From: Lingula anatina | Lineage: Eukaryota; Animalia; Brachiopoda | Length of the DNA: 64,000 nt | Assembly (NCBI GenBank): GCA_051362555.1 | Contig: CM120645.1 | Span: 1,426,001-1,490,000, forward strand | Direction of reading: 5' to 3' | In this document: positions 1 through 64,000 of the stretch, piece by piece | Layout: every line of letters starts with the position of its first letter | Position numbering within the stretch: position 1 is the stretch's first letter | Translations under genes and position numbers: made by a program | The notes under the pieces: model-generated | Told to the model about the DNA's origin: nothing | Database searches by the model: none | What the model saw: only the letters and a program-made list of their open reading frames with translations

Positions 1-832
1 CCTAGTGATAAATAGAAGACAAGTTCGAATTTTTTTGTGCCGAGTTCAGGATCTCTCAAGTATTGCAAGAACTGATTGAGGATAAAAAGAATCAGAGCTT
101 AAATAATCCATCACAATTAAACAAAGAACCCTGGGATCTATCAAGTAAGAGACGCGACGGCGCCTCTTAGGATGCTTTAGCGCAAGTACTCGTGACCCTT
201 GCCCCGTCTCTTAAAGCTAAGTAAAATTTCAGTAGTGTCATATAGGTATATGTTTTATTTTAATAGCATAAGTAATGGCCACATTAAAAAAGGATGGGGG
301 TTGACTGGAGAAAAATAGCAGTGGGAATAAAGCTGGTTGGACATATGCGACTCGTTGTTTGCCTCTACTCGATAGACGAACAGAATATTGAACCTTACGC
401 AGTGTGTAATGACAGAGAGATCTCTGTAATTGCCCTCAGTTGTTTACTTCTGAAAACCACTAGAGCAAACAGTGAAATTTAGTACAATTGAGAACTATGA
501 TTTAGCTAGTCAAAATTCTAATTTCAAGAGGGGGATATTGGTGTGACATATTTTTCAGACAGCTGTAATAGGTGTCGGTGTACAGTGGTAATAGCTAGTC
601 CACTATAAGTGCAACATACAAGTCTCAAAGCTGGCTGGAAACCCTTTAAAACTTTTAGTTGTTTGTTTGTTTACATTGTATATAATGGAGTACTATCTTG
701 AGTTTAAATAACTATGAATATTCTTATTTTTATCATTACTAATACTATCCGACTGTGCTATTATGTCAATGTATTTATACAACTCTTCATGGATTGCCAA
801 ATCATTTAATTAGAGATCATTATAATTCCATA

Positions 833-839
<7 letters not shown>

Positions 840-902
<63 letters not shown>

Positions 903-905
903 TAT
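840..905. repeat. (TA)n microsatellite
   Basis: Seen directly; the mirror copy at about 13077-13164 is longer. Confidence 0.97.
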
Positions 906-1999
906 GAAGGGATTTTTAAGTCTTTTTTTTACTTTATTTTCGTGTTATGTACGATTCACCTTCCTTTTCGAAGAATTCACCGCACATGACAAAACATGGT
1001 TTCTAATTGGATCACCAAGATCAACAGGTTGTCAGCTTGTTATCGACTTGTTAAGGGGTAAATTAGCTGTCTGGCGGGAGAAGTGCGCACGGTACCCGTG
1101 GGTGACGTGCTACGAAATCATTAGTGCTATATATGTATGGTGATAACAAGTTTTCTGTGAAGAAAAATGTCGGAAATATCTCAAACTTTTGACGCGTGTT
1201 TACCTACTACTTGTACAGCGGTCGTGCTTGTGTGGATAATGATCTACGAAAAATAAGTTTGAGTTTCGAAACAGAAATGTCGGCAACATTTCTGCAGTAA
1301 TTCTTATGAATATTGATTGGAAACGTGCAAATTCAGCTCCATCAACCACTTTACCATTTTCGACACCTGCAAAATTTAATTCTAAGTCAGCAACATTGTA
1401 GAATACAATCAGTTGTTATTAAGATATATGCCTTTTTTATTTTTGATCTGACAATATTTATACAGTAATGATCACTGTCACCTCCATCAATTAAAGAATC
1501 TTAAAACAAAAACTTAAGAAACCCCACCAAAGTAACGAATTATGAAACAAAATCTCCCAATTTAAATGTATACTAATACTCTCAAAAATTTGCATATGCA
1601 TCTTAATTCGAAAATTCAAATTAATTACAATTAAATCGAGGACCCAAAATATAGATCCTAGATTTAATCTACGATAATGTATACTAAGTCAGCTCTGACG
1701 AGTCTTGTACATGACATGAGGTTCATTTTGTGAGTTCTGCAAATACATTTTAGTTTGTTTTTTTACTTATCATCAAGATGCTCTTTATCGACGACTTGTG
1801 TGAAGTTGAAATACTGGGATTTTCACATTACATGATAAATATGTATTTGAACTCACAAAACAAAACCACTGGAATTTAAAGTAAAAAAATTGAAATAGAA
1901 ATGTAGATAACATTTAATTATTGATTATATATTGACGTTATGATGGTTTATGGTATCTGACCACAACTGTTTTCATCTTTTGTTTTATGTTTGATCCAT

Positions 2000-2000
2000 A

Positions 2001-2045
<45 letters not shown>
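2000..2045. repeat. (AAT)n microsatellite
   Basis: Seen directly; mirrored as (ATT)n at about 11937-11981. Confidence 0.95.
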
Positions 2046-3693
2046 TCTTGAGATTTATGGATTATAAGTAATGAAGTTTTTAAGTGTTTGGTCTTTTCTT
2101 CTATTATCACATTACTAACAAATTTCTATCCTTTTCAAAGATATCACCGTACATGACAAACCATCACCATACCGTTCATCACTAACGTCTTTGTGACTTA
2201 GGTGTGATTTCCAGAAAGGCTGTCTAAGGTTTCCAAAAGGTTATACAAGTCAAGTAGCAATCAAAGTGCTCTCATCCTCGATATACTGGTCATTAATTCC
2301 ACGAACCCTATTATTTTGATCGTGTTAGGTTGTGCTGGAAGTTTTGACGTTAAAATAATCAGAAAGTTAAACAGGCTGGTCATTTTGACGCAGACGTGAG
2401 CTGACGCGAGTGAGCAAAGAACAAGTGGATCTTCAAAGTGCATGGTAAGATAATAATTGTTTCTTTCGGTGTATTGAAATACAAGTAGAATTAGGGGGCA
2501 TGCGACATGAGGGTGTGTCGATGTCGCTTGAATGTGTAAAATTGCGCTTATTTTCAGTCAACTTTTTTCAAGTAAGTTGCTGCATTGATCAACAGCGTGA
2601 AAGAGCACGTCACGGAGACCAGTTTCTTGAAAGAGTGTACAAAACGGTGTCACTTGCATTTTTTAAATTTAAACAGTGTTATATGCCCATATCTAATTAT
2701 TATCTGTCGTTTAATGGTGTGTGATACAATCATAACGGTGTTGAAATTTTAAAGGGACCTTTTAAAAACCATGAAGTAGTTTGCACCTATTAGCTGAGTC
2801 GTAATGAACCACGTACGTGGTGTTATGGGTCACGTATTTTTTATATTATTTTGACCAGTTTTTAGATTTTTATTGTCAAGTAGACCTATATTGCACATAA
2901 TATCAAACTAGTAGACCTACGGCACCGTGTCGCGCGCTAACACCAAAATACAGTAGGAATGAATTTAAAACTACAGAGATCCTATCAAATTCAGTGGTGA
3001 GGCTGTTTAACAAGTCTGTAATTACAAACTTTTGGGTGTTGAATTTAACTCTAGACTTACCTGGAATGAAAACATCCCGAAGGTTTTTTTTTTAAAAAAA
3101 GAAAAAAAGCTACGAAGCGCATGCACCTTCTAAGGATTTTTAAAGCTTTTGTCAGGAATATGTCCATTTTAACGAATTTATACAGGTGTACGTTTTTTAC
3201 AGAAATTATTCTAAGTGATGCTTTAGTCTTATGACATGGGCGTGTCACTGTAGAGAAAAAAAGCAGGGAAGTTACAAGTCTAATTGACGTGCGTGAGACA
3301 TATCATATGTTCGTTACCCGTAGTTTGGTATAGTTAGTTGGTCTTCTTGATATTTATAAGGCACCGTATACAAGTACCGGTACATGTACCACCTTAATGT
3401 CAGTGAGTATAAAAACTCACCTAAGTCTGATAAAGAACTAAGTCCGGGTTGACCTCAAGCTAACGGTATGGAAAATATTCTCAGCTTGTGTTAAATAATT
3501 ATCATATAAGTACAAATGTACACGTATCTTAATACGGTGGATTCGAATGAATTCTCGATTAAGTCTAAAGATGAGTGTCTGCGACAAGTGTATATTAATA
3601 AGCTGCTCGAAAACCCACATTGCTGCGCTCTAGCAGGGCTTAGGTGAGGTATTTCAAAATTTGATACATACATGTACCACAATATTTAATTTA

Positions 3694-3950
3694 GGCTGCG
3701 TTCACATGAAAAATCTATTTTCTAAAAATCTAAAAATCTATTTGCGGTATCTTGTGATCATGGTCTGTGCCCTGAATACCCCGCGGCGTAATTACTGGCA
3801 GCGCCGAGAATTAATTACAGCTTTGGAAATAACTGGCTAGCGCTGTCCGTAATTATGCCGTGGGGTATTCAGGGCACAGACCATGAACACAAGATACCGC
3901 AAATAGATTTTTAGATTTTTAGAAAATAAATTTTTCATGTGAACGCAGCC
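3694..3950. mobile_element. PIF/Harbinger-type MITE
   Basis: About 100-bp terminal inverted repeats starting GGCTGCGTTCACATG, flanked by TTA at 3691-3693 and 3951-3953. A 3-bp TWA TSD is the PIF/Harbinger hallmark. Confidence 0.85.
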
Positions 3951-5256
3951 TTAGTGAACCTTCTGTACTATGAGAATATTTGCCTGGGGTTTCAGAAATG
4001 ATGTCATCACCATATATGGTCTAAGATAATTTAAGAGAATAATCCAGTAATTTACCACAGTACAATATAGCCACTGAATGTAATCTTATCTGATGTTTGG
4101 CTGTTGTTCTTGATTACTTCCTTAATTTCCTTGAAATTCTTTAAAATTTTGGCAAACCTTAAAACTCGCTCTCTCCGTATCTAATAATCGTTTATTGTAT
4201 ATACCTATTTTATTCTCAATTTCCGACATTTCTTGATTTTTAATCGGCGCGTTTCTTTTCTTTGTTGAAGAATTACATTTCTGTGAGAAAATGCCTTCAT
4301 GGCCACCAGACAATCATTCAACAATCTCTTTACAAAGGTGTACTGTTTTTAGCCAACTCAGTTCATGGCAAAAAGCTCACCCTCCCTTAGGGAGCTATCC
4401 CCCAGGCTGTTATCAGGTTATTGTTTACCCTGACTGTTTGAAATGAAGTCCAATTGGAGTGTTGTGTTGAAAAAATGACTGTACTTATGGCAAAATGAAC
4501 CCACAATTTCTGACTTCTGATTGAGCAATAAATAACAGTTAAAATGCACCAGAATGCAGTATTATACATACAGTTTTTAAAATTTTTCCACACCGTGGGA
4601 GGGGGAAACCCCTTCCCACACCCTCCCCCCTCGGGGGCTTCGACCCCTCGTGTCCGCTTACTGCCCCCCCCCCCTGGCATTTTGTTCAGGCTACGGCCCT
4701 AATTAAGATGAATATTCATCAGTTCTGTAAGTTCAAAGCCAAAAAGTAAAATGGTTTTCCACTTATCGTGTTATCCATGAAAGTACTCAGCGACCACGAC
4801 GTAGACGGCGACGACAGACGCATGTAATAGCTGTGTCTGTACGTAAAAAGTACAAACGTCGTATTCCTATTGAAATTCCATTTTCCATCCACATCTTGAA
4901 GGGTTTAAAGTCCCAATCAATAAGATGACAGCCACCCTTGATTATCATTTTTCGACTTGTGAAAAACTTAAACAATATACCGATTATTCCATTAGGCAAC
5001 TGTCACCATAACAAGACCCAAGACGCCTTTTCTTTTTTCCTACTTACAGGTAGAACAGTATTTTTGTCAAGAGAGCCAACGAAGAACTCAACACTACTGA
5101 GTAACAGATAGCGGTATTAATGTGAACTATGTTAAGAAGCGTGGCAGCAGTATAAAAGGCAACACGCGGTCTGCTCTGCGTTACTTGTAAGTGCCACTGC
5201 TGCTATTTATTTATTTATTTATATATTTATTTTATTTTATTTCATTTTAAAGAAAG

Positions 5257-5971
5257 ATGGAGATCGTCCACCTGACTTTATGTGGGCTGATATTTCTTCA
5301 CACAACGCTAGAAAAAGGTCAATCCACTGGAATCACTCAAGATTCAACTAATCTGGGGATTTGGGCGCCTGAGAGACTGCGCAGGGAGTCGCCGTTTGCT
5401 TGGGATACAACACCAGAAGTAACTACCAAAGACGTGATGCAAGAGGCAACCACACAAGAGTCGCCCACTACTGAGGGGGGAATGAACGTGGAAGCCACAC
5501 TAGAGTCGCCCACTACTGAGGGTGGAATGAACGTGGAAGCCACACTAGAGTCGCCCACTAATGAGGGTGGAATGCACGTGAAAGCCACACAAGAGTCGCC
5601 CACTTCTGATGGTGGAATGACCGTGGACGTCACACAAGAGACACACACTACTGAGGGGGGGAATGCACGTGGACGTCACACAAGAGACACACACTACTGA
5701 GGGTGGAATGCCCGTGGACGTCACACAAGATTCGCCCACAACTGAGGTGGGAATGCACGTGGAAGCCACACTAGAGTCGCCCACTTCTGATGGTGGAATG
5801 AACGTGCAAGCCACACTAGAGTCGCCCACTACTGATGGTGGAATACCCGTGGATGTCACACAAGAGGCGCCCACTACTGAGGGTGGAATGAATGTGGAAG
5901 CCACACTAGAGTCGCCCACTACCGAGAGGGGAATGAACGTGGAAACCACACTACAGTCGCCCACTAGGTAG
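5257..5971 (+). pseudogene. Inverted, truncated duplicate of the 5' part of the mucin-repeat receptor gene
   Basis: Same N-terminus MEIVHLTLCGLIFLH as 8713-, same +1 G frameshift at 5655-5661, 9 fewer repeat units, and a stop just past the 5965/5966 junction. Confidence 0.85.
5450..5965 (+). repeat. 45-bp coding tandem repeat (ESPTTEGGMNVEATL-type), about 11 units
   Basis: tcgcccactactgag recurs with a 45-bp period (5461, 5506, ...). Confidence 0.95.
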
Positions 5972-8713
5972 TAGTTCTTGTTACTGTTCTCAAAACCGCT
6001 CAAGACAACAGGGTTGTTGTACGCCATACAGGCATCTCGTAAAGCTGAGTGCAGGGGGAGTGGACGAGGTACACGACGCACGCTTCCATTGACAACACTG
6101 AACTTGCAAGGACCGAAGACATCGTCCTCAACTTCCCTGAAGCATGTTCTTAAATTCCATTCCGGTTTTGGCTCGAAAATAACATTACATCCTTCATCTT
6201 TTAGTTTTTTTAACACGCAGTCCGAGGAGCTGCAATTTGCAATGAAGTCTAATGGTACGTTTCTAGTGGAATAGACGGCGAGTTCCCATGGTTCCCCGCC
6301 GCCCTTGATACCATTACAAGCTGCACAGTACTTGTTTCTGAAGGTGATCATTGTATCTGGGTTGGTGACTGGCTGGTACAAGAGCACGTCTTCTGTGAGG
6401 CTAGTATTGGAGATATCAGTACACTTGATACGACTATCTTTTTCTTGCCAAGACGAAGGGCACCGGTCCACCATCCAATACTGCAGTCCAAGGGTGTCCA
6501 AATAGGGTAATGTGCTTTGTCGTTTTTTTCGATGTAATGTTGGACTTCTTCTACAGGAACTTTTATGTGCCAGGGAAATAGACACAGTGTCTGCTTGTTT
6601 TTCCCCCCTTATCGAAGATGTTTTGTTAGGGGATGCAGTCGAGTTGGTGCTGTCACTTTGAGTTTTTGTGACGTTGGTTCCAGGAAACGTTGCAGATTGC
6701 ATTGGGCCGTGTGTCCTTGTTAACCTGACAGAAGCAGCGCAGACAGCTGCATTTTCTGTCACCCCATAACAGCAGTCACCATACAGGACACACACAGGAT
6801 CGCAGTAGCAGTGGAGCTGGATGCTGTATTTACCTTCCCTTGCACAGAGCCATCTATACGGCGTCAGAGTCACGTCTGGGAAAGAAGATGTTTCACTGCT
6901 GTTGTTATATATTTCTCGAAATGTATCCTCTTGACTGGATGGCTGCGTGACGTGCATTCCCCCCTCGGTAGTGGGCGACTCTAGTGTGACTTCCACGTTC
7001 ATTCCCCCCTCGGTAGTGGGCGACTCTAGTGTGATTTCCACGTTCATTCCCCCCTCGGTAGTGGGCGACTCTAGTGTGGCTTCCACGTGCATTCCCACCT
7101 CAGTTGTGGGCGAATCTTGTGTGACGTCCACGGGCATTCCACCCTCAGTAGTGGGCGAATCTTGTGTGACGTCCACGTTCATTCCACCCTCAGGCGTGGG
7201 CGACTCTAGTATGACTTCCACGTTCATTCCCCCCTCAGTAGTTGGCGACTCTAGTGTGGCTTCCACGTTCATTCCCCCCTCAGAAGCGGGCGACTCTAGT
7301 GTGACTTCCACGTTCATTCCCCCCTCGGTAGTGGGCGACTCTAGTGTGATTTCCACGTTCATTCCCCCCTCGGTAGTGGGCGACTCTAGTGTGGCTTCCA
7401 CGTGCATTCCCACCTCAGTTGTGGGCGAATCTTGTGTGACGTCCACGGGCATTCCACCCTCAGTAGTGGGCGAATCTTGTGTGACGTCCACGTTCATTCC
7501 ACCCTCAGGCGTGGGCGACTCTAGTGTTACTTCCACGTTCATTCCCCCCTCAATAGTTGGCGACTCTAGTGTGGCTTCCACGTTCATTCCCCCCTCAGAA
7601 GTGGGCGACTGTAGTGTGGTTTCCACGTTCATTCCCCTCTCGGTAGTGGGCGACTCTAGTGTGGCTTCCACATTCATTCCACCCTCAGTAGTGGGCGCCT
7701 CTTGTGTGACATCCACGGGTATTCCACCATCAGTAGTGGGCGACTCTAGTGTGGCTTGCACGTTCATTCCACCATCAGAAGTGGGCGACTCTAGTGTGGC
7801 TTCCACGTGCATTCCCACCTCAGTTGTGGGCGAATCTTGTGTGACGTCCACGGGCATTCCACCCTCAGTAGTGTGTGTCTCTTGTGTGACGTCCACGTGC
7901 ATTCCCCCCCTCAGTAGTGTGTGTCTCTTGTGTGACGTCCACGGTCATTCCACCATCAGAAGTGGGCGACTCTTGTGTGGCTTTCACGTTCATTCCACCA
8001 TCAGTAGTGGGCGACTCTGGTGTGGCTTCCACATTCATTCCACCATCAGTAGTGGGCGACTCTAGTGTGGCTTCCACGTTCATTCCACCATCAGTAGTGG
8101 GTGAATCTAGTGTGGCTTCCACGTTCATTCCCCCCTCAGTAGTGTGTGTCTCTTGTGTGACGTCCACGTTCATTCCACCCTTACTAGTGGGCGACTCTAG
8201 TGTGGCTTCCACATTCATTCCACCCTCAGTAGTGGGCGACTCTAGTGTGGCTTCCACATTCATTCCACCCTCATTAGTGGGCGACTCTAGTGTGGCTTCC
8301 ACGTTCATTCCACCCTCAGTAGTGGGCGACTCTAGTGTGGCTTCCACGTTCATTCCAGCCTCAGTAGTGGGCGACTCTAGTGTGGCTTTCACGTGCATTC
8401 CACCCTCATTAGTGGGCGACTCTAGTGTGGCTTTCACGTTCATTCCACCCTCAGTAGTGGGCGACTCTAGTGTGGCTTCCACGTTCATTCCCCCCTCAGT
8501 AGTGGGCGACTCTTGTGTGGTTGCCTCTTGCATCACGTCTTTGGTAGTTACTTCTGGTGTTGTATCCCAAGCAAACGGCGACTCCCTGCGCAGTCTCTCA
8601 GGCGCCCAAATCCCCAGATTAGTTGAATCTTGAGTGATTCCAGTGGATTGACCTTTTTCTAGCGTTGTGTGAAGAAATATCAGCCCACATAAAGTCAGGT
8701 GGACGATCTCCAT
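5966..8713 (-). pseudogene. Secreted mucin-repeat + somatomedin-B-like + Cys-rich ectodomain, probably an adhesion/class-B GPCR-type receptor; frameshifted and 3'-truncated (no 7TM in the window)
   Basis: Signal-peptide-like start, T/S/P/E-rich 15-aa repeats, SMB-like CYCDPVCVLYGDCC (about 6770-6815), RKKR furin-like site, and the motif PVT..FRNKYCAACN seen in invertebrate GPCR ectodomains. ORFs 7865..8713 and 5545..7902 are joined by a C7 run at 7904-7910. The coding sequence is cut at 5966. Family assignment is inference. Confidence 0.72.
6947..8520 (-). repeat. 45-bp coding tandem array, about 35 units, with a 315-bp (7-unit) higher-order duplication
   Basis: 45-bp period; diagnostic variant units recur at 7141 and 7456. 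Confidence 0.93.
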
Positions 8714-11700
8714 CTTTCTTTAAAATGAAATAAAATAAAATAAATATATAAATAAATAAATAAATAAATAAATAGCAGCAGTGGCACTTACAAGTAACGC
8801 AGAGCAGACCGCGTGTTGCCTTTTATACTGCTGCCACGCTTCTTAACATAGTTCACATTAATACCGCTATCTGTTACTCAGTAGTGTTGAGTTCTTCGTT
8901 GGCTCTCTTGACAAAAATACTGTTCTACCTGTAAGTAGGAAAAAAGAAAAGGCGTCTTGGGTCTTGTTATGGTGACAGTTGCCTAATGGAATAATCGGTA
9001 TATTGTTTAAGTTTTTCACAAGTCGAAAAATGATAATCAAGGGTGGCTGTCATCTTATTGATTGGGACTTTAAACCCTTCAAGATGTGGATGGAAAATGG
9101 AATTTCAATAGGAATACGACGTTTGTACTTTTTACGTACAGACACAGCTATTACATGCGTCTGTCGTCGCCGTCTACGTCGTGGTCGCTGAGTACTTTCA
9201 TGGATAACACGATAAGTGGAAAACCATTTTACTTTTTGGCTTTGAACTTACAGAACTGATGAATATTCATCTTAATTAGGGCCGTAGCCTGAACAAAATG
9301 CCAGGGGGGGGGGGGGGGCAGTAAGCGGACACGAGGGGTCGAAGCCCCCGAGGGGGGAGGGTGTGGGAAGGGGTTTCCCCCTCCCACGGTGTGGAAAAAT
9401 TTTAAAAACTGTATGTATAATACTGCATTCTGGTGCATTTTAACTGTTATTTATTGCTCAATCAGAAGTCAGAAATTGTGGGTTCATTTTGCCATAAGTA
9501 CAGTCATTTTTTCAACACAACACTCCAATTGGACTTCATTTCAAACAGTCAGGGTAAACAATAACCTGATAACAGCCTGGGGGATAGCTCCCTAAGGGAG
9601 GGTGAGCTTTTTGCCATGAACTGAGTTGGCTAAAAACAGTACACCTTTGTAAAGAGATTGTTGAATGATTGTCTGGTGGCCATGAGTGCATTTTCTCACA
9701 GAAATGTAATTCTTCAACAAAGAAAAGAAACGCGCCGATTAAAAATCAAGAAATGTCGGAAATTGAGAATAAAATAGGTATATACAATAAACGATTATTA
9801 GATACGGAGAGAGCGAGTTTTAAGGTTTGCCAAAATTTTAAAGAATTTCAAGGAAATTAAGGAAGTAATCAAGAACAACAGCCAAACATCAGATAAGATT
9901 ACATTCAGTGGCTATATTGTACTGTGGTTAATTACTGGATTATTCTCTTAAATTATCTTAGACCATATATGGTGATGACATCATTTCTGAAACCCCAGGC
10001 AAATATTCTCATAGTACAGAAGGTTCACTAAGGCTGCGTTCACATGAAAAATTTATTTTCTAAAAATCTAAAAATCTATTTGCGGTATCTTGTGTTCATG
10101 GTCTGTGCCCTGAATACCCCACGGCATAATTACGGACAGCGCTAGCCAGTTATTTCCAAAGCTGTAATTAATTCTCGGCGCTGCCAGTAATTACGCCGCG
10201 GGGTATTCAGGGCACAGACCATGATCACAAGATACCGCAAATAGATTTTTAGATTTTTAGAAAATAGATTTTTCATGTGAACGCAGCCTAAATTAAATAT
10301 TGTGGTACATGTATGTATCAAATTTTGAAATACCTCACCTAAGCCCTGCTAGAGCGCAGCAATGTGGGTTTTCGAGCAGCTTATTAATATACACTTGTCG
10401 CAGACACTCATCTTTAGACTTAATCGAGAATTCATTCGAATCCACCGTATTAAGATACGTGTACATTTGTACTTATATGATAATTATTTAACACAAGCTG
10501 AGAATATTTTCCATACCGTTAGCTTGAGGTCAACCCGGACTTAGTTCTTTATCAGACTTAGGTGAGTTTTTATACTCACTGACATTAAGGTGGTACATGT
10601 ACCGGTACTTGTATACGGTGCCTTATAAATATCAGGAAGACCAACTAACTATACCAAACTACGGGTAACGAACATATGATATGTCTCACGCACGTCAATT
10701 AGACTTGTAACTTCCCTGCTTTTTTTCTCTACAGTGACACGCCCATGTCATAAGACTAAAGCATCACTTAGAATAATTTCTGTAAAAAACGTACACCTGT
10801 ATAAATTCGTTAAAATGGACATATTCCTGACAAAAGCTTTAAAAATCCTTAGAAGGTGCATGCGCTTCGTAGCTTTTTTTCTTTTTTTAAAAAAAAAACC
10901 TTCGGGATGTTTTCATTCCAGGTAAGTCTAGAGTTAAATTCAACACCCAAAAGTTTGTAATTACAGACTTGTTAAACAGCCTCACCACTGAATTTGATAG
11001 GATCTCTGTAGTTTTAAATTCATTCCTACTGTATTTTGGTGTTAGCGCGCGACACGGTGCCGTAGGTCTACTAGTTTGATATTATGTGCAATATAGGTCT
11101 ACTTGACAATAAAAATCTAAAAACTGGTCAAAATAATATAAAAAATACGTGACCCATAACACCACGTACGTGGTTCATTACGACTCAGCTAATAGGTGCA
11201 AACTACTTCATGGTTTTTAAAAGGTCCCTTTAAAATTTCAACACCGTTATGATTGTATCACACACCATTAAACGACAGATAATAATTAGATATGGGCATA
11301 TAACACTGTTTAAATTTAAAAAATGCAAGTGACACCGTTTTGTACACTCTTTCAAGAAACTGGTCTCCGTGACGTGCTCTTTCACGCTGTTGATCAATGC
11401 AGCAACTTACTTGAAAAAAGTTGACTGAAAATAAGCGCAATTTTACACATTCAAGCGACATCGACACACCCTCATGTCGCATGCCCCCTAATTCTACTTG
11501 TATTTCAATACACCGAAAGAAACAATTATTATCTTACCATGCACTTTGAAGATCCACTTGTTCTTTGCTCACTCGCGTCAGCTCACGTCTGCGTCAAAAT
11601 GACCAGCCTGTTTAACTTTCTGATTATTTTAACGTCAAAACTTCCAGCACAACCTAACACGATCAAAATAATAGGGTTCGTGGAATTAATGACCAGTATA

Positions 11701-11936
11701 TCGAGGATGAGAGCACTTTGATTGCTACTTGACTTGTATAACCTTTTGGAAACCTTAGACAGCCTTTCTGGAAATCACACCTAAGTCACAAAGACGTTAG
11801 TGATGAACGGTATGGTGATGGTTTGTCATGTACGGTGATATCTTTGAAAAGGATAGAAATTTGTTAGTAATGTGATAATAGAAGAAAAGACCAAACACTT
11901 AAAAACTTCATTACTTATAATCCATAAATCTCAAGA

Positions 11937-11981
<45 letters not shown>

Positions 11982-13073
11982 TATGGATCAAACATAAAAC
12001 AAAAGATGAAAACAGTTGTGGTCAGATACCATAAACCATCATAACGTCAATATATAATCAATAATTAAATGTTATCTACATTTCTATTTCAATTTTTTTA
12101 CTTTAAATTCCAGTGGTTTTGTTTTGTGAGTTCAAATACATATTTATCATGTAATGTGAAAATCCCAGTATTTCAACTTCACACAAGTCGTCGATAAAGA
12201 GCATCTTGATGATAAGTAAAAAAACAAACTAAAATGTATTTGCAGAACTCACAAAATGAACCTCATGTCATGTACAAGACTCGTCAGAGCTGACTTAGTA
12301 TACATTATCGTAGATTAAATCTAGGATCTATATTTTGGGTCCTCGATTTAATTGTAATTAATTTGAATTTTCGAATTAAGATGCATATGCAAATTTTTGA
12401 GAGTATTAGTATACATTTAAATTGGGAGATTTTGTTTCATAATTCGTTACTTTGGTGGGGTTTCTTAAGTTTTTGTTTTAAGATTCTTTAATTGATGGAG
12501 GTGACAGTGATCATTACTGTATAAATATTGTCAGATCAAAAATAAAAAAGGCATATATCTTAATAACAACTGATTGTATTCTACAATGTTGCTGACTTAG
12601 AATTAAATTTTGCAGGTGTCGAAAATGGTAAAGTGGTTGATGGAGCTGAATTTGCACGTTTCCAATCAATATTCATAAGAATTACTGCAGAAATGTTGCC
12701 GACATTTCTGTTTCGAAACTCAAACTTATTTTTCGTAGATCATTATCCACACAAGCACGACCGCTGTACAAGTAGTAGGTAAACACGCGTCAAAAGTTTG
12801 AGATATTTCCGACATTTTTCTTCACAGAAAACTTGTTATCACCATACATATATAGCACTAATGATTTCGTAGCACGTCACCCACGGGTACCGTGCGCACT
12901 TCTCCCGCCAGACAGCTAATTTACCCCTTAACAAGTCGATAACAAGCTGACAACCTGTTGATCTTGGTGATCCAATTAGAAACCATGTTTTGTCATGTGC
13001 GGTGAATTCTTCGAAAAGGAAGGTGAATCGTACATAACACGAAAATAAAGTAAAAAAAAGACTTAAAAATCCC

Positions 13074-13171
<98 letters not shown>

Positions 13172-14003
13172 TATGGAATTATAATGATCTCTAATTAAAT
13201 GATTTGGCAATCCATGAAGAGTTGTATAAATACATTGACATAATAGCACAGTCGGATAGTATTAGTAATGATAAAAATAAGAATATTCATAGTTATTTAA
13301 ACTCAAGATAGTACTCCATTATATACAATGTAAACAAACAAACAACTAAAAGTTTTAAAGGGTTTCCAGCCAGCTTTGAGACTTGTATGTTGCACTTATA
13401 GTGGACTAGCTATTACCACTGTACACCGACACCTATTACAGCTGTCTGAAAAATATGTCACAGCAATATCCCCCTCTTGAAATTAGAATTTTGACTAGCT
13501 AAATCATAGTTCTCAATTGTACTAAATTTCACTGTTTGCTCTAGTGGTTTTCAGAAGTAAACAACTGAGGGCAATTACAGAGATCTCTCTGTCATTACAC
13601 ACTGCGTAAGGTTCAATATTCTGTTCGTCTATCGAGTAGAGGCAAACAACGAGTCGCATATGTCCAACCAGCTTTATTCCCACTGCTATTTTTCTCCAGT
13701 CAACCCCCATCCTTTTTTAATGTGGCCATTACTTATGCTATTAAAATAAAACATATACCTATATGACACTACTGAAATTTTACTTAGCTTTAAGAGACGG
13801 GGCAAGGGTCACGAGTACTTGCGCTAAAGCATCCTAAGAGGCGCCGTCGCGTCTCTTACTTGATAGATCCCAGGGTTCTTTGTTTAATTGTGATGGATTA
13901 TTTAAGCTCTGATTCTTTTTATCCTCAATCAGTTCTTGCAATACTTGAGAGATCCTGAACTCGGCACAAAAAAATTCGAACTTGTCTTCTATTTATCACT
14001 AGG
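7600..14003. repeat. Right arm of the fold-back inverted duplication
   Basis: Reverse complement of 1-5965, differing by a few SNPs, microsatellite lengths and 9 extra 45-bp units. Confidence 0.98.
10032..10288. mobile_element. PIF/Harbinger-type MITE (mirror copy of 3694-3950)
   Basis: Same TIRs, flanked by TAA/TAA. Confidence 0.85.
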
Positions 14004-14621
14004 TGATGTCCATATTTCAGTTCTAGGGCAAATACTATGGTTGCTATATGTTGAACATAAATTTTGGAAATGAAGCCCGAGCGGGGACAAGATTTCTGCC
14101 AAAAATAAGCAAAATTCCACGATTTCTCTTGATTTCTAAAAATTACCGATTCGTGGCAGTTCGTGGAATTCGTAGTCAGTATGGAATAGGGGCACTTCTC
14201 TGTGACAATTATTGCTAGCAGAGGATTACTGCTCATTTAGATACCTGCCGTGCTTACTGCGACTACATGTACCTGGTACTGTACTGCCGCTTGCACCCTT
14301 GAATATATGATATAGTATTTAATTAGTTGGATATGTTATCAATGAATACATCATTTAATTTGAAACCCGTTGTGGTTGGAAACACAACCGTCTGGCTGTA
14401 AGTGTATGTATACTATATGTGTATACAGCAGTGGTGCTGTGTATGGAAGCTGTAATATCCATTAGACGGTGGTCGGTAGAGTTCTGTTAGTAATAAAGTC
14501 ATGTTATTAAGTAACCGCAGTGAGAGCAGTATCTTACTGTCAACAGTAGGTCGACAACTCTACATGGGTATAGATTATTATCTTTTTGCACGTACTTGCC
14601 GGGAAACAAAGGGGTTTCTCA

Positions 14622-14862
14622 GGGTTCAATCCTATAGAAACTACATGTATCAGTCTACTTAGATCGATTCAACTCCGCAGGGACTCTGGTTGAATGCTAT
14701 CAAATCAGCAGATTAACACACCTCCTTCTGTTGAATAGAATACAGAAAAGCTGGTGATTATTGGAAACAAGTGGAGGCGTGTTCAACTGATTGCATTCAG
14801 CAAGAGATCCCGCGGAGCTGGATCATTCTACGCAGACCTTTAGTTTCAATGGGAATGAACCC
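14622..14862. mobile_element. Degenerate palindromic MITE
   Basis: Imperfect inverted repeat gggttca...tgaaccc with internal symmetry (ctccgcaggga / tcccgcggag), flanked by tca and tta. Confidence 0.5.
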
Positions 14863-15319
14863 TTATTCCACAACTCTCACACGAGGAAATTCATTGCGCA
14901 AATCAAAAATTTTATTTTTAAAAAAATATTTTAAATAAGCTGGCTTGTGTCAGTGTAGTTTCGACTCTGCAATATTCAGTTAGAATAAATGTGTATATAG
15001 TTGTATCAAGGATGTAATATGGGGAGTTGAGTCATGATGTTTATATCAAGTTTTTAACTTTCATTAAACTTTGACTTATATGCAGGAATAAAACATCCAC
15101 GATTATGCTCAGTTGGAAAATTAAAAATGATGATAGCACCCATGGTCTAAATAATATACGTAATCCCAGAAATCACTGGGAATTTTGAAATACAACCTCT
15201 ACGTGGTGGCCCTTCAGCATCAGAAAATCACTGATTACCTTGTTCATGTATACCAAGACAATTAGCTAATTTTTTTCGCTAGTGCTCTTTTTCTATTTCT
15301 CTTTCATTCTTTCTTTTTC

Positions 15320-15352
15320 AAAAATAAATAAATAAATAAAAACATAAATCAA

Positions 15353-15391
<39 letters not shown>

Positions 15392-15400
15392 AAACATAAA
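15320..15400. repeat. (AAAT)n microsatellite
   Basis: Seen directly. Confidence 0.9.
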
Positions 15401-15612
15401 CTAACCCTATAAGAAATGCAACACACCAAAAGATGAAGAAAATATCTTAATTAACTGTTTTAAATAGCCCATAGGCGAGGATAAATGAGAAGATTATTGC
15501 TAAATCTAATGATTTCTTTAAGGGTTATTGCCTTCTTCTATGTGTGTAACCGTACACTAAATTTGGTTGAAATCTGTTGGCCCCACCTTGCCACCCTCTG
15601 ACTGATCCTATC

Positions 15613-15895
15613 AGGAAAGAACACCAAACGTTAATACAGGTCAAGGTATTATCAAGGTTATTACATAAGACAATTATTTCAGGATGTGATTATACATATT
15701 TTAATTTACTTTAGACATGCCTGCATAATAATTGATTAATAATCAGACTTATGAGGAAAGAACACTAAACGTTAATACAGGTCAAGGTATTACTGTATCA
15801 AGGTTATTATATAAGGCTATTATTTCTGGATACTTGTACGTGATAATATACCTTTTATTCAATTTCAGTCATGCGTGCTTAATAATTGATAAATA
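15613..15895. repeat. Two diverged tandem copies of about 140 bp
   Basis: aggaaagaacacYaaacgttaatacaggtcaaggtatta at 15613 and about 15753. Confidence 0.8.
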
Positions 15896-15936
15896 AAGAC
15901 AATTCGAGAAGAAGAAGGTCATTGAGTTCTATTCTA

Positions 15937-16254
15937 CCCGCGAGAAATGCGAAAATGCAGTATCGAAGTAGCAAAAAAGCATTAACGCAGTAGTGGTGTG
16001 GAGCATATTTGCAGTAGAAATGCAGCATAGCCTACTGCAATTCTACTCCAAAAAGTACAAAGGTTTGTACAGAGAGGAGCATTAACGCAGTAGATTAGCA
16101 GCATGATAGAAGCATGTTTCAAATATGCTAATTAGCTCCCAAATCGAAGCAGATTTGAAGCATGTTTGCAGTATGATTGCAGTTGTCTACTGAGGTTTGC
16201 GGTATGATTGCAGTAGTCTACTGCGCTGGAGTATCTACTGCGTTTTCTTGCGGG
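15937..16254. mobile_element. Non-autonomous DNA element (CMC/EnSpm-like MITE)
   Basis: TIRs CCCGCGAGAAA...TTTCTTGCGGG, TA on both sides (2-bp TSD), and internal short gcagta repeats. Confidence 0.65.
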
Positions 16255-16257
16255 TAA

Positions 16258-16962
16258 TCACCAATCAGCACCCACTGCACATTTGTCGAAGTCGGACATC
16301 TGTACTAGTAGGTCATCATATGTAATACCATTAAACGTTATGCCCCAACTGCAAACATACTTGAAGGTGCTCTTAATGCTCTTTATTAGCTCATTGAGGC
16401 GGTCAACTCTGCCAAGGTCATTATCTCTCATTCCAATCCTCATTCTGGTCTTTTTGGACACTGTTCTGAGGGACCGTACTAACGCTGTGAGTGGACTGGT
16501 GATACCATGGTACCGACCCAACTGATTGCGGTTGATTGAGAAGTATTTCAATTTGGTGGTGTGTTTGACACCATAGCTCAGTTCAAGTACAGCTTGATAC
16601 ACGTCTTTATCATCTTCTATCGCATCAATTTTATAGTATTCGAACATATTTGCACTAAGTCCCTGCAAGTGAGAACTAAAAATGATTCCTTTCTTGAATA
16701 CCCGTTCCAGCACCAGTTCTTCCAATACTGGTACATGATGAAGATTACTCGACAGAAGTTTTACACCCTCAACACCGAGATATGAGTAAAGATTTATACA
16801 AATCAAATCGTGACGTATACCAGGCAGTTTTCCCAGTATAGGTGGAACTTTCGGTGATACCACACATTCCGGTAGTATGTTAATGTACTTCAAGGACACC
16901 ATCTGTTGGAGGATAGGGATGTTATAATCAACACATGCTTGTGAGAGGTGCAGATATCCCAA
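16258..16962 (-). pseudogene. Ribonuclease-inhibitor-type LRR exon resembling an NLR C-terminus; 5' end disrupted
   Basis: 234-aa ORF with LRR-like segments (LGVEGVKLLSSNLHHVPVLEELVL; LELSYGVKHTTKLKYFSINRNQLG). No ATG; the upstream frame is broken near 16965-17000 and abuts a repeat insertion. Confidence 0.65.
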
Positions 16963-17054
16963 TTTCTCAGGCCCAGAGCCTCAATCATAGTGGCAAATGA
17001 TGCCCTATATATTTATCTAAGGTTAGCCATACTTTGGTAGCGACTGCTTAACTA

Positions 17055-18222
17055 CTTTTTTTAATATAGATTTTTAAATATTTATGACATTGCAGAAATC
17101 TTGAGATTGGCAGTTTCTCCATGAAACACTGGTTTTTGGTCAAAGCATGCTATAGTAAACTGTCCCAAACATATACCCAAAAACCCCAAATCAAATGTCA
17201 AATTTGACCTTGACCCTCATTTTCAAGGTCATTTGGCTATTTCATGGAGAAATATTGAAGTGGGCTAAAAGTGATGTTTTGTTGACCCCCCCCCCCCAAT
17301 TCGCACATGCTCTTTCAGAATATGGGGTCAAATTTAACCCATGACCTTCACATGACCTTGTAAAAGCATTTCCACACCTATTCTGCAGGGGAATCCTCCG
17401 CCACTGGCTTTAGCCAGTTGCAGTCTAGTTATTATTATTTTTCGTCAAAAAATTTCTTTCTAAAATTCTGAAAAAATTCATACTGATAGCCTATGAAAAG
17501 TTATTCCGGTCCATCCATTTTTTTTTACCTTGACCTAATTTTCAAGGTCACAAAGCCTTTTAAAGTGAAAATTTTGCAAATTTCAAAATGCAATATCTCC
17601 TAGAATTTTCAACATTTTGACAAATCCTTTCAAAGTTGAGGTCACACAATGATTCTATATCATATGACCTAATTTTAAGAAAAGTAGGTCAGGTCAAGGT
17701 CAACTTATTGCACGATATGCTCTAAGTGGTTGGCATTCGGCAGGGGGTAAACCAGATGTCACAGAGCCACAAAGATGATGTAAAAAGTTGCCCCAGATAT
17801 CTAGCCAGTGCAGTCGCTAATAATATTGACACTTGACTGATTAGATTTTTTAATATAGATTTTTAAATATTAATTATTTCAAAGAAATAGTGACTTTCTC
17901 AATTTCTCCATGAAACACTGGTTTTTGGTCAAAGCATGCTTAGTAAACTACCCCACACATATACCCAAAACCCCCAAATCAAATGTCAGATTTGACCTTG
18001 CCCCTTATTTTCAAGATCATTTGGCTATTTCATGGAGAAATATTGAAGTGGGCTAAAGTGATGTTTTGTTGACCCCCCCCCCCCCCCCCACAATTCGCAC
18101 ATGCCCTTTCAGAAAATGGGGTCAAATTTAACCCATGACCTTCACATGACCTTGTAAGAGCATTTCCACACCTATTTTGCAGGGGAATCCTCCGCCACTG
18201 GCTTTAGCCAGTTGCAGTCTAG
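17055..18222 (+). mobile_element. Non-autonomous Helitron-like (tgacct-rich) element with a duplicated 3' module
   Basis: Two similar copies of about 370 bp (17055-17428, 17845-18222). Each ends in the hairpin actggctttagccagt followed by CTAG, the Helitron 3' signature. Confidence 0.6.
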
Positions 18223-19734
18223 TTTATAGTTGTGTTGGATACTCTGTGGAAGAAATGTCCATTTCCTCTGAGCATGGACATACATGGGTACAATAATGAT
18301 AATTACGTGTAACACGCTAAAAATAAGTGTTTATTGCTATTGACAGAATCACTTAATTTTATTTTACTTTTCTCTTTTTAAAAGAAACATTTAATGCATG
18401 TTAATAGCCAGAAAGCGTCAAAATAGCAATCCCTCGTAATTGGGAACTGATGGAGTTTCCAAATCAATATATCCAGTACAAACACATAAAGCCACATAAA
18501 ATTTATTTCACAATATATTTCATTAACATACTAAAATTTAATGTTCTGCTGTGTATCAAGTTTAAGCAGTCACTAAAACATTCCTATCATTCAATAAACG
18601 TTTTTTTCTAAAATGAATAAAAAATAAAAAGCAAAAATAAGACAACATTAGATCCTTAAAGAATTATGCGATTTGATATATTCGAAAACGTCAATGTTCA
18701 AACCTAATAAAGATTTATAATATAGGAATATTAAAGCACAATAGTACAGATACTAAACAGATATGTGAAAACAACAACTCTTGGGTTAATGACAACACTG
18801 ATAAGAACAAACACACATAGGTGAATACAAGTTCTAAATAAGAGTTGTGAGATTATACATGTAATTCTTCATTGTGATAGTATTCGTGTACACTTAAGTT
18901 TGTAACAAAAACCTCAATGTTCAAAATCGGGTGAAATAACAATTGGTGCAGTGAATAACTCCATAACAGCTGCAGATAATATCGCCAAAATTTGTGAGTG
19001 ATTGACAAAGATTAAATAAGGATCTGGTGCCTAAGATTTTGATAACATATTTAAAAATGGTATTATTAAATAAGGGGCCACTGAAATTAAGTGTTAATTT
19101 TCACGTTACTGGTGGTCAAATCTTAACAAATACTATTTGCCGTTAATTTTTTTATCGATACGAGCTCATGTAATAAAAATCGCTAAGAAACCAAAAAGGC
19201 ACTTTCACTCCATAGCCTGTGCTCAATACATCATCAGCACAGTGACAATTACTTACCTGGAAGCGAAAAGTGTACATACAGGTAGATATACATAATAGTA
19301 TGACATCAACAACTTTTTTGAAATAAAAATATACGCTCACTTCAGTCTGATTTTGGCTAACACATATTCTTAAGAAACCATATTTAATCTAAATAGTTCT
19401 GACACGCAAAGTAATATAGAACTTCTTTACCGTACATTTTTTTTACCAACACACTAAAATTTTCACACACTGCCATTGGTCGAGTTTAAGCCTTCATTAA
19501 AATATTCATAATTCATCATAATTCATATGTTCATTTAAACACCGTGTTAATGTTTTTTTAAATATAACAATAATAATAATAAAAGGCATGTAAATAAGAT
19601 AGAGTAATGAAAAAAGTTAAAACCAATCCCAAACAACATTTCCTGTACATATCACAGTTAAGGTGCCCTCGTATATTAATTACATCATCTGTATCCTTAT
19701 GCTGCCCTTCCCTTGGCAAAATGTTGTATGAACA

Positions 19735-21453
19735 GGTAAGATAAATGTCAAACTTATAAGATATATACAAACTTCTGATCATGGTTGAATTAAAAAAAAA
19801 ACATATTGAAATTATAAGATATAATAAAAATATCAATATCGACATGCTATTTCATATTTATATAAAGTGTATGTAAATACATTTACTTTTTACCTGTTTA
19901 AAGTAGCCCAATATCGTTCCATACAGGTAATAAAAGAGGCACAGACTGAGTATGATTCACACAATATGCAGGTAGTATTATCCCTCAAGTTAGGCTCAGT
20001 AAATAGACCCGAAAATAGACTGACTTTTAGTATGATTATACATTGTAAATAAGGTTAAATTTCCGCGAATAATACGTTATCCTTTATACATGTGGGTGCG
20101 TTTGAACAATACTATTTAAGGATTGATGCACTTAAAAAACGGATATAACTGATAAAAAAGCACATATGCATGAAATGAAAAAAATACGGATCTAAGACAG
20201 CCAATGTTACATGAACTGTCACTTCTAAACCCCAAAGTGGATATCATGCCGAATTGCAGTAATCGACTGCACATTTCATATACCTCATTTTCGATAATCC
20301 ATTGAATCATTTTTAGTTGTTTCACTTTTTCACCACATTAAAGCAACTTGGAAACCTTCTGACAAAACTTGTTTTACCATTAGTCGAGTTAAAGCCTCTA
20401 TTTAAATACCCATAATTCATCCATCAGTATGCATGCTCATTTACACGCTGGATTAACATTTTTGTGAATAATAATAATAATAATAATGATGATGATGATG
20501 ATGATAGCATACAAGTATGTATGATAGAGCAATAAAAATAAGATAAGTTCGTTAGGAACCGTAGTCCGTTTCCCGTTACTTTGTACAGGTGACATTTGTC
20601 CAATTATTCTAACTCCAATACCCCCAACTAACAACTAACCTTTACTTATCATATGGGAACCCAGACTTTCTTTCCTAGGACTACACGCCGCCTTTCCCCT
20701 ACCAAAATATTGTATATACAGGTATGAATTATGTCAAACGTTTTAAGATATAAACCATATTTTGTGACTAATGATAATAAAAACATATTAATATTATAAG
20801 ATAAAATAAAATAAAAATATCGACTTGCAGTTTCATATTTATATACAGTGTATGTAAATACATATACTTTTTACCTGTTTAAGGTTTAAGCCCAGTATCT
20901 TCCCATACATGTAATAAAGGAGGCACATACTGCGTATAATTCACACAATATGCAGGTAGTATATTCCCTCAAATCAAGCTCAGTAAATAGACCCGAACAT
21001 AGACTGACTTTCAGTATGATTATACATTGTAAATAAGGTTAAATTTCCGCGAATAATACGTTATCCTTTATACATGTGGGTGCGTTTGAACAATACTATT
21101 TAAGGATTAATGCACTTAAAAAACGGATATAACTGATAAAAAAGCACATATGAATGAAATGAAAAAATACGGATTTAAGACAGCCAATGTTACATGAACT
21201 GTCACTTCTAAACCCCAAAGTGGATATCATGCCGAATTGCAGTAATCAACTGCACATTTCATATACCTCATTTTCGATAATCCATTGAATCAATTTTAGT
21301 TGTTTCACTTTTTCACCACATTAAAATAACTTAGAAACCTTCTGACAAAACTTGTTTTACCATTAGTCGAGTTAAAGCCTCTATTTAAATACCCATAATT
21401 CATCCATCAGTATGCATGCTCATTTACACACTGGATTAACATTTTTGTTAAAT

Positions 21454-21498
<45 letters not shown>

Positions 21499-21545
21499 CT
21501 AGCATACATGTATATATAATAGTGCAATAAAAATAGGATAAAACC
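19735..21545. repeat. Tandem duplication with a unit of about 1 kb, downstream of the protease exon
   Basis: About 19866-20470 is nearly identical to about 20848-21450. More degenerate copies flank it (about 19130-19730 and 21530-21800). Confidence 0.9.
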
Positions 21546-21949
21546 AATTCCAAGCAACACTTACTGTTCTCATCACAGTGAAGTTGCCTTCGTCTATTAT
21601 ATTTATGTACGCATGTATGTCACTTATAAATCTCACCACTAACAAGGGACATCATGCTGAACACAGTTATCAACCAATTTCAGGCACCTCAATTTATAAT
21701 CCATTGAACTATTTTAAGATATATCACTTTCACTTTTTTCATTTCAATAAAACAACGTTTTTAAAAATATACCTTCTGACAAAACTCGTTTTTCTTTTCA
21801 GAATTTTATGTCAACGAAGTCTATATGTACGTATTGCTGCCAAAAACTACATCATTATTGGTAATATGAGTATTAAATAAAGTCTAAATTTAACCATAAT
21901 TATGGTATGGTCTACACATTTTACCATGTTGTTTTATGGTTCAACCATG

Positions 21950-23334
21950 TCACTCACATTCCATTCCCTCCTCTATTCTTGCCAGTTTGATGTTAAAACA
22001 TTCAAAAATTGGCCAAATGGGTGACATCAAAGTAGAATGATAAGAGGTCTTTGCCACCACCATTCCCACTGGATGAGGGCTTTTATGTCTATCTGGTCCC
22101 TTTAACAGGAATACTGCAGCGCCAGAGTCTCCCTCGTCAGAAAACACGCAGTCAACACCACGCACCTCGACCACATTTCGAAATTCTTTTTCAAGATATG
22201 TAAATGTACCACCTGGTTGCTCCTTCTTAAATTTTATAGTTTTTGTTTGGAAAGCAGTGCCTCCTTCAAAACTGACACAACCACGGGTGAGACCAGTCCT
22301 ACCACATTTGTACACAACTACATTGGGGCTTAAAACTGTATTGGTTTCATTGTTCATTGGTTCAATGCATTCCGCATTGTTAAAGGACAATTCATCTTCA
22401 CTAAGATTAAGATTTTGCAATGTTTCAGGCGTTAACCCTGCTGGTACAGCATGGATATCTCTATGCTTGACTTCGATAAGAGCTGCATCAATGCCATATT
22501 CTTTACCATTATATTCAAAATTGTCAAAGTAAACTTTTTTGACTACACCACACACTTTGCTTTTGGCTTTAGATGCAATATCTTGCTTGTTGTAGTTGTT
22601 TGTCCTTACATCTGCATCAGACGGTTGGCAGACCTCAGCCTCTATGGCAGGTGGTGGGATGCCTAATACATGGGAGCATGTGAGGAAACATGGTGTCCCC
22701 TCATGTTGTACGAACATTCCCAAGGTACCCGTAAAACTCGATTTTGTCAGTCCAACACTGCATCCCATCCTCAATGGGTTACAGTAAAATGTAGTATTTT
22801 GGCCAAAGTGCACATTTTGTGGGGTTTGTGGGCTACTATTATGCATGGACAAGGAAACAAATCCTTCGCGTACATCTACTGGAATACCTTCAATTAACTT
22901 TGGAAACAGGGAATCACCCAATGGGACCACACCTTTTGCGCGACAATATAATACTATACATGGTTTACATGTTATTTCACCTCCTTGCGCTTTAACAGGA
23001 GATGCCGAAATTATTGTCAGATTTCTGTGGTTTTTAAAAAGATGTTCTGAAGACTTTTGTATGGCCTGTCCAATTTCAATAGATGTTCTGGGTGGAATCG
23101 GGTTGTCTTCAGCTGCTTTTGAAAAGAAGGCCTTCTGGGCTTCCATATCTGGCAGGTCCCATGAATAGTAATTAACAGCAAATCCATCATGTTCTGCCAT
23201 CTTATCTTCACAGAATTCTATGCTCACTAGCACTGCAATGAATGGTGGATGCTGTCCATTTGCTTTGTATGCTGGGAAAACGGTCATAACCCCAGGTTTC
23301 CGTGGAAATGAATAGCAAGCCGTTTCAATGGCAT
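21950..23334 (-). CDS. Terminal exon 6 of the NLR-like gene: NAL1-like N-terminal region + trypsin-fold (PA clan) serine protease
   Basis: Pyrimidine tract + tag acceptor at 23335-23336 (phase 1), then an open frame to TGA at 21950. Triad motifs FLTCSHVL, IDAALI and EGDSGAAV. N-terminal PCIVLYCRAKGVVP..FP..IEGIPVDVREG resembles NAL1-type proteases. Confidence 0.85.
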
Positions 23335-24283
23335 CTACAAAAACAAAACAAAAATAAATAAATACAATCGTTAATGGCTCATTATAGCTACTAAGCTGAG
23401 CTTTTCCACAGTGAAAAACGCTATTGTGAAAAATGTCCAAAAATGAAAAACCATACAAGTCGAATTAAGACTAGCATCCGTGAACCTTTAATGGGCCACC
23501 GGCAGTGTAACTATTAGCCCGACAGCACTTTGGCAGTATTTCAACACAATCTTGCCAAGTTGACCAACACCTTTACGACCGTCGTCTGTAGACGAGGAAT
23601 ATATTGTAACTTGCCCGGTGTGAACGGAATTGTAGTCCTAGTAATGCAAGTCCTGGGAATGCAAATCCTTGGTCTAGCTTTTCTAGGAACGGATGTCCTA
23701 GAACATACGTTACTAGGAATTAACGTCCGTGGGACATCAGTTTACAAGGAATGTAAGTCCCATTGCAAGGAATGCAAGTCCGGATGGGACCTGTTTTCCT
23801 GATATATACGAGGACATTATGTCCGATTTGACTTTTATCTCGCACTTAAATATATGTTACATATAATTAATAATAATATATATGTATTAAAGTGACCTTT
23901 GCCGTTACCTTTATTATTTTGATGTTCACAAACTGAATGAAAAAACAAAAATTAATACTGAAAAATAACACAAATAAGAAGTTGTTATAAATTTATTTTC
24001 ATTTAAGTAGGCCCATTCATTTGTCAGATAAATTTTCAAATTCGAGCCGCTGACTGCACCTTAAAGGGTGCATCCTCCTTCTATTTGCAAGATGTACGCT
24101 CCAGTTTGTGATATTCCTTTTATTACATAAGGCCCTAGCCAGGGATCTTCCTGCTTTCCACCTTTTCTGTCTGATCTTCTTAGATTGTGTTTTAGAACCT
24201 TTGTACCTAAGGTAAAAACCTGTGTAATAGATTTAATTATGATAAGCCTTTTTGACATAATTGATAATAATTTAATTAAAATT

Positions 24284-25001
24284 AAAAGCGCAAAAAGTGG
24301 GCTAAAGATGAACACCAGCAAGACAAAGGTGATGTTTGGACCACTAACCACCCCTTGCACAGTGAAGGTCAACACCAAAGAGATAGAAGCAGTAGAGGAG
24401 TATATATAACTTGGGCAACGGTTCAGCCTTAGTGACCGAACACTGGAGAAAGAAATCCAACGAAGGATAAAAGCAGGATGGGCAGCATATGGGAAGCACA
24501 ATGACATCTTCAAGAGCAACCTTCCTACCTGCCTGAAAAAGAAAGTGTTCAATGCTTGTGTGCTGCCGGCAATCACCTATGGTTCAGAGACCTGGACACT
24601 GGATGCCTCCATGGAACACAAGCTACAAGTAGCTCAGAGAAAGGTGGAAAGGATTATGTTGAACATCAGTCCAAGAGAGCGGAAAACGAATGCATGGTTA
24701 CGTACTGCTCACAGTTAAAGAAATGAAATGGAGGTGGGCAGGACATGTCAAAAGAATGAAGGACAGTAGGTGGACAATCAGGCTTACAGAGTGGACCCCA
24801 AGGTATGGACAAAGAAAAAGAGGAAGGCCGGTCAAACGATGGAGGGATGAATTAGATGACTACTGGAAGTCTTAGAAGAAGAAACCTTGGCCAAACTGGA
24901 AATCTGAGGCTCAGGATAGGAAACAATGGAAAAAGGATGCTGAGGCCTTTGTCCAACAGTGGAACACTATAGGCTCTAAATGATGATAAATGATGATGAT
25001 G
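24284..25001 (+). mobile_element. 5'-truncated RTE-clade LINE
   Basis: RT C-terminal motifs GLKMNTSKTKVM, EIQRRIKAGW, YGSETWTL, KWRWAGHVKRM and RGRPVKRWRD; (TGA)n tail; aattaaaatt TSD at 24274-24283 and 25002-25011. Confidence 0.9.
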
Positions 25002-25765
25002 AATTAAAATTTATAAAAATGGAAATTGAGCAAAAAATAAGCATACATAACCTCAGGCAAACGGTGTACTTATAACGGTCGTAATATGTGAAAGAAAAGT
25101 TTTATTGGTAATGTATATACATATATTAAAAAGAAAATAAACGCAGTGATCACTCACTGAAATGTATTACCTCATTTGTAGAATGGCGAGCATCATATCT
25201 CTTTTTTTTTTTCTTTTTTTTTGCTCTTGTTGTGCCTTTCTTATATTTTCAGTGCTGCCTCTCCCACTGTCTTGTTCATAGTGTCCACCCCTTTTTCCCA
25301 GCGAGCAAATTATGTTGTTTTAACGTTGAAACAACGTTGAACAATAACGTTGAGAACACATTGGATAAACGTTGGATTTGAAAGTTGTGTCAACCTCAGA
25401 TAACAATGTTATATCAATCCCACCCAGCGGGAAATTAGGGGATAATAACTCTTCGTGTGATAGCTATATTTCACAATAAAAACATTGTGAACAACTCAAA
25501 AAACGGCAGTTATAGCTATTATTCTGATGTCTGAGCTTGTCTTCAGATCACGTGACCTCCATCGATAGCTCTACTCAGTTATAATCTCTTAAGAGATTTT
25601 AACAAAAAGCCAAACTTTTTACAAAAAAAACACAGGGACTAACTTTAAATGTAAAAATGGATTCATTAACCATAATTAAGTATGGGGAAATTGCTGTTTA
25701 CTCCAGGAAAATTCATTTTTTGGCCAAAACAAAGAGTTATTATCCCTTTAAGTTAAAATTTCCAA

Positions 25766-25840
<75 letters not shown>

Positions 25841-25996
25841 AAAAGAACAAAAGAACAGCAACTTTTTTTGCCCTGAACGGTTTCTTTCTCTCTTCAGGGG
25901 GTTTTGTTTATTTGTTACTAGGTGATATCATAAAGGCTAAAATGTGACGTCTGTAACAATGGGTGTTTAATTGTTACTTTTACCAATGAGACAGAT

Positions 25997-26890
25997 GTGT
26001 ATTACAAAACAACAGACACAAAACAATATCTCCCTTTTAACTCGTGTCATCCCAGACACATTAAGCACAACATACCATACAATCTAGCTCGAAGACTATG
26101 CACAATTGTCTCAAATGAAACCATATTAAAACAAAGGCTCAAAGAGCTGGAAGGATTCCTATTAAGGAGACAATACCCAAGACAACTGATACAAAATGGG
26201 ATTAAAAAGGCAAAACAGATACCGAAGAACGACCTGAGGACCACCAAAGACAAAATTAAAAAGAAAGCCATACCATACATATCAACATATAATCCAAAAA
26301 ATCCGGAAGTACACAATGTCATATTTGGAAACTTACCTTTGGTAAAACAAGATGACAAAATGAATGAGATACTAACCGAAATGCAGATTATAAAGAGTAA
26401 GAGACAAAGTCCATCACTAAAGCAAATTTTAACAAAAGCAAAATTTGAGAACAATTCCAGGACAAATGTGGAAACCTCAACAATACGAGTACAGAAATGT
26501 GAGGTACCCAGGTGTGGCACCTGCCCACTAATTAAAGAGGGGAGCCATCTAACATTTAAAAATGGACTTACTTTTAGAATTAAACACCCATTCACCTGCA
26601 CTAGCTCAAGTTTAATTTATGTTTTAACTTGCAGTGGATGCGGTGAGAACTATATAGGACAAACTGGAGACACTCTCCGACATAGAATGACCGTTCACAG
26701 ACAACAAATAAGACAACCTAAATATCAGTGCACGTCTGTGAGTGGGCATATTAGGGAATGCCCTATGAACAAAAACAAGGACTTCACGGTATTCCCATTT
26801 TATAAATTCACTAGGGAAACAACCCAAACAGAAATGGAAATGAAAGAAAATCTATTCATTAATAAGTATAAACCTACATTGAATAGATAA
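25997..26890 (+). CDS. Penelope ORF fragment: RT thumb + GIY-YIG endonuclease
   Basis: VYYKTTDTKQYLPFNSCHPRH, a CxxxxCxxC linker and LIYVLTCSGCGENYIGQTG..LRHRM..H. No ATG, so 5'-truncated. Confidence 0.88.
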   Translation: MYYKTTDTKQYLPFNSCHPRHIKHNIPYNLARRLCTIVSNETILKQRLKELEGFLLRRQYPRQLIQNGIKKAKQIPKNDLRTTKDKIKKKAIPYISTYNPKNPEVHNVIFGNLPLVKQDDKMNEILTEMQIIKSKRQSPSLKQILTKAKFENNSRTNVETSTIRVQKCEVPRCGTCPLIKEGSHLTFKNGLTFRIKHPFTCTSSSLIYVLTCSGCGENYIGQTGDTLRHRMTVHRQQIRQPKYQCTSVSGHIRECPMNKNKDFTVFPFYKFTRETTQTEMEMKENLFINKYKPTLNR

Positions 26891-26980
26891 AAGCATTGGT
26901 AAAAGTAACAATTAAACACCCATTGTTACAGACGTCACATTTTAGCCTTTATGACATCACCTAGTAACAAATAAACAAAA

Positions 26981-27011
26981 CCCCCTGAAGAAAGAAAGAA
27001 ACCGGTCGGGG
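26981..27011 (+). ncRNA. Minimal type-I hammerhead ribozyme-like motif in the Penelope pLTR
   Basis: cccc-CTGAAGA-aagaaa-GAAA-ccgg-TC-gggg: stem I cccc/gggg, both core boxes, palindromic stem III and a GUC site. Stem II does not pair. A variant copy is on the minus strand at 25870-25901. Confidence 0.6.
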
Positions 27012-27091
27012 CAAAAATAGTTGCTGTTCTTTTGTTCTTTTTTTCTTTTATTTATATATAATATTACTCGAACAGGAAAAAACGTTTTTAC

Positions 27092-27132
<41 letters not shown>

Positions 27133-29038
27133 CAAAGTCACAGTCACCTCACCCTGTCTATCGAACTCCATCACATTTACAGCAACTTATTCATCCTAGC
27201 TGACCTTGCAAGGAATTAAGTTTATTGGAATGTATTTCTGAATAACAAGTTAAGAAAATTCACTAGTTAACTAAAGACATAAAACAACTATCAATTTTAC
27301 TTTAAAACCATTTTGTTATTATATTGATAAATTTAGTTACAGTATTGATTAACAAAGTATCACGTTTTCAATAATTAATATTTTAAATCATAATCCATAA
27401 CTGCAAGGTTGTGTCATTGACCAAAATACAACGTTGAGTCAACGTCACATTATGACGGTGTTTCGACGTGGCTGGATCAACGTTGTTTTACTTTGAATTT
27501 AGGTAGATCAACGGCAATTCAACGTATCAACCTGTTTTCAACATTGATCCAACGCAACTATGCCTGCTGGGTTTTCCACTTCTTTTTGACAATCAGAAAC
27601 AGTCGGCACATTTATGCCACTTGGCCCTGGCACTTCCTTACCCTCTTCTCCATCACTTATGCACACATCTGTTGTTGGTAGCTCAGGTTCTCTAGAGCCA
27701 AAATAAATTTTAATTCTATGTACAGTTACCCTTTCCTTAAATTTTATTTATTATATCCATCCGAGATAACCTATAATAAAAAGACGACACTGTTCAATAT
27801 TACTTACATCATTGAAAAAAATATGTGGATATAATCTTTAACAAAACGCCAAATAATTCAATATTTATGGTGAAGAAAATTAAAAATTCCTCTTTATCTC
27901 CCAAACATTAGATAAAAAGGGGAAAACCGAGTCGATGCATGGATGGACGTATTATACGCAAAGACAACATCCCCCAAAACTTCGTCCCAGTGGTGATCAT
28001 CCTGGTATACTTTAACAGCATGTCCTTCATGGTTTGGTTAAAACGTTCTGGAAAAAAGGATAAATCATAAAATTCATCCAATACATAAATGTTATAGAAG
28101 AACATTCACTCATCTCACCAAACTGAAAACTTGTATAGAAGGCATGATAAAGTATGTACCTGTATTATATAAAATGGCCAATCTAACCCTTACCTAAATT
28201 GTGGGCTAAAATAAGTGACAATATATGGCATTACAAACATGTATAAAATGTGTTTATTAAAGAATATCAATAAAACATACCAGTGGGACCATTGCATTGA
28301 GGATGGTAAGCTGTGGTTCTCTTGTGTTTAATTTTGAGGGATGTGGTTATGGAATGTAACCAATTGTTGTTAAACTCCCTTCCCTGGTCAGTTCACATTT
28401 CCTTGGGAAATCCTAAGCCGAAAAAAAAACACTTGATCATGATTGTTCAGTTAACAACTCACTCTGTATGAGATTTTGCGGATATATTACTTTATAATGA
28501 CATATGACATGAAGTAAGTATTATTTTAGTTAATTATATAAATCAATAACTTACACATATAATGGTGCAATCAATCGATGTTTATGAATCAATCTTAATA
28601 TGCCTAAAATGCGACACTTACGTAAAAACAGTTCCAAAAGAAAACTGGCCACACCTGTCGCCTCCTTACTGGGCAATGCGCGTGCCTGGGCCAGTTTGCT
28701 ATAATAGCACATAACAGTGCATGCATATGCATTGCCCGTTTTGGTCTGAGGCATGGGTTCAATGCCAATCTATAAAAATTAAAAAAACAATATTTCATTT
28801 TTGATTTAACTCTAAATTTGTAGAATTTAATTGTTTAAATAACTGCAAAATTAAAGACATCTGATTTCCAAATCTTAAGATTTATATCTTTAAAAGGTAT
28901 AGTGATAAAAATATGATTTTTTCTATATCAATGTTACTGATAAAAATGACTAGATTATTAGATGAATAGGTATGTCTTGTTTACCATCCTCCACGCCTCA
29001 GGCTTATGCACGGCTATGGGGTTAAGCGGTGGACAGCC

Positions 29039-29039
<1 letters not shown>

Positions 29040-29089
<50 letters not shown>

Positions 29090-29103
29090 CTTTTTTTTTT
29101 TTT
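29040..29103. repeat. Poly(T) tract
   Basis: Seen directly. Confidence 0.95.
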
Positions 29104-30189
29104 GTTTGTTTGTTCATTCGTTGACATATGTCACATTTTTAGAGGAATTTTTTAATATCGTCAACTATGTTGGGCCAAAAAAAAACTTTTCTCAACTTTG
29201 ACAAGAGTTTTGCCCCAACCTACATGACCACCTAAATTTTAAACAAAGTAATTGAAAGTAATCGCTTTTGATACACACTTAAATATTTTCAGTGTCAGGA
29301 ATAAACGATAAAAAACAAAGAATTTGATTTTGTGGTAACTGATATTTTTAATCAATAATTAAAATAAATATTTACCAATGGGGGATGCATGAAGTGTTTC
29401 CAAAACTTTCTCTACTTCCTCTCCGTCCCTTACGACTATTCGCCAAAGTTGATCATCATGACCATCACCATAACTGCATTGTCCTTCATCCGAGACGCTT
29501 TCACTTTCCTCTTATTTACTTTATAAAATAGCTTGCCATGTTCAATCGGAAATGATTATTACACTATTATATATATTAATAAATTAAAATTAATGACAGA
29601 ACCTTTCTTCTGTAAGTAAAGTTTGACTGAGAAAAGCAATAATAAGTATTTGTCCTCGGACCCAAAATCCTAGAGGGAGTGGTCCCCCAGACCTAAAATC
29701 CCTTAAATTGTAGTCCCCCGGACCTTAAATACCAGAGATTGTAGTCCCCCGGACACTTATTCCGGGAGCATAGGTCTGACGGACTTACATTACTGGGAAT
29801 GAATGTCTGTGTGTAAGCTAATATTGGAAATGATTTGTATTTTGAACATCATGAAAATTAACTGTAATTGAAAGCTTACTTTATAATTCGACTTGCTAGT
29901 TCTTCGAATTACTCTTTCTGTGTCGGTGTTGTGCCTATCGGATGTGTGCCCTCTTGAAGGTATTAAAATATAACATCTATGTTGGGTCTAGTACGGGTGC
30001 TGTTCGTCCCTTACATGTCCAAAGTCAAGTGAGGGTATGGTATAAGAAAATGAGCGTATTTATAGAAGTGCAAGAAAGCGCGTGACATATGTAACCAGTC
30101 AAAACCATCTGACGTAGCAAAGTAAAATGACCAGCAAACATGACAAAGACATAAAAATCACGCAAATTCTAAAAGCGCAAACTCAGTCT

Positions 30190-30281
30190 TAAAGGGATTC
30201 GAACTCCCTTCAGATTACTCTAAGATTCTGTTCAAGGTGTACATTGTTGTACTGCCTAACCCCTACGCCAGAGAGACTGGC
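30190..30281 (-). other. tRNA-like Pol III A/B-box sequence (SINE head or tRNA relic)
   Basis: Minus strand reads TGGCGTAGGGG (A box) and AGTTCGAATCC (B box); no clear cloverleaf. Confidence 0.5.
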
Positions 30282-30896
30282 ATAGAGACAACTGGCAAAC
30301 CGACGATTTTACGGAGTAATTATATATGCTCACTAAGGCATACTAGTCACGTCACTGGCCTTTACCTCGTAGTGATATAAAAGGACGGACATAAAATAAG
30401 GGCAGACCTCCATTTCGCTGACTAATGTAAACGGAATGCAGGTCCGCCAGGAATAGAAGTCCTATCCATATTTATGACAGGAATACAGGTCCCATTAGGA
30501 CTACTAATCCTAAGGAACAGTGGTCCATAGGAATGCCGCGAACCAGAGGAAATGTGATTGACAATTACATTAGTAATATATACATGTATAAGTAGAACAA
30601 CCAACATTTACACTTTACCAGTGTCACAGATAATTTAAAATTAAAAAAATTAAATAGATTTTCAAAGATACTGGTCTTTGGTTAAAACTATGTACTTTTC
30701 TGTTCTGTGACCCAAAGCTGAAATCAAAGCAATAATTAAAACCAGGTTGTCAAGTAAAATATGCACAAATCAAAGTTCTTCCAGTTCTGAATCTTATTGT
30801 TAAATGCGAGTAATTTGATCCATCTTATAATCAGCCTTTGGTACCTTATTGTACACTGTACCTTTTTACACACAAACACGCATTATAAATCTGTAC

Positions 30897-31052
30897 CTGC
30901 TCTGGGTCCCACATCAACACTGATAGCAGTAGACTCTGTACATATAGTCTGTGTAATTTCCTCTTCTGTTGATGATGGACTCAGATGCTGAGTCTCCACT
31001 ACTTGGCTGACACCTACCATCGATGAAGGTGTGTGTGGCGGATTTGAAGCCA
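30897..31052 (-). CDS. Exon 5 of the NLR-like gene: S/T-rich linker
   Basis: cag acceptor at 31053-31055 and gtacag donor at 30896; 156 bp, phase 1-1, open frame VASNPPHTPSS...VGPRA. Confidence 0.72.
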
Positions 31053-31736
31053 CTGATTGGATGAAATACAATAGAAAGAAGACTAAGGATTACATAGCAT
31101 TATTTTTCTGGAGGATGAAGGAGGATTATCATATTGGGTTGCTTCCACTTTCAATGTTGAAAATAAAGCGGTGACCTTCTGTGGTTTAGAAACCACTTTT
31201 TGAAAAATGAGAGTTAGCTCCTTTTGTCTTCAGGTTTTTTTTATTCCACGAATGCCTACTCGTCAATTATCAAATTAATGTGCCATTTATAGAAATTTAG
31301 AAAACAAAAACCTGATGGGTGTTGAATCTGAAGCTTAGAGAACAATTACCAGAATTGTGCGAAAGTTGATAAAAGTATGAAACTTTCTACAATGAATGAT
31401 CATTGGGTGATTGTCAGCTTTGGATACCCCCTGTAGGGCCGAAATTTATAAGTACCTGGATGAGCGGCTTTAATATGCTGGGTCAGCTTCTTTGTACATC
31501 CAGATTTCACCGAAACGAGCACTACCCTCGTTAATTATGATAATTAGCCGCCTGATTAATATACTATTAAACAATGTCGAGGTATATCAAATGTTCGGCA
31601 TAAACAGCAATTGAATTTCGTAATTGCGCCACTTCCTCACAATAAAAGCGTGTTTTCAATCCATTAAACAGATGTTTGGAGACAAGAATTATAAAAATGG
31701 ACGTGCACCTTTAATCATTATTGGTATTAAACATAC

Positions 31737-33384
31737 CTGGAACTAAAACGGATGCCCCTTCTTTCCGGAGTTGTACAAACTTTGTAAGTTTCTCAGACCA
31801 GGAGGTTAGCTCAGGGTAAAAGTGTTTTCCCCGGGGAAGGTAGACACAGCAGTGTTCTTCGCAGAGTCCAAAACACCAGATGACGAACCCCAATGTGAGT
31901 TGACTCTCTGAAAAATCTTGTTTTGGGAAAGAATATGCAGGTATTGTCTTCCGTGCCACGTGTGTAGCCCAGTTTAAAACTACTGTAGTTGCACTGTAAG
32001 AGAGCCCACACAAAAATAGCAGCACTAAGTCCATGTCATAGAGCTTGTCAAGGGTGTCTAAACTTTCCAAAAACATATCTAAAACGCTGTTGTCTGTATC
32101 TAAAGTCCACGCCAGGTATTTTGCAGCAAAAAACTCTTGAAAGGTTCTGTGCAGAAATGTCACTTCACATTTAATATCGAGGTTGTGGTGTACCTTTGAT
32201 ATGCTGAGGAGACCTGATCTGTACAATTCGCTGACATTAGGGATTGTCTGCAGGTCCTTTTCATCATATATGAGACCCCTATCTGGTTTCACCAGCCCGT
32301 CGTAAGCCAGTTTTCCAAGGCTGATAAAGGTTTGTTCTTCAAATTTTCTAAAACGAGCAGATTCTCCCATTTCATCCTGTTTCCTAATGTTATATCTTTG
32401 TCTTAAAAGCAACTGTATTATTTTCTTGTATAGTAGTGTATATGAAGTTGGCAATGAATCTGTCTGGGCATCGCTTTTTTTATCTTGCCACATGAGACAG
32501 ATGAACAGTAGATGTATTGGGATCTTCACCAGAGACATCAGCTCATTTTCTACTATGTAGCCTACAAGACCCTTCCCTATTGACTTCAAAACACCCGGAC
32601 TCCTAGAACAGGATCTCTGGCCTGACGTCAGTTTCAGGTACTTGTCATATGTCTTTTGATCATCAAAGAATTTAGAAATATATTCAGCAATGTTGTCCAA
32701 TGTCAGCCCAATGATATCATACAAACCGTCTATTATTCGTGGGTTCATTAGTCGTTCTGCCTTCCAAGGACGTGTTGTGATGATGGTGCATACATCCTGG
32801 TATCGTCTGCGGTGAATGATGTCTGTGATTTCTTTGGAAGTGTTGATATCATATTCATCATAGCCATCAAAGACCAATAGAACATGGTCACTGTCATAGT
32901 CTAGGGCCTGCATGACTTCATTTATCACTGCTTTCCTTTCTGCAAAACAAGGAATTTGCATTTCCATTGCTTCCTTCAGTGTCTGATGAGGCAGAATCCT
33001 ACGCAGATTCAAAATTAAAAGGTATTTAAAGTTTGAAAATACTTCATCACATTCTTTTAAACCCAGTGTATCATTTGCCCAGTCTGTTGCCATCTTTTGT
33101 GTAAATGTGGTTTTGCCGGTGCCTGCTTCTCCTTTGACCAATATTCTTTTTGGCATTTTTCCTTGTTTGGTATCTTTAAACATTGAAGTGTAGCTCTGGA
33201 TTGGAACAAAATTGGCACCTTCAGGTCTCCTTTCCTCTCTTACCCACTGCAGGTTAACATACACGTCATCTAAGTGCTCGGTGTCGTCGGGGTCCCACGG
33301 AAGACGCTGTATCTCGCTCAAGTGACGGATGTAGAATTCGGCTAGTTGCTTGTTTTTTGACTCTGCAGGACTCGTTTTAGGCAC
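31737..33384 (-). CDS. Exon 4 of the NLR-like gene: NACHT NTPase with HD1, winged helix and HD2
   Basis: Walker A GEAGTGKTT, Walker B LLVFDGYDE, sensor-1 ITTRP and winged-helix FLHRTFQEFFAA. Acceptor ttttaag (phase 0); donor gtatgt at 31736 (phase 1). Confidence 0.95.
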
Positions 33385-34414
33385 CTTAAAATAGATAACA
33401 CATCCAAGGTTTTATATTTAGCTAGGTAATATAAGAGGCAAAATGCAACCTTCAACTGAAATGAAAGGCATTATATTGCTCGCGCCGTGTTTTTATTTCA
33501 AATAATGTTGGAAAAGTATAGGGACAGGCAACATTTATTATGAAAATCTAAATAAGATATATTTCAGTGGAAACATGTATAATGTACACCGTATATCAAA
33601 ACCAAATAAAAGTTAAATAAAACATTGCCACACAAATGCTAATTACAACAATATAGGTAGGTGATTTAACATAAAAAGTTGAATAATAAACCTCACTGAA
33701 CTGAAACTGAAACATTTTGCTTTATCCGTCCCTGTACTCATCATGAATTACTAGCACAAGTATACAGGAGCCTCTGTGGATACCCCCCCCCCCCACCACC
33801 ACCACCACCCTCCCGGGGTCCCAGGGAAGACGCCGTATTTGACTCATGTATTTAATGCAGAAAGTTTTTACTACTGCAAGCAGTTGGACTAATTGCAGGT
33901 GCCTGAAAATCGGTTAATGAATTAAAAATAAAAGGCTGCATATGAAATTTTATATTTTCATTATTATTATTATTATATTATTATACCTGCTTAATGTGCC
34001 CTTACTTGAGATGAAAAAAGTCAGAAAGCAATAGTAGACTGGTGGGATAAGGTAAAATATAAGTTATTATCTTCAAGATAATTTGAAAAGCTCAATAAGA
34101 TATGTCAATATAAGCTTAATCACAGTACAACACAAATGAAAAAATTGGGTAAATCAACAAAAATACATGACCGGTCTTAATATAAATAAGTTTTAGAATA
34201 ACATTGATTGAACTTCTGCAATGCAATATAGCACACGTCCAAATGCATAGGGTCCAATACACTAGTACATACGGACTTATCATCAACATGCTAGTATATG
34301 ATCTTGGAAAAGTGGGCAAAACGACGAGGAGAGTTCTAACGTACATAATGTTTAACATTATCATTTAGACATAAGTGCTGAGAACACAGTAAAGGAATAA
34401 AGTTCTGAGCGTAC

Positions 34415-34452
34415 CTGATAGGTGGTATCTGGTTTACTTTTTTGTTTTTTGC
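34415..34452 (-). CDS. Exon 3 of the NLR-like gene (38 bp)
   Basis: ttttgcag acceptor and gtacgc donor; phase 1 in, phase 0 out, which is what is needed to join exon 2 to the NACHT exon. Encodes GKKQKSKPDTTYQ. Confidence 0.65.
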
Positions 34453-35280
34453 CTGCAAAAGAAAATTATTCTGTTGAAATAGCATCAATACATGCACAAA
34501 CTCCACATGCCAACGCCACGTAACGTTTTCAGTTCACACACACCGATAACTGGTAATTTGTTATTTAAAATGGTTTGCCATTGTGTATTCTTCAATATGA
34601 AAAAAATTTAACTTGTCGATCATTTTACTGCTATCAAACCATTACTTTCGTACCCCTTGTATATACACCGTTTAAATGGATATAATTATGATATGATAAC
34701 ATGACGATCATCACATATTCTGGACTCTGCTAAACTGCAATCAAATTCTCCAGTGTGGAATTGCAAATCCTGTACAACTATGAAAGAGAGAATTGCGTGC
34801 AAATTTACAATGTGATCAAAAGTTAAACAACAGATTGATTATTTCACACACACACCCCAGTGTCAAGGTCATTATTTGAAATGCCAAAGGGGCTGTGTAG
34901 TTTTCTTGCATATTCCATAAATATTTAATTCGATTGACGAACGAGAACGAGGCCAAGGAGGAGACAACGACCGTAAGAGAGCTCCTAGAATTTCTTACAA
35001 ATTCAAACAATCGGTAAGAAATATTACAGCTATGGATACATAAATGTGTGAATACTAACTGTCTCCTGCGAATGGAAGCTGTTTAGCTGACTTGGTTTTT
35101 GTCATCAAGCTTTATTTTGACATTGATCATAACGTATACCATAACTATACAACTGACAATAGATCGTGACAAGTGCGCTTCAATACAGGTGCATCGGTGA
35201 GTACTGCTCACCGGATAAACAATAGTTTCAAGTCAGCCTTATTGCCTCGAAAACACATATCTCTCTCTATATATATCACA

Positions 35281-36216
35281 ATGAGCTCAAATAATAAATC
35301 AAAATACTTTGATACGATCAAAGATTCAAAGAGCTCTATGACAGACCGAATGAAAACCACAGCTGACAAGAAATCCACCAGTCAGCCAGCAAAAAGATCC
35401 CATAGTGAGGTTTCTAACACAAGTACAGAAGAAACATCTTTGATTTTGATAAAGCTAGACGAAATAGAATCTGAAATCAAAAATACTGTAAAAACAAATG
35501 ATCTAAAAGATATTGTGCAAGAAATGGTCACGGAAACTGTCACTAAACTTTTACTTAATTTCAAAGACGAAATCGGGACAAATCTTGAAAAATTAGAAGA
35601 CAAGCATAAATTAGATATTGGAGAGCTAAGGGAAAGAATCGATTCACTGGAATTGGAAAATGACGCTCTCCGAGAACAGCTAGCGGGAAAAGAAAAGTCT
35701 CTCAGAAAGCTCACGGAAACAGTGGAGCAAGCAAACTATGCGTCAAACAATGCTATCAAAATGGCGAACTATAATGAACAATATTCCCGGAAAAATAACA
35801 TAAAAATCTACGGGGTGATAGAGAAGGAACATGAAAACACTCGGGATGTTGTGTGCAAGGTGCTTAAGGAACAGGGAGAAGTACAGATAACGGCTGATGA
35901 CATCACGGCGGTGCACAGAATTCCCGGTCGGCAAGGGTCTCCCCGGCCAATTCTAATGCATGTTAAAAACACGGAAATCAAGGTACGTATAATGCGGAGT
36001 AGATCTACCTTGAAAAGTCATGACAAAGGTGTTCGGCTGGCTGACGATATCACCAAGCTAAACGCTCAATTACTGCAGCGCCTAAAGGAAAACGAGCAAA
36101 TTGAACAGTCGTGGTTTTATAATGGGAGCGTGTACGGTAAAGTGAAACACACTGGCCAGAGAATGAGATTTTCTATTGACGATGACATTGACAAGAAAGT
36201 TAAAATAAGAAAATAA
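35281..36216 (+). CDS. LINE ORF1p (coiled coil + RRM-like + CTD)
   Basis: ATG at 35281; coiled coil followed by EQYSRKNNIKIYGV, HRIPG..PRPIL, DDIT and WFYNGSVY motifs typical of L1-like ORF1. Confidence 0.9.
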   Translation: MSSNNKSKYFDTIKDSKSSMTDRMKTTADKKSTSQPAKRSHSEVSNTSTEETSLILIKLDEIESEIKNTVKTNDLKDIVQEMVTETVTKLLLNFKDEIGTNLEKLEDKHKLDIGELRERIDSLELENDALREQLAGKEKSLRKLTETVEQANYASNNAIKMANYNEQYSRKNNIKIYGVIEKEHENTRDVVCKVLKEQGEVQITADDITAVHRIPGRQGSPRPILMHVKNTEIKVRIMRSRSTLKSHDKGVRLADDITKLNAQLLQRLKENEQIEQSWFYNGSVYGKVKHTGQRMRFSIDDDIDKKVKIRK

Positions 36217-36912
36217 AACATTAAACCAAATATATTTTGATTAAAAACGAATATATGATGAGTTACATTTCATTCTCCTTCTATACAAATATGCTTTATT
36301 ACTTAAGGAGGAGATTGGATCTAGTGGAAACTATATGAATTCTCTCTTGATACTGGTATGTGATATATTGTTTAGTAGTTTACGTACCCCCTTGAATACT
36401 GCTACAGTCTGGAGGTACGCCTGTGCCAGTGGTATAGAAACTATATGTCATTTCTCTAGATTACTATGTGTTTACTGTTTTACCTCTCTGAAAGACCTGA
36501 TATATATGAAACTTAGTGGATGTATGTAAAAGAGTAACGGATGGCTTTACTGCTGCCTGAACTCATTACGTCAATTCTTAAAAAAAAAAATATCTACATA
36601 TACGAAAATGAGATTGTGTAAATATTGGATAATTACATGAACATTGTTTTTTGCAGAGACAGAGGGGTTTTCCTGTTTGTACTGTATGTAGTCATGCTAT
36701 CATTCGCAGGATAGGCAACAGCTGTCCGAAGAGGGGGCCTCCTGATATATGTGTTTACCACTCAGTGTTGTACCTTTAATGTTTGTCTGTGGTGTCGATT
36801 TGTGTGAATGGGTGAATGTATGTGTTTATAATTACGTGTTGATAATGCCTAGACTACTTGCGGAAGTATCGTCCTTTTTATTGGTTAAATATTTGTTATT
36901 AGATTCTAAGTA

Positions 36913-39900
36913 ATGGTTAAAATAGTAAGTCTGAATTGTCGAGGACTCAGTAGCAATATGGTGAAAAGGAGAGATATTTTTCATAAATGCAGGTCCAAAT
37001 ATGACATCGCTATATTGATTGATACTCACAGTGAGAAGAAAAACGAAAGTTTGTGGAAAAATGAATGGGGTGGGGACGCGGTTTTTTGTTCACTAACTAG
37101 TTACAAAAGAGGTGTTGGCATCTTATTCAAATCTTCCTTTGACTTTAAAATCCACAAAGAGATTAAAGATCCTAGAGGGAGTTACCTATTACTAGACATT
37201 GAAATTCAGGGCACGAGACTCACGCTAGGCGCTATTTATGGACCAAACAATGACGATCCGTCTTTCTTTAAGGAGATCCAAAATAAAATTGAAGTAATTG
37301 GAAATACCTCAATAATACTTGGGGGGGACTGGAACGTACCACTTGATTACATAACTGACACCGATAATTACCTACACAACAACAACACAAAGGCAAACCG
37401 AGAAATTGTCCGCATAATGGACAGTTTGGATTTAATTGATATCTGGCGAGAAATGAATGCGGAATGTAGAAAATTTACGTGGTTTGGACCAAATAAGAAA
37501 AAAAGCAGACTTGACTATTTTTTGATTTCTTCTGATTTACAAGACATAGCTGTTGCTGCTGGCATGGATTTTGCTTATAAATCAGACCACTCTCCAGTAA
37601 ACATGGAGATTAATTTTATTCAAATTGAAAGAGGAAGGGGGACGTGGAAATTCAACAACAGTCTGTTAGGCGATTGGAATTATGTAAACTTAATTAAAAA
37701 AACCATAAAAGAAGTGATAAAGCAGTACAGGACAGACGATAATGAAAACGTGGAAATGGCAGAATTTAATATTGACGATTGTTTACTATGGGAAACCTTA
37801 AAATTTAGTATTAGAGGTGAAACGATTAAATACGCATCCTATAAAAAGAGAGAAGCAGAAAAAGAAGAAAAAATAATAAGTGAAGAATTGAACAAATTAT
37901 ATGACTCTCTAAACAACAGGGATGATGAGACTATTCGGTTGGCAATTCGGGGAAAAGAAGATGAATTGAAAAGTATACGTGACAAAAAAATTGAGGGGAT
38001 TATTTTAAGGGCAAAAGCAAAATGGAAAGTAGAAGGAGTAAAAAGTTCAAAATATTTTCTTAATTTAGAAAAAAGGAATTATTGTGAGAAATCGATATCT
38101 AAATTGAGGAGGAAGGACGGAAAAGAAATAACAAATATTCACGATATCTTAAAAGAACAAAAAAGCTACTATAGCGATTTATACCAATCAAAAGACACTC
38201 TAATGGATAACGTCCATACTTATACCTTTTTCAATGACGAAAATCCATTTATTAAAAAACTTCCAGAAGAAAAAAAGATCACTATGAATGGCTCTCTGTC
38301 CCAAACAGAATGTCTCAAAGTACTTAAGAAAATGAAGAATGGAAAATCTCCTGGTTTAGATGGCTATACGGTAGAATTCTATAAATTCTTTTGGACTGAT
38401 CTTAAAGAGCCTCTGCTTAGGTCACTGAATAAATCCTTTGAGGTACAGTCAATGTCTACATCTCAACGCCAAGGTATAATCAAGTGTATACCAAAAGAGG
38501 GGAAGGAGAAAGTATTCCTTAAGAATTGGCGTCCAATTACTTTGCTGAATGTTGATTACAAACTTGCTTCTGCTTGCATAGCAGCCAGAATCCAATTACA
38601 CATTGACGATATAATCTCTTTTACACAGGCTGGATTTGTTAAAGGTCGGTATATAGGCGAATGCTCCAGAACTATTCAAGATATCATCCATAAAACAGAA
38701 AAAGATGACATTTCAGGAATTTTATTAATGCTAGATTTCGAAAAAGCTTTTGATTCTGTAGAGTGGGCATATATTTTGCAGTGTCTTAAATTTTTAAATT
38801 TTAGTGAAGATATTCAAAACTGGTTCAAAACCCTTTACTCCAATGTTTCCACTGCAGTGGAAAATAATGGACATCTAACAGAATTCTTTAATGTCAGTCG
38901 GGGTGTTAGACAGGGTGATCCTCTGTCCCCTTACATATTTATTATCTGCATAGAATTGCTCAGCGCGGCGGTCAAATTTGATCCAAACATAAAAGGGATC
39001 TTACTGAATAACTCAGAATACGTCATTACACAATACGCAGATGACTCTACGCTCCATCTAGCAGATGATAGAGAGTCATTGAATGCAGCTCTGGATATGC
39101 TAGAATTGTTCTCTCAATGTTCAGGATTGAAAATAAACTTTGAAAAAAGCCAGGCTGTTTGGATTGGAGCAAAGCGCTGCTGTGGTGAGGAGTATCAAAC
39201 CTCTAAAAGTATATTTTGGAATCATAGTGGGAAATTTAAACTACTGGGTATTTGGTATAACCTAGCAAAGGATGACATTTATGAAGAAAATTTTAAAGAA
39301 AAATTACATTCCATCAAATCGTTGTTAAATGATTGGTCGTTCCGTCATATTTCACTCCTAGGTAAAGTAACTATTTTAAAATCCTTGGCACTCCCTACCA
39401 TCATCCAAATATTAACTGTCCTTCCTATGCCTGCTGATCTTTTTTTTAAAGAATTGGAGCGAGTTTTTTATCGCTTTATTTGGAACAGTAAAATAGATAA
39501 AGTTAAGAGAAATGTTATGATTAATTCTTATGAAAACGGTGGATTAAAGGTCCCCGAGGTGAAACCCTTCTGTAAAGCTCTTAAATTGATATGGCTAAAG
39601 AAATTGGTAAATCCACATAATTGTTCTTCGTGGAAAACTCTTTTGATGGATGAGATTGCGGAAATCGGGGGAATTGACGTATTGCTACTTCCCTTGAAGG
39701 GCCTACAGTCTATACGCAATATTAATATACTAAATACTTTCTGGAAAGAGATTTTGGGGATATGGGCTTCTGTGCAAGAATTTTCTACTACTTCTCCGGA
39801 TGATATCCTAGCACAACCTTTATGGGGAAATGATCATATTAAGATCAATAAAAAGATAATCTTCTATAAACTTTGGTTTCGAAAAGGAGTGCTTTACGTT

Positions 39901-40719
39901 AATGACCTGATTGATAATACTGGTTCAGTAAAAAGTCTAGACGTTTTTTGTGATGAATATAATATAGATTGTAATTTCCTTGACTATCAAGCCGTCATCA
40001 GCGCTTTACCTTCTGCCTGGAAAACTGTTATAAGAGGGTGTCAAAAGAATCTTGCAGCAATAACAAATAAAAATCTCGTATTATTAAAATCGAAAAACAA
40101 ATTAACAAAACTCTTTTACCCGAAATTTATTTCGGATAAGGAAGCAATACCTCTTAACATCCATAATAAGTGGATGGAAAAGCTGAACATTGATTTACCA
40201 AGTGAAAAGTGGAAGCTAGTTCATGCATTGCCCTTTCGAGAAACCAATGATCATAAACTTCTCACATTGCAATTTAGAATTTTACATAGAATTTATTTTA
40301 CGAACTCGATGCTTTTTAAATACAATATGTTAGAACATGAGCGATGCACTTTCTGTAATGACCCAAAAGAAACTTTATTGCATATTTTCTGGGACTGTAC
40401 ATATGTTCAAGCTATTTGGACTTGTCTCATTCAGAACCTACGTACACAGTACTCTGTTGAATTAAAACAACAACCGTGCTTGTTTATATTTGGAATCCTG
40501 GACGACAGCCCTCTCTTAGGTATTAATCTACTACTTCTCTATATAAAGAAATATTTCACTTTATGTAGACAGAATAAAATTACACCTCTTTGGAATGCCT
40601 GCAAAAAGTATTTGGAAAAGCAAAAGATAATAGATTTTCAATCTTTATACCTACTGGGTCCTCAAAAGGCAGATAATCTAAGGAAAAAATGGGACAGTAT
40701 AGAAAAAATATTGATATGA
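36913..40719 (+). CDS. LINE ORF2p: APE endonuclease + reverse transcriptase + C-terminal Cys/His knuckle
   Basis: SLNCRGL, GGDWN, SRLDYFL, SDH; SPGLDG, LDFEKAFD, RQGDPLSP, YADD; CTFC...HIFWDC. Uninterrupted 1268 aa. Confidence 0.97.
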   Translation: MVKIVSLNCRGLSSNMVKRRDIFHKCRSKYDIAILIDTHSEKKNESLWKNEWGGDAVFCSLTSYKRGVGILFKSSFDFKIHKEIKDPRGSYLLLDIEIQGTRLTLGAIYGPNNDDPSFFKEIQNKIEVIGNTSIILGGDWNVPLDYITDTDNYLHNNNTKANREIVRIMDSLDLIDIWREMNAECRKFTWFGPNKKKSRLDYFLISSDLQDIAVAAGMDFAYKSDHSPVNMEINFIQIERGRGTWKFNNSLLGDWNYVNLIKKTIKEVIKQYRTDDNENVEMAEFNIDDCLLWETLKFSIRGETIKYASYKKREAEKEEKIISEELNKLYDSLNNRDDETIRLAIRGKEDELKSIRDKKIEGIILRAKAKWKVEGVKSSKYFLNLEKRNYCEKSISKLRRKDGKEITNIHDILKEQKSYYSDLYQSKDTLMDNVHTYTFFNDENPFIKKLPEEKKITMNGSLSQTECLKVLKKMKNGKSPGLDGYTVEFYKFFWTDLKEPLLRSLNKSFEVQSMSTSQRQGIIKCIPKEGKEKVFLKNWRPITLLNVDYKLASACIAARIQLHIDDIISFTQAGFVKGRYIGECSRTIQDIIHKTEKDDISGILLMLDFEKAFDSVEWAYILQCLKFLNFSEDIQNWFKTLYSNVSTAVENNGHLTEFFNVSRGVRQGDPLSPYIFIICIELLSAAVKFDPNIKGILLNNSEYVITQYADDSTLHLADDRESLNAALDMLELFSQCSGLKINFEKSQAVWIGAKRCCGEEYQTSKSIFWNHSGKFKLLGIWYNLAKDDIYEENFKEKLHSIKSLLNDWSFRHISLLGKVTILKSLALPTIIQILTVLPMPADLFFKELERVFYRFIWNSKIDKVKRNVMINSYENGGLKVPEVKPFCKALKLIWLKKLVNPHNCSSWKTLLMDEIAEIGGIDVLLLPLKGLQSIRNINILNTFWKEILGIWASVQEFSTTSPDDILAQPLWGNDHIKINKKIIFYKLWFRKGVLYVNDLIDNTGSVKSLDVFCDEYNIDCNFLDYQAVISALPSAWKTVIRGCQKNLAAITNKNLVLLKSKNKLTKLFYPKFISDKEAIPLNIHNKWMEKLNIDLPSEKWKLVHALPFRETNDHKLLTLQFRILHRIYFTNSMLFKYNMLEHERCTFCNDPKETLLHIFWDCTYVQAIWTCLIQNLRTQYSVELKQQPCLFIFGILDDSPLLGINLLLLYIKKYFTLCRQNKITPLWNACKKYLEKQKIIDFQSLYLLGPQKADNLRKKWDSIEKILI

Positions 40720-40891
40720 ATAAAAAAGAACATTTGTTGTAGACTAGGCCTAATAAGATTCTTTTATTTAAAAATTCTACATGTATTTTTAATCAACATT
40801 TGTAAGAACGTTTGTAGTGTGTGAATGGTGTGTGGAAGGTGTATTTGTCTCTTATTGTGTTGTACATGTCTTGTATTAATTTTTCGTGAAT

Positions 40892-40956
<65 letters not shown>

Positions 40957-41311
40957 ATTCGAGTTGTAAATGACGTACTATTATGCAGAAAACACATATT
41001 GCATTCTTAAACCACTTTAAAAAGAAAATGGTTAAAATGTTCTTTGGTATATAACATGTATATTTTGTGGTATAACCACTCCGAAAATGATAACTGTATG
41101 CAAAGGCGGGAGGGAGGGGGGAGGTCACTCCATTTGAGAGCCTACCACGGTGAATGCACTTTTTGCGTAGTACACAAAACTGCACTTTGATTTATATGAT
41201 CTTCTTGTACTGTGTTATTACTACTTTTGTTACAATATCATTTTTAAAAAGATATCTATTTTTCCCTTGGCTGTATTGCTGCATGATCCGAGGGTTAAAA
41301 TCATACATATA

Positions 41312-41480
41312 TATTTTATTTAAAACACAAGTCAAAGGAAGCCTGGTCATTTTGGCCCTATTGCACACTCTAAGTTGTCGCTCTCACCTCCCTGGGGAGG
41401 GCTGGCATGTCCCTTGACGGGGTCGAACCCACGTCCTCCAGATCCGGAGGCGGACATTCTAAACACAGGGTCATCCGGTC
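41312..41480 (-). mobile_element. tRNA-derived SINE
   Basis: Minus strand has a tRNA-like head with B box GGTTCGACCCC, an unrelated body and an A/T-rich tail. Confidence 0.65.
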
Positions 41481-42042
41481 AGAATTAACATATGATCAAT
41501 GTGTTTTGCTGTACACAATACACGTACTTGTATCGACATACTTACCCTGACCATGGCAATTTGCATACAAAGAAAAACCCTTTCATATGAATTGCCAGCT
41601 TTACATTGATTCACGTGAATGATCGCAAAGCGCAAGGGCGTAACCAGGTTACGCACGAATGCACTGTGCGTAGAATTTTTGGGGATTAACCATGATATTA
41701 TTCTCAATAAAGCAATATACCGTGTAGCATGCTATCTATCCATCAGAGCTTCAGTTTTCACCCGGATATAGGCCCTGGTATTTGGGAAGCCAAACAATTT
41801 TACCCAATGTCTTTAGATATTTCACCCCCTTCCCTCAAATAATCATAATCATCACTTTTCGCAACTGCAATTTTTTATTGTAACACAGTGGGAGTAGAAA
41901 TTTCATCCAATACAGAAAGATTAACTTGACTTAGAACTGTCATTCTTAGAATTGTTTTAATAACAGTATGCATGGTTCAAAGCTTTGTATCTTAGATGGC
42001 GGTTGTTCTCTAACTTTTTCTGAACTATACACATTAGCCTAC

Positions 42043-42111
42043 CTGGATTTTCTTCTAGTGTGGGCGTATCTTGAACCCAGTCACAAATCATCTGAACCTT
42101 TTCTTGAATTC
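42043..42111 (-). CDS. Exon 2 of the NLR-like gene (69 bp)
   Basis: cttttacag acceptor and gtaggc donor; phase 1-1; open frame GIQEKVQMICDWVQDTPTLEENP. Confidence 0.75.
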
Positions 42112-42328
42112 CTGTAAAAGAATGAGGTCTCAAGATGTAAGATCTTTAAAAAGGATTTTTTGCAGCTATATGTCGCTGATGACACTGTCATTACTAACTA
42201 CTCATCCAATCACAAGAGGAATAATGGAAATTAATTAAAACACGTTCCTTTTAGACAAATGTGAACCATAAAGGCAATTTATTGTAAACCTGATTTCAGG
42301 GAAACATATAAAAGCATTGAATACATAC

Positions 42329-42812
42329 CTTTAATGACTTCAAAAGATTGATCATGTGCCAATCTAAGGTTTACAATGTTCTGTACGTAATCTAGTAAGG
42401 TAACATCAAGTTCATAATCCCCACTGGTGAATTTACTAAAGAGAGACAGCAGATTGGACTTGAGACCTGAGAAATGTGCCCTAAACGAGGTGATGTTCCT
42501 TAGCAAAAGCACAATCAGTGTGAGGTCTAAGTCACCAACAGTTACTGATGTGGAGGGATTCCCACCAGGATACAGCTGGTTTCGCTGGTGTTGGTTTAAT
42601 ACCCTTGGTGGCAATCCAAAGAGTTTGTCCCTGACAGTTTTATCACCTAGCACTTTCTTCAGCAACCCCGTGTTTGGGTCAAATAGTTCGGGATACACTG
42701 TCTGAAGCTCTTTGTGAAGAACATCTTGCAAAGCCACCAGGGCATAATTAGAAATCAAAATGCACAAATTATCCCATTCGGAGCAGCCGTTTGTCCCTAG
42801 GGTTGTTGCCAT
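42329..42812 (-). CDS. First coding exon of the NLR-like gene: DZIP3/hRUL138-type HEPN-like domain
   Basis: ATG at 42812 after a cag acceptor at 42848-42850; donor gtatgt at 42328 (phase 1). VLNQHQRNQLYP and DLDLTLIVLLLRNI match the DZIP3-HEPN pattern known at invertebrate NLR N-termini. Confidence 0.8.
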
Positions 42813-43249
42813 AGTATCTTTCACTTCTACATTTCTCTTTGCCTTATCTGGAGTGTAATGGTAAATGGGAATTCTATCAGTTTATGTGGGTTTAATTATA
42901 TCAAATTGTCAATACGCTTCATTTTTTAACAAATGAACTTACACAATTTTAAATGTCAAAAGATAGTATACAGCAAATGAAAAAGAGAAAGAAACGATAA
43001 TTACAGTACGCGGTAGGCACAGACGCTATAAGACACAATGCCTTTAACGAGGACACCCTAATGCTAAATGTGTGTAAATTTGGTGACATTTGGTGGCGTC
43101 TTTTCAATTTAATGGACATTTATTTACCCCTGTGAAAATCACAGTGAAACGTCGGATTTGAGGGGGTACATGAAAATCATCATTTATAACAATTTTCGCC
43201 TGTGATGTGATTATTTATAAATAAAAGCACATGATACTGGAGGTAGGAC

Positions 43250-43463
43250 AATATTTTTAACCAATGTTATATATGGAGAACTTTGGTGAAGCGCATTTGG
43301 GTCCATGCCCACTCCTCCACTTCTTTGGTTGGGATATGTACATGACACGTTCACCGTTTGCCACATGAATCACTTACAGGCTGTAACTGCCCTCTCTGAC
43401 TTTATCAGCAGTCAAAACCATAACATTAATTTCACCAGAGAGCTGGAGGAAAACAAGTCTATT

Positions 43464-43496
<33 letters not shown>

Positions 43497-43590
43497 ATTC
43501 ATTAATCACACATGAGAGTGGCGGTCATTCGAAAGGCTACAGGTAGGCCACTCACACCAACCGATACTTAAATTTCCAGGCTCACCAGGC
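43250..43590 (+). mobile_element. Degenerate Penelope-like RT fragment
   Basis: Relics LYMENF, PLLWLGYVHDTF, INFTRELEE and THTNRYLNF resemble Penelope RT (YVDDTF..I.FT.E.E..YRKPTHTD.YL). Confidence 0.7.
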
Positions 43591-46500
43591 CAATTTTCAC
43601 GAGTCCAGATCAAAAACTGTTACGCTTGTTACGGCCAAACTCCTAAAAGTTGTTTGCACCTTTCAAAAGCGTGATTATGAAAGATTTTGGTGTGTTTGGG
43701 TACTTGAACATGTTGGTCGCGGCTTGGTATATATTGCATGGATATTGCTTCAATATTTCTTGAAAAAAATAACCCTTTTTGTTCAGAGTGCCAAATTATC
43801 ACCTTAGTTTTATGGTTAAATGCACCATTTTTGCCTTTAATTTCTTTGTGCTTAAAATTTTAAGAAATTAAGATGACAGTTGGTCATCGTTTTTCTTCTC
43901 ACCGTGGCAGGTGGCTTTGGAGTGGTAGCTTTGTTGTAAAAGTAAGGTGCTCAATTATTTTGACTGGAAAGGTTTGGCCCCTGCCTAGCATTTCCATCAT
44001 GGCGGTTTAACAGGAAGCTTGGCTTTAAGTCTTTGCTATGGTTATAAACTTCCCTTTTTACATGTGTTTTAAATAAAATTAAATCTTTGAAAATACTTAT
44101 ATGAACCCCAGTGCGTCTTAAATTAAAGTCACAATGTTTTAAGTTCACCTAGGCTCCACCAATTACTTTACCTGTTATCTCACTACACTCTACACATCTT
44201 CACATCTTCTGAGTCAAGGTGTGTAATACATCTCTATAATTAAGGGGTACTTGCTTCCGTACTGTAGTTATACTATATTACTTTGGCATGTTAGGTGGCA
44301 AGCTTGGATGTATAAGTTCATTTTATGAAAGAAGCTTTGCCTCGGTGATGACAAAAGTATTCAGCTCTGTTATGGCTTATTCATTACTTGAAATTAAACA
44401 TTTCGTCTTGCAATGTCAAAACAGAAATTCTCTCATAATTAATAATGATTCAGACATTCTTACTAAACACTTTACTCAAGTTTTTATTTCTATTATAGAT
44501 ATGAGAGAAGGCTGCATTGAATATGAATCATGGTAAGGCTGGGAAGAATTAAAATATCAGTGACAAAAGAAGTTCAGTGTGTCTGAGGTAAGCCTACAAT
44601 GCATTAAACATTCACTAACTTTCACTAATTTTTCACCATTTTCAAATAAACAACAACCTTGGGACTGGCCTTTCTGAAATGGCCTTTGTGTCCTGTCAGA
44701 AGAGTGGTAACCAGGGCCTTGGACATAAAAAGGAATCTTATTATGTCCAAGCCGGGGCAGATTTAAATAATTTTGATATGAATGATATCTAATTTCTTGT
44801 AATCAGTACAAACTCTTTCAATTTCGTGGGATTATGAGCCTGTAATCAAGAAGCCTTTTTTTATTTAGTTGTAAATTGTACATTAATGTGGTAAACATTA
44901 TTTCAGTCAAGTCATAACAACAATGACACATTAAACTTCATTGCTTCATTACATAATTTATACTTGGATACTTATAGTTCATAATGCTATTATTATATTT
45001 TTTTCTAACATACTGGTTTCCCTTATTTCTGGCATGCCATAAGCAAGGTAGAAGAAAAGGCCCTGAGGAAAATAATATAACTCGAGCTGTCCTTTTTGGA
45101 GAAGACCTGGACAAGACTGGCCAACAGAGACTGTTTGAAATATCATTAAATTTATAGTGCTTCTTCGTGACATTTGTAATGATTCCCAATCACCTCACAG
45201 ACTCTATACATTTCAAAAGTGGACATAAATTTGTTACTGTCATGTGGAAAAAAAACCCAAAACCTAGATATCTATATTTCTTAATAATAAAATGTTACCG
45301 ATTCTCTGCAAAATTCGGACTGTTTCACTAAAATTTCCCTAAAAGCAGTCACTTACTAGCCAAGTTAATTTTTTCAGCTGTAACATGTACTCCAATTTAT
45401 TTTATAAATGTTCATTCTAAATGTTGTCTTGATCTATAATGACCTTTTGAAAATCCCACTGTAATTTTTTATCCTCTTTGTAATAAGAAGCCGGTTTATC
45501 TTCTTTGATTTGTTTTCGTTCGGCCTATAAGATTCTTAGACCTTGCTGGCCTGTGAGTTGGAAAAGTATGTGACACAGACTGAAATAATCAAGTCAGATG
45601 TAGAAGAATATAATTATTTTTATCTGCAAAACTGAAAAAAGCAAACTTATACTGCATAAAACTGAAGCAACTTAATCTTACTTGTGTAGTTATTAATGAC
45701 TGCTTATGTGTAAAATTTTGGTTTTGTTCATCTATTGATACAGTAAAATGTGGTTTTATGCACATATCTTACTATCACTAAACTTTAGTACAGAGTTGAC
45801 TTAAAAAGTTGATATGGTAAATAGAAATTGAAATTTGTATTCTCATCTTCATTCATGTCTCATTTTTAAGAGCTCAGTTAATATTAATTTTTCTGATCGA
45901 TTTGTACATAAATAAATTTATGTATGAATAAAAATTATTATTAATGATAAGCACTATGTTTGTATCTGCAGTCACTTGTTCACAGACAAATATAAACAGT
46001 GTTAGTATGTGTTATCCTGAAATAAAGTTTCCAAAATAAATAAATTTTGAACTTGTATTCAGAAAACTATCACATGTATTGTATTGCCTCGACTCAGTGT
46101 TTAGAACTTCACTTTAATGCATTATAATATTAAAATTTATAGGCCCTACTGAGGGAAAAATACTTAAAATTAAGAAATTATAAACCAAGGTCACAAAGCA
46201 TAGGCGCTGTCACAATCTATATGTTTAGGGCTGGAGTGTCCAAACTTTTATGTTTTAATATAATATCGTTTGGCAGAGAGGAATGTCACTTTCACAAGCC
46301 AGTTGGGACGTTTTCTATCGACTTATAAGTGATTTATCTCTAGGGTGTGGAATAAAAAGCCTTGTATCATCGATAGAAAATCAAACTCATGGCGACCGTC
46401 CTCGGTCACCATCCTATCACCTCTTTCTATGATATCATTCCCTCCCTGCACACTGTTCAAATAATCACCTCTGAATAAAATCGTCAGCATACAGCGCCGT

Positions 46501-46684
46501 TTTGAAACCACTGATCACGAATTCTAATGCGATATAACGCACATGAAATCAATCTCCAAGCTGAGGAGAGCGACGCAGACGAGAACTTGAGACAGGAGGC
46601 CCCCCGTAGCTAGCTCCGCCCACCGTAACAGACATCGGACAATAGAGAGGCTTGCGTGTAATCTCCTCCTGTTATAACTCTTTG
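43591..46684. mobile_element. Diverged, left-truncated copy of the P-like non-autonomous element
   Basis: Colinear with 49039-52172 and ends in a TIR variant gcgtgtaatctcctcctgttataactctttg. Confidence 0.8.
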
Positions 46685-47415
46685 GTCGCACGAAGGACGC
46701 AGAAAGGACGCCGCTCAGAGTGAACGGGATTTTAGTAAACGTATTTAAACCCATTGTTCAAAACTTAATTTAGCAGTAAAGGCTGAAATGTTTATATTCA
46801 AAGGGAACAAAGAATGGGGGCTTATGGCAGCTACATTGTAGCTGAAGTGCTGCTTACATAATATAATTTATTATTTATCTTTTAATTGAATGAAATGCCA
46901 ATTTTTTGCACCAAGGGACCTAAGTGGGCTCAGTCAACCCCCCCCCCCACCACCCCCAGCTCGTCGGCTGACACACTCAATCAGCTACTATCAAGGCAGT
47001 TGCGCACCCACCAGTTTAATAAGTTATGTATAATTTCAAAACTGTTACCAATCGACACAGTAAAATCAGGTGATGTTGTCAACAACCAGGGCGGATCTAA
47101 AGTCTAAGCTGTACTAGTTTAATATAGGTTATCTACAGTTCTTGGAAATTGTCACCTGGTCGAGGCAACAAAATTAGGTTAAGTTGTAAACCAACCAGGG
47201 CTAGGTTGTACTAGCAGAGATCATGTGATATCAGTAACAGACAGTGATATTCTAGATTCTTGCAGGGGGACAACTAATCTATGTTCATCTTTTTTTTTTA
47301 GCATATTTCTGTTTCCTTCTGTCTGAGACTTGAATTATGCCACAATTAATGCATACACAGCATAATTTTCTATTTCACAGGTATTTCATAGTTTAGGGCG
47401 AATTAATGTATTAAT

Positions 47416-48285
47416 TGTCGTTTAACGGGTCGACGATGACGTGTCTTAGAAGGAAGGTCATTAGGAGGTACAGGGGGCGCTGTATTCAAAAGGTGAACAG
47501 ATCACGCGAGGAATACAAGGGAAACGACCATTCGAAGTCAAGCTACGCTGCTGTACGGACATTCCAGCTTATTCCAAATAACATTTTTTGTATAAAACCA
47601 TTATATAAATATTAATAAGGTTTTCTCTGCGTTGTAAAATTATCAGATTTGTCTAAGTACGAATTGTACCGGAATTGGAATTGGGCTATGAGGGAGATCT
47701 AAAGCCTCTCTTACAACCCGTCGTGCGTGCTAAGAGATCGTACGTCCTCGGAGTTCTTGTCAGGCGTAGCGTTGTCGCAGGATGAAAATTAAGTAGTAAG
47801 TAGTATGTACTTCATGAGTAGGTGTGTCGTGCTCTAAACGTGGAAGTTGGAAGAAGTAAGGCGCACGCACGATCTGTACTTGTGTCGCACACAGTGAGTG
47901 AGATAATCGTAAGTGTTTTCAGAAATCGTACTTACTAAATAAGAGAAACGTAAGAGAAACGTAATGAGCACGGGAGTGTTAAGCACGACACTCGTGCGTC
48001 AAATTGGTGGAACGCACGGATAATCAAAATAGTATAAAAGGGAGAACCGAGTCTCTTTATCATTCACTGTTTTGTCTTCCAAAATCGGCAATTCCAAGAA
48101 GGATGCGCCATCGACTTTGAACTGAAAGCAGACTGTTCGTATCAGCTTTGATATAGGCGCACGATGCACCTAAGCAAGTACTTGTGACGCACTTTTATCG
48201 TGCTGGTCACATGCGTCGTCTCAGTGTGACGCACTTCATAAGTACGATAGTAGTACTCGCCACGCACTTTGGAAGTAAGATAAAC
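47416..48285 (+). mobile_element. LTR-like sequence (possible solo LTR), interrupted by later insertions
   Basis: CpG-rich block starting TGTCG, with TATAAAAG at 48033 followed by cattcac. Similar-composition pieces resume at 52180, 57147, 57941 and 59293. No TSD or CA end confirmed. Confidence 0.35.
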
Positions 48286-51200
48286 CAAGGAGTTATAACA
48301 GAAGGAGATTACACGCGTGGGGGCGGAGCCCGTATTACGGTCTCTCATTGGTCGGAATGAATAGAACCCAGAGAACAATGGATGCCTATCTCTGTTACGC
48401 TTAATTGTTGCTCTCGTTTAAATCTCGTTTGTTAGTATCTGTGCCTTCGTCTGTTGATTTTTGAGGACAGAAACAGAAACGGAGTCCCAAGTTTCTAAAA
48501 AATGAGAGAAATACAGAATTTATATGATATTACGTTGGACAAGGTTTTCAAAAAAACAGGTAAGTGCTTTTAAATGCATAACTACACGAAATATGAAGAT
48601 AAATTGCAACTTTTATGTCGTAGGGTCTCACTGTGTAAGTGTCCAGCTACACGTTGATCTCGCGAGGTGGTGTGTGGAGAATAAATATTGCACGAAAAAT
48701 ATTTCCCACTCATAACAAGTGCCTATAAATATAGTATCAGATGAAGAAAGTTTGGTCTTTATACAGTTGCAATTGTTAAGTAATTTGTGGCAATAGCAAA
48801 GAATAAAACTTAGGTGCACTTTCAGTAGCCGAATAACAAGCAGATGCTTAAGCCGCCATCTTGTTAATATTTCGAAAAAAAATTACTCCAAAAGACATTT
48901 TCCTCCTACTTTTTGAAACTTGTGTCACATGACAGTCATAAAATTTAACTAATTTTTATGTGTGCAACACACTTGCTTGAGCAGTATTGTTTTTTTATGC
49001 GATTTTACATGTGGTCTAGCTTGGATACGACAATTGACAATTTTCATGAGTTCCGATCAAAAAGTGTTACGCTTGTTACGGCCAAAAGCCTTACCGCTTT
49101 TTGTACTTTTCAAATGCAAGATTATAAAAAAATTTGGTGTGTTTAGATTCTTGAACATCTTGGTCGTGGCGTGGTATATATTGCATGGATACTGCTCCAA
49201 TATTTCTTGAAAAAAATAACCTGATTTGTTCAGAATACCAATTTTTTACTCTAGTGTTATGGGTAAATGTACCATTTTGGCCTTTACCTTTTTCATGTTT
49301 AAATCTAAAAAGACTTATCATGACAGTTGGTCATCATTTTTCTTCTCACCATGGTGGGTGGCTTTGGAGTGGTAACTTTGTTGTTAAAGTAAAGTGCTCA
49401 GTTTTTTTGACTGGAAAATTTTGCCTCCACCCAGCATTTTCCATCATGGCGGTCTAACAGGAAGTTTGACTTCACAGTGTCTTTGGTATAGTTATTTTTA
49501 ACTTATTTAGTCTTCTTTTTACATATGTATGTTTTAATTCATATTAAACCTTTGAAAAAAGAACACACATGAATCCTGGTGCTTCTTAATTTAAAGTCTT
49601 AAGGTTTTAAGTTCACCTAGGCTCCACCAATTACTTAACCTGTTATCTCACTACACATCTCTCTTTGAGTCAAGGTGTGTAAGACACACCTTATTGTGTA
49701 AGACACCTCTATAATTAAGGGGTACTTGCTTCTCTACTTAAATTATACTTCACTACTTTGGCATGTTAGGTGGCAAGCTTGGATGTTTCAGTTCATTTTA
49801 AGAAAGAAGCTTTGCCTTGGTGGTTGCAAAAGAATAGAACTCTATTAAGGTTTATTCATTACTTGAAATTAAATATTTCATCTTGTAGTGTTGAAACAGA
49901 AATTCTCTCAAAATTGATAATGAATTTGACATGCATATCTTAACACTACTCAAGTTTTTTTTTCTATTATAGATGTGGGAGAAGGCTGCATTGAATATAT
50001 GAATTATGGTCAGGCTGGAAAAAATTAAAATATGTCAATGAAAAAAGGAGGTCAGTGTGTCTGGGGTAAGTTACTTTTGTCATAATGCCTAAGATGCATT
50101 AAACATTCACTAACAACAGTACCCTTTTTAATTTTTTTTTTCAAAATACAACAACCTTGGGCATTTTCCTTTTAGCAACCAGCCTCTCTGAAATCCCCTT
50201 TTTGTCCTGTCAGAAGAGTAGGAACCAGGGCGGATTTAAATAATTTCTTGTAATAAGTACAATTTCTTTCAGTTTCTTGGGGTTATTAGCTTGTGATCAT
50301 GAATCTTGATGTTCTATATAAATTTAGTTGTAAATTGTTCATTTATGTGGTGAACATTATTTCAGTCAAGTCATAACAAGACACATTAAACTTCACTGCG
50401 TAATTCCATAATGTCTACATGGATACAAGTAGTTCATAATGCTATTATTATGGTTTTTTTTCTAACCTACAGGTTTCTCTCTTTTCTGAGTGGCATGGCA
50501 TTAGCAAGGCAGAAGAAAAGGCCCTGAAGAAATTCTCACTTGAGTTGTCCTTTTTGGAGAAGAAACTGGATAAGACTGGCCAACAGAGATTGCATTAAAT
50601 TAATAGTGCTCCTTTATGACATTTTAAAATATTTTCAGTCACCTAACTGACTCTATACATTGCAAAAGTGGACATAAATTTTATGTTACTGTTACGTGGA
50701 AAAAAATTCAAAACCTATATATAAATTGTTGAGTGCCATGGTATAACAGTCTACCTGATTGCCAGTGAAATTTCTGTTTCTGTGAAATTTCTTTAAAGCA
50801 GTCACTTACTGCTTACTTACCAGTTAATTTTTTCAGCTGTTACATTTTATAAATGTTCTTACTAAGTGTTGTCTTGATCTATAATAACCTTTTGAAAATC
50901 CCATGTTTTTTATCCTATTTGTAAGAATTAACCACTTTATCTTCTAGGATTTTTTTTTCATTCGGCCCATTAGATTCTCAGACCTTGCTGGCCTGTAAGT
51001 GGAATAGTATCTGGCACAGACTGGTATCAGCAAGTCAGATAAAAAAGAATATAATTATTTCTATTTGCACGGTTGAAAAAAATGCCATCATAGACTGCAT
51101 AAAACTGGAAAACTGTAGCAACTTAATCATTCTTATGACTTCATTTATTACTGCTTATGTGTAAAATTTTTGTTTTTGTTCTTCTATTGATATAATAAAA

Positions 51201-52172
51201 TGGTTTCACTCACAGATGCTACTTTCATGAGTATAGAGTATAGAGTGCTTGAGTATAGAGTTGACTTAAAAGATATTTTAAGTTAATATAGTAAATAATA
51301 GTTTGAAATTCAATATTCTCATCTTTATTTGTTTCACTTTAAAGAGCTCAGTGAATACTAAAATTTCTGATATGTTTTGTACATAAATATATTTATGAAT
51401 GAATAAAAATTATTCTTAATGTATAGCACTGTGCACTTGTTTACCGACAAATATGAACAGTGTTAGTACGTGTCAAATAATCCTGAAAAAAAGGGAAATT
51501 TCCAAGATAAAGAAATTTATAACGAGTATTCAGTAAACTGACGTGTCGTGGCATTGCCTCAACCTTGGACTAAAATTTTAATTAAATGCATTATAATATT
51601 AAAATTATACCGAGTGAGAGAAAAAATACTTTAAGAAATTTAAAACCAGACACAAAGCGTAGGCACTGTCACAATGTATATGTTTATGGGACCTAAGGGC
51701 AGGAGGGTCCAAACGTTAATGTATTAATATTATGTCCTTTGGCAGTGAGGACAGACGTTCACTTGAATGTCATTTTCACAAACCACAGTTGGGACGTTTT
51801 CTTTTGACTTCTCCTTGGTGATTTTTCACCGGGTTGTGCCATAAAAAAGCCATCTATCACCGACTTAAAAAAGCTCATGGCGACCATCCTCAGTCACCAC
51901 CTTATAATCGCTTTCTATGATATCGTTCCCTTCCAGCACATCGTCCAAATAATTACCTGTGAAAAAAATCGTCAGCATACAGCAGCGCTTTGACATTACT
52001 GATCTCGAATTCTAACGCGAAATAACGCATATGAAATTTATCTCCAAGCTGAGGAGAGCGACGCAGACGAAACCTTGAGACCGGAGGCCCCCCGTAGCTA
52101 GCTCCGCCCACCGTAACAGACATCGGACAAAAGAAAGGCTTGCGTGTAATCTCCTTCTGTTATAACTCCTTG
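48286..52172. mobile_element. Non-autonomous P-superfamily-like DNA transposon
   Basis: Perfect 31-bp TIR CAAGGAGTTATAACAGAAGGAGATTACACGC and 7-bp TSD GATAAAC (48279-48285 and 52173-52179). CANRG termini with a 7-8-bp TSD fit the P superfamily. No transposase ORF. Confidence 0.85.
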
Positions 52173-52215
52173 GATAAACGCACGGAGGAAGTGCGCTCAC
52201 CCACCTTTTCGTTAA

Positions 52216-54677
52216 AGGGTTTGCTTCATGCCGTCAGAATGGCCTGAACGGAACATATTCTTCAGAAAACATGCCCAACTAACGATATCTTAATCCAAAT
52301 ACACAAATTAAAAGCTCATTTTGTAAATTTTTGGCTTTAAAAAACGTCCTATTTGCTCGGCCTGGGAGTTAATGAGCTACGAGGTCACGTGGTCCAATGA
52401 CGACAATCGAGCCACTGGAGAACAGAGCGTGCTTAGCTGTCAAACTGAGCTGCATTGTCTACCTGTAAGATGACTTCTCTGGCTTCTGATAAAAGTTTAT
52501 ACTCATTCAAATCTCTTACCCGAGGGGTCTAAATCCTCGTGAAGCTGTGTAAAACCATTTCCCGTCTAGTCATTTCTTTAACAAGCATTTCATGATGGTT
52601 ATCCCAAGTTGTATTAAACACTGCATTTGAATGAGTTAAGGGAAATGTTGATTATTGCATATGAGGTCCATGTTATTTGTGAAATTTAATTTATTTTATT
52701 AAACCGCTGACACTCCGTCTTGCATACTTTTATTAAACTGAGGTAAACAATGCCCGTTACCTTGACAAGTCCTATCTTAATCATCCATCTAACTGGAACT
52801 TCCTTTACCTCTTAATTAGAGGGTTAAATGGCATTCAATTTGTCTTGCTTGTATCGAACGCACTCTCTATCTAAGCTTTACTCCAGTTATCTCAGGTAAA
52901 AATCTACCTGTGCGTTAGTTACAAAGCGCAGCTCCCGTAGACCTGGGGGTACTAGATAAAATCTGAACACCAGGTTTATCGAGGAGCTAGAGAAAGAAAG
53001 GAAGAATTTTTCCTGCACAACTTCATAGGAATTTTAACACGGACTTGATCCAGCTTAGACCTCCAAACTAACAGGGTGACATGGGCAATTTTCACAAACA
53101 AATCATAAAACTATATTTCAGTTAACCGCCTTTAAAATAAATATACCGTTCTGGGTAAATTAAAAAAGTTATTAAATCGCAAGAATATTTTTGACTTAAA
53201 TGATGATTTTATTATTAATGGAAATTAAGCTACTATATGAGGTACATTTGCTGTGATTACGCTGTCGTTCATGTTTTGCGTAAGTCTACATTTTGCTGTA
53301 TGTGCTTGTAATCTTTTTAAATATGTGCGTACAATTTTTGCAGGTCTGGTTACCCCCCTGTTATGTGATGAAAGTATTAATTTGGCAATTAGTTCCTTAG
53401 CTTATTTGAATAGAATTGCAGTGTAAAATTTTCAACAAGATGTTGGCGAAATAGCCCATTACTCTTTGTAGGTATTTCCCCCGTCAAAGTTTGTCTAAAA
53501 TTATCTTTCAATCTTTACTCTTTCAAAGACAGTATAAAGTTACCTGACATATTTTCGTGTAAACTTAATGACAAGCCAAGTGTCTCCAGTTCATTCCGTA
53601 CTCAATTTCACCCAAGCAAATTTTTTTCTTGAGTAGATCTTTATAGCACGGTGTTATAAGCTTACAAATTTGCAAAAAAAAAAAATGCGTACTGACGCAG
53701 AATTTGCGTTTCAAGTTATAAAATGATCAATCTTTTAAATTATTTAATATTTCAGATGAAATAATCTTCAGAAACAAATCCTCAAAGCATAAACTAATTA
53801 GGATAACGAACCATTTTATTATAGCAGTTCCCATTTTTTCTTTAATATAACGCTCTTTTTCCTGTTTTTCCTCAACACGTTTTCTTCCACGGAAGCTTCA
53901 AGATACCCTGAGAGCAATTTCTTTTATTAATGTTCGCGACCGTGTTTGAACTTAATTGTTTAAGTATTGATATTTAACGTCATTTACAAATACCAATAAA
54001 ATAACCCCATGAAATAAATGAGATATATTGAAAAATATGAAAGCCCACCAAGACGAGTTTCATACCTGTTATTACCTGGCTTGGGAATTGCAGAGGTGCA
54101 TAATTAACAGGTTTGTTGTAAACGAGCTTTTGGTCAACTACAATGCATTTGAAATGCATCAGCAATCAGTAAGTTTGCCAACTGATGACAGTTAATCTGA
54201 AAGACTACCAGCTCTTGATATGATCTAAACCACCTGAGGTGACCATGATCTAGAGCATCGCAACTATTGTCACCGAAGTTAGTAAGTCACGGAAGACCGT
54301 CACAGACAAAGAAAGATTGTCAACGAGAGCTGCAATTTTGCTGAATCCCACGGCAACACACCGAGGCATAACGAAAATTCCTCAACTCCGTTCAACACAA
54401 CTTTCCTTAACTTCTCCGTCTGTACAGTATGCACCATGCAGCTCAGTTGAGTCTCATAGACCTTTATCGTGATTGTCGTCACAGTACCACGTGACCCAGA
54501 TCTGTTGCTTCATTTTTGCATATTGAGGTGAGGTTTACTAAAACGCTTTTTTTTCTACTAATAGATTTTTTTATAATTTTTAAATGGCGGGGATCGATTA
54601 AAACATACCTCTAGTGTATAGATTGAGTGCTGTATCTTCAAAATTCGAGAAATGGATTTTTACATGAACATTGTCCT
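52216..54677. mobile_element. Kolobok-like non-autonomous element, copy 1 of a tandem dimer
   Basis: TTAA|AGG...CCT|TTAA, imperfect TIR (AGGgtttgcTTCATG / CATGAAcattgtCCT) and a subterminal inverted ggtcacgtggt / accacgtgacc. Confidence 0.75.
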
Positions 54678-54681
54678 TTAA

Positions 54682-57142
54682 AGGGTTTGCTTCATGCCGT
54701 CAGAATGGCCTGAACGGAACATATTCTTCAGAAAACATGCCCAACTAACGATATCTTAATCCAAATACACAAATTAAAAGCTCATTTTGTAAATTTTTGG
54801 CTTTAAAAAACGTCCTATTTGCTCGGCCTGGGAGTTAATGAGCTACGAGGTCACGTGGTCCAATGACGACAATCGAGCCACTGGAGAACAGAGCGTGCTT
54901 AGCTGTCAAACTGAGCTGCATTGTCTACCTGTAAGATGACTTCTCTGGCTTCTGATAAAAGTTTATACTCATTCAAATCTCTTACCCGAGGGGTCTAAAT
55001 CCTCGTGAAGCTGTGTAAAACCATTTCCCGTCTAGTCATTTCTTTAACAAGCATTTCATGATGGTTATCCCAAGTTGTATTAAACACTGCATTTGAATGA
55101 GTTAAGGGAAATGTTGATTATTGCATATGAGGTCCATGTTATTTGTGAAATTTAATTTATTTTATTAAACCGCTGACACTCCGTCTTGCATACTTTTATT
55201 AAACTGAGGTAAACAATGCCCGTTACCTTGACAAGTCCTATCTTAATCATCCATCTAACTGGAACTTCCTTTACCTCTTAATTAGAGGGTTAAATGGCAT
55301 TCAATTTGTCTTGCTTGTATCGAACGCACTCTCTATCTAAGCTTTACTCCAGTTATCTCAGGTAAAAATCTACCTGTGCGTTAGTTACAAAGCGCAGCTC
55401 CCGTAGACCTGGGGGTACTAGATAAAATCTGAACACCAGGTTTATCGAGGAGCTAGAGAAAGAAAGGAAGAATTTTTCCTGCACAACTTCATAGGAATTT
55501 TAACACGGACTTGATCCAGCTTAGACCTCCAAACTAACAGGGTGACATGGGCAATTTTCACAAACAAATCATAAAACTATATTTCAGTTAACCGCCTTTA
55601 AAATAAATATACCGTTCTGGGTAAATTAAAAAAGTTATTAAATCGCAAGAATATTTTTGACTTAAATGATGATTTTATTATTAATGGAAATTAAGCTACT
55701 ATATGAGGTACATTTGCTGTGATTACGCTGTCGTTCATGTTTTGCGTAAGTCTACATTTTGCTGTATGTGCTTGTAATCTTTTTAAATATGTGCGTACAA
55801 TTTTTGCAGGTCTGGTTACCCCCCTGTTATGTGATGAAAGTATTAATTTGGCAATTAGTTCCTTAGCTTATTTGAATAGAATTGCAGTGTAAAATTTTCA
55901 ACAAGATGTTGGCGAAATAGCCCATTACTCTTTGTAGGTATTTCCCCCGTCAAAGTTTGTCTAAAATTATCTTTCAATCTTTACTCTTTCAAAGACAGTA
56001 TAAAGTTACCTGACATATTTTCGTGTAAACTTAATGACAAGCCAAGTGTCTCCAGTTCATTCCGTACTCAATTTCACCCAAGCAAATTTTTTTCTTGAGT
56101 AGATCTTTATAGCACGGTGTTATAAGCTTACAAATTTGCAAAAAAAAAAATGCGTACTGACGCAGAATTTGCGTTTCAAGTTATAAAATGATCAATCTTT
56201 TAAATTATTTAATATTTCAGATGAAATAATCTTCAGAAACAAATCCTCAAAGCATAAACTAATTAGGATAACGAACCATTTTATTATAGCAGTTCCCATT
56301 TTTTCTTTAATATAACGCTCTTTTTCCTGTTTTTCCTCAACACGTTTTCTTCCACGGAAGCTTCAAGATACCCTGAGAGCAATTTCTTTTATTAATGTTC
56401 GCGACCGTGTTTGAACTTAATTGTTTAAGTATTGATATTTAACGTCATTTACAAATACCAATAAAATAACCCCATGAAATAAATGAGATATATTGAAAAA
56501 TATGAAAGCCCACCAAGACGAGTTTCATACCTGTTATTACCTGGCTTGGGAATTGCAGAGGTGCATAATTAACAGGTTTGTTGTAAACGAGCTTTTGGTC
56601 AACTACAATGCATTTGAAATGCATCAGCAATCAGTAAGTTTGCCAACTGATGACAGTTAATCTGAAAGACTACCAGCTCTTGATATGATCTAAACCACCT
56701 GAGGTGACCATGATCTAGAGCATCGCAACTATTGTCACCGAAGTTAGTAAGTCACGGAAGACCGTCACAGACAAAGAAAGATTGTCAACGAGAGCTGCAA
56801 TTTTGCTGAATCCCACGGCAACACACCGAGGCATAACGAAAATTCCTCAACTCCGTTCAACACAACTTTCCTTAACTTCTCCGTCTGTACAGTATGCACC
56901 ATGCAGCTCAGTTGAGTCTCATAGACCTTTATCGTGATTGTCGTCACAGTACCACGTGACCCAGATCTGTTGCTTCATTTTTGCATATTGAGGTGAGGTT
57001 TACTAAAACGCTTTTTTTTCTACTAATAGATTTTTTTATAATTTTTAAATGGCGGGGATCGATTAAAACATACCTCTAGTGTATAGATTGAGTGCTGTAT
57101 CTTCAAAATTCGAGAAATGGATTTTTACATGAACATTGTCCT
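54682..57142. mobile_element. Kolobok-like non-autonomous element, copy 2 of the tandem dimer
   Basis: Essentially identical to copy 1 (1 bp shorter in an A run). Shares one TTAA at 54678-54681 and is followed by TTAA at 57143-57146. Confidence 0.75.
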
Positions 57143-57177
57143 TTAACACGTACATTGAAAGCAAGTTGAACGTACGA

Positions 57178-57644
57178 CCCAGCAGGCATAGTTGCGTTGG
57201 ATCAACGTTGAAAACAGGTTGATACGTTGAATTGCCGTTGATCTACCTAAATTCAAAGTTAAATCATCGTTGATCCAGCCACGTCGAAACACCGTCATAA
57301 TGTGACGTTGACTCAACGTTGTATTTTGGTCAATGACACAACCTTGCAGGTATGGATTGTAATTTAAAATATTAATTATTGAAAACATGATACTTTAATT
57401 ATCAATACTGTAACTAAATTTATCAATATAATAACAAAAGGGGTTTAAAGTAAAAGTGACAGTTGTTTTGTGTCTTTAGTTAAGTAGTGAATTTTCTTAA
57501 CTTGTTATTCAGAAATACATTCCAATAAACTGAAATACTTGCAAGGTCAGCTAACACTAGGATGAATAAGTTGCTGTAAATGTGATGGAGTTAACAGTTC
57601 TTGGTAACCTGTTATAGATAGACAGGTTGAGGTGACTGTGACTT

Positions 57645-57689
<45 letters not shown>

Positions 57690-57940
57690 TTGGAAATTTT
57701 AACTTAACGGCCATACATTTCTACACTACATATAATTAGCCATCAAACATGTCCTACTGCTAAACACATCCAGGCTAATTTCCCGCTGGGTTCGGTTGAT
57801 ATAACATTGTTTTCTGACGTTGATACAACGTTGTTATCTGAGGTTGACACAACTTTCAAATCCAACGTTTATCCAATGTCTACTCAACGTTATGGTTCAA
57901 CGTTGTTTCAACGTTAAAACAACATAATTTGCCCGCTGGG
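57178..57940. mobile_element. CMC/EnSpm-like non-autonomous element
   Basis: CCCAGC...GCTGGG termini, GA 2-bp TSD, caacgttg subterminal repeats and an internal (TA)n. Confidence 0.8.
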
Positions 57941-58327
57941 GAGTCTCTTGCGTCGTAAGTATACGTCTTTGAGGTAAAATACCCCGGAATTTCTGCATGC
58001 TTTTCCTGCGTTACACGCACGCCCAGAGCATTTACTAAGTACTTTTGTCTTGCGTGTTACGAGCGTGCTCCAGGCGTTCTATTTGTCGCAGACAGGTCGT
58101 AGCGAAAAACTGGCCGGCCAGTTTTCGGGCTGCGTGCTTTGCGTCGTGTTTGCGTCCACCAAAAACAGTACGTTCCACGTGCGTGTATCTTACTACTTGG
58201 CCATTTTTTTTTTCACGCAAACCGCTCGTAGAAGCACACACGAATGGTTGTAAGAGTAGCTTAACTGGTGACGGAACAAACGTATGTACACGTATGTAAT
58301 ATTAGATCGTCTCAGACAGCACACTAC

Positions 58328-59292
58328 CCAGCAGGCATAGTGACGTTGAATCAACGTTGAAAACAGGTTGATACGTTGAATTGCCGTTGATCTACCTAAA
58401 TTCAACGTAAAATCAACGTTGATCCAGCCACGTCAAAACACCGTCATAATGTGACGTTGACTAAACGTTGTATTTTGGTCATTGACTCAACGTTGTTGTT
58501 TGGCAGTCGTGATGCAAGACATGGATTGTAATCTAAAATATTAATTATTGAAAACATAATACTTTGTTTATCAATACTGTAACTAACTTTATCAAAACAT
58601 TTAAAGTGTTTTAAAGTAAAAGTGACAGTTGTTTTGTGTCTTTAGTGAACTAGTGAATTTTATTAACTTGTTATTCAGAAATACATTCCAATAAACTTCC
58701 TTGCAAGGTCAGCTAACACTGGGATGATTAAGTCGCTGCATATATGCCCTACATATATTATATTATATTATATTATATTATATTATATTATAATATAATA
58801 TAATATAATATAATATAATATAATATAATATTATATTATATTATCTTATATTATAATATAATATAATATAATATAATATAATATAATATATTATATTATA
58901 TTATATTATATTATATTATATTATATATACCCTACATATATTAAGCCATCCTAATGCTAAACACATCCAGGCTAAAAGGGTGTACCATGCTTCGGTGCAA
59001 AACATGCTTACATGTAGGAGCTAAATGCATTGAAAAAAATCAGAAAAAGCGGGCGCTTGGATGTTTTTACAGTGTACGTTACAATTGTGTACCTGTGTTT
59101 TGTACCAAAAATAAAAACATTTCAGGTCATTTTAAAGTCTTTTCACGCAAGAATGTTGTCTAACAATTGGGGTTGATACAATGTTGTTATCTGACGTTCA
59201 TTCAACTTTCAAATCCAACGTTTATCCAACGTCTTATCAACGTTATGGTTCAACGTTGTTTCAACGTTAAAACAACATAATTTGCCCGCTGG
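58328..59292. mobile_element. CMC/EnSpm-like non-autonomous element, third copy, with an internal (ATATT/ATATA)n tract
   Basis: Same ends as 57178-57940; pentamer microsatellite at about 58755-58925. Confidence 0.78.
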
Positions 59293-60289
59293 TGTCTGTA
59301 CACAGGCAGACGCACATTGATTCATTCCTATTTATAAATAAATAATTTATTGTTTGAAGATAAAGTGGTTTTGTTCGTTGAGAGTTATTAGACGATAAAT
59401 AATTTATATACGTTTAGGCATAAGCGAATTAGAATAGTAATATATATTTATTTGTGTGTGCAACCTCCCCTCCCCCCATAAAAAAACACGTAGTTAATTA
59501 CGATATGGGTTGTCGTACAAATTATAATCCTTTAAAGGTTTAACGTCAGCCTTCTTAGTGTTCAAAAGCGCATAATAAGATTTCACGAAGTAGATTAACC
59601 GTCAACTATTTTTCAAATGTTTCATAGTAACAGCCTGTTTCATCAATAAAAACTGACCAATATGTGCACCCAGATATAAGAAAATGTTAGAAAAACTTTG
59701 ACCCCACGTAGATTCTGTCCGCACTTTATGCTCCATTTGCAAATTATAATTTACAATGAGCTCCTTTAGTACCGTTGATGATTTGCCTGTTGATTGCCCA
59801 GAGCTGTGTTTTTTGCAATGTCGCCTTTTTTCCACGAACGATGATACAATCTACACCTAACAAACATTACGTAATGCTAAATGTAGCACAATGCTTCATA
59901 AATGACCATGAATATCGGAAGTGATGGGATATCCTACCAACTATTAAATCAATATTTATGTAAATTTACTAGTTTAAGGAAACGTATTTCTTTTCATTTC
60001 ATTGATCTATAGGTATATTTATATTATACTTGGCTATACGTTTGTTTAAACAGTATCTGAAGGGTAGGTGTTAGCTTCATTGCGTTGTAGAGGTTGGCTT
60101 GCGTTTCTTTGGCTTAACAAAAGGGTTAGTACATGATATCATTTATAAAACAAAAAAGTGTTTTTCTGTTGTAATTGATAAAATGACATGGTAAACTTTA
60201 CAGTGGATCAAGCTGAAAGGGACTATTTCACAAGAGGGAATTAAATGACAATAGCAAAACAGTTATTAACCTTGGTACTTACGTGCGAT

Positions 60290-60930
60290 CTTAGGTCCTG
60301 AATATTGAAAACATCACCTGATTTTGCTGACTGGCAGTTTTGAAGTATCGGTAATAAATAACTTATAAAACTAAGTGTAGCTGTGCACAATTGCATTGAT
60401 AGCAGAAGTAGAGTGTCCGCTTAATTGATATAATGATATGATGAACTTAACATTGAATCAAGATGGAGGGGAAGACAATAGCGAAACAATTATTAACCTT
60501 GATATTGACATACGGACACCCGGGTGTCCATCATACATAAACGCAAACTAACAAACAAAAACAACCAAGACAATTCAGAACAGTGTTATCATTTATTTTT
60601 GGTTTGGTTGAAATCTTATAAACATAGACAATGACTGAAGTGGGTGCACCGCACAGCCCAACTTGCTGACTGCCTCACTCCACCTCTGCTGTCAGTGAAG
60701 TTGTAGACAGTGGCACATAGTTTAATAAGTTATCTTTTACTAATATAATTGTCACGTAGCAGAACGAGGTGATGTTGTCAATAACCAGGACTTAAGTTCT
60801 GCAAAACTCTACTTCTGCTATCAATTTAGTTGTACACAGTGACACTTGGTTTAATAAGTTATCTTTTACTTCAAAATTGTCACGCAGCAAAATCATGTTG
60901 TTAATAATCAGGACCAAAGTCCAGGCTGTA
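60290..60930. repeat. Diverged short repeat units in inverted and direct arrangement
   Basis: 60290-60415 is an imperfect reverse complement of 60805-60900. The motif gtttaataagttat recurs at 60720, 60850 and about 47014. Confidence 0.55.
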
Positions 60931-62460
60931 TTAACAGGGAGCATGTTATAAGCGACTTAAGCAGTAATAAAATGTAATTCATGTTGGTGTCAGCTTTAAG
61001 CCTAATTAGTTCTGTATTTATTTTTCTTCAAAATTTACACACTAAAGATTAGAAAAAAAGATGCCATTCTTAGCACTTTATATATCAAAAAATATTTTAG
61101 GAATATTACACAAAACAGATCGTTTATTTAAATTTGTATGGTGACAGAGGTCATTTTTCTCCATCTTGAAAAGAACCCCGCCCTTTTTCTTTGAACCCTT
61201 TCATAAGCAGTTGATATCTCAATTAAGGCACTTACCAAATGTAATGTGTGTTGAAATAGAGAAGGGGGCATTGTGATAGTAGTTAGGAGGACAGACTCAT
61301 GCTGTACCCCTAATATATCAAGAGGGAGAGACTGGGAGAGAGAGGAGAGGGAGAGGGGGAGAAGGAAAACTAAAGTTGAGAGAGAAGGGGATGAGGGAGG
61401 AAACATCTACTTTTCAATCTTATTATTGGTTGAAAAAAAGCACATAGGAAGCATTTAACTTTAAATTTACCATGTTGTTTACACGAACAAGACTGAGAAA
61501 GAGGTATAGTATATAGGAGAGTGAGAGAGAGTTTGCAAGTAGTAAGCCTCAAACTGTACCTCTAAAACATCAATCTATCTGCCGTCTTTTACTGGTATTC
61601 TTCAGAAGAATTCATTAAGGAAGTCTTCTACATCATTGGTACTCCATGCTCAGTGAGCTCTTGCACAAAGACGTTTTGTCAGAGTTTTCCATCACGAAGA
61701 CGGGTCCTTATACATTTTAAGTCTTCAAAAGTGACATTCATTAAGCTGCGTTAAGATTTTCTTCTAATGCAGTAACAAACTGCGTTTCTCAAATGTTGTC
61801 AGGTAATGTTGTTGACATCATGAGTTCTAAAATTTTTTTTTCGTGTCACGTAGTTATCTGGTACTAGAGCTCCTTATTTCCAAAAAAAAAAAGCATTGCT
61901 TTATCGCAAAATATTCGCTACCATTGCTTTTGCAGCAAGCGATGTTCACTTTGATCTGTTCTTTGCAAACGTTTCAGTCATCGATGACTCCCAGTAATAT
62001 TCGGCATGTGTACAGCATCTCGACTCCACCTTCAAATGATGAGACTGCGCACAGAAGCTCCTTATATTATGGCGAATGATCACATGGGTGCTGACCTCTG
62101 ATACAGGCTCTAATCTGAATAAATATTGCGGTGCATATGGATGACGCATTGACAATGAATCAGATTGAAAGGACTGAAGCCGGGTGTTATCTGTTTAATA
62201 CCCACCATGTTCATTATATCACCAAACAAAAAAAAAATAGAATTTTAATTTTTATGCGTATGACAGCGCTACATGTATGACGTATATGTCTAGCTTTAGC
62301 AGCCCTAGGGTTTAAACTGTGGGGTATGAGTTGTTTTTTTTTCTGTGTGGTGAGCGCCCGGAAATAACGTCTGTGTTTAATAAAGAGAAGATCGCAGAAA
62401 GTGAGATTTTATTTTTTAAAACATGTCAAGTTTATATCGGACAAGTGATCTATTATTTAG

Positions 62461-62578
62461 CAATACACTTGAGTTTGCTGGAGGGAAGTTGGACATAACT
62501 CTAACGGTCCAACAAATAGAAAACACCTGTAACCGGTCAATGAGTTGTGAACGTGGCCAGTTCTACTGTCATTTGTTG
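62461..62578 (+). CDS. Possible internal exon of an unidentified gene
   Basis: tttag acceptor and gt donor around NTLEFAGGKLDITLTVQQIENTCNRSMSCERGQFYCHLL; its phase-0 end matches the next candidate exon. Confidence 0.3.
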
Positions 62579-62886
62579 GTATATAAAGATCAGTACACAG
62601 TTAATCTATAAAAAAAAACTTCGTGGGTAATTATTTCTTATTAATTAATTAATTTATTTATTTTCATGCGTTATGTCGATTAATCACGTTTTATTCTCAA
62701 ATGACTGACATAAGTGTCATCAGGGGTCCATTTAAGATTATATTGACGATACTTAAAGAAATTTGGAAACATTAATTCAACCCCAGATAATAGCATAAAC
62801 AAAATCATTGTCAGTATGGACGACACGGATGTTGAACTTGCCAAGACTTGAAAATCATTATATCAAACACATTGCTAATAATACTG

Positions 62887-63500
62887 ATAAGATAAAACAT
62901 AATGCTTCATAACAATGCACATTGTTAATGATATTGATTAGATAAAAGACTACTTCGTAAAATTCTTTGTCTCACTAAAAAATATGAGGATTTTAAAATG
63001 ACTGTCTTTATGAACGTGCGTGTATTGGATAAAAGAAGAACATTCAGTGTTCACTGACTATGTTCGTTTTCATTAGCACAAGTGTTACGTTACCAATGAT
63101 GTAATAATTCCAATTATTACAATTCGCGGGTACATGAATGAAAATGCATAATAGGCTTCTCACATTTCTTTCTTTGATTTAGCATTGAAGATAAATGTTA
63201 GAAAGTAAGATAAAACAGAATTAATGCTTCATAACATTGTTTAATTGTCTCAGTAAAAAATATGAGGATTTTAAAATCACTGTTTTTATGAACGTGTTTT
63301 GGATAAAAGCAGAACATTCAGTGTTCACTGACTATGTTCCTATTCATTAGCACAAATGCTATGTTACCAATGATGTAATAATTACAATAATTACAATTCA
63401 CGGGTACATGAATAAAATTGCAAAATAGGCTTCTCACATTGCTTTCTTTGATTTAGCATTGAAGATAAATGTTACAACGTCAAACATTGCATTCATTATT
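62887..63500. repeat. Two tandem copies of about 300 bp
   Basis: aaaaaatatgaggattttaaaat...ttgatttagcattgaagataaatgtta occurs twice. Confidence 0.85.
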
Positions 63501-63585
63501 TTGCAAGAGCAACATTATATTATATTATATTATATTATATTATATTATATTATATTATATTATAGTATAGTATATTATATTTCAG

Positions 63586-63718
63586 AACAGCGCAGATATC
63601 ATATGGTTCACACTACAGGGCACTATGAGGGACCCCACTCTGAACAAGACCTACAGCGGTCTAGAGGAGTTGTTTCACTGGCAGAGGGGGTTCACAGTGG
63701 GACCAGACACAAACAGGG
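63586..63718 (+). CDS. Possible internal exon of an unidentified gene (3' boundary uncertain)
   Basis: tttcag acceptor; GC-richer open frame NSADIIWFTLQGTMRDPTLNKTYSGLEELFHWQRGF. Confidence 0.3.
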
Positions 63719-64000
63719 GTAATCTTACACAAGTTTGTGTTCAATACTGGCAAGTCAGGTGCAACGTTCTCAGTCCGCGGTACTAGTACTTTGAGGTAAA
63801 AAAAAAAAAAAAAACTAGTCCCTTTGTCGAGATTTGGAGACGTACAAGTCCACGGTGGATACCAGTGATTCGACTTTTTTCTATCAAACCACATACACCG
63901 TCACTCCACTCGACTGAGATGCAAACGGCCCCCAGTGCCCATCCTTTTTCATAAAAAATTGAAACCGATCCACCCAAACCTATATATTTACTAACTGGAA

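Follow-up and report, generated by a model that had tools for sequence, protein, structure and literature searches.

A brachiopod NLR-family gene ending in a NAL1-like protease module: a likely animal immune switch with a built-in protease

Introduction

Animal NLRs are thought to borrow a protease, a caspase, via death-fold adaptors. A minus-strand gene of the brachiopod Lingula anatina, found in a stretch of 64 000 nucleotides (the window), raises the question of whether an animal NLR can carry a protease of its own and what such a protease would do. The initial annotation of this locus, made from the sequence, joined a HEPN(DZIP3)-like domain, a NACHT and a C-terminal serine protease into one protein with no LRR. 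If this is true, the one-piece STAND-protease design of bacteria and fungi is in use in animals too.

Results

Gene structure and splice joins

The six annotated exons, their GT-AG sites, their intron phases and the 1259-aa frame were all reproduced (Table 1). Each exon has an AG upstream and a GT downstream, the cumulative intron phases are 1,1,0,1,1, and the joined sequence (3780 nt) has a single stop at its end; a 460-codon run without a stop has P ~4e-15 at the local base composition. A phase-1 AG located 36 nt 5' of the ATG suggests an additional upstream exon. Exon 5 duplicates the linker found upstream of the CARD in the Lingula paralogues P0179 and P0181. The intron that follows it is 7.5 kb long and ends at acceptor 23334, whose pyrimidine tract (14/17) is stronger than those of the other four acceptors. 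The second open reading frame of the LINE in intron 2 has endonuclease, RT and zf-RVT domains, and the GIY-YIG fragment in intron 5 is presumably Penelope-like.

Table 1. Positions of the gene and of associated elements in the window
Feature	Position	Strand	Description
Exon 1	42329..42812	-	Degenerate HEPN_DZIP3 domain
Exon 2	42043..42111	-	69 nt; resembles QEKVQV segment of paralogue P0179
Exon 3	34415..34452	-	38 nt; resembles KPD-T segment preceding the CARD/NACHT exon in P0179 and P0181
Exon 4	31737..33384	-	NACHT NBD-HD1-WHD-HD2 without CARD
Exon 5	30897..31052	-	Ser/Thr/Pro-rich linker, predicted disordered
Exon 6, first part	23096..23334	-	Small alpha/beta pre-domain, exon residues 1-79
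Exon 6, accessory domain	22853..23095	-	Aligned to the NAL1 'ATP-binding domain' range
Exon 6, protease domain	21950..22780	-	Chymotrypsin fold, clan PA (predicted)
Stop codon of the gene	21952-21950	-	
Full-length LINE, intron 2	35170..40719	+	Opposite strand to gene; ORF1 348 aa, ORF2 1269 aa
Pseudo-exon, intron 3	33815..33891	-	Frameshifted partial duplicate of the NACHT exon start, also without CARD
GIY-YIG fragment, intron 5	25934..26890	+	
Orphan open frame, LRR-like	16261..16974	-	Degenerate 3' terminus of an NLR exon from Lingula

The joins were examined in raw RNA runs chosen by species label, 7 of 9 of which were mapped (run X2 was nearly blank). A first, repeat-dominated mapping gave no exon joint among the 15 of 31 joints listed. 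The join between exons 4 and 5 (31052-31737) is spanned by 7 reads in 2 of 4 runs (2 in run X8 and 5 in run X9). These reads come from related copies; none in the four runs is at least 99% alike, and they must therefore derive from other alleles or paralogues. In six reads of run X9, a linker of the exon 5 kind is joined to a CARD/NACHT exon that lies downstream of it. The join between exons 5 and 6 (30897>23334) was absent among the 15 of 31 joints listed and among the loose ends displayed; it is supported by the splice sites and by one RefSeq model. Exons 1-3 are without read support, exon 3 having zero depth in 4 of 4 runs. Thus, of the two junctions singled out for an RNA check, 31737>31052 is covered, by reads from related copies, whereas 30897>23334 is not among the joints listed.

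An NLR core without its usual ends

The NACHT matches its Pfam profile above the cut-off (E = 1.2e-17), and the Walker motifs reported earlier are indeed intact: Walker A is GEAGTGKT at aa 282 (33132-33109) and Walker B is LLVFDGYDE at aa 366 (32880-32854), and they are accompanied by sensor 1 (TTRP, aa 400), IPIHL at aa 485 and the winged-helix motif FLHRTFQE at aa 607 (WHD). The best PDB sequence matches of this part are NLRP3 and NLRC4; an NLRC4_HD2 match (E = 2e-4) falls below the cut-off. The predicted model of a close relative, P0001 (described below), matches the NLRP3 NACHT over 435-585 columns, the HD2 end being modelled with low confidence. Homology of exon 4 to LRR-bearing paralogues stops near aa 725.

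The N-terminal effectors are not intact, be they death-fold or enzymatic: the CARD is absent and the HEPN core is deleted. A CARD is present in the corresponding exon of 5/5 Lingula relatives, and no CARD exon was found within the 64-kb window. HEPN_DZIP3 is matched at E = 1.3e-13 over profile positions 2-65 of 144, so that the annotated HEPN-like domain is real but a broken remnant. In comparison to paralogue P0179, exon 1 has lost ~47 aa in frame at 42486/42485, including the catalytic segment, the one that holds the R-x4-6-H motif (RNTVYAH) in P0182. The single R-x4-H found, at aa 70, lies in a different place. An active HEPN RNase was rejected on the grounds of this deletion and of the partial profile coverage.

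The absence of an LRR holds for the spliced product, in which Pfam finds none, but not for the locus, which retains an LRR-like relic (Table 1). This open frame of 238 codons, lying 5 kb downstream of the gene and beyond its stop, shares 38-48% identity with four NLR paralogues of Lingula at their C-termini and is truncated by repeats on its upstream side; a middle part of ~130 aa was sought in the 64-kb window and not found. Its LxxLxL count does not separate it from shuffled sequences (167 of 500 reach it), and the LRR call rests on homology and on Atlas features (0.93, recognition 2290, just below the mark). Two phase-1 AG sites, at 16979 and 16937, would bring it into frame. Since the relic is still there, the gene appears to be a rebuilt canonical NLR: the tripartite layout is left without a C-terminal LRR or an intact N-terminal effector, and the locus shows rebuilding in situ, with the CARD and HEPN core gone, a linker duplicated, a protease gained and an LRR-like tail left behind.

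A NAL1-like module in exon 6

The predicted H-D-S triad was confirmed, with H1020 (22672-22670), D1081 (22489-22487) and S1202 (22126-22124) in order and a GDSG motif. All three residues occur in 78 of the 85 aligned sequences that cover the three sites, and 5 more have H-E-S; in the family alignment, the histidine is conserved in 102/102 rows and the serine in 83 of 85 filled rows. Sequence searches with exon 6 itself were uninformative: Pfam gave nothing meaningful (neither Trypsin, Nal1_C nor Peptidase_S64), and the single sequence had no PDB match at E ≤ 10. An AF2 model (pLDDT 89.9) predicts a clan PA serine protease with a two-barrel chymotrypsin fold, which superposes on 5mrt with Z 20.6 (rmsd 2.2, 187 aligned).

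Rice NAL1 is the best match of the protease family by profile (E = 1.3e-14), the top match of the exon-6 model by Foldseek (E = 2.9e-15) and by VIA-align (Z 23.1, rmsd 4.7, 312 aligned; model 80-458 to NAL1 90-455) and the best match by Atlas features (0.97). Alpha-lytic-type proteases rank next in structure, and trypsins reach Z ~12 versus 23.1 for NAL1. Nal1_C matches 21 of 38 relatives at E ≤ 0.01 (3 above the cut-off) and Peptidase_S64 weakly matches 10 of 38 (1 above the cut-off). In the model, the accessory domain is the fold-level counterpart of the NAL1 ABD (NAL1 89-172), and its own profile has no sequence match in PDB or Pfam. It is the best-conserved part of the module, 79/82 residues (96%) being identical to P0001. 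Exon-6 residues K133 (98% conserved in the family alignment) and D153 (96%) may be equivalents of K139 and D166, two of the NAL1 ATP-contact residues (R120, R122, K123, K139 and D166). In the model and the alignment, the protease domain comes after a long tether of low confidence and a variable loop. A two-copy complex prediction of the module without an alignment scored 0.00, speaking neither for nor against assembly.

A classic secreted S1A trypsin has a signal peptide, an IVGG-type start and GDSGGP. This class was rejected for exon 6, which reads GDSGAA and has no Pfam Trypsin match; the protein has no signal peptide-like N-terminus, the highest hydrophobic 19-mer (1.8) being at aa 650. The annotated C-terminal serine protease thus stands as regards triad and predicted fold, but not as a plain trypsin: on the model, exon 6 encodes a NAL1-like module of accessory domain plus protease.

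Relatives in Lingula and other animals

The closest relative is the Lingula protein XP_013389014 (P0001), 81% identical over the NACHT-linker-protease joins (857/1056), with the same chain and the same 4-5-6 junctions. It differs in that it keeps the CARD; its model lacks HEPN and is named 'uncharacterized'. The Lingula NLR paralogues P0178-P0181 have an LRR-like tail and no protease, and P0179 (HEPN-CARD-NACHT-LRR-like) is likely the parent layout. When the gene is compared with P0001, the second barrel has changed more than the remainder of the module (123/158 versus 269/301 identical, Fisher P = 0.001, for a barrel boundary picked after viewing the alignment). The model of P0010 consists of the protease alone; since it opens with residues that match intronic sequence on the 5' side of the acceptor, it likely lacks 5' exons.

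Relatives of the protease module form 599 clusters at 50% identity and are found at the C-termini of ankyrin, DED, LRR, Roc-COR, nSTAND3 and PARP14-like proteins. Among 172 homologues, only 2 have a NACHT and 3 an nSTAND3, hence the majority of protease copies function with no STAND. An AU test rejects a single NACHT-fusion clade (P = 1e-45 and 5e-5); judging from these sequence comparisons, the NACHT-protease fusion arose at least twice, separately in Mercenaria. The Mercenaria protein XP_053378860 (P0063) likewise has a STAND ATPase and a C-terminal NAL1-like protease with its triad motifs, but sits on a separate branch of the protease tree, has a DUF4559 at its start and retains a middle part that looks leucine-rich. 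Saccostrea XP_062568508 and XP_062572944 share the layout and the triad motifs, with nSTAND3 instead of NACHT, and lie on separate protease-tree branches. Peptide-pattern scans, whose reach is close relatives, returned none in GTDB genomes, viral contigs or metagenomes (P0036 for metagenomes). The Atlas holds bacterial NAL1-like clusters at 0.95-0.96, and two viral-library models match the entire module (E = 1e-16 and 4e-14). The claim that the architecture is undescribed in animals survives in part: no description of NACHT plus protease was found in the literature searched, but RefSeq models of Lingula and Mercenaria already contain it, unnamed.

Discussion

The protease as the probable output

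The gene likely encodes an animal immune switch carrying a built-in protease. Our preferred explanation, to which we give about an even chance, is that an exon for a NAL1-like protease took the place of the LRR sensor in a brachiopod gene of the NLR family, the protease being the likely output, turned on when NACHTs cluster; for the activation of the protease, clustering is the best reading and has a close bacterial precedent. Through the copied linker exon, shuffling would have placed a phase-1 terminal exon after a truncated NACHT exon. The protease would be silent as a monomer and require self-assembly, compare the rice NAL1 hexamer. As it lacks an LRR, the protein is probably no sensor in its own right; it would co-assemble with sibling CARD-NACHT-LRR sensors, concentrating the protease on its flexible tether, and the protease would then cut a cytosolic substrate, either an executor of cell death or a protein of the pathogen. 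In favour of this are the deletion of the HEPN and CARD outputs alongside intact NACHT and protease motifs, and the repeated fusion of the protease to immune-type scaffolds, nSTAND3 and Roc-COR included. Counted against it are the rarity of STAND partners among the homologues, the low identity to NAL1 (15-18%), the read support, which leaves out the exon 5-6 join among the joints listed as well as exons 1-3, and the expectation that in an NLR ring a C-terminal domain occupies the rim instead of the hub.

Other explanations

The protease could instead be an integrated sensor or bait in the place of the LRR, with binding of an inhibitor from a pathogen, or cleavage of the long linker, freeing the NACHT to signal via a CARD (as in P0001) or via partner NLRs. 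The module does occupy the sensor position, with the LRR-like relic behind it, P0001 retains its CARD, and the second barrel is the faster-diverging part. However, the triad is preserved in 78/85 relatives, and the module also ends proteins that keep their repeats (P0088 with LRR, ankyrin proteins and P0063), in which it looks like an extra output. This explanation, which we consider unlikely, is weaker for the gene copy because its HEPN and CARD outputs are deleted; with these lost, the copy has no output of its own. That the protease releases itself, at the linker or between domains, while the NACHT merely holds or places it, is quite improbable. Ssy5 and alpha-lytic protease process their own pro-regions, alpha-lytic-type proteases rank next to NAL1, Peptidase_S64 is weakly matched in 10/38 relatives, and a low-confidence tether and variable loop precede the protease; yet NAL1, the nearest match, retains its accessory domain in the active hexamer. 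Pro-region processing is cited in the accessible part of PMC5567314.

The remaining alternatives concern the transcript. The protease exon may belong to a separate gene or form the end of another, broken copy of an NLR (exon 5 linker, relic LRR), the NACHT exon ending elsewhere or splicing to the relic. Exon 5 does copy a linker that precedes the CARD in paralogues and is so spliced in 6 reads of run X9, P0010 is modelled alone, the AG sites at 16979 and 16937 are in phase with the relic, and intron 5 is long (7.5 kb). This is nevertheless improbable, given the reads across the exon 4-5 join, the identical joins of XP_013389014, the quality of acceptor 23334, the probable truncation of the P0010 model and the absence of a relic joint among the 15 of 31 joints listed. 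Quite improbable, too, is a decaying chimera of NLR birth and death with little or no transcription and no role. It would account for the HEPN and CARD deletions, the pseudo-exon, the LINE insertions, the orphan LRR-like frame, the low read depth and the absence of near-identical reads, but not for 1259 open codons with all NACHT and protease motifs intact in two versions 19% apart, whose differences spare the accessory domain (79/82 identical).

Whatever its role here, the analysis exposes a large unnamed animal protease family, mostly missed by Pfam and found at the C-termini of many immune-type proteins in farmed bivalves. More tentatively, we propose that lophotrochozoans possess an undescribed family of NAL1-like proteases that would be cytosolic and act as a mobile assembly-gated immune effector, grafted repeatedly onto NACHT, nSTAND3, Roc-COR, DED, LRR, ankyrin and PARP14-like scaffolds, and that the gene would be a protease-armed helper NLR, providing a caspase-independent inflammasome and the counterpart of bacterial Avs-trypsin.

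Comparison with known systems

A DZIP3-like HEPN N-terminal to a NACHT is known from bivalves: in the accessible text of PMC9646362, the pearl oyster has >50 HEPN_DZIP3-NACHT proteins. There, oyster HEPNs, unlike that of the gene, keep R-x4-6-H in 194/202, and the C-termini reported are LRR, TPR or WD40, with no protease named in that part. Rice NAL1 (NAL1_N/Nal1_C; PDB 7y77, 8pmi, 8has) resembles the module in its accessory domain, two-barrel serine protease, H-D-S triad and motifs (GTLG / T-x-x-H / K-x-G-x-T / GDSG). The module differs by its extra 79-aa pre-domain, outside the aligned range, and by its fusion behind a NACHT. NAL1 is active solely as a hexamer (PMC12012508), and the strand that holds the hexamer lies beyond the range aligned to the module.

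The STAND-protease design itself has so far been shown in bacteria and proposed in fungi. Fungal S8-NACHT-WD40 NLRs, as far as the consulted section goes (bioRxiv 10.1101/2021.06.03.446900), also carry their own serine protease and are linked to gasdermins, the protease being proposed to cut a death executor; theirs is of subtilisin fold and N-terminal, and the sensor repeats are retained. In bacterial Avs2-trypsin-MBL, according to the available portion of the preprint (bioRxiv 10.64898/2026.08.25.746987), a STAND ATPase is fused to a trypsin-fold protease, which is switched on by STAND tetramerisation; it differs in that its TPR sensor is kept and its substrate is known and part of the same system. 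Both systems retain a repeat sensor while the Lingula gene has none, which counts against the preferred explanation, in which NACHT clustering would likewise turn on a fused protease.

Structure of the gene and evidence for a single chain

Re-reading of the sequence bore out the six minus-strand exons of the initial annotation: every join has AG before and GT after the exon sequences, the intron phases are 1,1,0,1,1, and the 3780 nt encode 1259 aa. The NACHT motifs are intact on inspection (Pfam NACHT, E 1.2e-17; HEPN_DZIP3 at half length only), and the annotated triad was likewise found (H1020, D1081 and S1202) in exon 6, a single exon of 1385 nt. Close relatives of the gene are all Lingula anatina models. 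One, P0001 (XP_013389014, a predicted RefSeq model with CARD, NACHT, linker and protease), is identical to the window at 857 of 1056 positions along exons 4–6, its alignment crossing the two joins between them; the order of exons 1–3 agrees with similar segments in the NLR paralogue P0179. The annotation had proposed checking two joins by RNA. The exon 4–5 joint (CT..AC on the forward strand) was spanned by 2 reads in run X8 and 5 in X9, with 0 in X7 and X2; since no read in this alignment is 99% alike to the window, these come from related copies. The other join (30897>23334, exons 5–6) was not among the RNA joints listed. RNA depth over exon 6 is low and lies on its 5' part (~3.8 in X7), the region in which P0001 and the window differ least. 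All six exons probably form one chain.

Features of the window
Feature	Positions	Strand	Remarks
Studied gene	21950–42812	−	six exons
Exon 4–5 RNA joint	31052–31737	−	
LRR-like orphan frame	16261–16974	−	open over 238 codons; two in-phase AG sites
Inverted duplication	1–5966; 8005–14003		6 kb, 98.2% identity; flanks 45-nt tandem-repeat gene
Mucin-like frame	5251–8719		secreted-looking; two opposed copies; 15-aa T/E/S/P repeats
Somatomedin B match	5545–7944		weak; within mucin-like frame region
Short repeat	25439–25751		very high RNA depth in 4/4 runs, from copies elsewhere
LINE	35170–40719	+	intron 2; two intact ORFs; apparently young
Older tandem duplication	43591–46685; 49038–52173		77–81% identity; immediately 5' of exon 1; long frames absent
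Tandem duplication	52212–57146		2470 nt, 99.96% identity; very recent or assembly artefact

A rebuilt NLR locus

Four Lingula paralogues (P0178–P0181) combine CARD and NACHT with a leucine-rich tail; P0179 has a HEPN as well. Compared with these, the HEPN core in exon 1 is shorter by ~47 aa, exon 4 is without CARD, and similarity ends near aa 725. The end of the paralogue tail is found (38–48% identical) in an orphan frame ~5 kb downstream of exon 6. By Atlas features this frame resembles LRR proteins; a profile of this frame and the paralogue tails matches the LRR-annotated P0184 (E 1e-4) and P0183 (E 6e-4), and Pfam gave E 0.22 only. The annotated absence of LRRs is true of the spliced protein, while an LRR-like frame lies stranded downstream. 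Exon 5 is a copy of the linker normally upstream of CARD, the normal arrangement being seen in 6 RNA reads. Together, the HEPN-core and CARD losses, the orphaned tail and the copied linker indicate that a canonical NLR was cut and gained a new last exon. Judged from sequence, the orphan frame may derive either from the studied gene or from a tandem neighbour; it could also be an alternative last exon. The HEPN of P0179 (aa 138–147) has Q at the expected catalytic R position, so loss of HEPN activity may go back to the parent.

The protease resembles rice NAL1

A 102-sequence profile gave the rice serine protease NAL1 as first match (E 1.3e-14), bacterial alpha-lytic-type enzymes being far behind. 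NAL1 was also the best Foldseek match of the AF2 model of exon 6 (pLDDT 89.9, pTM 0.90), and VIA-align placed model residues 80–458 on NAL1 90–455 (Z 23.1, rmsd 4.7, 312 aligned), so that the accessory domain, too, is common to both. The Atlas also points to NAL1, its matches further including bacterial clusters and a cluster that is mostly cnidarian and has no name. A scan of 38 relatives gave 21 matches to Nal1_C at E<=0.01 (3 exceed the cut-off) and 10 to S64. The H-D-S triad is present in 78 of 85 aligned rows covering its sites; for the protease annotated as 'trypsin-like', the closest protein by profile, Foldseek and VIA-align is NAL1. Two viral-library proteins (BFVD A0A7S9XDX3 and A0A0N9MU75) are similar to the NAL1-like module over its entire length (E 1e-16 and 4e-14).

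Distribution and origins of the module

A search of 50%-identity representatives gave the module 599 relatives at E<=0.001; among the 150 listed, all named relatives are from Lingula or bivalves, and many are without name. It lies C-terminal to ankyrin, DED, CARD-like, LRR, Roc-COR, DUF4559, Ig, HSP70 and PARP14-like regions (domain scan of 55 longer proteins, 32 of them without any family at E<=1e-4), and its partners among 172 homologues include NACHT (2), nSTAND3 (3) and Roc-COR (1). In Lingula it ends one Roc-COR protein (P0002) and one LRR protein (P0088, whose copy forms a long, separate branch), and P0010 is a stand-alone model. In many bivalve members, P0023, P0059, P0063, P0064 and P0009 among them, the protease is followed by a short tail predicted to form a coiled coil, and this tail could help the proteins self-assemble; Lingula copies are without it.

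In protease trees of 124 and 40 domains (midpoint root; 49 of 173 rows left out for short coverage), the window's protease groups with P0001, P0002 and P0010 in a Lingula clade (SH-aLRT 98) and the Mercenaria NACHT fusion (P0063, XP_053378860) is placed among clam sequences. A single origin of the NACHT fusion was rejected (p-AU 1e-45; 5e-5 with all four Lingula rows), the constraint groups having been chosen after inspection of the first tree.

The initial annotation put the architecture forward as a candidate novelty in animals. No NACHT-protease or NAL1-like protease in animals was found in the literature covered, most subscription papers and all supplements, which may bear on the claim, lying outside its scope; databases do hold the architecture, as 'uncharacterized'. 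In the accessible passages, Lingula NLRs are listed as CARD-NACHT-LRR with no occurrence of 'protease' or 'trypsin' (PMC11508797), HEPN-NACHT proteins are treated (PMC9646362), trypsin effectors are named for bacteria only (PMC8195603, 12 of 23 places), and nothing appears on NACHT-protease or NAL1-like animal proteases (PMC11797021). PMC5567314 mentions a questionable S64 match from Crassostrea gigas, which is possibly, at a guess, a member of the same protease family. The gene is a real and, as it seems, undescribed variant of the STAND-plus-protease kind, and a wider unnamed protease family stands behind it.

Possible role of the protease

We give about an even chance to the protease being the output of the gene, a reading favoured because family members retain the triad, because this copy lost both N-terminal outputs, because NAL1, the closest solved relative, requires assembly for activity, and because STAND-gated trypsin is known in bacteria and proposed in fungi. 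Without an LRR of its own, the protein may be triggered through co-assembly with sibling sensors. In the full-length P0001 model (pTM 0.55) the domains are separate, and the low-confidence stretch 565–716 fits a tether, as modelled from a shallow alignment.

That the protease is instead an integrated bait is unlikely; the module also ends repeat-bearing proteins, and its triad is conserved. Placing the protease and NACHT exons on separate transcripts, with the exon 5–6 joint absent from the RNA joints listed and P0001 continuous through both joins, is less probable still. Much the same, if slightly lower, standing goes to a decaying chimera, given the losses at this locus on one side and the intact NACHT motifs and triad on the other; self-processing by the protease stands marginally below it.

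As output, the protease would have parallels elsewhere. A STAND-gated trypsin has been demonstrated in bacteria (bioRxiv 10.64898/2026.08.25.746987, in part) and a STAND-gated protease proposed in fungi (bioRxiv 10.1101/2021.06.03.446900, in part). Rice NAL1, according to the accessible part of PMC12012508, binds ATP structurally, trimerises via the accessory domain and shows activity solely in the hexameric state.
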